Positions 1 through 64,000 of a stretch of DNA of 64,000 nt are shown in pieces. Position 1 is the stretch's first letter. Each line of letters begins with the position of its first letter. Below the pieces are notes generated by a model. The model had not been told where the DNA came from, made no database searches, and saw nothing but the letters and a program-made list of their open reading frames with translations. Source of the stretch: Octopus sinensis (taxonomy: Eukaryota); the NCBI RefSeq assembly GCF_006345805.1, contig NC_043024.1, positions 15,810,001 through 15,874,000 of the forward strand, written 5' to 3'. The position numbers were made by a program, and so were the translations under genes.

Positions 1-1255
1 GTGGCAAACTGAAACATCTAGGGAGTAACTCATATTTGCATACTACATGGAAAAATATATCTGGTGTGATTCACTTGCATTTGTATGCCACATGGAGGAA
101 AGGGGGAAATTCTAATTGGGGTTAACTCACATTCGCGTGCTCCATGTGGCAAGTTATTTTAGTGGAATGAATCAGCAAATTTAATGGAGTGATTTATCTA
201 AACCCCACATGTGGGAAGCTCGAATGTTGGTCATGTCTGGACTTGGTCGTACCACATGTGAGACACTAGTTTGGTAACATACATACATCCATTGCTAGAG
301 GTGGAAACCTATAGCCACATGTAGGAAATTTGGGCATTCGTGGAGTTACTCATAATGTAGGGGAATGTATAATCACTTAACACTCAATATTAGTGGAAGA
401 TCTCACTCAGTTACACATTAAACTTGGAGGAACTACATTACACTCATGTGTAACTTAATGCTGGAGAGACTGACTAACATGTAGCATTAATGGGATATGA
501 GCAGAATGGCTGACTCAGAGGTGGCAGGACTGGAGTGTGAGTGGAGTGTTTGATTTACATATAACAATTCTGGAATATGAGTAGAGAGTGTGACTCATCT
601 ATGACAATACAAGAATGTATGTAGAGTGAATGACTTGTATACAACAGTACAAGTATATGAGTGCAACAACACTGGAGTGTAAGTAGAATGAATGGCTCGT
701 AGATGTATGTTATATGGCGATACTGGAATGTGAGTGAACTGTGACACATGTAACAACAGAGGAATGTGAGTGGAGTGTCCAACTCATGCATGACAATAAA
801 GAAACATGAGTGGAGTGATTGATTTATATATGACAATATTGGAATGAGAGTGGAGTGTCTGATTTATGGCAGTACTGGAATGTAAGTTGAGTAACTGATT
901 GGCACTCATAGTAAGATAATACTTTGATCATGAGTAAAGTGTCATACTCTTAGCCATGTATGTAGTGCATGTACACAAGACTTGTCCAGCATCATTTGAG
1001 GTGGGGGGGGGGCTGCACTAATTCTATGATATAAAATGTAAGAAAATTATAAAATCATGGAATAACTGTACACTAACATGTGGTGACCCCTCACTCAGTC
1101 ACTCCTTATTCTTCCCTTTCTTTCTCTCTCACACACATGCTGGTATATAAATAAACACACATGTATATTATATATATAGTATGTAATATACATATATCAC
1201 AACGAAAAAGAATCATAGCTTATGTGTTATTCTTTAACAAAAATTGTTTGATCGT

Positions 1256-1290
1256 GACTTTGAAGTTTCAGCTTGCTTAGCCTTCATCAG
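1256..1290 (-). ncRNA. Minimal hammerhead-like motif
   Basis: CUGAUGAA GGCU AAGCA AGCU GAAAC UUCAAA GUC; stem I only ~2 bp. Confidence 0.5.
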
Positions 1291-3544
1291 ACTTGTTAAA
1301 GAATAATAAATATATACTCTACCAAATGTATTGAGTAATCTGTCAGTTTAATGTAAAATTGTTTTTATTATAACTCAACATAAAACCAAATATATACATA
1401 TGTGTGTGTGTGAGGGCATGTGGCTTAATGGTTTGGCTGTTGCACTCATGTTTGCAAGATTGTGGTTTCGATCCCCAGACTGGGTGTTGTCAAGCAAAAC
1501 TCTTCATTTCACGTTGGTTTCTGATCACTTTGACATCTGACGTGTAGCACATTGTGTACCTGTACAGGGAATGTTGATATGATGAGAGGAATAAGCTAGC
1601 ATACAGCTCAAACATTTGAATATTATAAACAAATATTCCGAGCAGATTGCTCTGCATGAAACTGTAGAACCTTCTTCTGTCCTCTACCGAAGGAAAGTTC
1701 CCAAGATGCATAAACATTATTTATTTATATATATAAGATATAGTGCTTTTTACCTCGCATTTATGCATTCAGACACATGTATCTATTTTCATGTGCGTGT
1801 GTGTGTGTGTGTGTAGTCACATGGCATTGTCATGTGACCACTTTAGTGAGATTTGAATTGAATGCATTTCTCCATTTCGATTGAATTCCTCTTGTGCCAT
1901 TTTAACGGGACTGAAGAATTCATTAACTTCTCAAGCAAAATAATTACAGACATCTATGATAGTTTCTTGTTGTTGTTATTGTTATTTATTATTATTGTTG
2001 TTGTTGATGATAACGTTGATGATTTGTGCTCCTGGCTAACTAAGACCATGTCTTAGTTTCAGTTCTTCGTTGGAAATGGAGCTTTTTCACTTGTGCATAT
2101 AAACTCACACAAACACGCACATGTATATTTGCAGAAATGTGGAGAAGAGGTGGCATGCATGCACATTCACATGCAGAAACAAACACAAGCACAAATATAT
2201 ATAATGCTGGTGATCCCTTTCTTCCTTGTAACTTATTAGAGTGTGGGACATTACTGAATATTTCCTTATTTTGGTGCAGACCTTACAGTTGATCAGTCAT
2301 ACACACTTTCAAACATACACCTATGTATGTGTATATATGTATGTATATAAACATGTTTGTGTATATATATGCTTACATGAGGTGTGGGTTCAAGTCTTGC
2401 AGGCAACCATCGACTTTTTCTATCTAAGGGTTATTTTTTAAACCTAATATTTACTCACTATTATTTATGGCTTCAACTGCTTTGAGATTTACTGTTCTTT
2501 AAACAATTTATTTCACATTCTCTCAAAAGTTTCTGAATTCTTAAATATATAAAAATGAAAGAAAATAGAGTGACAGAATCCAAGTGAATACCTAAATAAG
2601 CACCTTGCGATAAAACTTGGTTAACAAAACATCTTGTAAAGAGTATATTAAACTATATAGATTAAATATTCTAGGTAATGTGTATAAACTATAAATGTGA
2701 GGTTATTCACCAACTGACAAGTTTGTACATTAATACCTAAAGTGACAGCCTAAGAGGCGGGGTGGGGCAGGGAAGAGCAGCAAGGCACCCTAAAACCACA
2801 TAGCGAAGGACTATTGACAAAGAAAGGAGATGAGAAGGGTGTAGAAGTTGGAATGAGACTATAAGAGTGTCCGAAAACAGAGCTGAATGGAGAGCTCATG
2901 TTGTGACCTTATGTGCCTCATGGCACAGAGGGAACTAACATTAATCCCAGAATGCAATGGCAACCAGACAAATAATCTATTCTTGATTTGTTTTATTCAC
3001 TTTTGAATGTTTCGAATGGCTTGAGAAACTGTTCCCTCTCGCTATACAATGTCTTGTAAGCATAATCAATCAAGTTATTATAAAATAACTTTCATTGCTC
3101 TGGCGAGAAGATTTCAGAAGAGGAATTAGTGTAACTGTCTCTTTAATTAATTCATTCATTAGTCGACGGCAACCTGACAGAATCATTAGCATATCAGACA
3201 AAATGTGTCTATCTTTGATGTTTAACCCTATGTCATTTCCAGTCTTGGTTCCAAACATGACCATCCCAATTTTAATTCAGACACAGTGTATCTAGGATTA
3301 CATTATCTGATGTGTCCATCCTCATTACTGTGTTCGCTTGATCCCAAGTCATCCTTGACCTACGAGATCTCTGGTTAAATATGTTCCAACCATGACCATC
3401 CCATCTTATGTTCAGACCGTGTATCAAGGCTGAAGAGGGAGCTCTTGTACCATCTTGGTTCTCCTTTTCTAATTCTATCCACGTCCAGAATGCATTACAT
3501 AGAATGTAAAATGTCTCTAAGATCACCCTCTGAGAGGAGAGGGT

Positions 3545-3820
3545 GGCAAGTTGAGAATTGCTGAAGCATGGAATAAACTACCTGCATCAGTTCTTAGCTG
3601 TCGAGACACCACATTCTTCAAAACTTCCATACTTCCTGAAATCCACCCACAGTACACTTGATGCCCCTCAATTCCATTTCTTCCCTTTTTTTTTTTTTTG
3701 AAGATTTTTTTCCACTGTTCACTTCTTGTGCATATTCTGTGCACTGTTCTTGCAGTTTTGGTTACTTTTTCTGATGAATCGTTATGCACCTGAGCACTGT
3801 ATATAATAAGTTCGTTATTA
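3545..3820 (+). mobile_element. CR1/L2-like LINE 3' tail
   Basis: LRIAEAWNKLPASV..FK, typical of the ORF2 C-terminus. Confidence 0.55.
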
Positions 3821-4434
3821 TAGCCCTGCCCTCAAAAAATTAAAGATAAAATTTGACTTGATCACAATTTGAATTCAGAATATAAACAATGCTTAACTTG
3901 CCAGATATATATCATATATCTGTAATATGTGATATCAAATTTATCAGTGTATATGATATATGTTACACACTGTATGGGAAATATGTCATAGAAATATGTA
4001 ATATCAAATATATCAGAGGTATATGTAAGTTATTTCAGCACCCATGAAGTCAAATTTTGTCTGCTACAACCTATGTGTAAGTTTTCATGCACCAGGCGCC
4101 TTTAAAGGAGGATGTCTCAAGGCTTATGACGCAGTATTTGGTGTTCTAATATGGCATCCATGTTAAGTTGGAGATATATATATATATATATATAAGTTCA
4201 GCAAAAATTTAGATTCAAATGAATATGATACTTAATTTAGATGCACCAGAATTTTGTATGGTGTTATCCATAAAAATCCGTGGGGTGATTATAATCAAAA
4301 TAAGCAACAAGAATGACTCCGGTAATTTGGTACAATCGTTTCGTACTACATCATTTTATTAAATGTTGTAAGTATTCTTGTTGCTTATTTTGATTATATA
4401 TATTATATATATATATATATATATATTTGTGTGA

Positions 4435-4770
4435 AGGCACATGGCACAGTGGTTCAAGCATCGGGCCTACAATCATGAGGTTGTGAGTTCAATTCCCTGG
4501 CCCAAGTTGTGTGTTGTGTTCTTGAGCAAGACACTTTACTTCACGTTGCTCCAGTTCACTCAGCTGTAGAAATGAGTAGCGATGTCACAGGTGCCATGCT
4601 GTATCGGCCCTTTTGCTTTTCCTTTGGATAATATCGGTGGCCTGGAGAGTGGGAACTGATATGCATGGGTGGCTGCTGTCTTGCACAAGCAGCCTTGTCC
4701 AGACTTGTGCTTCAGAGGGGAACTTTCTAGGTACAATCCCATGGTCATTCGTGACTGAAGGGGGTCTTTA
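4435..4770 (+). mobile_element. tRNA-headed SINE family C
   Basis: Head TGGC.CAGTGG..GAGTTCAATTCC; copies at 16818-17150 (+), 43551-43888 and 50185-50372 (-). Confidence 0.8.
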
Positions 4771-7355
4771 TCTGTTACCTTTTATATTTGTGTGCATGTG
4801 ATATGTGGTTCCTGAGTCCAACTGTTTTCCGACACGTAGGTCTCAAAGACCTCAAAATATTAGATTCTAAACTCCTTAAAGCACTTGATCTCATTGAATC
4901 TCTCTTATTGATCTCAATTAAACTCACTTATTGATTATCCACCAACAATAATGGAGAAGATTCTAGTATTAATGCACAAATTGAAAAGATGAACAATTCT
5001 AAATTTAAATGCTTCCCAGGTTGACTTAGGCACCTTTGGCAGCAGACTGGCTGAAGACAATATTCTTGCTGTAGTTAGATATGGTCCTTTTGAGTTCAAA
5101 TCCTACCCAGGTTAACTTTAATTTTCATCATTCTGGAGTTGATAGATAACCAATAAAATATAGAGATTTTATATTCTTAGATGGAAATGGAATTAGGACA
5201 AAAGAGCAACCCTAACTGTCCTCCTGGGGCCAAGAAAATAAAATAGCAATGAAATACTGGGGTAGCTTTAATATTCCTATATAGTATTCTAGATATGAAT
5301 GGAATTAGAAGACTAAGATTGACTTTAGCTTTCATATTTCTGATGTTAATCTACCCCCAATATTTTACTGGTACTTTATTTTAATATGTGAATGGAATTA
5401 TAGAAGAAGACTAGCTTTGTCTTTCCTCCTCCTGGCATCGATTAAATGAAGTAACAGTGAAATACTAGGGTAGATTTTGTATTTCTACAAAGCATCCTAA
5501 ATATGAATGGATGAAAATATAATAAAAGATTAAAACTGAAGTTGACAGAATTATGCCACATGAAGCTACTGAAGACAAATTTAATATTTGTTATAAAGCA
5601 TTCTAGATGTGAATGGAATTACAATAAAAGACAGGCTAAGATAGTCTATGATGAAATTTATTTTATCAACACCCTTTCATGAAATATTGGGGTAGATTTA
5701 ATATTGTTATAAAACGCTCTAGTTGTGAATCAGTGTAAAACATTCACAAAAGATCTGAATTATAACAGAAGACCAATACTAAGATGTAGTGTTTAAATTT
5801 TTCTATATATAACGGTTAGCTTAAGTAGGAACGTTAACATTTTGGGCAAAATGCTTAGCGGCACTTCATCCATCTTTACATTCTGAGTTCAAATGCTGCC
5901 TGGGTTGACTTTGTCTTTCATCCTTTCAGGGCCAATAAAATAAGTACCAGTTGAGCACTGGGATTCAATGTAATCGATTGACCCCTTTCCCCAAATTACT
6001 GGCCTTGTGCCAAAATTTGAAACAAACAGCGGAATATAATATCTGTTAAACAGCAGGAGCACTGTTAAATTGCTGAGGGCTTTGCTATCTTGCTTCAGTT
6101 GGTTAAGGTTGTATGGAGGGTGGGCTTGCTGAAAGTTAGTGTAGTGTGGTCCTGTTTGTAAGTTTTGCGTGTGCATTCTGCATATTCATTGGTGCCCCCC
6201 ACAGCTCTGATATTCTAATATAAGACTAAATATCCATATTATGCACCACATGCTCACATTTTCTATATCTTTTATGTTTCAGTCATTGGACCGTGGCCAT
6301 GCTGGGGCACTGCCTTGAGGGATTTTAGTCAAATGAATTGACCCTGGTACTTATTCTAAAGCCTGGTGCTAAGTCTATCAGTCTCTAGCCAAAACACTAA
6401 GTTATCAGGATGTAAACAAACCAACACCAGTTGTCAAGTGAGCAAATGTATGTACATATATATATATATACACACTCTCACTTTCTACCAAAGTCACTTG
6501 CAAGGCTTTAAGTTAGCCTGGGGCTATAGTAGAAGACACTTGCCCGAAGTACCGCACAGTGGGACTGAACCTAATGTTGTGTGGTTGTGAAGCTAACTTC
6601 TTACTACATGGTACAAAATGTTTTGGTACAGCTGTTTCGGTGTTGCCTATTCATTGTTGATGATTTGATGCTGACCAATTTGACATCAGTCATTTCAATG
6701 CTTCTCCCTCTTTCCTTATGTATATGAGCAGAGGGAATGTGTCAATTGTATTCAATTAGTAAATTATGTCTCTCTCCCTCCCTCCCTCTCTTGATGTGTG
6801 TAAGCATATTTTTTTATGCATAATGAAGATGTGGCTTTGGGGTTAGGTTATTCAGCTCACAATTGTAAGGTTCTGAGTTCAATCCCCAGTGGCACATTGC
6901 ATCCTTGAGCAAGGCACTTTATTCCACATTGCTGCAGTCCACTCAGCTGGCAAAGATGAGATGTTGTACCTGTAATTCAAAGGGCCAGCCTTGTCACACT
7001 CTGTGTCATGCTGAATCTCACTGAGAACTACACTAAGGGTACACGTGTCTATGGAGTATTCAGCCACTTGCACGTTAATTTTACAAGGTGGTTGTTAGGC
7101 TGATTAGACCAGCTCGTCATCATAAACAATGGAATATCTTGAGAACTACGTTAAGGGTACATGTGTCTGTGGAATACTCAGCCACGTGCACGTTAATTTT
7201 ACAAGCTAGCTGTCCCGTTGATTGGATCAACTGGAACCCTAGTCATCATAACTGATGGAATGCCAGTTTTTATGCAAATGAGGAAAAGGGAAAGGGTTTA
7301 TGTCTACCATGTTCATTGAAATATATTGTAATGTCTCTCTCTCTCTTCCTCCTCC

Positions 7356-7387
<32 letters not shown>

Positions 7388-8726
7388 ATGCATGTGAGCA
7401 TATTTCTGTACATGTATGAGCAAAGAAGTGTTTGCCAATTATATTCTATAATGTCTCTTTCCTCTTCATCCTCCTGTTCCTCTCTCTCTCTCTGTTTATC
7501 TGTGGGAGTATATTTCTCTTTATGCATATGAAGAGAGGGGAAAAGTCTTCTTGTCAACCAGGTCCAAGTAACAAATTATAATCTCTCTCTCCCTCTCATT
7601 CACTTTCTGCTTCTGTGTCTATATTTCTGCATATATGCATGTGTGTGCTTCCAGCACCAAAACCTGTTGCCAAAACAGGTCGAATAAACATGAGTACATA
7701 TACGTTTTTTTTTTTCATTTATATTTGGCAGAAGTTACAGAGTAACTCAAGGGCCAAAAGTTTCATGCATCAAACTGATAAGTGCCAATGCACGAAACTC
7801 TCGACCCTTGTGTCACTCTTTAACTTCTACTGTTTATTAATAAAGGACTTACGTATTCTAAACATTGTATTCTGGAGATATGCTTTCCAAATCTACACAG
7901 TCTGCAACTTAAATCACAATTTTAATCCTTCATCATTTTCATTTCTTAATATCCTTGCTCTGGGAAAGGCATGGATGTCACATAATCATATTTATTGACC
8001 CCCCCCTTCTTTATAAATCTGAGCTCGTAATTGCTATATAATAAATGAATATACTTACATACGAATATATGGTGGTGGTGGTGGTGGTGGTGATGGTAAG
8101 TAGTGGTGGTGGTGGTTGTGGTGGTGGTAAGATGTGAGTGGAGAACGACATGTGGTGGGGACTACAGTATTGAAGATTACACACAAACATACATACACAC
8201 ACACACTCAAGTGTACATACTGTTATTGTTTTCGAGGAAACAAATAAAATATCTTCTATCCATATCATTTGCTATGTGTACCGTTGTTTATTGTTATAGC
8301 AACTAGTGAAGAATCACCAGGTTCAAATCTTAACCCAAGCACTCGTTTGGGGCACTAAACCAGAACATTTATTTTTTAATTTATTTATTGTTTTTTTTTA
8401 ATGGTTTAATCAAAGAAGAAGGGGACATGAGCCATGATCCTTTATATTTGAGCTTCCACGAAGGGTTATAGGCAGAGCCCTTAAAGAAAGATAAAAATAA
8501 AAAAGGAACAATAGTCCTATCTCCAGACCTGGGTTAACTGCTTGTAACACAGTGGACGACTCCAAAGGTACCCAAGTTGACTGGATGGTGACAGTGGAGG
8601 AGATGGTGGTGGTGTTGGTAGAGATGGTGGTATGACCCTCAAGCAACTGATTAAGTTCCCTACTTGATGTTATGATGCCATCTTTCTACATGGCTTACCT
8701 CAATTCTATACCGTTATTGAAAATTT

Positions 8727-9160
8727 CTGTATTTTCTGGCATACTATTTGACTTAGTATATAGCATAAACATTGAAACATCGTCCCTATCTTTCCAAATC
8801 TTGCTGCATTTCACATGGAATCTTTGACCCTACAAAGCCGTCTTGCTGTTTATTTATTATTATCATTTATTTATTTTTTTTTTTGTTTGCTGTACATTTT
8901 TGTCTGAAAAATTCGACTTATATACTAGAAAATACGGTACCTGCAGCTACCACACTTAGTTGTAAATTTTCGCCTGAAACATTTGACTTGTATACAAGAA
9001 AATATGGTACCTGTGACTACTACACTTAGCTGAACATTTTGGTCTGAAAAATTCGACTTATATACCAGAAAATATGGTACCTGTAGCTACCACACTTAGC
9101 TGTTAATTTTTACCTGAAACATTCAACTTGTATACCAGAAAATACGGTACCTGCGACTAC
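8727..9160. mobile_element. Tc2-like MITE with right end amplified as 4 x 70-bp tandem
   Basis: Left TIR CTGTATTTTCTGGCATA; right TIR ..GAAAATA(C/T)GG-TA recurs every 70 bp. Confidence 0.7.
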
Positions 9161-10448
9161 CAGCCATCGCCTACAGCATCATCTCTTTCCCAGCCACTAC
9201 ACCTACCAGTCTGTAACTGATGATGTGAGAAGAAACAGGGAGAGTTTCACCCAAGCCGGATGTAAAATGTGAAAAAATAATAATAATAATAAAAGTTTAC
9301 ATTTATGAATTTCAAGAAAAGAAGCATTCAACCCATGCTAGCATGTCATAACAAAATGGGGTAAATAAATGTATTTCAACAACGAAGATCCATATTGTTT
9401 TTAGTTCCATAATTCTGGTTTCCCTCTTTCTTAAACGGAGTTAAGAATATTACTGGTATTGTGTAGTTAGTAAGTCAGTTGTTTAAGAATTAGTTCTAGG
9501 TTCAAGCCGAGGAACTACTCAAAGTCTTAACTATTTGTACAACACAGTATTGCATGAGATTGTATTGTTCAGTCAGTCCTGAAATGCATGAGATGACAAA
9601 AATTATACTAACATTGTTTACATTCATTTTGGAGGAAGTAAGGAACTCTGATGTAAGGAACAAAACTAACACTTCTATCATCTATTTTTCTGCAGTAACA
9701 GAATTATTAAGGGCCTGGGCTTTTGGCATAGAACAGGATGTTAAAGGTTAATTTATGGCTACACATATTTCTCATACACGTGCCTCTGTGTGCATGCACA
9801 CGGGTGTGTATTGATATATATATATATATATATGTATGTATTTATATATGTATAACTCCAAGAAGATTGGTATGGATCTGTGTCAACAAAACTCATATTT
9901 AGTAAAAAGAAGTTGACAAAATGGATACAATGAACTTGTGGTGAGGAGTGGAAAATCTGATGTTTCGGACAATCAACGTGCAGCAAATTGTTCTCTTAGC
10001 TTTTCTTTGAAGACAATCCGTCCAGAACATATTTTCAGCTCCACACAAAGTTCAATGTACTCATATTGTTTCAGTCATTAGACTGTGGCCATGCTGGGGC
10101 ACCACATTGTAGGATTTTTGTCAGACAAATCAACCCCTCTACTTGCTATTATTTTATTAAGCCTGGTACTTTTTCTGTCAGACTGTTTTTGCCTAACTAC
10201 TACGTTACGGGGACATAAACAAACCAACACTGGCTGTCAAATGGTGATGGAGGACCAAGCACACACATTTGAGTTTCTGTCAAATGCATTCACAAAGTCT
10301 TTGATTAGCTTGGCTTCGGGCTATAGAAGACATTTGCCCAAGGTGCAAAGTAGTGGGACTGAACTCAGAACCATGTGTTTAGGATGCACACTTCTTACCA
10401 ACATATATATATATATATATGGATCAAAACAGTTTGATTGAAATTCAT

Positions 10449-10488
10449 TGGTACTCAAAGTTTCAAGCATGATGCTAATCTTCAACCA
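10449..10488 (-). ncRNA. Degenerate minimal hammerhead-like motif
   Basis: UGG UUGAAGA UUAGCAUCAUGCUU GAAAC UUUGA GUA^CCA; core C3 changed to U. Confidence 0.4.
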
Positions 10489-11604
10489 TTAGCTGAAGAT
10501 ATATATATATCATAGCATACAATAATATATAATATATATGTTTATTATATATGCTATTAATATATATATTCTATGCTATAATATATATGCTATAACATAT
10601 ATATGTCATAGCATAGAATATATATATTAATAGCATATGGCGGTGCCCCAGCATGGCCACAGCTCATAAGCTGAAACTAGAATCAATCAATCAATCATAT
10701 ATTATAGTGTTGTGTGGTAAGAAGCTTGCTTCCCAACCACATGGTTCCGGGTTCAGTCCCACTGCATGGCATCTTGGGGAGGTGTCTTCTACTATAGCCT
10801 TAGGCTAACCCAAACCTTGTGAGTGGATTTGGTTGATTTGTGTGTTTGTCTTCCTACCACCATCACTTGACAACCGGCTGTGCTTATGTCCCCGGAACTT
10901 CATGGTTCAGCAAAAAGAGACTGATAGAATAAGTACTAGGCTTACAAAAAATAAGTCCTGAGGTTCATTGGTTCGTATAAAGGCGGTGCTCCAGCATAGC
11001 CACAGTCAAATGACTGAAACAAATAAAAGAATATATTATAGAATAGAAGAAAAAAATCTAACATTGCATGTAGGATTTGAATGCTACATGTGCTGTAAAC
11101 CATGTAGCTGTGCCAATCACTATACCAAAGTGACATTACAATTTTGATTGTCCACATTGCGAGATATAAGGCAAGAAGCTTAAGGTTTCACATAGCAATG
11201 GCCTGTCAACAAGGGATTTAAACCACACACAAATCACAGCATCTTATATGCACTTAATATGGGGGATGGAAAAATGTAAGATTGCACATACACATACACG
11301 TGTGTGTGTTTGGGAAGAGGCTTAGCCTAGTGGTTAGGGAGTCAGACTCATGGTCGTAAGATTGTGGTTTCGATTCCTGGACAGGGTGATGCATTGTGTT
11401 CTTGAGCAAAACACTTCATTTCACGTTGCTCCAGTCCCCCTTTCAATCAGGGGGTGGGGAATGTTGGCCTGCTCGCTTAGCCAGCAGGGTAGCGTCATCT
11501 GACGGCTAAAACAATTCAAAAGTGCATTGTGACCAGTGATGTGTAATAATATTTGACAGTGTGGTTGGTTATGTGATCACATTATACATATGTGTGTGTG
11601 TGGA

Positions 11605-11975
11605 GGACCAGTGGTTAGGGCAGTGGACTGTGGCGGACTTGTGATCATAGGATCGCAGTTTCAATTCCCAGACTGGGCATTGTGAGTGTTTATTGAGCAA
11701 AAACACTTAAAACTCCACGAGGCTCCAGCAGGGGGTAGTGGCAAACCCAGCTGTACTCTTTCACCACAAATTTCTTTCCTCCTGTTTCTGTTGTACCTGT
11801 ATTTTAAAGGGCCAGCCTTGTCACATTCTGTATCATGCTGAATCTCCCTGAGAACTATGTTAAGGGTACACATGTCAGTGGAGTGCTCAGCCACTTGCAT
11901 GTTAAGTTCATGAGCAGGCTATTTCGTTGATCGGATCAACTGGAACCCTCGTCGTCATAACCGATGAAGTGCCGT
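11605..11975 (+). mobile_element. tRNA-headed SINE family D
   Basis: Shares blocks with 6825-7265, 11316-11575, 1412-1610 and 33350-33590. Confidence 0.65.
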
Positions 11976-11977
11976 AG

Positions 11978-12013
<36 letters not shown>

Positions 12014-12502
12014 TTTATTTGTTTCAGTCATTAGACTGCAGCCACACTGGGGCACTGCCTTGAAGAATTCTTTTATTGCTGAATGAATCAACCCCTATAT
12101 TTATCCTTTTATCCTATTGGTCTCTTTATGGGAACGTAAACATACAAACACTGGTTGTCAATGGTAGTGGGGGACAAACACAGACACTCACACAGATGCT
12201 ATATATATATATATATAGGATGGGCTGCTTTCAGTTTCCATCTACCAAATCCACCCACGAGGCTTTGATCGGCCCAAGGTTGTAGCAGAAGATAGTTGCA
12301 CAAAGTGCCAAGCAGTGAGACCAAGCCCAGAACCATATGGTTGGGAATTGGGAAGCAAGCCTCTTACACATAGCTATGCCTGTACCTGTCCCCTGATCCA
12401 ACACGACTCTTATGGAACAAACAACTCAATTAGACTCCCATGAACATGTAAAGAACCCCATTGTTTTTTCTTTTTTATATAAAAAAAAAGCACCAAAAAA
12501 CA

Positions 12503-14055
12503 TGGTCAATGCAGAAACTAGGGATAGACGAGTGGTTGGTGAAAGCTGTGCAGGTCATGTACAGGGACACTATCAGTAAGGTGAGGATTGGCAACGAGCA
12601 CAGCGAAGCAATCAGGGTACAAGTAAAGGTTCACCAAGGATCAGTTCTCAGCCCCCACTTGTTCATCATAGTACTCCAGGCAATAACAGAGGAGTTTAAG
12701 ACAGGCTGCCCCTGGGAGCTCCTCTATGCTGATGACCTTGTTCTTATAGCTGAATCACTACCAGGACTGGAGAAGAAGTTTCAGGTATGGAAACAAGGTC
12801 TAGAATCGAAGGGCCTTAGAGTTAACCTCGCAAAAACCAAAATTGTAGTAAATAGGAAGGCAGACAAATGACAAATCCCTCCAGGTAGATGGCTCTACTC
12901 AATCTGTAGAAAAGGCGTGGGTAGAAACTCTATAAGATTTAGCTGGTGTAAGCTTTGGACACATAAGAGGTGCAGCAATATCAGAGGAAGGTTAACAGAA
13001 AAAATAGTTATTGTGTGTGGAATATGTACAGGTGCAATAAACACTGAAAATGTGCAGAAAATAGACTCCATCAAACTGTCAGAGGGGTGGGGGTAAGCTT
13101 CTGTTATCTAAGTGACTAAGTAGCAGAGGTAGATGCTCCGAGAGCGTAGCTGTGAGAATAAGAATAGGCTGGACAAAGTTCAGAGAGCTCCTACCTCTGA
13201 TGGCAACAAAGGGCCTCTCTCTTGCAGAGTGAAAAACAGATTGTATGATGCTTGTATGCGAAGAGCTATGGTACACAGCAGTGAAACATGGGCTGTGACA
13301 GCCGATGACATGCATAGGCTTGAAAGAAATGAAGCTAGTATGCTTTCCTGGATGTACAGTGTCAGTGTGCATGTATAACAGAGTGTAAGCATCTTGAGAG
13401 AAAAGGTGGGCATAAGAGGCATCAGATGTGGTGTGCAAGGGAGACAACTGCGCTGGTCTGGTCATGTGATGTGCATGAAGGAGGACAGCTGGACTGAACC
13501 TGTTGAGATTAACCCAGGAAGACATGGGACGAGGTAGTGAAGCATGATCTTTGAATTTTGGGCCTCACAGAGGCAATGATTAGTGACTGAGACTTTTGGC
13601 GATATGCTGTTCTTGAAAAGACCCATTAAGCCAAGTGAAATTGTAATCATGGCCGATGCTAGTGTCATGTAGCTGATACATAAAAAGCACCTTTTGAATA
13701 TTGGGCCTTATAGAGGCAAAGTGGTCAATGCTGGGAGCCCATGGAAATCTCCTTTCGAGTGTTGGGCCTCACAGAGGCTATGACGAATGACCAAGACCTT
13801 TAGCATCATGTCATGCTTGAGAAGAAGACCCATCAGGCCAAGTAAAGTCATAGTCGTTGCAGATACTTGTGTCACGGAAATGGCACCCGTGCCGGTGACA
13901 CATAAAAGGACCCATTACAGAGTGGTTGGCACTAGGAAGGGTATCCAACTGTAGAAACCATGTTAAATCAGACTGGAGTCTGGTGCAGCCTTCCAGCTTG
14001 CCAGCCTTGGTCAAACCGTTCAACCCATGGTCAATGGATGTTAAACGATGATGAT
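12503..14055 (+). mobile_element. RTE-type LINE 3' remnant (RT, C-terminus and 3' UTR)
   Basis: QGSVLSP.LF and ELLYADDL RT motifs, GL.VN.AKTK, SETWA; stops and frameshifts; ends in (GAT)n. Confidence 0.85.
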
Positions 14056-14289
14056 TATATATACACACACATACACACAAAGAAACAAGGGGTACTGAAA
14101 AGTGCCTGGTTTTGGCAAAATAAAATACAGGAGGGTCAGTTAATTATGATTTTATTCAACATAATCCACACTTATTGCAGCAGCCCTTCAGATTTTCTAA
14201 GCTCTGTAAAAGGACTGGGATGGTTGGGCCTCCAACTAGGCCTTTTGCAGTACCCTTAAAGCCAGGTACTTTACAGCTTAAAAATTCCA

Positions 14290-14822
14290 ACAGGTCCCTA
14301 ATCTCCTCAGAGGAGACTAAACATCTATATATGATTGACACCAATACTTATGACAGGTTGTTAGAAAACAACATTACACAGATCAATAGAAGCACTTCCT
14401 TACACACATACATCATCAGTGAAGCCAAACAATTGGCCAACAACTTAGATATAGCAAATAGGGCAGAGATTTTAGCTAAAAGGAATGCCTTTATTACTGT
14501 CAAAGACTATAAACTGAATTTTGCCTTCAACCTGTCAAAATCCAAGACCTGTCTGGCGAGCAAACACATACTGAGAAACATCAAAAACAACATAAGGAGA
14601 GCCACCAACCTCTCCCTATGGCATAGCACCAACAAGGTGGTTACATGGTTTAATACCAACAAGGGGAGAGGCAGAGCAAGGTTCGATATTTACCCACTTA
14701 TATCGAAAGGGTTACTGGTCAAGGCATTTTCCTTCGCTAAGGTCTTCACTGTCATTAGTGACGAGGACATAGATGTCATTATGCATGCCAGAAAAACAGT
14801 ACTGTTCAATAAGGGTTCGACT
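14290..14822 (+). mobile_element. Penelope-like element reverse transcriptase fragment
   Basis: ORF 14175..14825: LYMIDTNTYDRLLENNIT..AKRNAFITVKD..SKHIL..VVTWF..FDIYPLI..HARKTVLF, which resembles the PLE RT N-terminal region with deletions. Confidence 0.7.
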
Positions 14823-15116
14823 TAATAAGTGCTATAGACAGACCATAGTTAAGTTCCAAATTCGGTAATATTGCGAATAAATGGTTCATCGTTGGTTCTA
14901 TGTCAGTGTGTATATATAAGAAATTTTGCGTAATACGATTAAAAAAACCAAGGCTGTGTAGATATTAGAGCATTTATAGATAGAAAGTCTATTTATCTAT
15001 AAATGCTCTAATATCTACACGGCCTTGGTTTTTTATCTTATAATGCAAAAAATTCTTATATATATATATATATATAGATATATATATAGAAGGTTGAAAA
15101 GGAACACACGAGTTGA

Positions 15117-15524
15117 TATATATGGAAAAAAAGTCAAGAAAGAAAATGCTAAAATAATTTTATAAAAACCATTTCAGTACCAATTTCAGTCATTGACACT
15201 TTTTCAAATGTAAATTTGGAAAAAAAATTTTGGAAAAGTTATAAGAAAAGTTTTTTAAAAGAATATTTGCATAGTCTTCAAATACAACTAGCATTTTCCT
15301 TGTTTCTACCAAAGAGAGAGAGAAGCAGGCAGAAACAAGGAAAATGCCACTTGTATTTGAAGACTATGCAAATATTCTTTTAAAAAAACTTTTCTTTTAA
15401 TTTTTCTAAATTTAATTGTTTAATTGTTACAGTTGAAAAAGTCACAATGACTGAAACCGGTACTGAAATGTTTTTTATAAAATTATTTTAGCATTTTCTA
15501 TCCTTGACTTTTTTTTCCATATAT
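15117..15524. repeat. Palindrome with ~190-bp diverged arms in (TA)n
   Basis: ~15117-15310 versus ~15328-15524. Confidence 0.88.
15430..15465 (+). ncRNA. Hammerhead-like motif with altered core inside a palindrome
   Basis: CAG UUGAAAA AGUCA CAA UGACU GAAAC CG GUA^CUG; all three stems present, core non-canonical. Confidence 0.4.
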
Positions 15525-16640
15525 ATATATATATATATATATATGACAGGCTTCTTTCAAGACAATAAGTTACAACCATAGAACGAAGAGCAGTCTCAGG
15601 TAGATTGGTACCAACAGAGTTAATCCTTTTGTTGCAAAATTTCTGTTGAACTACATTATCTGTGATTTAAAGAATTTTGAAAATAATAAAGAATTTAATA
15701 AAATAACTTTGGTTTTTGGAACATAAATCAACATAAAATTTTGATGGAAGGTTTTTAATTTAAATCTCTTTCAAACAAGACATTTGTATTACAGAACTAG
15801 TGATGATCTCGAAAGGATTAAACATAATCCATTAGCCCTTTAGCATTCAGATTACTCTGCCAAATGTAATGCTAATTTCTTCACATTTCTTCACAATTAA
15901 TCAATGATTATCTGACTGCTTTTATTTTTGTTTTTAGTAGCTAGTTGTAAAATCTCGAAGAGATCAGTATAGTAACTCTACTAATAAGTAAAGTTAATCT
16001 CCACATCAAAGTGGCTGTTCTGTGTTACTACTAGTTTAACCCCAGGCAGATCTTCCACCAGCTGTACATATTGAAGATCGAGGGAAAGAGAGAGAGAGAG
16101 AGTATGAAACAGCAAAAGTGTTAGAGAGAGAGCAGGAGAAAGTTGGTGAAGTTCTAGAAGATACTCACAAGTAACAAGGAACAGAGCATAGATGTGGTGG
16201 TAGAGTAAAGAAAAGAAAGGTACAAAAGTCATCATATATGCAGTGAGCTGTTGCCAAGAAGGCGCAATTGCAGTGACTGGCAAAAACCTGGGTAGAGGGC
16301 TGTGAGAGCAGAAAAGGGGACTGGAAGAAAATCATCATTTATGAAGAGGAAAAGTGAGGAAGAGAAAGATGCTGTTTAGAAGAGGAGATGTAGTTCAGCT
16401 TCTTGGTGTAGGATGTGTGAAAAGTTTGTTGTTACATGTGGGTTGGACCCAACTCTTCTAGCACTCAGTTTTGCTGATGTGAACGGGTCTTCCTCTAGAA
16501 CCTTATATCACCAAACATCTCAGTCTGTTGTCATTTCCTCCATGAGCCCCAACAACCTAGAGTCAGTCCTCACCACTTCATCCATATACACATACACACA
16601 CACACAATATAATATCACACACACACACACACATATATAC

Positions 16641-16697
<57 letters not shown>

Positions 16698-17710
16698 TAT
16701 TAGTCAATTCGAGGATGTCAGGTCCTAATTGGGGATTAAATAATCCAAAGATTTTACTAGTTAATCACTATCACATAAGAAGAAAGCCTCAACAATATGT
16801 TAAGGATTATTATAGTAATACATGGCTCAGTGGTTAGAGTGCCGAGCTTACGCTCTTGAGGTTGTGAGTTCGATTCCCAGACCGGGCTGCGTGTTGTGTT
16901 CTTGAGCAAGACACTTTATTTCACGTTGCTCCAGTTCAATCAGCTGTAGAAATGAGTTGCAACATCACTGGTGCCAAGCTGTATCGGCCCCTTTGCCTTT
17001 CCTTTGGATAACATCAGTGGTGTGGAGAGGAGAGGCTGATATGCATGGGCGACTTCTGGTCTTCCATGAAACAACCTTGCCCGGACTTGTGCCTGGGAGG
17101 GTAACTTTCTTGGTGCAATCCCATGGTCATTCATGACCGAAGGGGGTCTCCTCACATATTGTTAGTAATGATGAAAGGAAAAAATGGTGGTTTTGGATGT
17201 TTAAATAATTTAAACATTCATAATTCTGTTTTCTTCCTCTTGTTCCTTGCTGTTGAAGAGCATAGGCTCGAAATGTAAAAGACTTTCTAACTAAAACAAC
17301 TGAGAAACTTACTATATATAAATGGGGAAGTCTTCTTAAGGAAACTGGACACGCTCCTATTTCACAATACCAGATGAACCAATGGCTCAACATAAGGCAC
17401 AGTTGAGGGCAACAGTGTCAAATACCCTCATACACCAGATGGGCCATTGACAATTTTGATGGGATCACATCAGTTGGAGGAGAGGAACCACGGAAGGATT
17501 GTGAAGAGTGCACAAAAATATAGAATGAATAAATGCATGACCACAGCCATCTGGCTGAAACACATAAAAGAGTAGAATAAAAGAAATATATATATATACA
17601 CATACACACACACACTATATGCTATTGAAATTATATATATTTTAGTTTGAGTATATAGATCGGTAGCCACTACACACATTTTTTTCTCCCCTTGTTTTTT
17701 TTCCGTGTTC

Positions 17711-17746
17711 CTTTCTGTAGAAGAGCGAAGGCTTGAAACGTAAAAG
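17711..17746 (+). ncRNA. Hammerhead-like motif with CUGUAGAA core
   Basis: CUUU CUGUAGAA GAGC GAAG GCUU GAAAC GUA^AAAG; related copy at 17246-17281. Confidence 0.45.
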
Positions 17747-17881
17747 ACTTTTTCTATTCCTGAGTGTTATACTAAATACATCTGTTTGTTTTGTACACCA
17801 CCTGTCTTCATCTTTTGTTTTTTTTCATGATCTCTCCCTATATATATATATGCTATTGAAATTATATATATTTTAGTTTGA

Positions 17882-17943
<62 letters not shown>

Positions 17944-18808
17944 GTGTGTGTGTTAATTTGAATAATGCACAGTATTTGATTAGTTTGAGGTGTTGTGGGA
18001 GATGGTACAAGAAATAACAGCAGTGAGAGGAGATGTTGTGCAAACGTGGGTTGTTTACAATTAGATTAATAAGAAAGTTTTGGATTCAGGTTACAGTTCT
18101 ATTTATAGAATTAGTTATGCAAACTGCTAATTATGCAATGAGTTCACACTGCAGAATTAAAACTTCCAGACACCGTAACAGAGGCTAAATCTCCTGTCGC
18201 ATTTAGATTTACTTTGCTTTTCTTGCGGTTAGAAATCTGTGAGTAAAACAAGAAAAACCTGTGCAGTAACTGAGGTGAGAAATGATTAAATATTTTAATT
18301 CTTTTACCTTTTACTCTTTAAATGTTTCAGTCGTTAGACTGTAGCCATGCTGGGGCACCACCTTGAAATTTGTAGTCGGTTGAATCCCAGTACAAGTACT
18401 TACTCCATCGGTCTCTTTTGCTGAACTGTGCTAAGTTACAGGGATGTAAACACACCAACACCTTACTTTTAATTTACAAAATGTGACTCTTCACTCCTAA
18501 TGGACATATATTTCCTACATATGTATATTTTATATATATATATATAAAATATAAATTAGAGATAAAACCACTATTATGCAACTCAAACAGTGATAGACAT
18601 AAAGTTACATAATAGTGGTTTTATCTCTAATTTATATTTTATATATTTATATTGTGAAATTTGATTTAATACTAAATTGAATTTTTCCCTGTAAGTTTAG
18701 AGTTATACTCCCTAATATTATGTATATATTGTATGTATGTGGTGCTAAATTATTATAAATTTAAAACAGTATAAATGAATTAACACCTCTGTGATTTTTT
18801 GGCCACCC

Positions 18809-18863
<55 letters not shown>

Positions 18864-19008
18864 GTTTTATGTGTGTCAGGTATTATGTGTGTCAACAACC
18901 TAATAGCCCAGTTTAGCATTCAAGTTACATAATAGTGGTTTTATCATTCAAGTTACATAATAGTGTATATATATATATATAGTGTAGGCGTAGGTATGGC
19001 TGTGTGGA

Positions 19009-19425
19009 TAGGCACAGGAGTGGCTGTGTGGTATGTAGCTTGCTTATGAACCACATGGTCCCAGGTTCAGTCCCACTGCGTGGCACCTTGGGTAAGTGTC
19101 TTGTACTATAGCCTCGGGCCGACCAAAACCTTGTGAGTGGATTCAGTAGATGGAAACTGAAAGAAGCCCGTCGTATATATGTATATATATATGTATGTGT
19201 ATGTGCGTGTATATGTTTGTGTATCTGTGTTTGTCTCCCCAACATCACTTGACAACCGATGCTGGTGTGTGTACGTCCCTGTAACTTAGTGGTTCGGCAA
19301 AAGGGGCCGATAGATTAAGTACTAGGCAAAGAATAAGTCGTGGGGTCAATTTGCTCGACTAAAAAAGGTGGTGCTCCAGCATGGCCACAGTCAAATGACT
19401 GAAACAAGTAAAAGAGAGTAAAGAG
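19009..19425 (+). mobile_element. tRNA-headed SINE family A, full copy
   Basis: A/B-box-like head, TG tract, tail ..GACTGAAACAAGTAAAAGA. Other copies near 10705, 20095, 39933, 45470 (+) and 6270, 10068, 12011, 29712, 46585, 47461 (-). Confidence 0.85.
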
Positions 19426-20094
19426 ATTAGCATTCAAGTGATTCTGCCAAATGTAATGTTTATTTGTTGATGTTTTGATTTAATCCTGGATTATCTCATA
19501 GCTTTAAGATTTCAATAATGGGATTATTTATCTTTCGGATGACATTGTGGGTTGGCGTGAAAGACTGAATCTGACTGGTTTGAACATTAAACAGGTAGAA
19601 TATTTGGGCCAAACATGGCTGGTGTAAGTGTTAAATGGTTAGTGTCATTTTATTAAATTCCCAAATATGTCCACAAATATTTCTCACACCTGGTACTATG
19701 GACGTGATTATGCAATAGACTGAGGGATAATTTTGTACCCTAATCTATCAAACATCTTAATTATGTTTGTGCCTATTACTAAGGGAACAACTGCTTCCCT
19801 TCTTTCATTTGGTTAACTGAATTTATCCAGTCCACACTGTAAAGTGGTTGGCATTTGGAAGGACATCCAGCTGTAAAATCCATGCCCAAACTGACCTCTC
19901 CTGTGCTGGTGCCAGGTAAAAAGCACTCAGTCCATTCTGCTGAGTGATTAGTGTTAGGAAGGGCATCCAACCATAAAAACTATGCCAAAAACAGATGCTG
20001 AAGCTTGGTGCAGTCTTCTGCCTAGTCAGATCCTGCCAAACAGTCCAACCCATGCCAGCATGAAAAACAGACGTTAAATGATGATGATTATGAT

Positions 20095-20500
20095 ATAGGA
20101 GCAGGAATGGCTGTGTGGTAAGTAGCTTGCTTACCAGCCACATGGTTCTGGGTTCAGTCCCACTGCATGGCACCTTGGACAAGTGTCTTCTACTAAAGCC
20201 TCAGGCCGACCAAAGCCTTGTGAGTGGATTTGGTAGACGGAAACTGCAAAAAGCTCATCGTATATATGTATATATATAGATGTATGTGTTTGTGTGTCTG
20301 TGTCTGTCCCCCAACATCGCTTGACAACTGATGCTGGTGTGTTTAGGTACCTGTAACTTAGCAGTTTGGCAAAAAGTGACCGATAGAATAAGTACTAGGC
20401 TTACAAAGAATAAGTCCTAGGGTCGATTTGCTCGACTAAAGGCAGTGCTCCAGCATGGCCACAGTCACATGACTGAAACAAGTAAAAGAGTAAAAGAGAA
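20095..20500 (+). mobile_element. SINE family A, full copy
   Basis: Collinear with 19009-19425. Confidence 0.85.
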
Positions 20501-20964
20501 CTGTCAACGTGAATCGCTGGTCCTTCTGTTGGATCGATTCTTGGAAGACTCTTTCTTTCTTACATTCTCTTTATTAACTAAACTCTCATAACACTGGGTG
20601 GCTTCATCTTTTTTTTCCTATCAGTGAATGTGCATGTCATGGTTAATGTTCTCCTTAATTATTCTACTTAACAACATTTGATTCGGTAAGAGCATGTGCG
20701 CTGATAAGCATTCTAGACACTGTTATCTTCAATGACCTCTGAATGATATCTCAAGCAAAAAATAACCAAAGTCATCAAATAACGTCTACCTTCCAGTGCT
20801 GACATGGATTAGACGGTTTGACAGCTGCTGCTATACAAGAGGCCTATTGCCAATCTCTGATGTCTGTTTTGGTATCGTTTCTACTGCTGAGTGCTTTGTA
20901 TGTGGCATCAACACTTATGAGTCACAGGTGATGTCACTCTCTAACAAAGACCTCTTAACTGGAG

Positions 20965-21690
20965 TTGAGACACAGGCGTGGCTGTGTGTTAAGAAGGTTG
21001 CTTTCCAATCACATGGTTCTGGGTTTAGTCCAGCTGCATGGTGAGCTGGCAGAAACGTTAGCACACCGGGCGAAATGCTTCGCGGTATTTCGTCTGCCGG
21101 TACGTTCTGAGTTCGAATTCCGCCGAGGTCGACTTTGCCTTTCACCCTTTCGGGGTCGATGAATTAAGTACCAGTTACGCACTGGGGTCGATGTAATCGA
21201 CTTAATACCTATGTCTGTCCTTGTTTGTCCCCTATATGTTTAGCCCCTTGTGTGTAATAAAGAAATAGGTATTTGGGGTAAGTATCTTCTATTATAGCCT
21301 CGGGCTGACCAAACATTTTGAGTGGATTTGGTAAATAGAATCTGAAAAGGCGGCGAGCTGGCAGAAACGTTAACACGCCGGGTGAAATGCTTAGCGATAT
21401 TTCCTCTGCTGCTACGTTCTGAGTTCAAATTCCACCGAGGTCGACTTTGCCTTTCATCCTTTCGGGGTCGATTAAATAAGTACCAGTTACGCACTGGGGT
21501 CGATATAATCAGCTTAATTCATTTGTCTGTCTTTGTTTGTCCCCTCCATGTGTGTAGCCCCTTGTGGGCAGTAAAGAAATAAGAAACTGGAAGGAGCCCG
21601 TCGTGTATATGTATATGTGTGTCCTTGTGTCTACGTTTGTCCCATCACCACTGCTGGACAACCAGTGTTGGTATGTTTACATCCCTGTAT
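20965..21690 (+). mobile_element. SINE family A interrupted by two SINE family B copies (~21039-21268, ~21348-21582)
   Basis: Family A segments resume after each B copy. Other B copies near 5845, 26435, 27007, 41357 (+) and 38800-39220, 41650, 43055 (-). Confidence 0.8.
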
Positions 21691-22039
21691 GTTACCAGCG
21701 AAGGGAATATCCAGTATGTGCATCTCTGATCATAAGCAAGTGTAGTGGGGCGGGGGCGGCATCACAGCCATGTGCCGAGAAGCATTTTGGGGGATTTGAA
21801 TAAATGAAAGAAAAGCAAAGTTTGAAGGAAATATTATTCATTTTTCATACTTTCTAGAAGTAAGCAAACAGGAAAAAAACAGTTGCTGCCCAAGGACAAA
21901 AATCGTGTTGTAATCAATACGTGGGTCAATATTTATACGATATCAAGAGTTACTTCTGTTTATTTATAGTTCTTACCAAACATAAAAGACCTTGTAAAGT
22001 AAAACTGGTTGAAAGAAGCAAGCATTTGCCAGATTTAAA

Positions 22040-22189
22040 ATGGGTCTTCTTATAGAAGGTACTTTAATGACATGGGAAGAAATCAAGCCTTATATTTTAC
22101 ACATCAAGAAACAAGCAAGAATGCAGTTCGTTCATGTGTATAAGAAATACAAGGACCAAAAAAATTATCCCCTTTATTGGGGTGATGAA
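22040..22189 (+). CDS. GCLC: GCLC-like coding exon 1 (MGLLIEG...YWGDE)
   Basis: ATG at 22040; GAA|gtaagt donor; 150 nt, phase 0. Confidence 0.95.
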
Positions 22190-24100
22190 GTAAGTATAAG
22201 CTATTTTAGTAATTTGTCTGCTACATATATATGACTGTGATTTTTAACACTATGTGTATATAAAAGATTCTTTCCTGAAGTGAAAACTGCAGTTTATCAG
22301 GTTTTTAACGATATATCTGCTTTAAGTATGGTATACAGATTGCTATTTTGAACTGATACTACTTCTCTTGCCAATGACATTATCTAGTGTGTTAGTTTAA
22401 TGCCGCACCAATGATTTGTTAATCGCTATTTTTTCTATAACAATGTAGCAGGCTAAATTTGTCTGAGCACACGGTTGCTTGTGGATTCTTATAACTGATG
22501 ATGCTCAAAGATGTAGAAATACATATTTAGCAAATGCTACTACTGCTACCAGATACTTTCCATCTGACACTGATGTGTATTTGTTAACACTATACATCTA
22601 TGAGATGTTTTCTCAAGATGTATACAACAGCTGATCAGGCTTTCAATGATATACTTGCTTTAAGTAAGCTATACAGGTTTCTCTTTTGAACTAATACAGC
22701 TTACTCTTTGACTAACTTGTGATTGATTTTTCCTAGTATGTAGTTCCAGTTGACTCTTGCTACTGAGGAAGTTCAAAGAAACAGACTATTTCTAGCAATA
22801 TATGTGCCTGTAACACATATAGTCACAATTAGTGACAACGAAATTTTGCCTATACAGTTTATATTGTGCCCAACTGCCCACAATTTTATACTATATATCT
22901 ATAATACATTAAAAGTGAAGTTCACTCTTGCTTGCTTGCAATGTTACACAGCCAAACTGGCGCATAATGAGAAAATACTTTGAAAGTAAAGTCCTCCTGA
23001 TATGTGAATACGAACGGAATAAAACTAGTTTCATGTAAATCGAACCAGTAATTATTGAGATATTCGGGGTTTTGGAGTATAAATACCCAGAATGGTACAT
23101 AATGGGAAAATACTCCAAAAATAACCTAACCCTGAAAGGGAATAAACTAGCCTTTCCATTAGACACATTGTGATGGGGAAAATATTTTAAAGTGAAAATG
23201 ACTTTAAAAATACGTAAATATTTCGTAAAAGGCTTGTGTGTGAAATTTTTTTCCATCGGTTTCCTTTGAGTGCATTCAGCGTATCTCACCTCCAAAGATT
23301 AGGCTACTATTTCTAGCACACTTTGCCACCACGTAACAGCTATTTGCGATAAAGGACCCGAAATACCTGTTACGTGGTAGCAGGTCGTGCAAGAAATAGC
23401 AGCCAACTCCTTGCTTTTCTGGGGAAAGGGGCTGTTTACGCGTGATTTCGACGTTACATTCATTGAAAGCATGCCACCAAATAACATGGAAAAGAAAAAA
23501 ACCCACGAAATAAAACTCCGTTGGTGGGAAACTCAGATTTCCTCGGTGACCCAACGGGTCACAGGTAGCCTAATATATATATATATATATATATGTATAT
23601 TAAAAATTATAACTGAGGGCACGAGGCACCAGCGTTGCCATACATAAGAGTCGAAAAATATTCTAAGTCACCATTTCACTGAAAGCACAACAGGTCTACG
23701 AAAACTGAGGGATGAGCAAAGAAATTGGTTAACCATCGTGGCAGATAGTTACAAATGAGGTTACAGATATCTCTGTATCATATGATTTCAAACTTTGAGA
23801 TGTTTCGCTTTGTTCTCATCAGCAGGTCTTGCTGTTTACCTAGGGTTAAAATCTTTACTCACTTCGTCATGCCTGTTGATCGTTGAAAGAACAGTGTCAA
23901 ATTTCAAACCATGTCAATGTATAATTTTACATTAATAAATATAGATATCATTATTATTATTGAGTGAGAGAGCAGTGCAGGTCATCAAGGTGACACTGGG
24001 GTAAAATATACGAATCCCAGTATACCCATCATGACTACCCGTCTGATAAGGGTACACCGGGCACATGAATCACAACCATATGCGCGTGACATGGTGATTA

Positions 24101-24153
<53 letters not shown>

Positions 24154-24288
24154 GAGTGAGAGAGCAGTGCAGGTCATCAAAGTGACACTGGGGTAAAATA
24201 TACGAATCCCAGTATACCCATCATGACTACCCGTCTGATAAGGGTACACCGGGCACATGAATCACAACCATATGTGCGCGACATGGTG

Positions 24289-24339
<51 letters not shown>

Positions 24340-24498
24340 GAGTGAGAGAGCAGGGCAGGTCATCAAAGTGACACTGGGGTAAAATATACGAATCCCAGTA
24401 TACCCATCATGACTACCCGTCTGATAAAGGTACACCAGGCACATGCATCACAACCATATGTGTGCGACATGGTGATTATTATTATTATTATTATTATA

Positions 24499-24561
<63 letters not shown>

Positions 24562-25765
24562 ATTATTCCTTCGTAACACAGTGTAGGTAAAAATGCATTG
24601 GAGTCTTTAGTCATCTGTCAAGTCACAACAAGGACCTCAGACAGATGATACTTTCCTTAAGATGTGCGCTGTGCCCAATACTGCTGCTTTTTGCAAGACA
24701 TTAATCTTGCCTGCAGGCTGCTTTCTTTCCTCTTTCCATATTAAGTACTGAGCATTTGGTAATCCCAAATTCCATACCGATGTCTCTACCACACTTCTGG
24801 ATTGTTTTGGTTACAGAATATATCTGTTTTTCAGATTTCCCAAACAATTTCAGGTCATCCATAAACAGAAGATGGTTCAAAGATGGGCCTTTCTTCCCAT
24901 ATCGGTAACCCATCTTAACTTTTCTCAGTGTCACTGTTATGAGTATTAGTGCAATTACAAAATGTAACAGAGAAAACGAGTCACCTTGGAAGATTTCCCT
25001 TTTAATATTAACTTCTCCAAGGAATATATTACTTCAGTACAATTTGGTTTTCCACTCGTTCATGCTATGCATCAGAAAATTTGTGATGTCAGCAACACCA
25101 AACATCTGCAGGCATTCAACAATCCAAGAATGAGGCACCATATCATATGCCTTCTTAAAGTCAATCCAAGCCATAGATATGTTCGTATGATGTTTTTACA
25201 ATGCCTCAAAACTGTTTTATCGATGACCAGGTGATCCTTGGTACTCTGAGAACTCTTCCTACGTCCTTTCTGTTCCCTTGGTAGTATTTCTTCCTGTGCC
25301 AGGAAACTGTATGTCTTTGCCGCACATATTCCAGTGAGTATCTTCCAGATTATGTTCAGGCATGCTATGGAACGGTAGTTTCCCACAATATTCCCCTTTC
25401 TTCTACATTTCATTACAAGTGTTGTCCTCCCAGTCACCATCCACGTGGGGATTGTACCTTTCTGCACACACTTATTCAATTGGGCTGCTAGTCTTTCATG
25501 CACTGCGTGGCATCTCTTCAGCCAGTCTGGGGGCTTTCCAGTTAGGCACTTTACCCACTTGTTCTTTCACATTGCCTGTGCTTATAATATTCCTTAGTTT
25601 CTTTTCTCCGTGTAATTCTGTCTTGATAGTTCCTATCCACATTGCATCCCTCTTATGCACCACGTTCTTTCCTCCATAATCCAATCCAGAACTCCTTGGC
25701 TTGATTTGCATCAGGAGTAACATTTTCTCCCATTGTCTCTTTCTAACGTTCGAAAGATCTTCCGA

Positions 25766-25809
<44 letters not shown>

Positions 25810-25889
25810 TGATCAGGAAGCATTAAAACCAATAAAAGGATGAATCCATAAACTTTATAATTAATTAATAATCATAATTGAGGATACAC

Positions 25890-25930
<41 letters not shown>

Positions 25931-26776
25931 TACCCGTTACACTCTGTAAAGTGGTTGGCATTAGGAAGGGCATCCAGCTGTAGAAACCAAGCCAAATCAA
26001 ACTGGAACCTGGGCAGCTCTCCAGCTTGCCAGCCCTGGTCAAACTAGCGCATACCAGATGATGTTAAATGATGATGATGGTCCAAATTAAATTGCATAAT
26101 TGTTCTTTTTTAGAGTGAATATTCCTTAATACAATTTGACCATGAAAAGCGAGTTGTCCAGTTGCTTTTGGCTGCCACATCTCTACTTGAATCTCCTCAA
26201 TTAAAGGAATCAGAATCATTGTGAGTAAAATTACCATATTTTCCAGCAGACAAGTCAAGTATTTGCAGATTAAAATTTACAGTCAAAGTAGGGCGGGTCG
26301 ACTTATACACCAAGATGATTTTGAGGGACCAAAAAATCCATTTGAAATGCAGTGAGATTTGCTTGTTGATGCTTGATACCAATCCATAGAATGATTGTGT
26401 CACAGAATCTTGACAATATTCTACAGTGAAGCAAAGGCAGCGTGTTGGCAGCATCGTTAGCGTGTTGGACGAAATGCTTAGCGGTATTTCGCCCATCGCT
26501 ATGTTCTGAGTTCAAACTCCGCTTAGGTCGACTTTGCCTTTCATCCTTTCGGGGTCGATAAATTAAGAACCCGCTAAACACTGAGATCGATTATTTACAT
26601 TATTTACAATTGACAGATTTTTGTCCTCAACTTGTTTATTGTTAACTCAACGTTTCGGCTGATATACCCTCCAGCCTTCACCTTAGGGAAATTTTGAACC
26701 TGGGTTCTCATTCCTAAGGAATTTTTCGATGTTGTTGTTATTATTATTATTATCATTATTATTATTATTATTATTA

Positions 26777-26833
<57 letters not shown>

Positions 26834-28416
26834 TCAGTGCCTGGAATCGAACACTGAATCTTGGGGTTAGTAGCCCGCGCTCTTAACCATTATGCCATAT
26901 GCCCAAGAACATATGGCGTAGTGGTTACAGAACTGTACTGAGATCGATGTAATCAAGTCATCCCCTTCCCAAAAACTGCTGCCCTTGTGGTAAAATTTGA
27001 AACCGAAAGTAGCAAGCTGGCAGAAGCGTTAGCACACCAGGTGAAATGCTTAGCAGTATTTCGTCTGTCTTTATGTTCTGAGTTCAAATTCCACCAAGGT
27101 CAATTTTGCCTTTCATCCTTTTGGGGTCAATGAATTAAGTACCAGTTACGTACTGGGGTCGATCTAATTGACTGGCCTCCTCCCAAAAAATGTTGGGCCT
27201 GGTGCCTAGAGTAGAAAAGAATATTCTACAGTGAAGCTGTGGTTCTCAATCTGTTTAGCTTTGTGCTGTCCTGGAGGTCAAATACAAAATTATTGGTTCA
27301 CTTTCAAACCACATGTTTACGCTACATGCTTGCACTACATGACAGAAAATGCAGTATTATCTATCTTTTACTTGTTTCAGTCATTTGACTGAGGTTACGC
27401 CGGGGCACCACCTGGAAGGGTTTTAGTTGAACAAATCAACCCAAGGAGTTATTTTTTAAACCGTTCTTATTCTATTGGTCTTTTTTTTTTGCCCTAGATA
27501 AGCTGCATGGCTGTAGCATCCCAGCGACACATGGGGGATTAAGGAACTTGTAAACCTTGAAGTCAAAAATGTTACAAGCCACAACATCACAGTGAAAGTG
27601 TGGAGATTTTGTGAAACCCTCATTGTAATTAGTTAATCTGCATTTCTTTGGTTCAAATCTTAGAATCCACCACTCTGAGATAAAGCTAAACATCAAAGCA
27701 AAACAGTGTGGTGGCCCGTATGTGGTTGTTTGCCTCTCACATTACTCTGTTGTTTAAGAAAAGCAGGTTAGATAAGAGGAAGGTTAAGATGTTTGCTTCC
27801 CAACCACAACGCTCTGGGTTCAGTCCCGCTGTGTGGCACATTGGGTATCTTCTACTATAGCCATGGGCTGAACCAAGCCTTTAGAACGGATTTCGTAGAT
27901 AAAAACTAAAACTTGCTATTGCACGGGTGTGTGTGTGTATAAATGTGTTATAAACATGTGTGCATATGTGTGTGTTTTTGCATTGACGTGTGTTATGTGT
28001 GTGTGCATGTATAAATGTGTTATGTGTGTGTGTGTGTGCATGAATGTTATAAATATACGTATGTGTGTGTGTGCTATAAATATATGTCTGTGTGTGTGTG
28101 TTATGAATATATATTTGTGTGTGTGTGTGTGTTATAAATATATGCATGCATGTTTGCATGCACGTGCATGTATGTGTGTGTGGAGGGATGCCTTTATCTT
28201 GACCTAATAGTTGTAAACGAGCGTCACTGTCATACATGTGGTGTTGTCAGTTTCCAGTGCTTAGTCAAACGTAAATATTGCATTGCTTGGAAACGGGAAG
28301 ATTGGCGACAGGAAGGGCATCCTGCCGTAGAAAGTCTACCTCATATAAATTCCACCCAACTCATGCAAGCATGGAAAGTGGAAGCTGAAATGATGATGAT
28401 GATGATGGTGGTTGTG

Positions 28417-28451
<35 letters not shown>

Positions 28452-28929
28452 TGTAGAGTAATAAAGAAAATTTAAGATGTTTTATAAAGAAATTTCTTTA
28501 ACCTAATATTTTATAATTGTATTTGAACTTTTCTCACAAAAATTAAATATTCCTACTAATTGAGCGAATTTCTGATGACAATTTTGATAAATATAATCTC
28601 GTTTTTTAAACCCAAAATGCCAAAGCATGTGGTCTCCAGAATATACCGAATTTATGATGGAAGGCCACCCCAGAAAACCGTTTGGCAGTTCCATCACCAA
28701 CTTGAATCTTATAGAAGAACATTTTAAAGAAAGGTAACCATGATATTTGTAATTTCCATTATTTACATTTTACACAGAAATATTTAACGTTTTATTTATT
28801 TATTTATTTTTCATATTGTTCATTTTGTAAACAATTACATTGTTGTTGGTTTTTGGTTTCAACCAAATTCCTGGTTCTCTGTATTTCTAGTGTCAGCATA
28901 TTTGAATCTACAATGCCAACTGTTTAGTA

Positions 28930-28966
<37 letters not shown>

Positions 28967-30839
28967 ATTATCGTCTTTTAACATCCATTGTCCATTCTGG
29001 CATGGATTGGATGATTTGACCAGGGCTGCCAAGCTGAGGGGCTGCACCAGACTGCAGTCTGATTTGGTATGGCTTTCTGCATCTGGATGCCCTTCCTAAC
29101 GCCAACCACTCCGAGGGTGTAATGGGTGCTTTTACGTGACACTGACACAGGTCCCATTTGCATGACACCAGTATTTGCTACGACTGTCATTTTGCTTGGC
29201 TTAATGGGTCTTCTTAAGCAAAGCACACTGCTAAAGGTTTTGGCCATTTATCATTGCCTCCATGAGGCCCATTGCTCGAGAGGTTCTTTCTATGTGACAC
29301 CGGCACAGGTGCCAGTTACACGACACTGACCACATTGCTTCTGTAAGGGCCAATACCTGACAGGTGCTTTATGTGCCAGCATCATATATGTATGTATATA
29401 TATATATATATATATATAATATGTAGAAAAATACAAACTGGGACAAGAACGTAAAACATTTAGAAGACGATACAAAAAACACGGACGGGACATTCGAAGC
29501 CTTCAATCTTCAGTCAAGAACTGGATCATCCTAGCAATTTCCGCCGATTAATCTTGAGATCGCTCCGATCCGGCCAGCCTCAAGGAAAAACTAAGCTACG
29601 AGCATTAGCATTAGATTTCTTGGAAAAAGGATCGAATGTATACGAAACAGGGACAGAAAAATGGACGAATATACATTATGTATATATATATATATATATA
29701 CTCTTTTACTCTTTTTACTCTTTTTACTCTTTTTACTTGTTTCAGTCATTTGACTGCGGCCATGCTGGAGCACCGCCTTTAGTCGAGCAAATCGACCCCG
29801 GGACTTATTCTTTGTAAGCCCAGTACTTATTCTATCGGTCTCTTTTGCCGAACCGCTAAGTGACGGGGACGTAAACACACCAGCATCGGTTGTCAAGCAA
29901 TGCTAGGGGAACAAACACAGACACACAAACATATTCACACACACTTATATATATATACATATATAGCCATTTAGATTATACATACATACATACGTACATA
30001 CATGATGGCTGCCCCCTCGTTATCGAGTATGACCATTGCACGAAGCTTAATCAATGTTGTTCTCGTGCAATGCATGTGCAAGAAGATTTTTTTTTAAGTG
30101 AGGAAAGGCTGTGCACTGAGTCAATCCCACTCACTAAGCAACAGCAGCCATAATCCGAAAAGAAGAACAAGTCAACATCATCGGTAACCACTGAGCCGCA
30201 GGTTTTGTGTCGGAGTTATCCCAGTTACCTGAGTTACCATCTCCTAGAAGGATGCCCTAACAAAGGCTAGGAGTCCTTCACTCCCAGTGGTTTAATCGCG
30301 CGATCGCGTATTCAGTTCGATTATTTCTATGTCCCCACGCATGATACAGCCTTAAGACATTTATTGGATGGCTGTTGACTCTCAAGAGTTCCTCCGCCCT
30401 TTGCCACATACATACATACATCTTCTACTTCGCCGTTTCCCCATTGCCACAGGACTTTGGGATGGTGTCATGACGTCATGATGTCATGACATGCGCGTGA
30501 ATTGGATTATAGTGAGGGTGACTTGCGCAGGATCAGCCTCACTCTCTCGTCTTGGTGCACCGGATCCAGTGGCAAGACAAAGTCAAGACGACTGGGGGTA
30601 GACCAAGATGCATGGCGCAATCCAACGGCCCCTATCCACTTCTGCCCCACCTGTGGGAGGGGCTTCCTTGCCCGGATTGGCCTCACCAGCCACCTCAGGT
30701 CTCATGGCGGCAGTTCCATCAGATGATGTCAGTTGGTCATCTTCGAACCGAAGGATGAACATTATTACATACATACATATATAGCCATTTATATTATATA
30801 TATAGTTATATATATATACATATATGGCCATTTACATTA

Positions 30840-30874
<35 letters not shown>

Positions 30875-30889
30875 TATATATATATATAG

Positions 30890-30923
<34 letters not shown>

Positions 30924-31004
30924 CTATATATATAATATAAATGGCCATTTACATTATACATACATACATACATACATACATACATACATACATACATACA
31001 TACA

Positions 31005-31039
<35 letters not shown>

Positions 31040-31372
31040 TATACATAAAAGCGGTGAGGACCGAAATCCTTCAAAGAGATGTCAAGCATCCAAGTCCGCC
31101 GGTACAGTCCAAGTAAAGAATATATATACATAAAATGTACATTCCGTCTTTGCAAAAACAATAAATGAAGTATAAGGATAGGATAAATTGTAGGTGAAGA
31201 CGTTCTTTAATTCCTGATCCAGGTTGGGAGAGAACCAATTCCAGGAATTGTTTCGGAGTCTATTTAATTCCAAAGACGAAAATGAAAACCTCTTGTATGT
31301 ATGTATGTATGTATGTATGTATGCATATATGTATGTATGTATGTATGCATATATGTATGTATGTATGTATGC

Positions 31373-31405
<33 letters not shown>

Positions 31406-34368
31406 TGTATGTATGTATGCATATATGTATGTGTGTGTGCACGTCTGTACGTAGGTATGTATGTATGTATGTATGTATGTATGTATGTGTATGTGTATGT
31501 ATGTATGTATATATGTATGTATGTATGTGTGTATGTATGTATGTATGTATGTATGTATGTATGTGTGTGTATGTATGTATGTATGTATGTATGTGTGTAT
31601 GTATGTATGTATGTATGTATGTATGTATGAATGTATGTATGAATGTATGTATATATATATGTGTGTATGTATGTGTGTTTGTATGTATGTATGTATGTAT
31701 GTATGTATGTATGTGTGCATGTATGCATATATGTATGTATGCATATATGTATGCATGCGTGCACATCTGTATGTAGGTATGTGTGTATATATGCATGCAT
31801 GCATGCATGTATGTATATATATATGTATGTGTGTGTACGTCTGTATGTATGTTTGGGTGCATGTATGTAATGTATGCATGCACATATGTATGTATGCATG
31901 TATGTAGTTTTGTGTATGCATATATGTATGTAAGCATATGTGTATGTCTGTATGTATACTTGTATGTATGCTTGTATGTGTATGCATATATATATATATA
32001 TGTATGCGTGTGTGTACGTTTGCATGTATGTGTGTATGCCTATTTGTATGTATGTATAGGTGTGTGTACGTCTCTGTATGCAAGTATTTCTGTTTTACTG
32101 TGAAAACTTGAATTATCACATACTCAATAACGAATGTTTTTCAATTTCAGACGTAAATCAATAAAGCAATTGTTGGGCCCAGACCAAAGTTTAGTTTCTT
32201 TAACAGCTTTTCCCAGGTAAGCAAAATCTTAACGGTAATGTTGTGGGTTGGTTTTTTACATAAATATTTATGTTTTTATGTTATTATTTATTTACGTTTT
32301 TATTAATTGTTTTTTGTATTATTAGATAATAGTGAGCCGGCAAAACTTTTAGAATTTGAACTCAGCATATAAAGTATACTTTTCAGCTTTACATTCTGAC
32401 TTCAAATTCCACCATGGTTGACTTCTACATTGTTGGATAGTGAAATTGTACACCCGTCCCCGGTAAAAAGTGGTAGGAACCATCCATTATAAATAGACCA
32501 GTAGCCGGTTATCAAGAGAGGGTCGAGAGTTCAAGAGTTGAGAGGCGATAGTTCTTGTCGGTGTCTTGCAGAGCTATCAGTGATAGTAAGACAGAAGTTA
32601 GTGTATTATTATTCTGGTACAAAGAGATACAATGGTATCAGATGACTAGTACTGTAAATCCTCGAGTATAGTCCGCCCTTGAGTATTAATACACAGGGGA
32701 TTTTTAGGGGGCTGTACCTCTGAAAAACCTACACCTTGTTAAACGCAACCCTTCTCTAACTTGAGTCAACTTGGTTTGTAAAAATGTATATGGTATCGTC
32801 CTTTATTATTATTGTATATATAGCATAATGCAAACGTGTAGCTTTTTTCTGCCTTTTGTTTGCAGAAAATAAAGAAATAACAGTAATAATGTTTAATAAA
32901 TCTTGCTTACTGCAAGTTATTGATGATTCTTTTATGACTTCCTTGCTTTCAGGTTGAGCTTAAGGTATTTTCGCGCCCGACATCACAAAATGCGTCTGAA
33001 GAAACATAACCAGACAGCAAATAGAAAATAATTTTCATATTTAACCTCATATATAGTACACACTAGGGATTTTGACCTTTAAATTTTGGGAAAAATTGCA
33101 GATTATACTCGAGGATTTACAGTAACTATTGTGGCTACTAGTATAAAACAGCAACTACAATAGAATGGCAGTCACACATCACACCAATGTGAGGAACCCA
33201 CTTAACAACAGACATCATAAGATAAATACCAGTTGAGCACTGGGGTCGATGTAGTTGACTTACCCCTCTCCTGAATTGCTGAACCTGTACCAAAATTTGA
33301 AAGCAAAATGTGACTAGTTGGTAGAATGGTTAAGATGCCAGACAAAAGGCATTGTGTTGTGAGTGTTTATTGAGCAAAAACACCTAAAGCTCCAGGAGGC
33401 TTCGGCAGGGGTGGAGTGATCCCTGCTGTGCTCTTTTGCCACAACTTTCTCTCACACTTTCTTCTGTTGGCCTACTAGATTAACCAGTGGGGTGGTATCA
33501 TTTGAAGGATAAAACAATGCAAAGTGCATTGTGATCAACGATGTGTAGCAACATCTGATAGCCTGGTTGGTTATGGTAATCACAGTGATCACTATATGTA
33601 TAAATATTTTAATGTAATTATTTTTATATATGCATTCAAAAGTATATATATATTTCTACCTATAACTCTACCCATTTTATTTTTTATTTTTACTTACATA
33701 TTTATACACCCGTATTACTTAAATTTTTATAAACATATTTACTCTAATATTGACATGCAAGGTTAATTAGAAGGTTAATTACTATATATTGTTTATCTCT
33801 ATACTTTTTAATGATTACCCAGAATATATTAAATTTTTATAAACATATTTACCTTTATATTAATTTGATACTTAAATATAATTTTAATTACTATATATTA
33901 CTTTCCTTTATACTTTTAATGTTTACCCAGAGGATATTTATATTATTTTCTATATTTACTTCTCTAAATATACTACCTTCCCCCCCATCCTTTATAAGGT
34001 CTATACCAAATTTTTCTATAAAACAATACTCAGTTTGCTGAAATGCTCCGTACACTTAGCACAGAAAAACATAAAAATGTAATGGTATATCTTTTTTCTA
34101 CCTCTGACGAGATTCAACTTTATTATGATTTAATTATTTTAATTAATTTTTAAAGTTTGAATCGAAAGAGCTGTCGGGGATTATGTCCATTTTTGTAATT
34201 AATAAATATAGTCATTAATTAATTTATTTCAATTTTCTTATCATTATATAAACCTTGCTTCAGTTAATCCCCTATTTTTGAGATTTAAACTAATGTTCAA
34301 AACAAAGAAACCAGTAAATTCATTGGATATTTTTATCCCACAATGAGGCTTATTTAACCTCTAATTGA

Positions 34369-34420
<52 letters not shown>

Positions 34421-34590
34421 ATTATATATATATATATACACACACATATATATATATACACACACATATATATATATATATTATATATATATATATATAT
34501 ACACACATACACATATATATACACAGAGACATATACACCCACACACACATATACACACACACATATACACACACACATATATACACACAC

Positions 34591-34647
<57 letters not shown>

Positions 34648-34840
34648 GGGCTTCTTTCAGTTTCTGTCTACCAAATCCACTCACAAGGCTCTGGTCAGTC
34701 TGAGGTTGTAATAACCCTTTATATCTTCCTGTTGAAGTTCTGCATAAAATATATATTTCCATTTTAATTCCACTAGCCAAAAATCCAAACTAATGAGTGC
34801 AAAACAAAAAACATGTCTGATGATCATAATAATAATAATA

Positions 34841-34877
<37 letters not shown>

Positions 34878-34945
34878 TAATAATAATAATATATAATATA
34901 ATAATGATAATAATAATGATAATAATAATGATAATAATAATAATG

Positions 34946-34985
<40 letters not shown>

Positions 34986-35023
34986 TAATAATAATGATAA
35001 TAATAATGATAATAATAATAATG

Positions 35024-35072
<49 letters not shown>

Positions 35073-35263
35073 TAATAATAATAATAAATAATAATATAAT
35101 AATGATGATAATAATAATGATAATAATAATAATGATATAATAATAATAATAATAATAAATAATGATAATAATAATGATAATAATATAATGATAATAATAT
35201 AATAATAATAATAATAAATAATAATAATAAATAATGATAATAATAATAATGATAATAATAATG

Positions 35264-35351
<88 letters not shown>

Positions 35352-35377
35352 TAATAATAATGATAATAATAATAATG

Positions 35378-35429
<52 letters not shown>

Positions 35430-35458
35430 TAATAATAATGATAATAATAATAATGATA

Positions 35459-35494
<36 letters not shown>

Positions 35495-35520
35495 TAATAA
35501 TAATGATAATAATAATAATG

Positions 35521-35565
<45 letters not shown>

Positions 35566-35593
35566 GATAATAATAATGATAATAATAATAATG

Positions 35594-35624
<31 letters not shown>

Positions 35625-35647
35625 TAATAATAATGATAATAATAATG

Positions 35648-35696
<49 letters not shown>

Positions 35697-35746
35697 TAAT
35701 AATAATGATAATAATAATAATGATAATAATAATAATAATAATAATA

Positions 35747-35782
<36 letters not shown>

Positions 35783-35805
35783 TAATAATAATAATAATAA
35801 TAATG

Positions 35806-35836
<31 letters not shown>

Positions 35837-35889
35837 TAATAATAATGATAATAATAATAATGATAATAATAATAATAATAATAATAATA

Positions 35890-35935
<46 letters not shown>

Positions 35936-35961
35936 TAATAATAATGATAATAATAATAATG

Positions 35962-36007
<46 letters not shown>

Positions 36008-36024
36008 TAATAATAATAATGATA

Positions 36025-36060
<36 letters not shown>

Positions 36061-36107
36061 TAATAATAATGATAATAATAATAATGATAATAATAATAAT
36101 AATAATA

Positions 36108-36140
<33 letters not shown>

Positions 36141-36192
36141 TAATAATAATGATAATAATAATGATAATAATAATATGATAATAATAATGATA

Positions 36193-36230
<38 letters not shown>

Positions 36231-36310
36231 TAATATAATAATAATAATAATAATATAATAATGATAATAATAATGATATAATAATAATGATGATAATAAT
36301 AATAATAATA

Positions 36311-36345
<35 letters not shown>

Positions 36346-36389
36346 TAATAATAATGATAATAATAATAATGATAATAATAATAATAATA

Positions 36390-36422
<33 letters not shown>

Positions 36423-36446
36423 TAATAATAATGATATATAATAATG

Positions 36447-36492
<46 letters not shown>

Positions 36493-36713
36493 TGATAATA
36501 ATATAATAATGATAATAATAATAATGATAATAATAATAATAATAATATAATAATAATATATAATGATAATAATAATGATAATAATAATAATAATATAATA
36601 ATAATAATAATATAATATAATAATAATGATAATAATAATAATGATAATAATAATAATAATAATAATAATATAATAATAATAATAATAATGATAATAATAA
36701 TAATAATATAATG

Positions 36714-36747
<34 letters not shown>

Positions 36748-36806
36748 TAATAATAATGATAATAATAATAATGATATATAATAATAATAATAATAAATAA
36801 TAATAG

Positions 36807-36850
<44 letters not shown>

Positions 36851-36876
36851 TAATAATAATGATAATAATAATAATG

Positions 36877-36923
<47 letters not shown>

Positions 36924-37871
36924 TAATAATAATAATGATAATAATAATAATGATAATAAAGCAGAGAGTGAAGGTTTCATCCTGGCTGCTCAAGACCAAA
37001 GCCTATCAACCCGGAACTACCAGGCCAATGTGATGAAAAATGGAGCAGACCCAAAATGCCGATTCTGCAACGACATGATTGAAACAGTGGACCACCTAAT
37101 CTCTGGATGTAAAGTCTTAGCACCAGTGGAGTATAAATTAAGACATGACAGAGTTGGCCAATATCTCCACTGGCTAATAAGTCGGCATTACAATATCAAA
37201 ACTGCCGACAAGTGGTATAATCACCACCCTGAGGCTGTAACTGAAGGAGAAAATGTAACCATTCTGTGGGACTTTCCAGTACATACAGACCGAACCATCA
37301 AGGCCAATAAACCAGATATTGTTGTGAAAGACCAAAACAATAAAGTTTGCTTATTGATCGACATGAGCATCCCCTGTGATCATAATATCTCAGCGAAAGA
37401 GTTTGACAAGCTCAGAAAATATAAAGACCTACTCATTGAAATTGAGAAAATGTGGCATCTCAAGGCGGTTACAATACCAGTGATCATAGGAGCACTAGGA
37501 ATGATCAAGAAGGGAACCGAAAATTATATGAGAATGATCCCTGGCTTACCATCCCTGCAAGAAGTGCAAAAGATTGTCTTAACTGGTACATCACACGTAT
37601 TGAGAAGAGCATTGTCGATGTGAGAACTGTTGCTGCTCATGTATTTTAATTTAACTTAAAAAAAAAAAAAAAAAAAAAAATGAACGAACTACTGAGTTTG
37701 GTTTAATGGCCTACCAATATACACTATGAGTTTCTTTGCCCTAGGAGTCGGGAAGACACTCGGCAAGAAATGGAAGAAAATTTGAAAGAAGAAAAAAAAA
37801 AGTAATAATAATAATAATAATGATAATAATAATAATAATAATAATAAATAATAATAATAATAATGATAATA

Positions 37872-37928
<57 letters not shown>

Positions 37929-40105
37929 TAATAATAATAATAATGATAGCTGAATAGAACAAATAGCATGGTATTGTAGGCTGCAGTTAGTAAGGCTGCT
38001 ATACATGTACGGTTCCAGGCACTCCAACGAAACCTGTGATAAAAAGATAATGATAATAATATTAATAGCGATGTTTGTGTAGATGCATTTTATATGGAAA
38101 CTGATTAGAATAATATTCAAGTATTTAATGGCATAAATAATGCCAAGTGGATAGGTCTTTAATTATGAAAGTCTTCTAGAAACCTTCATAATTTAAACTA
38201 ACCATTTCCTGTTAGAAGTTGGCAATGAGATATCTTTATTACAATAACAGAAACTGAATTCTGTTGACTCATTGAAATCTTTAGCATTTAATCTGGCCAT
38301 AGCTGGTGAAAATATTCTACTTGTTTTATGTTCAAACTGACCAGATCAGGCCTCTCAAACCTACCCTACAATGTCATTCTAATAATAAACAACAACATCG
38401 TAAAAATCTCAAAACTTCAAAATAAAGCAGGATTAATTGAAAACAATGTGAATATGCACCACATTTAACAGAATACACACTATATTTAACTGAGTGATAT
38501 GAACACTAAAGGGTTAAAATTGTTCCAACTTCTGTTTCAGACTGGGCTGCCCTAATTTTACTTTTCCCTCTTATGAAGCAAACAAGCATGCGACCGAACT
38601 GCACCAATCAGTTTTCATTGCAGATGCTGCGCTGACTGCAAAAGATCCATTCTTTTCGTAAGCCATTAATTTTTCTTTGTGTGTTTGTGTGTGATTTATA
38701 TTGTCCTAGCTTTTTTTCCTTGTGTTATGGTGTACAAAGTAGTTCAAATTCCATCAAGGTCGACTTTGTCTTTCATGATGAAAGACAAAGTAAAATATTC
38801 TTTTCTTTTCTAGGCACAAGGCCCGAAATTTTGGGGGAGGGGGCCAATCAATTAGATCGACCTCAGTACACAACTGGTATTTAATTTATCAACCCCTTGA
38901 AAAGCTGAAAGGCAAAGTCGACTTCAGCAGAATTTGAACTCAGAACTTAAAGACAGACGAAATGCTGCTAAACATTTCACCCAGCACACTAACGTTTATT
39001 TCTTTACTGCCCACAAGGGGCTAAACATAGAGGGGACAAACAAGGACAAACAAAAGGATTAAGTCGATTAGATAGATCCCAGTGCATAACTGGTACTTAA
39101 TTTATTGACCCCTGAAATTTATCGACCCCTTGGCGGAATTTGAACTCAGAATGTAAAGACAGACGAAATACTGCTAAACATTTCGCCCAGCATGCTAACA
39201 TTTCCACTAGCTCGCTGCCTTGACAAATTACAATATACAATTTTGAAGGTTGATATATTTAACAATGCCCTTCACTGTCAAACTGTGTGGCCTTGTGTCT
39301 CCATTCATCATCATCATCATCACCAAAGTAAACAAGCACGCAACCAAGCTGCACCAATCAGTTTTCATTACATATGTTGTGCTGAATTCCAAAGATCCAT
39401 TCTTTCCATGAGATCTTTTCTTTTGTGTATGTGTGTGTAATTCATATCATCTTCGTATTTTCCTTTGTTATGGCGTACAAGGCAGTTCAAATCCCGCCGA
39501 GGTCAACATTGTCTTTCATCCTTTCAGAGTCGATAAAAGATCATAGAATTTTGATGGTTGATATAATAAACAATGCCCCACACCGCCAAACATGTGTGGC
39601 CTTGTTCTTACATTAGCTATCAAAGACATGAGGAGTTTAGGTCAAGGTAAACCATAATGAACTGCAAGGAATATCATTAAAGAGGCACTTTCTTTCCCCT
39701 GTCTATCATTCATATCTTCAACCATTTCTCTGATGATGGAATATCTAGTTTACGGTCTTCAATTGATGCCATGATCCAATAGCTGAGATTTCTCAGAAAC
39801 AACTGTCAGAGACAATCTCTGCTATCTTTACCAATTTTGTATTACTTTACTGCTTTTAGATTGAATTAAATGAATTTAAGTGCCATAGTCCTGCCTTGAC
39901 TAATTGCTTGCCTTCTTCACTACAATAACCGATAGGCGTAGGAGTGGCTGTGTGTTAAGCAAATTGCTTACCAACCACATGGTTCCGGGTTCAGTCCCAC
40001 TGCGTGGCATCTTGGAGAAGTGTCTTCTATTATGGCCTCAGGCCAATGAAAGCCTTGTGAGTGGATTTGGTAGATGGAAACGGAAAGAATCCTGTCGTAT
40101 ATATG

Positions 40106-40136
<31 letters not shown>

Positions 40137-43100
40137 TTGTGTGTCTGTGTCTGTCCCCCCAACATTGCTTGACAACCAATGCTGGTGTGTTTACATCCCT
40201 GTAACTTAGTGGTTCGGCAAAAGAGACCGATAGAATAAGTACTAGGCTTACAAAGAATAAGTCCTGGGGTCAATTTGCTTGACTAAAGGCGGTGCTCTAG
40301 CATGGCCACAGTCAAATGACTGAAACAAGTAAAAGAGAGTAAAAGAGTATGTTAGATATTAGGATCTAATATGATAAATGAAATTTCTCCTCTTCCTCAT
40401 AGCACAGTAATTTATGCCATTTTGCAGACAATTTCCACTTGCTACTGGATAATGCTGACCGTTCCTGGTTTCCTCAGATTCCACTGTCACACTATTTTAG
40501 CTCCAAATCCTTCTAACACCTACAGAATCAACCCCCTCATTTAACATCCACTTTTCAATACATGCATGGGTCAGACAGAATTTACAAGGCAGGTTTTCTA
40601 CAGCTGGATGCCCTGCCTATCGCTAACCTTCACCTGTTTCCAAGTAGGAAATATGACCCCCAAGACCAGACATGATTTCACAGGATGTTGGAAAATGAAC
40701 AACACTGCTTGTATGACAGGGACAATGCAAACGTACATGTTCAGCAGAATACCAATATTCTGAAAGAGAAGTTAGGCATAAGAGGAATTGGTTACTGTGT
40801 GCAAGAGAGGAAACTGTGCTGGTTTGGTCATGTGATGCAGATGGATGCTGACAGCTCCATAAAAAAAAGTGCCGATCTCTCAAGGTAGATGGAACACATG
40901 GAGGTGGGAGACCCAGGAAGACATGATGACAAAAGACTGAGATACCTAGCACCTGGCCATACTCAAGAAGACCTGTACCCCACAGCAGAAGTGTTAAGAC
41001 CAATTCTTCTGGTGGTGTAAAGCACTTGTGGCGGTGCCACAAACATGCCCATGCAGTGTCACATAAAAGCGCCCATGTGGTGCCACATAAAAGCACCCAT
41101 GTGGTGCCATGTAAAAGCACCCAGTACACTCTGTAAAGTGGTTGATATTAGGTAGGGTATCCAGCTGTAGAAACCATGCTAAATCAGACTGGAGTCTCCC
41201 CACCCCAGCTTACCACAGCTCTGGTCACACCATGGCAGTATAGACAACAGACGTTAAATGATGATAATGATGATGGTGTACAATATCAGGACAAGAAGAC
41301 ACAAACATTCATCCAGCTACACACATATATGCCACTCTATACATATATACATATGAAGGTGGTGAGTTGGCAGAATGGTTAGCACGCTGGGCGGAAAACT
41401 TTGCAGTATTTCGTCTGTCACTATGTTCTGAGTTCAAATTCCACTGAGGTCAACTTTGCCTTTCATCCTTTCAGGGTCAATAAATTAAGTACCAGTGAAA
41501 TACTGAGGTTCATGTAACTGACTAGTCCCCTCCCTCAAAATTTCGGGCCTTGTGTCTAAAGTATAAAAGTATCTATATGTGACCAGCTTCTTTCAGTTTC
41601 TGTCTTGCAAATCCATTCAGAAAGCTTTGGTCAGCACAGGGCCTTAGTATATTTATTTCTTTATTGCCCACGGGTGACAGGGGCTAAACATAGAGGGGGC
41701 AAGCAAGGATAAAGGGATTAAGTCGATTACATCGACCCCAGTGCATAACTGGTACTTATTTAATCCTGAAAGGACGAAAGACAAAGTTGACTTGGCAGAA
41801 TTTGAACTCAACGTAATAGCAGATGAAATACTGCTAAGCATTTCACCCAGCATACTAACGATTCTGTCATCAGGGCCTCAGTACATTAGAGAGCACTAAC
41901 CCAAAGGGCTGTGTAATGGAACTGAACTGAAGACCACATGATTGAGAAGCAAGCTTCTAAAGTATGTGAATGCCGGTATGCATGGGTGATTGCTAGTCTT
42001 CCATAAACAACCTTGCCCAGACTTGTGCAACTTTCTAGATGCAATCCCATGGTCTATATCGTGACCGAAGGGGGTCTCAGAATATATATATATAAACTGA
42101 AATATAACTGAAAACTGAAATAAATCACATATGTGAATAGATAACCATGTTATCTATTCATGTTATAACCATGTTATCTATTCGTGAATAGATAACCATG
42201 TGCAACTATTTTCCTAATGAACTAAACTCTCTTTGTGTCTCAGTTTCTTTTCAAAGTAATCCAAATTGTGGAAGGATTCAATAAGAAAATTAAATCTCGT
42301 TAATAAGAATGTTTGGAATACACCAAGACAAAAGTTTCTTACATCAAATATTGTTTAACCTTTTAGCATTTAAACGGGCCATATCCAGCTCTGTTATTCT
42401 GTTTTATGTTCAGACCAGCCAGATTTGGCCTTTCACATCTACCCTACAATGTCATTCTAAAAACAATCAATTACATCATTGAAATCTCGAAGCTATGAGA
42501 TAATGCAGGATTGATTCCAAACAATGAATGATAATTACATTTGATAGATTAATATGAACACTGAAAAGTTAAAAATCCAGCCAACAGTCAGAAATTTAGA
42601 GCAGTAGCCATTGATGTATTTGATGGCAGAGAGGAGGAATTAGAGAGTAATAGCATAGAAGACAACTGGAAGTTCCTATTGGACAATATACTGCAGGCTA
42701 CAGAACTGGTCTGTGGCTGGTGCAAGGTTCCATCCAGATTGAATGAGATGCAATCACGGAACAGTAGGCAGAAAGAGAGCCATAAATGCAAGAGAGACAG
42801 TCATGGAAAGACTGAAAGAAAAGAGACAGAAGACAATTCTCAAAGCTATGAGACAATGGCAGATTAATTCCAAACAATGGGAATAAATAAGGATTACATT
42901 TGACAGGGTAATCTGATCGCCAAAGGGTTAAACAAAACACTTTAAAAGGAGAAGTTTTGCACGATTGAACCAAGGACAGTTTCAGGTGGAGGTTGGTGTT
43001 AAAATAAGATTAAACAGAAAGTCCAATCTCCACAGTTAACATTCAATACTTTAATATTCCAAAGGCAGAAAGCTGGAAGAACTGTTAGCTCAGCAGACAA

Positions 43101-43503
43101 AATACTCGGCAGCTTTTCCCTCCAGCTCTTTACATTCAGAGTCAAAATTCTGCCAAGGCCAACTTCGTCTTTCATTGTTTTGGCACCGATAAAATAAGTA
43201 CAAGGCAAGCCCTGGGTGTGTATGTGTGTGTGGGGAGGGAGGGGGTCTAATTGACTTCTTCCTCTTCTCATAATTTCTAGCCTTGTACCAAAATTAGAAA
43301 GGAATATATTAAATGTTTTATACTTTCTCCATCCAGAAACGTGAATGAAAACATAGTGCATAGAAGAAAAGAAAGGATTGCTATCAATGTACCAAGTAAG
43401 TGTACTAATCAACTATCACAACATGATGTCAAGATCAAGTGACACAAAGGTGTACACACAAATTTGCATACATATGTGACTTATTTCAGTTTTCAGTTAT
43501 ATT

Positions 43504-43542
<39 letters not shown>

Positions 43543-45039
43543 TATATATATTCTGAGACCCCCTTCAGTCACAACATAGACCATGGAATTGCACCTAGAA
43601 AGTTACCCTCCCAGACACAAGTCCAGGCAAGTTTGTTTATGGAAGACCAGCAGTCGCCCATGTATGCCAGCCTCCCCTCTCCACACCACTGATGTTATCC
43701 AAAGGAAAGGCAAAGGGGCCGATATAGCTTGGAACCTGTAACATTGCAACACATTTCTACAGCTGAGTGAACTGGAGCAACATGAAATAAAGTGTCTTGC
43801 TCAAGAACACAACACACAGCCTGATCTGGGATTTGAGCTCACAACCTCACGATCGTAAGTTCGACGCTCTAACCACTGAGCCATGCACCAAGAATGTGCT
43901 TCTTCCAGTTTCCATCTACCAGGTCCACTCATAAGTCTTTGGTCAGTCCAAGGCAATAATAGAAGAGACTTGTCCAAGGTGCCATGCAATGGGACTGATC
44001 CCAAAACCATGTAGTTAGAATGAAAACTTCTTACCACACAGCCACGCCTATGTCCATAGGGAAATTACTATACATATATACATAAATGTGTAATGGTGTC
44101 TGTCCGTGTGTGTGTTTGGAGTTATTCTAACTCCTCCCACACCGTCCAACCGATTTTAATGATTTTTGGCACATAGATAGTTCACATACCTGGAAGTTCA
44201 AATAAGGCCAGAATTGTTTTGAAAATTCGATAATGCTCTGTTCACATCGATTTTCGTGAGCGCAATCGGGCGTTTGAATGGAAATTCCCATAACGATGTT
44301 ATTTTTCCTGCAGCTTTTGCATTTTTTCATGTGTAAAATTTCAACAAAATTGATAGAATAGTTTCAAAGGAAATGCTTATTCAATGCATCGTCAGAAAAC
44401 ATGAGCAAAGCCGGGTCCCAACAGCTAGTATGTGTGTGTGTGTGTATGTATGTATATATATAATAAAACAATACTGGGAGGAAAGAAACGGAACGAAGTG
44501 AAAATTCGAACGAACCCGACGCGAAGCGCTGTCAGACAATAGTGTAATAAATAAAATATATGCATACATACAAACATATATGTACGTACCGACATCTACA
44601 TGTATATATACATGCATATATAAATATATATACGTACAGGACACCACAAAAAGACGTAAAACTTAACAGAAACGAAAACGGAAAAGCCATTTTGTTACAA
44701 CAGAAAGACAGAGACGTGGAACAGGACGAGAATGAAAACGGGAAAAACATTATTTACAACAGAAAAACAAGGTACAGGACATGCTACACAAGGAAAAATC
44801 CCCTTCATGTCCTGTACCTTGTTTTTCTGTTGTAAATAATGTTTTTCCCGTTTTCGTTCTCGTCCTGTTCCACGTCTCTGTCTTTCTGTTGTAACAAAAT
44901 GGCTTTTCCGTTTTCGTTTCTGTTGAGTTTTACGTCTTTTTGTGGTGTCCTGTACGTATATATATTTATATATGCATGTATATATACATGTAGATGTCGG
45001 TACGTACATATATATTTGTATGTATGCATATATTTTATT

Positions 45040-45085
<46 letters not shown>

Positions 45086-45096
45086 CATATATATAT

Positions 45097-45151
<55 letters not shown>

Positions 45152-45988
45152 GTGTTATTCAATATGTGAAACATTGAATAGAAGTTGCAACCATCCTGTA
45201 AAGTATAATGATGTAATTACTCTTTGTATTGAGATCTTTCTTGTTGTCTCATTTTGATTCAATTCCACACGCACACAGGTCAGGGCTGGCAATAAGGAGA
45301 GAATCCAGCCATGGAAAATCTGCACTAACCAATTGACCTTAAAACACTGACTGTCTATCCTGTCTTTGAGCCAATGGGAAAGTTTCTCTGTGGTTGCACA
45401 ACTTGCTAAAAATAACGGTAAAGTAACCTCAATTATCAGAGGCACAAAGGCAAGAACACATAGATAGATAGGCGCTGGTATAGGTGTGGTAAAAAGGTTC
45501 AGTCCTGGGTTCAATCCCACTGTGTGGCACCTTTGGCAAATGTCTTCTACTGAAGCCTTGCACAGACCAAAGCCTTGTGAGTAGATTTGGTGGAGGGAAA
45601 CTGAGAGAAATATATATATATAATATGTATATATATAATGTGTATATATATATATATATATATACATAATACAAATATTAAATGAAATAGAGAAATACAA
45701 CTGACAGATTAACAATTTATTTACATTAAGATAAAATAACAAATTTATTAAAAAAACAAGCAACAATTATTATATATGTATATATATAAGGGTTGGACAA
45801 AATAATGGAAACACCTAGCTTCATAACATCATAATTTTTGAAATGTCTATAAAACCGTCAAAAGTTTGTTTATGTTTTTTGATTTATTATTAGTGTTGCT
45901 TAATATGGTTTGCTAAAATTGCTGTTTCTTTTCAGATATATATACATGTATGCATGCACACATGTATACACATATATACACTTGCATA

Positions 45989-46019
<31 letters not shown>

Positions 46020-46344
46020 AATACAAATATTAAATGAAATAGAGAAATACAACTGACAGATTAACAATTTATTTACATTAAGATAAAATAACAAATTTAT
46101 TAAAAAAACAAAGCAACAATTATTATATATGTATATATATAAGGGTTGGACAAAATAATGGAAACACCTAGCTTCATAACATCATAATTTTTGAAATGTC
46201 TATAAAACCGTCAAAAGTTTGTTTATGTTTTTTGATTTATTATTAGTGTTGCTTAATATGGTTTGCTAAAATTGCTGTTTCTTTTCAGATATATATACAT
46301 GTATGCATGCACACATGTATACACATATATACACTTGCATACAC

Positions 46345-46375
<31 letters not shown>

Positions 46376-49300
46376 CATCTGTTTTTGTCCTCCACCACCA
46401 CTTGACAACCAGTGTTGGTGTGTTTACATCCCTATAACATAGCGATTCTGCAAAAGAGAGAGAATATGTAGCAAGCTTAAAAGGAAAATAAGTATTGGTG
46501 TCGATTTATACAGCTAAAATTCGTCAAGGCAGTGCCCCAGCATGGCCACAGTCAAACGACTGAAACAAGTAAATGATATATATACTCTCTTTACTATCTT
46601 ACTTGTTTCAATCATTTGACTGCGGCCATGCTGGAGCACCGCCTTTAGTCAAAGAAATCGACCCAGGACTTATTCATTGTACGCCTAGTACTTATTCTAT
46701 CGGTCTCCTTTGCTGAACCGCTAAGTTAGGGGGACGTAACCACACCAGCATCGGTTGTCAAGTGATGTTGGGGGACAAACACAAACACACAAACATATGT
46801 ACACACATACATATATACATATATACGATAGGCTTCTTTCAGTTTCCATCTACCAAATCCACTGACAAGGCTTTGATTAGCCTGAGGCTATAGTAGAAGA
46901 CACTTACCCAACGTGCCACATTGGGATTGAACCCAGAACCATGTAAGTGGGAGCAAACTTCTTACCACACAGCCACACTTGTGTCTTTTGGTCAAATACA
47001 TTTCCCTCTTGTGAGAAAATCGCTAAAGGTTAGATCTGCTGAGTGTATCATTTGAGTCTAGTTTCTATGATTATCAAAGTGATTTTAAGAATTATTATTT
47101 GAACCTTATTTTGATGAACATATAAATTGATCGCCCCAAATATTCCTGTTTCAGTTTATAAAGATAAAAATACCATTATGCCATACGGAGAAGACATGTC
47201 CAAATATGGAGACAATAAAGAAATGAAGAAATATTTGAAACCAGGCCATATTTATATGGATTCCATGACATTCGCGGCTGGTTGTTGTTCCCTCCAAGTT
47301 ACATTTCAAGCTGCTGATATAAAAGAAGCTGCTTATCTTTATGATAATCTGGTACCTCTTACTCCAATTATGGTAGGTATTATTCTGTTCCTTTGTTAAG
47401 ATCTCCTTTCAAGTATTGGCACAACACTAGACTATTTAATACTTTACTCTTTACTCTCTCTCTTTTACTTGTTTCAGTCATCTGACTGTGGCCATGCTGG
47501 AGCACCGTCTTTAGTCGAGCAAATCAACCCCAGGACTTATTCTTTGTAAGCCTAGTACTTATTCTATTGGCCTCTTTTGCTGAACCGCTAAGCTACGGGG
47601 ACATAAAATCGGACAAAAAAATGCAAAAGCTGCAGGAAAACCAACACCGTTATGGGAATTTCCATTCAAACTCCTGCTTTAGCTCACAAAAATCGATGCC
47701 AACAGAGCATTATCGAGTTTTAGAAAAATTCCGACTTTATTTGAACTTCAGGGCATGTGATCTACCTATGTGCCCAAAATCATTGAAATCGGTTGGACTC
47801 TGTGGGAGGAGTTAGCGTAACCCCGAACACACACATGGACAGACACATGGACAGATTTATGTATATAGATTACTCTGAATTGTTTTAGTAGTGCAACCTG
47901 TTTGATGATGAGCCATGCCTTAAGTGGTTCACTTCTCCAAAAAGGTTGATCATATCTAGTATAGACTGTCAAGATATAATCCATTAACTATATATACCAT
48001 CAATATAGTGTATGCTGTCAATATGTACTCCATTTACATACAATGTCAATACAGTCTAGACTGTCAATATTTTCTCCATTAATTTATACCGTCAATATAA
48101 TTTAGGCTATCAGCGTGTACTCCATTTACATATACTGTCAATATTGTCTAGACTATCAATGTGTACTCCATTTACATATACCGTCAATATTGTCTAGACT
48201 ATCAATGTGTACTCCATTTACATATACCGTCAATATTGTCTAGACTGTCAATGTGTACTCCATTAACACACTGTCAATTGAGTTTCATCCTTGAATGTGT
48301 ACTCTATTAACATATTGTCAATATTGTTTAAACCACCAGCATGTACTTCATTAAAATATACCATCAATATAGTTTAGACTCAATATGTACTCCATTAACA
48401 TACCGTCAATATTGTCAAGCTGTACTACATTAAACTTTTTAGCATAATACCATCTATTGTGTGTATGTGTGTGTGTGTGTGTGTGTGTGTTTGTCTTTGT
48501 ATATGTGTTAAATGCTGTATGTCACAAAGATTGAGATAACCATACAAGAGCATCTTGGAAAGAGAGAACGCTAAAAGAGAGAGAGGTGAGATGAGAGAAT
48601 GAAAGGAAGAAAGAGTGGGAGAGAGAAAGGAGATGAAGGAGAAACATTGACTTGAAAACCATAAACTACAAGAGACAGTGAGATGTGCAGCAATCATATA
48701 AGAAAACTGCTTACGAATACAACTAAAGACCACCACTTTGAAAACAAGACAAAGATTCAAAACAATTGTATTCTTGTCTAATTTTAATCAATATTTTTGT
48801 GAAAAATGCTCATAATTTAGAATTGAGTAATTCGATCTCTAATTGTATCCATTTATATTTTTTCCAGTTAGCACTGACCGCTGCAGCTCCCATTCATCGT
48901 GGATATTTATCTGGTACTGACTGTCGTTGGAGTTCCCTTTTTCAAGCTTGTGATGACCGTACCAAACAAGAACAGGGTCTAGAAGTGCGTTTTAATATAT
49001 TTACTGTATTTTGGTCTAGACTACACACTGATCACATGCCACTTGTAGGTCCTCTCTCTCTGCTTCCCTCTCTCTATCTTTAAAACTTTATAACTTCCTG
49101 ACGTTGAAATGTTCAAAAGTTTGAGATTCTTTGAAAATTCTGAGAAATTGATATTTTTTTATGCATTATTCCAAAATTTTTTCGATGGTTTTTTGTAGTT
49201 TGCGTAGTCTATTAAAATCTCACCCCTTCACTTCATTTTCCCAGTTTTTACTTTTTCACCTTTGCTTGTTGTGTTCATAAGTAATTTTGACTTCTCTTAA

Positions 49301-52300
49301 CTTTTATCTTAAGTTTCCCTGATTTAGCCTGATAACAATATTTCACCTTCCTTAGTATTACTCTGTTGTTTTTCTTTACTAGATATTGAGATGTATTGAA
49401 ATGTGGTTGGAGATGCTTGAAGTGCGTGTTTAACACTTTTACTTTGAAAATCAGATATATTCATCCAAAATTTCATTATCTTTAACTGTGGAAAGCAGTT
49501 TTATACACCAATCTATCTTTTGTTGAGGAATGTCATTTGAAAGTATTCTTAGTTGAGATATGTTTAATTTATTGTTCTTGAAATAACTTGCAAAAAAATA
49601 CCAATTCTTTGTTTGGTACACATTTAACATCATTATTGGAATAACCATGAATATTTCACAGTTAAATATGTATTTTCACTGTTACAAATCATCATAATAA
49701 TCTTTTCTGAAGAGATGTTAATTCATATTCTAATATGAGACCATCTTTATTACAGATGGTCTCGGGTAAGTTGAAATTAAATGAGTTTCATTAAAGAATG
49801 TTATCTACTTTTATTTTCTCTTCTTCCTTTTAGCCTTTGACAAATGGTAATGTTTTGGTGGCAACAACTCGTTACGATACAGTATGCAGTTACCTTTCTG
49901 TGAGCAACAAGTTTTATAATGACTATAATTGCAGTTATGACCATGAGCAGTATGAATTATTGAAGGCTGAAGGTATTTAGAAATTTAGAAAAGAAGTTTT
50001 TGATTTATTTTGTATAAAAATATTTTGACAGAATTATCTTTTTTCCCTTACAACTTTGCTACTGTGTTGTAAATATTTAATGGTGCAGAGGTTGGTTCTC
50101 ATCCAGGGTCCATGCAACTGTTAGGGGTGCGTATAAAATTCTGTTTTTAAAGTTTATGCGCAGCAAGTTGGATATATTGATGTTGTGTCCAAGGGAAAAG
50201 TAAAGGGGCTGATACAGTTTGGCACCTGTGATGTCACAACTCATTTCTACAGCTGAGTGAACTGGAGCAACGTGAAATAAAGCGTCTTGCTCAAGAACAC
50301 AACACACAACCTGTTCTGGGAATTGAACTCACTACCTCATGATTGTGAGTCTGATGTTCTAACCATGCACCTTCACATGTCAAGCAACTGACAAGCAAAT
50401 CTGTGGTATTGAGCAGAATATTTGCTATAACGATATTTCTGCTTCAGCAACTCAGCAATGAATCTTTCTGAAATGTAATGGAAAATAGGTCAGTTTTAAA
50501 ATATTGATGTCCAGGTCAGAAAAGCAAAGCTTGAAGGGGATAGTAGTCATTTCCTTTGATTTCTAGATTGAAGCAAATAGGAAATAACACTTATTGACCA
50601 CAGACAAAGAAAAAAAAAGAGATAAGAATTTTGTTACACAGTGCAATATTATCATTGGAATATGTAGTAAACAAAGAAAGTAGGTGATGTGAGAAATGAA
50701 AGAAAATTTCATATTTCTACACGGTTACAGCTGTTTCATAATTTACTTCAGGTTACATCATTAACTTTGATATATAAGTGCATACCTAGTCTATACAATG
50801 TACATACACATATAAATGCATGTATACACACACATCAGACATTATGCAATACAACTGTATAATCATATAAAGATGTACAAGAGAGAAATCTAATTTTTAC
50901 ACCATATACTTGGCATTTCAAATTTGTGTGTGTGTGTACATTATATATATATATATATTCAGATTTTTCTGTATGCTAGACCACTGGTTTTAAATTGATA
51001 TTAATCAAATTAATATTCAATTTTTCACCCTTATTATTTTATATGTATATATATATATATATATGTATGTATATATATATATATACATATATATTTATTA
51101 TATAGAAGGAGCTTCTACAGGACTAGAACTGTTTCATTCAAGAGAAATCTTCAGGAAGCTAGTTAACAAGAATTGTATTGGCATTTATACATTTAGGCAG
51201 GTTTAAAGGGGTGTTGGTGGGGGACTTTTTGGGGGTAGGCATAGCGCAAAAAATCATACTTGGGGGAGTGGTCAAGGAGTCAGTGTTAAATTAGATAGGA
51301 GAATAAATAAAAAATAAAAAATAAAAAATAAAAAATAAAAAATAAAAAATAAAAAATATAAAATATAAAAATAAAAAATAAAAAATAAAAAATAGAAAAT
51401 AAAAAAATAGAAAAAAATAAAAAAATAAAAAAATAATAAAATAAAAATAAAAAAATAAAAAAATATACATATATATATATAATTTCAACAATTGAGGGTA
51501 AAATTAATTAATTAATTAATCAATTTCACCAAGTATTCAGTATGCAAAGGGACCATTTAAGGCAAATTCAAATTATTACATTATATAAAAGGGCTTAGTA
51601 AAATAAATTACTTTGCCGCATACTGAACTCGTTAGAAATAGCAGCTAAAAAAACTATTTCTAACACTTAAAGAAAACCTCTCTCATATAGTGTTTGCTCA
51701 ATTCAACTCAAGAAAGTATGAGGGTAGAGACATTAAAAAATCAAATGCAAAGGTTATTTGAGTACGTACGTTTCAAGATTAGCCAAAATCGACCCTTCTC
51801 TCATCAGCTCAGAATGCCCTTGTTTGAATTTGAAAACACTGAAAATGGGAGCATACCCTTTCGGCTTGTTATCGCTTCTGAAGATCTGTTCCAAACTAAC
51901 AGTGCCAACAAACTCAAATATGCAAGAGAAAAATTTCTGCTCTCCCCTTTCCACCAGCGTGGGTTAAAATCAGCAAACACTATGCTTTTTTCGGTAAAAT
52001 CCGAGACAATTAAGTAGAGAGAGATGAATTATAATTTCAACAATTGAGGGTAAAATTAATTAATTAATTAATCAATTTCACCAAGTATTCAGTATGCAAA
52101 GGGACCATTTAAGGCAAATTCAAATTATTACATTATATAAAAGGGCTTAGTAAAATAAATTACTTTGCCGCATACTGAACTCGTTAGAAATAGCAGCTAA
52201 AAAAACTATTTCTAACACTTAAAGAAAACCTCTCTCATATAGTGTTTGCTCAATTCAACTCAAGAAAGTATGAGGGTAGAGACATTAAAAAATCAAATGC

Positions 52301-54568
52301 AAAGGTTATTTGAGTACGTACGTTTCAAGATTAGCCAAAATCGACCCTTCTCTCATCAGCTCAGAATGCCCTTGTTTGAATTTGAAAACACTGAAAATGG
52401 GAGCATACCCTTTCGGCTTGTTATCGCTTCTGAAGATCTGTTCCAAACTAACAGTGCCAACAAACTCAAATATGCAAGAGAAAAATTTCTGCTCTCCCCT
52501 TCCACCAGCGTGGGTTAAAATCAGCAAACACTATGCTTTTTTCGGTAAAATCCGAGACAATTAAGTAGAGAGAGATGAATTATAATTTCAACAATTGAGG
52601 GTAAAATTAATTAATTAATTAATCAATTTCACCAAGTATCAGTATGCAAAGGGACCATTTAAGGCAAATTCAAATTATTACATTATATAAAAGGGCTTAG
52701 TAAAATAAATTACTTTGCCGCATACTGAACTCGTTAGAAATAGCAGCTAAAAAAACTATTTCTAACACTTAAGAAAACCTCTCTCATATAGTGTTTGCTC
52801 AATTCAACTCAAGAAAGTATGAGGGTAGAGACATTAAAAAATCAAATGCAAAGGTTATTTGAGTACGTACGTTTCAAGATTAGCCAAAATCGACCCTTCT
52901 CTCATCAGCTCAGAATGCCCTTGTTTGAATTTGAAAACACTGAAAATGGGAGCATACCTTTCGGCTTGTTATCGCTTCTGAAGATCTGTTCCAAACTAAC
53001 AGTGCCAACAAACTCAAATATGCAAGAGAAAAATTTCTGCTCTCCCCTTTCCACCAGCGTGGGTTAAAATCAGCAAACACTATGCTTTTTTCGGTAAAAT
53101 CCGAGACAATTAAGTAGAGAGAGATGAATTATAATTTCAACAATTGAGGGTAAAATTAATTAATTAATTAATCAATTTCACCAAGTATTCAGTATGCAAA
53201 GGGACCATTTAGGCAAATTCAAATTATTACATTATATAAAAGGGCTTAGTAAAATAAATTACTTTGCCGCATACTGAACTCGTTAGAAATAGCAGCTAAA
53301 AAAACTATTTCTAACACTTAAAGAAAACCTCTCTCATATAGTGTTTGCTCAATTCAACTCAAGAAAGTATGAGGGTAGAGACATTAAAAAATCAAATGCA
53401 AAGGTTATTTGAGTACGTACGTTTCAAGATTAGCCAAAATCGACCCTTCTCTCATCAGCTCAGAATGCCCTTGTTTGAATTTGAAAACACTGAAAATGGG
53501 AGCATACCCTTTCGGCTTGTTATCGCTTCTGAAGATCTGTTCCAAACTAACAGTGCCAACAAACTCAAATATGCAAGAGAAAAATTTCTGCTCTCCCCTT
53601 TCCACCAGCGTGGGTTAAAATCAGCAAACACTATGCTTTTTTCGGTAAAATCCGAGACAATTAAGTAGAGAGAGATGAATTATAATATATGAATTATATA
53701 TATATATATAAAGGGGGGAATAGAGTTTTAGGTAAATAAGGAGATTCTCACTTATACCTCTACACATACACACATATATATACAATCACACATACATATA
53801 CATATCTACACATACACATATATATGTGTATACATACACACACTCACTTGCATACACGTATACACACATGTATATATACACACACGACCACACATACATA
53901 TACACACAGAAAAATATATATATACACATACACACACATCTACTCACATACACGCATACACACACAAATCCATACACACACATGCACACACAGCACACTA
54001 GTCCCTATATACACATATATACACATACACACATATATATACACCCACACATACACATACATACACATATATATATACATACATACACATACATATACAC
54101 ATATATATACATACACATATATATATATATACACATATATATACATATGTGTACCCATGCATACCTACACATACACACATATATATATATATACATATAC
54201 AAATACAGACCCATTCCCTAATTTTAATTTTATTATCGTCGTTTATTACTTTTGTTATCTTTGGCCGCTTGGTCACAAACATCTTGGCTATGACAGCCAG
54301 ACCATTTATCCGTCTACTGGAAAACAATTACTCATTCACTCACGCACACTCTTTAGCACGTACACTCACTCATTCGTACACTCATACGCATACACGCACG
54401 CACGCGTTATATTCATACATACATACATCTACATACATTCACGTATATACACATACGTACGCGTACCTACAGATTCATGTCTACACTCTTAGAAGGCTAG
54501 TCTATACATATACACCAATAAATATAAATACACACACATACATGTACACCTACATACAAATACATACA

Positions 54569-54607
<39 letters not shown>

Positions 54608-54724
54608 GCGTACCTACAGATTCATGTCTACACTCTTAGAAGGCTAGTCTATACATATACACCCATAAATATAAATACACACACATACATACATGTACAC
54701 CTACATACAAATACATACATGTAC

Positions 54725-54771
<47 letters not shown>

Positions 54772-54979
54772 TATACATATATATATATTCATACTAACAT
54801 GCATACTCAAAAAATAAGTAAATAGTAAATATATATACGCGCAGTTATTCATACATGCATACTCAAAAAATAAATATTAAGTATATGTACGTGCAGTTAC
54901 CTATTATATAGACGGATACATACATATCATAAACTTACACACATATATATATATATGTATGAATATATATATATGTATA

Positions 54980-55032
<53 letters not shown>

Positions 55033-55149
55033 GTACATGTATGTATTTGTATGTAGGTGTACATGTATGTATGTGTGTGTATTTATATTTATGGGTGTAT
55101 ATGTATAGACTAGCCTTCTAAGAGTGTAGACATGAATCTGTAGGTACGC

Positions 55150-55186
<37 letters not shown>

Positions 55187-56035
55187 TGTATGTATTTGTA
55201 TGTAGGTGTACATGTATGTGTGTGTATTTATATTTATTGGTGTATATGTATAGACTAGCCTTCTAAGAGTGTAGACATGAATCTGTAGGTACGCGTAGGT
55301 ATGTGTATATACGTGAATGTATGTAGATGTATGTATGTATGAATATAACGCGTGCGTGCGTGTATGCGTATGAGTGTACGAATGAGTGAGTGTACGTGCT
55401 AAAGAGTGTGCGTGAGTGAATGAGTAATTGTTTTCCAGTAGATAAATGGTCTGGCTGTCATAGCCAAGATGTTTGTGACCAAGCGGCCAAAGATAACAAA
55501 AGTAATAAACGAAGATAATAAAATTAAAATTAGGGAATGGGTCTGTATTTGTATATGTATATATATATATATGTGTGTATGTGTAGGTATGCATGGGTAC
55601 ACATATGTATATATATGTGTATATATATATATATGTGTATGTATATATATGTGTATATGTATGTGTATGTATGTATATATATGTGTATGTATGTGTATGT
55701 GTGGGTGTATATATATGTGTGTATGTGTATATATGTGTATATAGGGACTAGTGTGCTGTGTGTGCATGTGTGTGTATGGATTTGTGTGTGTATGCGTGTA
55801 TGTGAGTAGATGTGTGTGTATGTGTATATATATATTTTTCTGTGTGTATATGTATGTGTGGTCGTGTGTGTATATATACATGTGTGTATACGTGTATGCA
55901 AGTGAGTGTGTGTATGTATACACATATATATGTGTATGTGTAGATATGTATATGTATGTGTGATTGTATATATATGTGTGTATGTGTAGAGGTATAAGTG
56001 AGAATCTCCTTATTTACCTAAAACTCTATTCCCCC

Positions 56036-56075
<40 letters not shown>

Positions 56076-56539
56076 TTTTTTATTTTTTTATTTTTATTTT
56101 ATTATTTTTTTATTTTTTATTTTTTTATATTTTTTTATTTTCTATTTTTATTTTTTATTTTTTATTTTTTTATATTTTATATTTTTTTATTTTTTATTTT
56201 TTATTTTTTATTTTTTATTTTTTATTTTTTATTTATTCTCCTATCTAATTTAACACTGACTCCTTGACCACTCCCCCAAGTATGATTTTTTGCGCTATGC
56301 CTACCCCCAAAAAGTCCCCCACCAACACCCCTTTAAACCTGCCTAAATGTATAAATGCCAATACAATTCTTGTTAACTAGCTTCCTGAAGATTTCTCTTG
56401 AATGAAACAGTTCTAGTCCTGTAGAAGCTCCTTCTATATAATAAATTAATTTTACTCTGCTATGTATTGAGTACCTTATTTACTGTGGTTAACCCCGAAT
56501 CAACCCGGGACCTACATATATACATATATATATATATAC

Positions 56540-56615
<76 letters not shown>

Positions 56616-58604
56616 AAGTGCTATCAGTTCTCTCTTGAAAGCCTGCTACAATTTTATAAATTTAATTAATTAGAATATTTGTTAATTAATCAGGTGTTGA
56701 TGAAATGATGGCCAAATATGTTGCCCAACTCCTAGTTCGAGATCCAATCCTTTCATTCAAAGAGAGGATCAATCAAGACGTTACCAAGGATACTGAACAC
56801 CTTGAGGTAAATAAATTCGTTCAATGTTTCTCGAATTGATTTGTTGACATTATCGAGTGAGAAATTGACTCTAAAATGCATAAATTCTTATCTACCGTTT
56901 GTCTTCAAGATGTGAAAGATTCTGAATGAGGATTTGACCATTCAGCATTCAAATTCTCCTCTCAAATGCTATGCTTATTTATTCACATTGTTTTGAGTTA
57001 ATAAAGCATTATTTTGTAGCTTTGAGGTTTCGATGATATTGTAGGGTAGGTGTGAGAGACTGGATCTGGCTGGTTTAAACATAAAACAGGTAGAACATTT
57101 GCACGGGATACAACTGAGTCAACTCTTTAGCATTCAGATTACTCCGTCAAATGCAATACTTATTTATTCGTATCATTTTGAATTAAACATCCATTATCCT
57201 GTAGCTCTGAGACTTCCATGCAATGATCATCTATTTTTAGAATGACTTTTAGGCTAGGTGGGAGAGGCCACATCTGGCTTGTTGGAACATAAATCAAGTA
57301 GAATATTTTGGCCAGATGAGGCTAGTTTGAATGCTAAAGGGTTAAAGTCAGCAACTTTTCAGCATTCCCTTGTACTGTGTTATACAAGTGCAGAAGGACA
57401 ATGGTGGACACGGAAAACAAGTAGAATATTTTGACCAGATATAACTGGTTTAAATGCTGAAAGATTGATGTTATTCATTGTATTTTAAAGTTGGTGGAGA
57501 CAATTGACATTCGGTCTTACTGTCTCTATAATCCTGTTTTATTTTCTGTTTCAGCTTATCATATCCATGAACACACCTAATATAAGACTGAAGCTGCCTA
57601 CAGAAGATTCTGGATGGAAAATAGAATTCAGATCAATGGAGGTAATGTTAAAGTGAATGGTTACATTACAAGAATTTAGAAATTTCAAGGAATATGCAGT
57701 ATTTTTTTTTAATGCTGGTGCCACATAAAAAGAATCCATGTTGGTGCCACATAAAAGGACTCATTGCTGGTGCCATGTAAAATGCACCATTACTGGTGCC
57801 ATATAAAATGCATCCATTATGTAAAATGCATCTGTACTGGTGCCACATAAAAAAACACCCATACTGGTGTCATGTAAAATGCACATGCGTTAGTGCCATG
57901 TAAAAACGCACCCATGCTGGTGCCACGTAAAAAGCACATGCACTGGTGCCACATAAAGAGAACCTGTGCTGGCAGTGCCATGTAAAAAGCACCTGTACTG
58001 GTGCCATGTTGGTGCCATATATGAAGCATTCATGCTGGATGCCACATAAAATGCATATATATTTAACAAGACATGTTGGTTAAGACCAGAACAATACAAA
58101 ATGAGATATAGAGTAAACTGCAAAAACAAAACAAACTTGTAGCTTTACCTTATATTTCTATATTCAGAACATTTGGGAAAGCAAGGGATGGAAAGAAAAG
58201 TCGTTGCTCAAATGTGTAGGAGTGGAAGGGGACATGCGTGACATTCACAGACTGGTGTTGCTATAGTAACCAATCAGATTCATGCAGTTCTTTTCTGTTG
58301 TTTATGGCTGGTCTCCGTTTGTTGATAAGGAGGGCCTCCAAGGCTCTGAAATTACCTCTAGAGCCCTTCCTTTTCAGCAAACTGAGATAACAACCATGAG
58401 ATATAGCAATATAAAACTACAATTTATTTATGATTTTATTCAACATTCCCTTCCCAAATTCACACCCTTATTACAGTGGTCTGTTAGTTTTTCTAAGCCC
58501 TGTAGAAGAACCCGGAAGGTTAGGCCTCCAACCAGGCTTTTTATGACCCCCTTAAATCTAGGAACTTTTCAGAAACCCCTCATGTGCATGCATGTGTGTG
58601 TGTT

Positions 58605-58638
<34 letters not shown>

Positions 58639-59997
58639 TTTTTCTGCTCTGATGAGTACTTTGATATTTGCATATTCTGAAAATGAATTTATATCTATGT
58701 ATGAAACGATTGTATGCATGAATAAACATCTTACAACATTTTAACATCTTACCTTCTCCAGTTTTGACAAATATGATTAGATTTATGGAACTTCATTCTG
58801 TAACTTAATCATTCACTTTATATTTATACATATATATAAATTTCTATATTTCCAGCTTCAATTGACCGACTTTGAAAATGCTGCCCTTGTTGTATTTATC
58901 CTGCTTCTTACCAGAGCTATAGTTACTTTCAAACTATACTTTTTGATACCATTATCAAAGGTAAATATTTCTCTACAATAGATATTGAATTCTTTGATAT
59001 AGCCATAGGTCTGTGGGCCATGGCAGGTGTTTAATGCTTTAGCATTCAGATTACTCTATTAAATGTGAGGCTTATTTGGTCATATTGTTTTTAATTAATC
59101 ACGCATTATCTTATAAACTTTAAGATTTCAATGAAGTGATAGTTCATTTTCAGAATGACATTGTAGGAAAGGTATGAGAGGCAGGACCTGGCTCATTTGA
59201 ACATAAAACAGGTCGAATATCTGTGCTGGATATGGCTGGTTTCAATGCTAAACTGCCTAATTTTCTAATGAAACATTAAAAAATATTTTCATTTCTGCAT
59301 CCTTTCAACTGGTTTAAAATCACAGCCATCTTCTTTAAGGTTGTTCCATCTCATTCATCATTTAAAGTCCACTTTTCCAGGCAAGAATTAATCAGATGGA
59401 ATATTATTTGCAGCAGATTTTCTGTGGCCAGAAGCCCTTCCTGTTACCAACCCTCATTTATATGATGGTGATGAATGCTTACAAGCATTATGTGATGTAA
59501 AAACAAGGGATCTCAAACACGTACATACATACATACACACACTGGAAGACCCTATGTTTGCCAACAGGACTCTGCATCATGCCACACAAGCAGGAGAACC
59601 CAGTATTGGCTGTCAGACAATTTCTGTGACCACATCACCCTTAACATTTGGCCACCTAACTCCCCAGACTGCAACCCTTATAATTATTATTTGTGAGGTG
59701 CAGTTGAACAAGAGACAAACAAAACTCCTTGTAACACCAAAGATGACCTGAAGGCAAGGATTATGGCAGCATTCACCAACTTAAAGAAGGAAGAGTTGCA
59801 GAAGAGTCCAGAAGAAATTCTGGAGATTCTGAAGTCGTCCGGGGGCCATGGTTGATGCTAATGGTGACTTTATTAGATAAATATACTCTTTAGTATGTCA
59901 AGATACTTTCATGTAATTTTGGCAAATATATCTGTTAAAATGAGAAGTGTTATTTTCATTTTTGCATAATTTCGATGATAGTTTATTCATCACACCC

Positions 59998-60036
<39 letters not shown>

Positions 60037-60691
60037 CAGCAGATGAAACGGTGCATCGTATAAGAAATTACAGGGTAAATGTTTTTTAAATTTTCTCCTG
60101 TTTACGGAATTGATTTTTATTTGCGGTTGAAGCTTTGGCTGTTATTTCTAGTGGGTGAATGGCCTATTATGGCCGTTCCTTGATTGTTGATGTTGAACTT
60201 AAAAATGGTCTATGACTATTTAATTTTTTCCCACTAGGCCGCTGGTGGCAAAAAAAATTCTACAAAATTTTTTTTGCCACCCTATATTGATTAATTATGA
60301 ATTTTCTGGTTAATTCCGTAATGGAATCGACGGCTTATATTTATTTGCTGCCGATAAATTTGGCGCGAGTGCGATGATTTGAAAATTTTAGGTCAGATAT
60401 TACCTTGGCAGGGTCGGAAATGCCTCGTGAAAATATCTGTTCCGACTTGTGGCTATTTCTTACTGAAGAATCTGAGGGCCTATGGAAGATTGGCCTGATT
60501 TAATTTAATCAGGTTAGTTTACCATTAAACAGCAGATGAAACGGTGCATCGTATAAGAAATTACAGGGTAAATGTTTTTTAAATTTTCTCCTGTTTACGG
60601 AATTGATTTTTATTTGCGGTTGAAGCTTTGGCTGTTATTTCTAGTGGGTGAATGGCCTATTATGGCCGTTCCTTGATTGTTGATATATATA

Positions 60692-60723
<32 letters not shown>

Positions 60724-60911
60724 GGTAGACTTTCTTTGGTTTCTATCTACCAAGTCCACTCACAAGGCTTTGGTCGACCTGAGGCTATAGTAGAAGACAC
60801 TTGTCCACAGTGCCATGCAGTGGAACTGAACCTAAGACCATGTTCGGAAGCAAGCCTCTTAATCATATCGATATGCCTATGCTACATAGTCATGCCAGCA
60901 CTCATTTTAAT

Positions 60912-60967
<56 letters not shown>

Positions 60968-62507
60968 TTATAACGGTTTCCTTGCCTTGACATTACATGA
61001 AAGGTTTGCGTGCACATGCACGTGTGTGTGCATATATTTCCCCAACCACCACCCTTTGACAACCATTGTTGGTTTGATTAAAACCCTTCAAGGCAATGTC
61101 CCAGCATAGCCACACTTCAGTGACAGAACCAATTAAGAGATAATAATCTAGAAACCATTTATTTTCAAAGGAAGATCCCTTTTTCAGGTTCTCTCTCAAA
61201 TTGCATTGTGACTAGTGATGTACAGCAACATCTGATGGTCTAACTCAGTGATTCCCAAACTTTCTTGAACTGCCATCCCCAGACACCCAGGCCACATTCC
61301 TAGCACCCCCACCATCACAGACATAGGCCTCTTTCTGAAGCAAATTCAGAACAACAATGTGAGGTATACTTGCCATCTCAATATGGCTAACCACTAAGGG
61401 TGAGTGTTACTGTAGCTTGTAGCCCCAGGAGAACATCATCTCCAGCTGGCTTTAGCAGAGATTTATTATTTCAGAACAACAGTATTTCACAAATAAAAAC
61501 TTAACCTAATGAACTCATTATTTTTTTCATTATTTACACGAATCACTACCCCATTATCGCCCCACTTTTTACATAAACCACTCTCCCATTATCGCCCCAA
61601 TTTTCTTCAACACCTTGAAACTTTCCACCACACCCAGGGGGCAATCCTGCCTATTCTGGGAACCACTGGTCTAGCTGATCATGTAATCATGTGATGTGTG
61701 GATTTGATCCTACTCATCTCAATATCATGTGATGCAAATGTGATTATGATAATGAAGATACCTTTATAACACTATATGTATTTTGTCATTTTCCATGTAA
61801 CTCCAACCACACAAAGGTTGCTGAAGACGTTATAACAGCACAAAAGCCAGACGCTGTTAATAAAGAAAAATTTCACTTCAGGAAAGATATTGGAAAAGGT
61901 AAGAACTAAAATTTCTCAGAAATTTTGAGAGTGAAAACTTAATTTTAACATTGATTAAATATTGTGAATGCATAGAAGATATATTTTATTGCTTAGCAAT
62001 GGGTCAAGCTCGACTAAAACATATGGTCAAATGCATTCTATCTATGATCATTCTGTCTTTTTGGGGTATAATACAACTACATTTTTCACTGTGTCCTACT
62101 ATGTGTCAAATGGGAAGTTGATATCAATGAGATTTAGCTGTTATTTCTAGTTGATCAGGCAGCCATGTAGCTACTTCTCCAGTCTTGGGAATGACAATTA
62201 AGGCCCAATGAAAATTGATTGGTGCTTGGCATGCTCATAACTCTGCCAGTTGCTGCCTTACTGGAGTTTAATATTATCTTTAGTGGAGTAAAACAAGGGG
62301 TGTTATGTACCTTAATTATAGGAAGGTTAGGGTGATGGGGTGACAAGCACATAGGCAAACACCGTTATTTGTCTGTTACACTATACAACACATGCAGTTA
62401 TTGTACTAATATATAATTCTTTTATTTCCTGTCAATTAGAATCTGCTGATTGTGAAATGGCTGATGTTTACACATTGATGACTTTAGATGAAATCATGAA
62501 TGGCAAG
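22040..62507 (+). CDS. GCLC: Glutamate-cysteine ligase catalytic subunit-like gene, 14 coding exons in window (1536 nt, 512 codons), 3' end beyond window
   Basis: Exons joined by hand at GT-AG sites keep one open frame. GCLC motifs appear in the right order: MGLL..WGDE.EY, PEY..MMEG, FPRLGCP, HIYMD..LQVTFQ, DCRW..DDRT, RYD, RDP, GW.IEFRSME, QLTDFEN, FRKD, YTLM..IMNGK. Symbol denotes the family; likely a paralog. Confidence 0.93.
23962..24476 (-). repeat. Three 137-bp copies separated by (ATT)n
   Basis: Copies at 23962-24098, 24154-24290 and 24340-24476 with identical ends. Confidence 0.9.
24567..25770 (-). mobile_element. Dong/R4-like LINE RT remnant between (ATT)n/(AAT)n tracts
   Basis: [34 protein letters not shown] motifs in broken frames; internally deleted. 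Confidence 0.8.
26114..26220 (+). CDS. GCLC: GCLC-like exon 2 ([19 protein letters not shown]...KESES)
   Basis: tttttag acceptor, gtgagt donor; resembles VEYMLVSFDHENKKVRL; ends phase 2. Confidence 0.9.
28626..28733 (+). CDS. GCLC: GCLC-like exon 3 ([20 protein letters not shown]...FKER)
   Basis: Matches WRPEYGSYMIEGTPGQPYG; gtaacc donor. Acceptor ccaaag is the nearest in-phase AG and is weak, so the start is less certain. Confidence 0.8.
30550..30765 (+). mobile_element. RTE/BovB-like LINE 3' end
   Basis: Terminal C2H2 motif [21 protein letters not shown] followed by stop and short tail. Confidence 0.7.
31295..32080. repeat. (TATG)n microsatellite with degenerate 3' part
   Basis: Direct inspection. 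Confidence 0.95.
32151..32216 (+). CDS. GCLC: GCLC-like exon 4 ([22 protein letters not shown])
   Basis: tttcag acceptor, gtaagc donor; TAFPR motif; phases 2/2. Confidence 0.92.
32652..33122. mobile_element. TcMar (Tc2/pogo-like) MITE
   Basis: TIR CTGTAAATCCTCGAGTATA; TA target duplication. Confidence 0.85.
34101..34178 (+). ncRNA. Type I hammerhead motif with one stem III mismatch
   Basis: CCU CUGACGA GAUUCAACUUUA..UAAAGUUUGAAUC GAAA GAGCU GUC^GGG. Confidence 0.65.
34826..36958. repeat. ~2.1-kb (AAT/GAT)n microsatellite
   Basis: Direct inspection. Confidence 0.98.
36956..37786 (+). mobile_element. 5'-truncated Dong/R4-like LINE with CCHC knuckle and restriction-like endonuclease
   Basis: [36 protein letters not shown]; open to stop at 37623; (AAT)n on both sides. 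Confidence 0.88.
38541..38657 (+). CDS. GCLC: GCLC-like exon 5 (LGCPNFTFP...KDPFFS)
   Basis: gtttcag acceptor, gtaagc donor; LGCP.FT motif. Confidence 0.92.
39328..39407 (+). pseudogene. Diverged partial copy of GCLC-like exon 5 (pseudo-exon)
   Basis: Reads [27 protein letters not shown] versus [27 protein letters not shown]; donor GT changed to AT; downstream intron also duplicated. Confidence 0.85.
39725..39812 (+). ncRNA. Degenerate type I hammerhead motif
   Basis: UUUCU CUGAUGA UGGAAUAUCU..AGAUUUCUCA GAAAC AACU GUC^AGAGA. Confidence 0.55.
39933..40348 (+). mobile_element. SINE family A, full copy
   Basis: Collinear with 19009-19425. Confidence 0.85.
40700..41275 (+). mobile_element. 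RTE-type LINE 3' fragment, same family as 12503-14055
   Basis: [27 protein letters not shown]; 22-bp repeats in 3' UTR; (GAT)n tail. Confidence 0.7.
43337..43395 (+). CDS. GCLC: GCLC-like exon 6 ([19 protein letters not shown])
   Basis: atccag acceptor, gtaagt donor; 59 nt; matches NIRHRRGEKVVINVP. Confidence 0.92.
44067..44428 (+). mobile_element. Non-autonomous Helitron-like element
   Basis: GC-rich subterminal tract then CTAG-T end; partial inverted copy at ~47603-47870 begins 5'-TC. Confidence 0.6.
44547..45042. repeat. Palindrome with 237-bp arms and 22-bp spacer
   Basis: 44547-44783 versus 44806-45042, about 3 mismatches. Confidence 0.92.
45661..46360. repeat. Near-perfect ~351-bp tandem duplication inside a SINE A microsatellite
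   Basis: 45661-46010 is almost identical to 46011-46360. Confidence 0.9.
46585..46980 (-). mobile_element. SINE family A, full copy, reverse strand
   Basis: Reverse complement of family A. Confidence 0.85.
47155..47372 (+). CDS. GCLC: GCLC-like exon 7 (YKDKNT...[21 protein letters not shown]...TPIM)
   Basis: tttcag acceptor, gtaggt donor; overlaps ORF 47127..47399. Confidence 0.95.
47960..48430. repeat. ~46-bp minisatellite built from two ~23-bp subunits
   Basis: ctccatttacatataccgtcaatattgtctagactatcaatgtgta, about 10 copies. Confidence 0.85.
48868..48984 (+). CDS. GCLC: GCLC-like exon 8 ([21 protein letters not shown]...QGLE)
   Basis: ttccag acceptor, gtgcgt donor; DCRW and DDRT motifs. 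Confidence 0.95.
49834..49972 (+). CDS. GCLC: GCLC-like exon 9 ([22 protein letters not shown]...LKAE)
   Basis: Strong polypyrimidine tract plus tag; gtattt donor; RYD..SYLS..YND motif. Confidence 0.93.
51110..51160 (-). ncRNA. Type I hammerhead motif, left arm of large palindrome
   Basis: Reverse complement of 56379-56429. Confidence 0.75.
51759..51811 (-). ncRNA. Type I hammerhead motif, array unit 1
   Basis: UGAG CUGAUGA GAGA..UCUU GAAAC GUAC GUA^CUCA: stem I 4 bp, intact core, palindromic stem III. Confidence 0.82.
52311..52363 (-). ncRNA. Type I hammerhead motif, array unit 2
   Basis: Identical to unit 1. Confidence 0.82.
52860..52912 (-). ncRNA. Type I hammerhead motif, array unit 3
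   Basis: Identical to unit 1. Confidence 0.82.
53410..53462 (-). ncRNA. Type I hammerhead motif, array unit 4
   Basis: Identical to unit 1. Confidence 0.82.
56379..56429 (+). ncRNA. Type I hammerhead motif, right arm of large palindrome
   Basis: AGCUUC CUGAAGA UUUC UCUU GAAU GAAACAG UUCUAGUC CUGUA^GAAGCU: stem I 6 bp, stem III 4 bp; U.U mismatch at base of stem II. Confidence 0.75.
56694..56806 (+). CDS. GCLC: GCLC-like exon 10 ([18 protein letters not shown]...TEHLE)
   Basis: atcag acceptor, gtaaat donor; RDP motif. Confidence 0.93.
57555..57641 (+). CDS. GCLC: GCLC-like exon 11 ([29 protein letters not shown])
   Basis: tttcag acceptor, gtaatg donor; GW.IEFR.ME motif. Confidence 0.92.
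57712..58053. repeat. ~22-bp minisatellite (gctggtgccacataaaaagcac)
   Basis: About 15 degenerate copies; same unit lies in the RTE 3' UTR at 41030-41125. Confidence 0.85.
58645..58718 (+). ncRNA. Degenerate type I hammerhead motif
   Basis: UGCU CUGAUGA GUAC..GUAU GAAAC GAUU GUA^UGCA; the same GAAACGAUUGUA 3' half occurs at 4328-4374 on the - strand. Confidence 0.55.
58856..58960 (+). CDS. GCLC: GCLC-like exon 12 ([14 protein letters not shown]...IPLSK)
   Basis: ttccag acceptor, gtaaat donor; QLTDFEN and IPLSK motifs. Confidence 0.95.
59544..59999 (+). mobile_element. Tc1/mariner maT-like (DD37D) transposase 3' remnant
   Basis: [22 protein letters not shown] with 37 residues between the second D and the third catalytic position (now N); in-frame stop; ends cacccTG. 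Confidence 0.75.
60035..60684 (+). mobile_element. Partial-tandem (~1.3 x 493 bp) hammerhead element in (TA)n
   Basis: 157-bp direct repeat at 60035 and 60528; (TA)n on both sides; complete hammerhead spans the unit junction. Confidence 0.8.
60455..60561 (+). ncRNA. Type I hammerhead motif with long stem II
   Basis: AUUUCUUA CUGAAGA AUCUG..CAGAU GAAAC GGUGCAUC GUA^UAAGAAAU: stem I 8 bp, stem II 5 bp plus inner hairpin, near-palindromic stem III. Confidence 0.85.
61246..61668. mobile_element. hAT (Charlie-like) MITE
   Basis: TIR CAGTG.TTCCCA; 8-bp TSD gtctaact/gtctagct. Confidence 0.8.
61817..61898 (+). CDS. GCLC: GCLC-like exon 13 ([27 protein letters not shown])
   Basis: caaag acceptor, gtaaga donor; AQK.DAV...F.FRKDI motif. 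Confidence 0.9.
62440..62507 (+). CDS. GCLC: GCLC-like exon 14 ([23 protein letters not shown])
   Basis: attag acceptor, gtaaaa donor; YTLM..D.I.NGK motif. Confidence 0.92.
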
Positions 62508-62542
62508 GTAAAAAATATTTTTGATAAATCCTAAATCACATA

Positions 62543-63053
62543 CTGTAAATCCTCAAGTATAGTCCGCCCTTGAGTATAATACACAGGGGATTTTTAGGGG
62601 TCTGTACCTCTGAAAAACCTAAACCTTGTGTATAATACGCACCCCTTCTCTAACTTGAGTCATGCGTAATTTAGCCAGCAACACCCAGTCAAGCAAACAC
62701 TTCCGCGCATGCGTAATACAATAATAGCGATGTTCTTAACTGTTATATGGGAATGTAAATATGTTTGCAAATTGTTTTTGTTACATGTTATTCTGTGTTC
62801 TGAATACTTTTATTTGAATAAATGTTACTTACTGCAAGCTATAGAAGATTCTTCTGTGCTTTCAAACTTAGCTTAAGGTATTTTCGCACCCGACATCACA
62901 AAATGCGTCTGAATAAACATTGCCGGACAGCAAATAGAGACTTGGACATTGATTAGAAAATAATTTTCATTTCTAACCTCATATATAGTATGCACTAGGG
63001 ATTTTGGCCTTAAATTTTGGGGAAAAATGTGGATTATACTCAAGGATTTATGG
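62543..63053. mobile_element. Second copy of the same MITE family
   Basis: Same TIRs and ends as 32652-33122; TA flanks; different middle. Confidence 0.85.
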
Positions 63054-63724
63054 TATTTTAGATTCTTCATTTATCCATCTTCTCTACTCCCATGGTCTTC
63101 CTCAGAAATAGTGGCCAGAATCCTCAGGCACCGCCTTCATATGGTCTTATCAGAAGCAGCTGGCATCAGCTCTTCCAGCTGGATTACCAAGCATGACCAA
63201 ATGAGACTAAGGATGCTATCCAACCATTTTCTTGGCCTATCACTAGATTTCCTCCAGTTGACTCAACTTGAAGAATCCAACCTGTGATTGTTTCCCGTAA
63301 CATTATAGCCACATGTTGGTAGAACCAGAGCTGTGGCCTCTCAAAATGGAGAAGTAGAGTTTCAACTTAGAGTGACTCCCTGATCTCCGAGCTATGCACC
63401 CAGTCCAGTAAATTTATTCCAGATTGTGAATTTTAAAATTCGAAAATAGGTGGCTTGTTTTTATATCACTTTAAAACTCCTTTTGAGTAAAAGAATAATG
63501 TAAAATTCCAATTCCAAATAAATTGGTAATGGTCTGTATCATTAAGAATTAGTCTATGGGAAAGATCCCAGAGAGTTCCTCAAGTTCAATATGGTGTGAG
63601 GAATGAAGAATCCTCATGATAACAGAGGTTGTTAAATTCTCCCATGAAAACTTAGATTACCAGAATTGTTCACCTGTAGAGCTGAAGTGATTTCAAAAAC
63701 AGTGTCTCTTCCACCATACACATA

Positions 63725-63778
<54 letters not shown>

Positions 63779-64000
63779 TCTCTCAGGCACTCCAAACTGT
63801 GTGGCTTTGTTCCTGTGTTAGAAATCATCTTGATTTCAATAAAATACCAGACAATGTCTTAAGACTACTATTGTTTATCATTCTGCAGAAGCTATAATGC
63901 AAACCTAACAGTGCTGGCGCCATGAAAATCAACCTGAACATTCTAAGCATTTGGCAATTGATTCAAACAAGTGGATATTTTAGTCTTGCCGATGGCAAGG

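Follow-up and report, generated by a model that had tools for sequence, protein, structure and literature searches.

The 64,000-nucleotide window of the Octopus sinensis genome analysed here holds most of a gene for a protein resembling the catalytic subunit of glutamate-cysteine ligase (GCLC), which we refer to as copy A. The spliced model contains 16 exons on the + strand (1821 nt, 606 amino acids), 14 of them inside the window and two just past its end; every intron is GT-AG and the reading frame is open. A preliminary description had reported 14 exons, an open frame and canonical splice sites in 22040..62507. These are all present, but the gene extends beyond 62507. Exon 1 (22040..22189) begins with the ATG and finishes with Asp49 and Glu50, exon 2 (26114..26220) contains Glu52 (26117-26119), and exon 3 (28626..28733) contains Glu91 (28639-41) and Glu98 (28660-62), the equivalents of yeast Glu96 and Glu103; all three are supported by the gene model and by RNA contigs, which end or join at 22189. 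Exon 4 (32151..32216) follows from the gene model. The first pocket segment starts in exon 5 (38541..38657), where the model and comparison with yeast place a DPFF motif with Phe181 (38650-52) in the position of yeast Arg196, and is completed in exon 6 (43337..43395), where Val185 corresponds to Leu200. Exon 7 (47155..47372) encodes the second segment, with Ala244 for Met262, Ser248 for Cys266 and a conserved Gln250 (Gln268). Arg295 in exon 8 (48868..48984) and Tyr328 in exon 9 (49834..49972) preserve yeast Arg313 and Tyr362. Beyond exon 10 (56694..56806; gene model), exon 11 (57555..57641) carries the third segment, in which Thr405 (57573-75) stands for Trp445 while Lys411, Glu422 and Arg424 are kept. 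The gene model adds exons 12 (58856..58960), 13 (61817..61898) and 14 (62440..62507), the last in the window; exons 15 (C28:15875320-15875437) and 16 (C28:15876440-15876606) lie farther on, 1.3 kb and 2.4 kb outside the window.

The predicted protein shows 0 differences over 606 residues from the RefSeq model XP_029652761.2 (P0135), an automatic annotation named 'glutamate--cysteine ligase catalytic subunit-like'. Copy A is a member of the eukaryotic GCL family PF03074, and the match is not due to chance: the Pfam GCS profile scores 442.8 bits against a cut-off of 25, and sequence comparison with yeast Gsh1 (3IG5) gives an E value of 6e-96. The comparison of a structure model with yeast Gsh1 suggested in the preliminary description was made with an AlphaFold model (pLDDT 87.6), which Foldseek aligns to 3IG5 with a TM score of 0.89 (E 2e-44). 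RNA contigs from runs of two studies join exons 1, 2 and 3 by splicing. Exon 3 is symmetric, has a weak acceptor and is absent from several database models; its join to exon 2 is present in RNA contigs (X2 record 9, X6 record 24), which rules out a catalytically dead form that skips exon 3 and with it two metal ligands (database model P0001). A duplicate of exon 5 near 39.3 kb was considered as a mutually exclusive alternative and rejected, as it has neither acceptor AG nor donor GT and contains a CAT-repeat insertion. An assembly artefact is ruled out by the open spliced model, the RNA contigs and the O. vulgaris ortholog P0001. This ortholog differs from copy A at 7 of 543 aligned positions, one of them at the skipped-exon junction, and is identical at 28/28 positions of the pocket segments, so the substitutions described below are not assembly errors.

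Copy A arose by duplication within the Octopus GCLC lineage and is both intact and spliced. The same genome contains a canonical GCLC (P0028, contig C4) and six further diverged copies, and copy A is thus not the only GCLC; a lone GCLC would have counted against the reading in the preliminary description. Its view of the gene as a paralog was correct; it had missed the seven-copy family, and many of the changes it flagged are common to the clade. The seven diverged copies form one clade, sister to Octopus GCLC (support 100/99), with a stem length of 0.86, and share all 15 introns with it; the ortholog of animal GCLC is the C4 gene. Canonical GCLC is single, whereas the diverged octopod family numbers seven. 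Among the matches listed the clade is confined to octopods (paralog records P0006, P0008, P0137, P0144 and P0027; Argonauta GAB1605628.1), and these matches include no decapodiform (squid or cuttlefish) GCLC, canonical or divergent. We found no literature study of the octopod GCLC-like family or its pockets, and term searches in the supplements of cephalopod papers gave no match. Similar remodelled copies occur in bivalves, chelicerates, a sea cucumber and a rotifer, with separate origins. FastTree joined most of the divergent copies, but a mixture-model tree placed each with its own lineage, and the AU test rejects a single clade (p-AU 0.003) and with it one ancient second GCLC subfamily.

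The catalytic core of the family is preserved. Numbering residues as in yeast Gsh1, by alignment of copy A to 3IG5, the equivalents of Asp49, Glu50, Glu52, Glu96, Glu103, Gln268, Gln272, Lys451, Glu470 and Arg472 occur in 8/8 full-length paralogs and 107/107 canonical GCLCs. In copy A this set includes the Mg2+ ligands Glu50/52/96/103/470 and Gln268, the last of which we take to be a ligand, together with Arg472, Lys451 and Asp49. Copy A also retains Arg313, which presumably contacts the glutamate alpha-carboxylate with Tyr362, and Tyr362 itself; Arg313 is lost in copy F, and Tyr362 is Phe in five copies. The kept and changed motifs listed in the preliminary description all lie at the places it gave, on the + strand, and comparison with the 107 canonical proteins bore out its picture of preserved metal ligands and catalytic arginines beside a remodelled pocket. 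The roles of Glu50/52/96/103/470, Tyr362, Arg472, Asp49, Lys451 and Trp445 follow Table 3 of PMC5613772, where Trp445 hydrogen-bonds the cysteine moiety.

The acceptor pocket is near-invariant across the 107 canonical GCLCs and different in each of the seven copies. We take Arg196, Tyr97, Phe197, Leu200, Met258 and Met262 to be cysteine-pocket residues of yeast Gsh1, with Arg196 presumably beside the glycine part of glutathione when it is bound and Cys266, on the same assumption, adjoining the glutamate site. Canonical enzymes keep Arg196, Cys266 and Trp445 in 107/107 cases and Met262 and Leu200 in 106/107; copy A has Phe, Ser, Thr, Ala and Val, respectively, and retains Tyr97, Phe197 and Met258. 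Loss of Arg196, Met262 and Cys266 and an altered AQHVAHLF helix are common to the whole octopod clade, while Trp445 to Thr, Gly261 to Ala and Thr443 to Met are specific to copy A. Over the pocket segments copy A matches Octopus GCLC at 9/28 residues, against 54% identity for the whole protein, and of the 179 positions with at least 97% invariance among canonical GCLCs, 48 carry a different residue. Fifteen paralog pairs have a mean pocket-segment identity of 0.40, and four cross-species ortholog pairs lie at 0.71-0.96. Cys553 of animal GCLC, which we assume to be linked to the modifier subunit GCLM, is Cys in 107/107 canonical sequences, Pro in the six other copies and Arg in copy A, which is also without the C-terminal tail of about 40 residues. 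Cys553 is described as an activity-modulating site in PMC10135105.

Constraint differs between these regions. The 15 core sites (metal, nucleotide and catalytic) give an omega of 0.068, the remaining sites 0.27, denoting purifying selection, and the 28 pocket-segment sites 1.2 (p 2e-28 versus the rest). Site models favour M8 over M7 (p 3e-5) and over M8a (p 0.002), with the highest posteriors at the Met258 (0.99) and Thr201 (0.98) equivalents, although exon-level gene conversion can inflate such tests. Since pocket omega (1.2-1.5) does not significantly exceed 1 (p 0.07 and 0.15) and M2a is not significantly better than M1a (p 0.06), relaxed constraint on the pocket fits the data too.

On the basis of these residues, copy A is probably a gamma-glutamyl ligase that depends on ATP and uses an acceptor other than cysteine, possibly an amine. 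Because the catalytic residues are kept, the gamma-glutamyl-phosphate chemistry is expected to persist, and copy A has likely retained the ability to activate glutamate using ATP and Mg2+. Glutamate would then not pass to cysteine, as the loss of Arg196, Leu200, Met262 and Trp445 suggests; for copy A this may be an amine without a carboxyl group. The argument for an acceptor without a carboxylate is limited to copies A and F, because Trp445 is kept in five of the seven copies, and different copies would use different acceptors. Loss of Cys553 and the C-terminal tail points to looser control by GCLM. The retention of Tyr97, Phe197 and Met258 counts against a non-cysteine acceptor. The canonical GCLC of the same genome is available for glutathione synthesis, which we count in favour of such an acceptor.

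The best-surviving alternative, which we nonetheless regard as unlikely, is that copy A still makes gamma-Glu-Cys with altered kinetics, free of glutathione feedback or GCLM control, in a tissue that needs much glutathione. Retention of Glu96, Arg313 and Tyr362 along with the three cysteine-pocket residues fits this, as do the changes at Cys553 and the C-terminus and the presumed place of Arg196 by the glycine of glutathione. If every copy bound cysteine, seven different pockets would be surprising, and the cysteine contact Trp445 (PMC5613772) is Thr. Cephalopods offer a precedent for an enzyme-derived lens or structural protein in the GST-derived S-crystallins (PMC6635378), and a pseudoenzyme or binding protein that kept the fold and metal/ATP site and lost ligation would agree with the many altered near-invariant positions and with a pocket omega near 1, as expected on release from function. 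Such a role is improbable, since all catalytic and metal residues are kept and orthologs largely retain their own pocket; of the functions proposed in the preliminary description (another amine, escape from feedback, a non-enzymatic role), the omega of 0.07 on catalytic residues makes the non-enzymatic one the least favoured. We give equally little weight to an active ligase whose acyl donor has changed from glutamate, or to a small-amine enzyme or one resembling glutamine synthetase. Ser for Cys266 beside the glutamate site, the loss of Arg313 in copy F and Phe for Tyr362 in five copies would suit such a change, but copy A keeps both Arg313 and Tyr362. A glutamine-synthetase family search of the genome, bearing on a lengsin-like candidate for conjugating amines, gave one uninformative match. 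Decay of a redundant duplicate, to which the non-GT donor of exon 15 in copy B and the 1-nt gap in exon 13 of copy D in this assembly and the lack of an O. bimaculoides ortholog of copy A among 28 records compared might point, is largely refuted by the open frame, the near-identical O. vulgaris ortholog, splicing in RNA and pairwise dN/dS of 0.23-0.42 (dS 0.47-0.67), so that copy A is neither unexpressed nor evolving at a dN/dS near 1, a combination that the preliminary description had named as speaking against its reading.

Copy A resembles GCLC/Gsh1 (EC 6.3.2.2; PF03074; PDB 3IG5, 3IG8, 3LVV, 3LVW) in fold, metal ligands, nucleotide and glutamate residues and Arg472, but differs at Arg196, Leu200, Met262, Cys266, Trp445 and Cys553 and in the C-terminal tail. 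YbdK/GCS2-type carboxylate-amine ligases and naphthylamine glutamine synthetases (PDB 1R8G, 8X6Z), which transfer gamma-glutamyl groups to non-cysteine amines, have the superfamily fold in common with it; identity to copy A is 8-12%, and the octopod clade derives from animal GCLC instead. We know of no gene assigned to the gamma-glutamylhistamine synthetase of Aplysia (EC 6.3.2.18). This enzyme joins glutamate to an amine with ATP, the reaction expected of a GCL without acceptor-carboxylate contacts. The sole Aplysia protein among the matches listed is a canonical GCLC, with no remodelled copy. The literature consulted records gamma-glutamylhistamine synthesis and gamma-glutamyl-monoamine conjugation from gastropods and annelids but not from cephalopods. 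The likeness is one of resemblance only. A passage of PMC6454038 places gamma-glutamylation in gastropods, said there to differ from cephalopods and bivalves, and counts against inactivation of transmitter amines as the role of copy A. More tentatively, it is possible that the seven copies constitute a panel of gamma-glutamyl ligases, each with its own acceptor, in which copy A, without both acceptor-carboxylate contacts, conjugates a biogenic, dietary or glandular amine, and that GCLC duplicates have been recruited repeatedly in this way in animals.

GCLC is seen as an almost invariant enzyme with a single purpose, and the octopod family departs from that. The 'GCLC-like' names in RefSeq imply ordinary GCL activity, and octopus annotations of this kind should not serve as markers of glutathione or oxidative stress. 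A fixed core with copy-specific pockets, mirrored in other invertebrates, may point to unrecognised gamma-glutamyl metabolites and supplies a group of enzymes ready for assay. If the amine-conjugating panel is real, these would be the first genes assigned to the synthesis of gamma-glutamyl-amines in animals.

The GCLC-like gene of the window (copy A, 22040..62507) reaches further than the preliminary description had it: the 14 spliced exons in open frame reported there stand, with GT-AG borders, and two more follow just beyond the end of the window. Modelled from exon-7 relatives in the databases together with the following 10 kb of contig, the gene has 16 exons, 15 of 15 introns with GT-AG borders and a frame open over 1821 nt, and every reported motif lies on the + strand where it had been placed. 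The 606-aa product shows no differences from P0135 (XP_029652761.2, an Octopus sinensis protein labelled 'GCLC-like'), carries a Pfam GCS domain (442.8 bits) and finds its sole PDB sequence match in yeast Gsh1; its AlphaFold model (mean pLDDT 87.6) has a TM score of 0.89 against yeast structure 3IG5. Exon 7, whole or partial, occurs in 20 of the 24 sequencing runs listed, none recorded as RNA, an RNA label being a guess. When four runs were compared with 21800-33000, a 2552-nt contig of run X2 joined exons 1-2-3 exactly at the model junctions, and an 881-nt contig of run X6, from a different study, joined exons 2-3. These intron-free joins indicate spliced transcripts, and the exon 2-3 joins matter because exon 3 bears two metal ligands and is absent from the O. 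vulgaris model of copy A, P0001.

The gene is already annotated, yet apparently unstudied as far as we found. Among the octopus and cephalopod papers matched on glutamate-cysteine ligase, none concerned the diverged family by title or start of abstract, and wider queries turned up no paper naming the ligase; subscription journals may differ. Ligase terms are absent from the main texts of PMC10230085 and PMC6635378; the supplements of PMC7656900, PMC9068888, PMC9795677, PMC6635378, PMC9699675 and PMC12513265 hold no mention, and bioRxiv supplements or large tables might have one.

The window also contains a reverse-transcriptase fragment (12452-12871, Pfam RVT_1), a 2.1-kb ATA microsatellite (34826-36959) followed by a retroelement-like open frame with no Pfam match (36775-37623), a 353-bp tandem duplication (45643-46364) and, in intron 9, mirrored repeat frames that suggest an inverted duplication (53736-56013). 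Intron 5 harbours a degenerate second version of exon 5 together with adjoining intron sequence (39258-39503); it has neither acceptor AG nor donor GT and carries a CAT-repeat insertion.

Across the genome, a PF03074 profile search gave 60 exon-level matches, and searches with exons 1, 3 and 7 gave eight each: seven diverged copies and, on contig C4, the canonical GCLC whose presence in the same genome the preliminary description had named as a check. Copies A, B, C and D stand in tandem at 15.83-16.08 Mb of contig C28, and F and G at 12.15-12.22 Mb; copy E lies in two halves close to assembly gaps (2.10 and 2.30 Mb), and G apparently continues on scaffold C6395. We infer that the halves of E form one gene, as do G and C6395. 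The canonical gene's 15 intron positions and phases are common to all diverged copies. In this assembly, exon 15 of copy B is followed by a non-GT donor (G000:C28:15937980) and exon 13 of copy D opens with a 1-nt gap (G000:C28:16029703); these lesions may be assembly errors, as database proteins read through them. Exon 15 is present twice in copy F, both times intact and with AG/GT borders (G000:C28:12183062-12183179 and 12180549-12180666); database isoform P0012 uses the upstream one, and the pair may amount to an alternative exon. Three further copies of exons 12-16 (C8846, C9159 and C10460), 96-97% identical to C6395, introns included, are either haplotigs of copy G or its recent duplicates. 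Separately, a compact GCL gene (L041 on C9530, L042 on C8391), whose introns are very short and whose pocket is canonical, has ~40% identity to Octopus GCLC and likely marks contigs of a contaminating parasite, perhaps a dicyemid.

In a 38-protein tree (LG+C20+F+G4), seven octopod rows formed one clade (100/100, stem 0.86), sister to Octopus canonical GCLC (100/99, stem 0.14), which bears out the earlier proposal that copy A is a paralog. Among the matches listed, where squid and cuttlefish are absent altogether, the clade comprises only Octopus species and Argonauta; no O. bimaculoides ortholog of copy A was among 28 records compared.

Residue numbers were transferred from an alignment of copy A with yeast Gsh1. 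Asp49, Glu50, Glu52, Glu96, Glu103, Gln268, Gln272, Lys451, Glu470 and Arg472 are kept in 8 of 8 full-length paralogs and 107 of 107 canonical GCLCs listed, and copy A also retains the Tyr362 and Arg313 equivalents, in agreement with the claim that metal ligands and catalytic arginines persist. The proposed remodelling of the acceptor pocket holds as well: ten residues, each present in 105-107 of 107 canonical proteins, are replaced in segment 1 (His194 to Asp, Arg196 to Phe, Leu200 to Val), segment 2 (Gly259 to Thr, Gly261 to Ala, Met262 to Ala, Cys266 to Ser) and segment 3 (Gln441 to Ile, Thr443 to Met, Trp445 to Thr). Tyr97, Phe197 and Met258 equivalents are retained. We take Tyr97, Arg196, Phe197, Leu200, Met258, Met262, Cys266, Gln268 and Arg313 to have pocket roles, reportedly described by Biterova and Barycki in 2009/2010. 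The Arg196 equivalent is lost in all seven copies, Trp445 in A and F only. For the yeast enzyme, Table 3 of PMC5613772 gives contacts of Glu50/52/96/103/470 with Mg2+, of Tyr362, Glu52 and Arg472 with glutamate, of Glu96 and Trp445 with cysteine, and of Asp49 and Lys451 with ADP.

The most altered copy is F (P0137, C28:12.18-12.22 Mb), whose glutamate site may also have changed, since Arg313 and Trp445 are lost and Phe replaces Tyr362. Exon 11 of copy A (window 57555-57641) is 64-69% identical to the other copies, which share 86-93% in four sampled pairs, and retains some ancestral residues (Glu438 and Ser442 equivalents) that the other six have lost. Outside the pocket, the C-terminal tail of canonical GCLC is absent from the diverged copies, and at the equivalent of mammalian Cys553 (residue 553 in three mammalian records), which we assume to be linked to GCLM, Cys is found in 107 of 107 canonical proteins but in 0 of 7 diverged copies. 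PMC10135105 includes Cys553 among adduct sites that modulate activity.

Over the 21 pairs of the seven copies, dN/dS was 0.21-0.42, and M0 omega 0.29. With purpose-written GY94 code and branch proportions fixed from M0, fixed-site omega was 0.068 at 15 core sites, 0.27-0.29 at remaining sites, 1.2 over the three pocket segments (28 sites, delimited after the alignment had been inspected; p 2e-28 against the rest) and 1.5 over seven contact sites (p 2e-10). Pocket omega was far above the rest, and not significantly higher than 1 (segments p 0.15; contact sites p 0.07). M8 was better than M7 (p 3e-5) and M8a (p 0.002), with site posteriors by naive empirical Bayes; M2a gave no significant gain over M1a (p 0.06). 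These tests carry the caveat of evident gene conversion (A/B exon 16 99% identical, C/D exon 15 100%). Canonical GCLC has 179 positions with an invariance of at least 97%, and 27 of them show at least three states among the copies; the segments contain 18 of the 179 and 10 of the 27 (Fisher p 2e-5). Over the segments, Octopus GCLC has an identity of 0.83 to other canonical proteins; the value is 0.40 among paralogs (15 pairs) and 0.71-0.96 between orthologs across Octopus species (4 pairs). Copy A and its O. vulgaris ortholog agree at 28 of 28 positions. Two of the four ortholog pairs, those of C and E, show lower conservation in the segments than over the remaining protein.

Remodelled ligases also occur elsewhere. 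Among 149 other 50%-cluster representatives (best 150 of 4647 matches), 40 differ at at least three of seven pocket sites, 35 of these retaining, in their aligned parts, the metal and catalytic core. Twenty were looked up and 13 named: Mytilus, Mactra, Mercenaria, Tachypleus, Halotydeus, Oppiella, Apostichopus, Rotaria and five fungi. The fungal proteins (P0257, P0264, P0269, P0276 and P0288) come from Aspergillus bertholletiae, Cyphellophora, Vezdaea, Tieghemiomyces and Ramicandelaber. Six of seven animal sequences in the tree group with their own lineage, support being mixed, and Halotydeus is unresolved; a single clade of remodelled animal sequences with the octopod copies was rejected (p-AU 0.003). 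The check for a canonical copy beside a remodelled one covers Mactra alone. Because Arg/Lys196 is retained in 36 of the 40 and Trp445 in 35, loss of both, as in copy A, is rare.

Copy A has a folded-model match, a spliced transcript and purifying selection; its metal, ATP and glutamate site is intact, and the acceptor site next to it has been rebuilt. It would form gamma-glutamyl phosphate, as GCL does, and its Glu96 equivalent would place the acceptor amino group for gamma-glutamyl coupling. We consider it fairly probable that the phosphate is coupled to a partner other than cysteine. Within that reading, since Trp445 and Arg196 are both lost, an amine lacking an alpha-carboxylate is favoured, at about an even chance. 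Animals do make such conjugates: PMC9547800 tabulates a gamma-glutamylhistamine synthetase of Aplysia that depends on ATP (EC 6.3.2.18), and PMC8155685 reports gamma-glutamylserotonin in annelids, Aplysia and cone-snail venom. The Aplysia system is, however, a gastropod one, whereas the molluscan remodelled copies found here are from octopods and bivalves; the one Aplysia match is canonical, and PMC6454038 separates gastropod monoamine catabolism from that of cephalopods and bivalves, all of which disfavours equating copy A with gastropod amine conjugation. Varied dietary or glandular compounds would fit the panel of differing pockets at least as well.

A deregulated GCL, which the missing Cys553 match and tail would suit and the replaced cysteine contact Trp445 speaks against, is unlikely. 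A pseudoenzyme, which the altered pocket would suit and the kept core speaks against, and a changed donor, which the alterations of copy F would suit and the kept Tyr362 and Arg313 of copy A speak against, are both less probable still, to an equal degree. Decay is very improbable for a gene with an open frame, a spliced transcript and purifying selection. Copy A is genuine, a variant within a known kind of enzyme; neither its pocket residues nor its orthology is that of canonical GCLC, but on the ATP and glutamate side it likely works in the same way.

Follow-up and report, generated by a model that had tools for sequence, protein, structure and literature searches.

Non-LTR retrozymes have been described in coral, mussel and axolotl (PMC7229834; bioRxiv 10.64898/2026.07.22.740005; these and the other published systems are referred to here through excerpts of the cited papers). 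Circular templates and mobilisation by Penelope-like elements (PLEs) have already been proposed (PMC7229834), as has an origin of retrozymes from PLEs (bioRxiv 10.64898/2026.07.22.740005). These proposals of circle templates and PLE mobilisation rested on co-occurrence and sequence relatedness. Among the PLEs, MRC1 of Chlamydomonas is a non-autonomous element (PMC8557442, PMC3846280, PMC11167929), and a PLE from anole has two internal reverse transcription starts, primes on two strands and is predicted to form a dimer; according to the excerpt of the same study, this element used uncleaved linear RNA and the ribozyme was not needed (PMC11167929).

We analysed a stretch of 64,000 nucleotides from Octopus sinensis (NC_043024.1, positions 15,810,001 to 15,874,000; hereafter, the window), in which an intron contains an element that we interpret, with good confidence, as a non-LTR retrozyme copy truncated at its 5' end, which a Penelope-like enzyme likely wrote into (TA)n from a 493-nt circle. 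The family to which this copy belongs is young and numerous enough for the mechanism to be read from its insertions. We found no octopus retrozymes in the literature; Repbase and supplements lay outside the scope of this search, and the family may be catalogued already.

Structure of the copy in the window

A preliminary description of the locus reported 650 bp flanked by (TA)n, with a 157-bp direct repeat whose copies lie 493 bp apart, the first of them holding the 3' half of a hammerhead alone and the repeat junction holding the full motif, with its stems, CUGAAGA, GAAAC and a GUA site. Our analysis confirmed each of these features (Table 1); the two copies of the repeat are identical and their spacing is 493. 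The copy in the window thus contains one complete hammerhead and one 3' half, and arrays of the motif are present in the family. Monomer positions (m) are counted from the cleavage site (m1 = 60061). The longest ORF starting with ATG in the monomer encodes 34 aa and the longest stop-free frame 52 aa, and the GC content over 60001-61000 is 0.335.

The parsing of the insertion, together with its ends, supports the proposal that it is a circularly permuted copy, more than unit length, of a 493-nt RNA. It is a simple copy ended at site A (described below) and cut short at m468, and the 157-nt repeat is therefore an overlap rather than an LTR. The end of the second repeat would be the point at which reverse transcription began. 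The target-site duplication is unreadable for this insertion, the target being (TA)n. Fixed LTR-like ends around a coding element, which had been named as grounds for abandoning the proposal, were not found: the ends are not LTRs and there is no coding element. An LTR retrozyme, with fixed LTRs and a type III hammerhead, was also considered and rejected, since the motif is of type I and the length of the repeat varies between copies.

Table 1. Features of the element, its ribozyme and the surrounding intron (positions in the window)
Feature	Position	Strand	Basis or remark
Whole insertion	60035..60684	+	m468-493, then m1-493, then m1-131
Left (TA)15 flank, belonging to the target microsatellite	60006..60035	.	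(TA)n tract; family ends at TA-rich sequence
Right (TA)n flank	60685..60723	.	(TA)n tract spans 60683-60723
157-nt repeat, copy 1	60035..60191	+	Overlap of truncation point with start site A
157-nt repeat, copy 2	60528..60684	+	Ends at start site A
3' half of hammerhead, upstream	60040..60068	+	Sequence; pairing with 60455-60474 from folding prediction
493-nt monomer, cut site to cut site	60061..60553	+	Non-coding, strongly self-paired
Hairpin and putative start site A (m131), first occurrence	60158..60191	+	Family 3' ends at m127-141
Long hairpin and putative start site B (m238), lying inside this copy	60244..60298	+	Family 3' ends at m235-242
Complete type I hammerhead motif	60455..60561	+	GUA site ends at 60553; 58-nt insert in loop II
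Stem I, 8 bp	60455-60462 with 60554-60561	+	Hammerhead descriptor
CUGAAGA core	60463-60469	+	Hammerhead descriptor
Stem II, 5 bp around the 58-nt insert	within 60455..60561	+	Hammerhead descriptor
GAAA core	60538-60541	+	Hammerhead descriptor
Helix III, near-palindromic	60542-60551	+	Hammerhead descriptor
GUA site	ending at 60553	+	Hammerhead descriptor
GCLC coding exon 12	58856..58960	+	tblastn; donor GT at 58961
GCLC coding exon 13	61817..61898	+	tblastn
GCLC intron 12	58961-61816	+	2856 nt; holds the element

Ribozyme motif, folding and covariation

A strict type I descriptor, applied to both strands of the whole window, yielded a single match, and none in 60 shuffled windows. Rfam gave no hammerhead match in the window or in the 221-nt region, probably because of the loop II insert. 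Short-loop relatives of the ribozyme, sought with a degenerate pattern allowing a gap of 8-38 nt, gave 0 matches. The fold stability z score was -3.8 for the hammerhead region, and -5.8 (linear) and -6.1 (circular) for the monomer; on folding of the circular RNA, the active ribozyme fold lay 1.4 kcal/mol above the minimum. For comparison, only one of nine predicted Xenopus retrozymes was reported to cleave in vitro in the excerpt of bioRxiv 10.64898/2026.07.22.740005.

Covariation in the ribozyme helices is seen between units of the family and also on comparison with a sister family. Among the units, 71 have A-U and 26 (9 loci) have G-C as the stem I pair adjoining the cleavage site, with no mixed pairs, and this covariation is probably one event. 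The sister retrozyme family (L148:995-1305, L159-L188 and L192-L221) is older, colinear and about 486 nt in length; it is 62-77% identical in local matches, has 134 pattern matches, and its ends fall in the two zones used by the first family. It retains the core, the long loop II and the palindromic helix III, with pairs changed on both sides in stem I (two), stem II (four of five) and helix III (one). Variants were weakly depleted at ribozyme core positions (6/706, versus 458/26326 elsewhere). Selection on the fold as a whole was not significant, with 7 of 28 fixed variants breaking predicted pairs as against 10.2 by chance (P = 0.095).

Size, age and spread of the family

The exact ribozyme pattern had 891 matches in the genome, and the reversed pattern used as a control had 0. 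A DNA search with the element returned 178 matches, the best with 98-100% identity and many in arrays (39 of 773 candidates scored), and copies are dispersed over most chromosomes. C1 carries 84 ribozyme-pattern matches in 35 clusters, which suggests, by extrapolation, a family total of roughly 370-450 loci. For the mapping of ends, we used 39 loci selected by position rather than score, comprising all 35 listed clusters of C1 and four of the seven listed on C2. These loci parsed into 44 clusters of 0.2-9.2 units, with 66 near-full units having a mean identity of 97% to the unit in the window, indels counted. Judged from these sequences, the family is young and non-coding, with several hundred insertions. 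The element, presented as singular in the preliminary description, is thus real as described, but it is one of these several hundred young insertions. Near-identical sequence was present in 20 sequencing runs from 11 studies, none of them recorded as RNA, and a search for an empty site in four DNA runs yielded no contig across the TA flanks.

Insertion ends

In the 39 loci, 62 of the 65 outer 3' ends mapped to one of two sites, which lie about 131 and about 238 nt downstream of the cleavage position. Site A (m127-141) accounted for 33 ends, 28 of them exactly at m131, and site B (m235-242) for 29, with three ends elsewhere. Each site follows a hairpin and ends in AU after a UUGAUU word. TA-rich sequence adjoined 58 of the 65 ends, as expected for insertion into (TA)n microsatellites. 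The outer 5' ends (n = 23) were, by contrast, scattered over m2-m425. The idea that other copies begin at different permutation points therefore applies to the 5' ends, which do vary, but not to the 3' ends, which are fixed at two internal sites rather than random. Only one of the 65 outer 3' ends coincided with the cleavage site, which means that the terminus of a cleaved monomer is not where copying begins. The family displays the anatomy of PLEs, with 5' truncation, partial tandems, an inverted 5' segment and a tail at one end; the tail is 107 nt long (m132-238).

In 20 of the 21 inverted clusters an A end was paired with a B end, and two A or two B ends never occurred together (P about 1e-6 for 20/20); the exception is a 40-nt fold-back (L041). 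In the sister family, five of seven inverted loci had one end of each kind, the other two having one end cut short, and the same end was never found twice. An unrelated family in the window, with loci chosen by best score, had one-of-each ends in 12/12 inverted insertions. The one-of-each rule therefore holds in three families of the octopus genome, and it predicts asymmetric priming by a PLE dimer.

These ends bear on the possibility of a tandem repeat or satellite that carries a vestigial ribozyme and is spread at the DNA level through replication slippage or recombination. The tandem arrays would suit such a process, and local amplification of PLE termini has been proposed (excerpt of bioRxiv 10.64898/2026.07.22.740005). 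However, the dispersal on most chromosomes, the combination of fixed 3' ends at (TA)n and scattered 5' ends, the one-of-each inversions and the compensatory changes in the ribozyme are at odds with it, and we consider a satellite origin to be extremely improbable.

Uniformity of the arrays and nature of the template

Sequence variants were studied in 59 loci (20 non-overlapping loci of 30 from the DNA search and the 39 end-mapped loci). Units diverged by 0.76% within a locus, by 0.68% between opposite arms and by 1.69% between loci. Variant sites covered at least three times per locus were fixed in all units in 75 instances, partial in 31 and present in a single unit in 219. Fixed variants were private to one locus in 18 of 29 cases, some of these private variants lying beside homopolymers, and 20 distinct array-wide haplotypes were found in 36 loci, in nested series. 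Unit junctions were exact in 93 of 99 cases, with added bases in none. RNA editing was rejected as a source of the variants, private A>G (5) and T>C (4) changes showing no strand bias. The simplest reading of these sequences is that one circular monomer was copied repeatedly, with both arms derived from the same template, and uniform arrays are what a circular template predicts. Linear transcripts of arrays that were uniform beforehand, or later gene conversion, would produce array-wide variants as well, and the 31 partial variants and the private ones next to homopolymers count against the circular reading.

A related possibility is that the same element is mobilised by a Penelope-type enzyme from a linear multimer that is read off a long array and left uncleaved, with circles a by-product or absent. 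The anole PLE primes internally on uncleaved RNA in vitro (PMC11167929, excerpt), and the exact unit junctions fit this possibility equally well. However, a new mutation in a linear multimer would affect a single unit, so mixed arrays would be expected, and arrays could not lengthen; the nested array-wide haplotypes would require frequent passage through one monomer followed by re-expansion. We therefore regard a linear template as unlikely.

According to the circular-template reading that we prefer, the transcripts of arrays would self-cleave into monomers, which would be ligated into circles. A borrowed reverse transcriptase-endonuclease would nick (TA)n on both strands, with site A used for priming one target strand and site B for the opposite one, and reverse transcription would run round the circle over a variable distance, yielding 0.2-9 units, often with an inversion. 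For the copy in the window, the A-primed strand alone would have survived, after about 650 nt.

Candidate enzyme partners

The genome contains intact ORFs of 775, 781 and 784 aa combining reverse transcriptase and GIY-YIG domains, with a CxxxxCxxC linker and (TA)n flanks, which are taken as Neptune type by the description in the excerpt of PMC8557442, rather than from a tree. PLE candidates were scored for 150 of 5029 and 125 of 17361, and two of the PLE ORF families have tails of about 35 nt. No autonomous partner sharing sequence with the family was identified in 88 loci (38 fetched around PLE ORFs), in which the sole matches were one copy of the family and one copy of the sister family. A family copy beside a PLE ORF (L152) was rejected as a partner link, because its own TA-flanked end lies between the two, and it was read as a neighbour. 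A Penelope-like (Neptune-type) enzyme is the likely mobiliser.

The 781- and 784-aa PLE families (L141-L158) have hammerhead-like motifs 3' of their ORFs, with a core starting UUGA and an A at position 8 (U3-A8 in place of C3-G8); hammerhead variants with U3-A8 are known. The window itself contains, at 14124-14825, a decayed ORF without a Pfam match, which we take, from its motifs, to resemble a Naiad-type PLE reverse transcriptase.

Other hammerhead-bearing families

The octopus genome holds many such hammerhead families. In the window, 51093-51481 and 56057-56514 form the two inverted ends of a further young family with a hammerhead, which has 40 identical 208-bp copies among the 40 of 1339 candidates scored; its two 3' ends are separated by 68 nt. 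A TA tract within this inverted insertion holds a nested array of 552-bp units (51478-53686), which has a hammerhead motif of its own near 51807 on the minus strand. The element was originally said to lack resemblance to the 552-bp unit, and this was borne out (best BLAST E 0.19); the array probably represents a separate retrozyme family, to judge from its sequence. Further TA-flanked hammerhead motifs, with a loop II of 35-60 nt and a palindromic helix III, were encountered by chance in the flanks of L121-L140.

Host gene and predicted cleavage of the pre-mRNA

The gene containing the element encodes the catalytic subunit of glutamate-cysteine ligase (GCLC), with 16 coding exons mapped by tblastn on the plus strand, exon 3 being found only with a paralogue as the query (60% identity). 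Octopus sequences are its best protein matches. Coding exons 12 and 13 flank the element, in agreement with the sense location in intron 12 originally given. The spliced joint of exons 12 and 13 was present in contigs of three of four runs taken as RNA by guess. Contigs over the element sequence were found in all four of these runs, although, in a 900-unit family, they are unassignable to a locus and DNA may contribute. Glutamate-cysteine ligase forms an expanded set of several paralogues, located on C28 at about 15.83-16.07 Mb, and also at 2.1-2.3 and 12.2 Mb, the next beginning about 7.4 kb past the end of the window. Divergent, broken copies with few or no long introns were found on small contigs (L189 and L190, on C9530 and C8391); they are 28-51% identical to the gene in the window in matched pieces and possibly not of host origin, and the L189 copy is intronless and too distant for exon mapping.

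Cleavage of the transcript after 60553 is plausible as a prediction. While 60480-60532 is being made, the upstream hammerhead half is predicted to pair with the core, and the resulting permuted (type II-like) ribozyme, with a predicted fold 1.4 kcal/mol above the minimum, would cut after 60060. As long as 60060 stays intact, folding penalises the junction ribozyme by 11.2 kcal/mol initially and by 3.7 once the second repeat has been made; after cleavage there, the penalty is 1.4-1.9 kcal/mol, with similar values at 20 C. The predicted order is therefore 60060, then 60553, from secondary-structure energies without tertiary contacts or kinetics, and the two cuts would free an exact 493-nt monomer. 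We suggest, tentatively, that the insertions of the family may record rolling-circle reverse transcription, with a dimeric Penelope enzyme starting each target strand from its own fixed site on one circle, and that a sub-dimer such as this copy might stay fertile through its permuted half-ribozyme, host transcription releasing the 493-nt monomer.

The intronic position also raises the possibility of a co-opted or acting ribozyme that cuts the transcript during synthesis and thereby reduces the output of this GCLC paralogue. The orientation is sense, the core is intact, the site lies 1263 nt before the acceptor and, at some stages, no more than 1.4 kcal/mol separates the active fold from the predicted minimum. 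Fast intronic ribozymes have been reported to impair splicing, but slow ones to have no effect (PMC10919898, excerpt, citing Fong 2009). However, the copy is recent and 98-100% identical to many dispersed copies, its own two repeats are identical and nothing sets it apart from the family. We therefore judge this reading to be very improbable and selection for such an effect unlikely; an incidental influence on splicing may occur. Intronic hammerheads of amniotes are conserved ribozymes at old, single-copy loci. A conserved regulatory ribozyme of this type was rejected for the octopus element because of the 98-100% identical dispersed copies. Since this is one of several hundred young insertions, its sense position in an intron requires no host function, and a retrozyme copy that is a neutral passenger at an accidental site is the likely situation, probably with little consequence for the host gene.

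Comparison with known systems

The plant LTR retrozymes share with the octopus family a terminal direct repeat, a lack of coding capacity, a hammerhead and a proposed circle, but the octopus motif is of type I rather than type III, its repeat length varies, and multimers and inversions are found (PMC4918200, as summarised in PMC7229834 and bioRxiv 10.64898/2026.07.22.740005). With the intronic CPEB3 ribozyme, the element shares a self-cleaving motif (here identified by sequence) in the sense orientation in an intron, whereas ribozymes of the CPEB3 type occupy old single-copy loci and the octopus copy belongs to a recent, mobile family (PMC10919898, excerpt).

The similarities to animal non-LTR retrozymes extend to non-coding, AT-rich tandem units of a few hundred bp, a type I hammerhead in each unit, a self-paired monomer and co-resident PLEs. 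The unit of 493 nt is outside the range of 150-450 bp given in the excerpt of PMC7229834 but within that of 51-972 bp in bioRxiv 10.64898/2026.07.22.740005. The octopus family differs from these retrozymes in its 58-nt loop II insert and GUA site, in that circles are here deduced from DNA, and in its mapped ends, where two fixed start points, inversions and insertion into (TA)n are seen.

Neptune-type PLEs, as described in the excerpts of PMC8557442 and PMC3846280, have the same 5' truncations, pseudo-LTR partial tandems, inverted 5' segments and tail at one end, and PLEs and Chlamydomonas MRC1 share the (TA)n bias, two internal reverse transcription starts and a hammerhead in the repeat (PMC8557442, PMC3846280, PMC11167929). 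Unlike PLEs, the octopus family has no ORF, and its tail is 107 nt rather than 30-40 nt (PMC8557442, PMC3846280, PMC11167929); it has no sequence match to the autonomous elements sampled. The PLE tail is described in these excerpts as optional or often at one end, whereas in the octopus family 20 of 21 inverted clusters carry it at one end and only one. On its sequence features, we therefore class the element as a non-LTR retrozyme that would work like a non-autonomous Penelope-like element.
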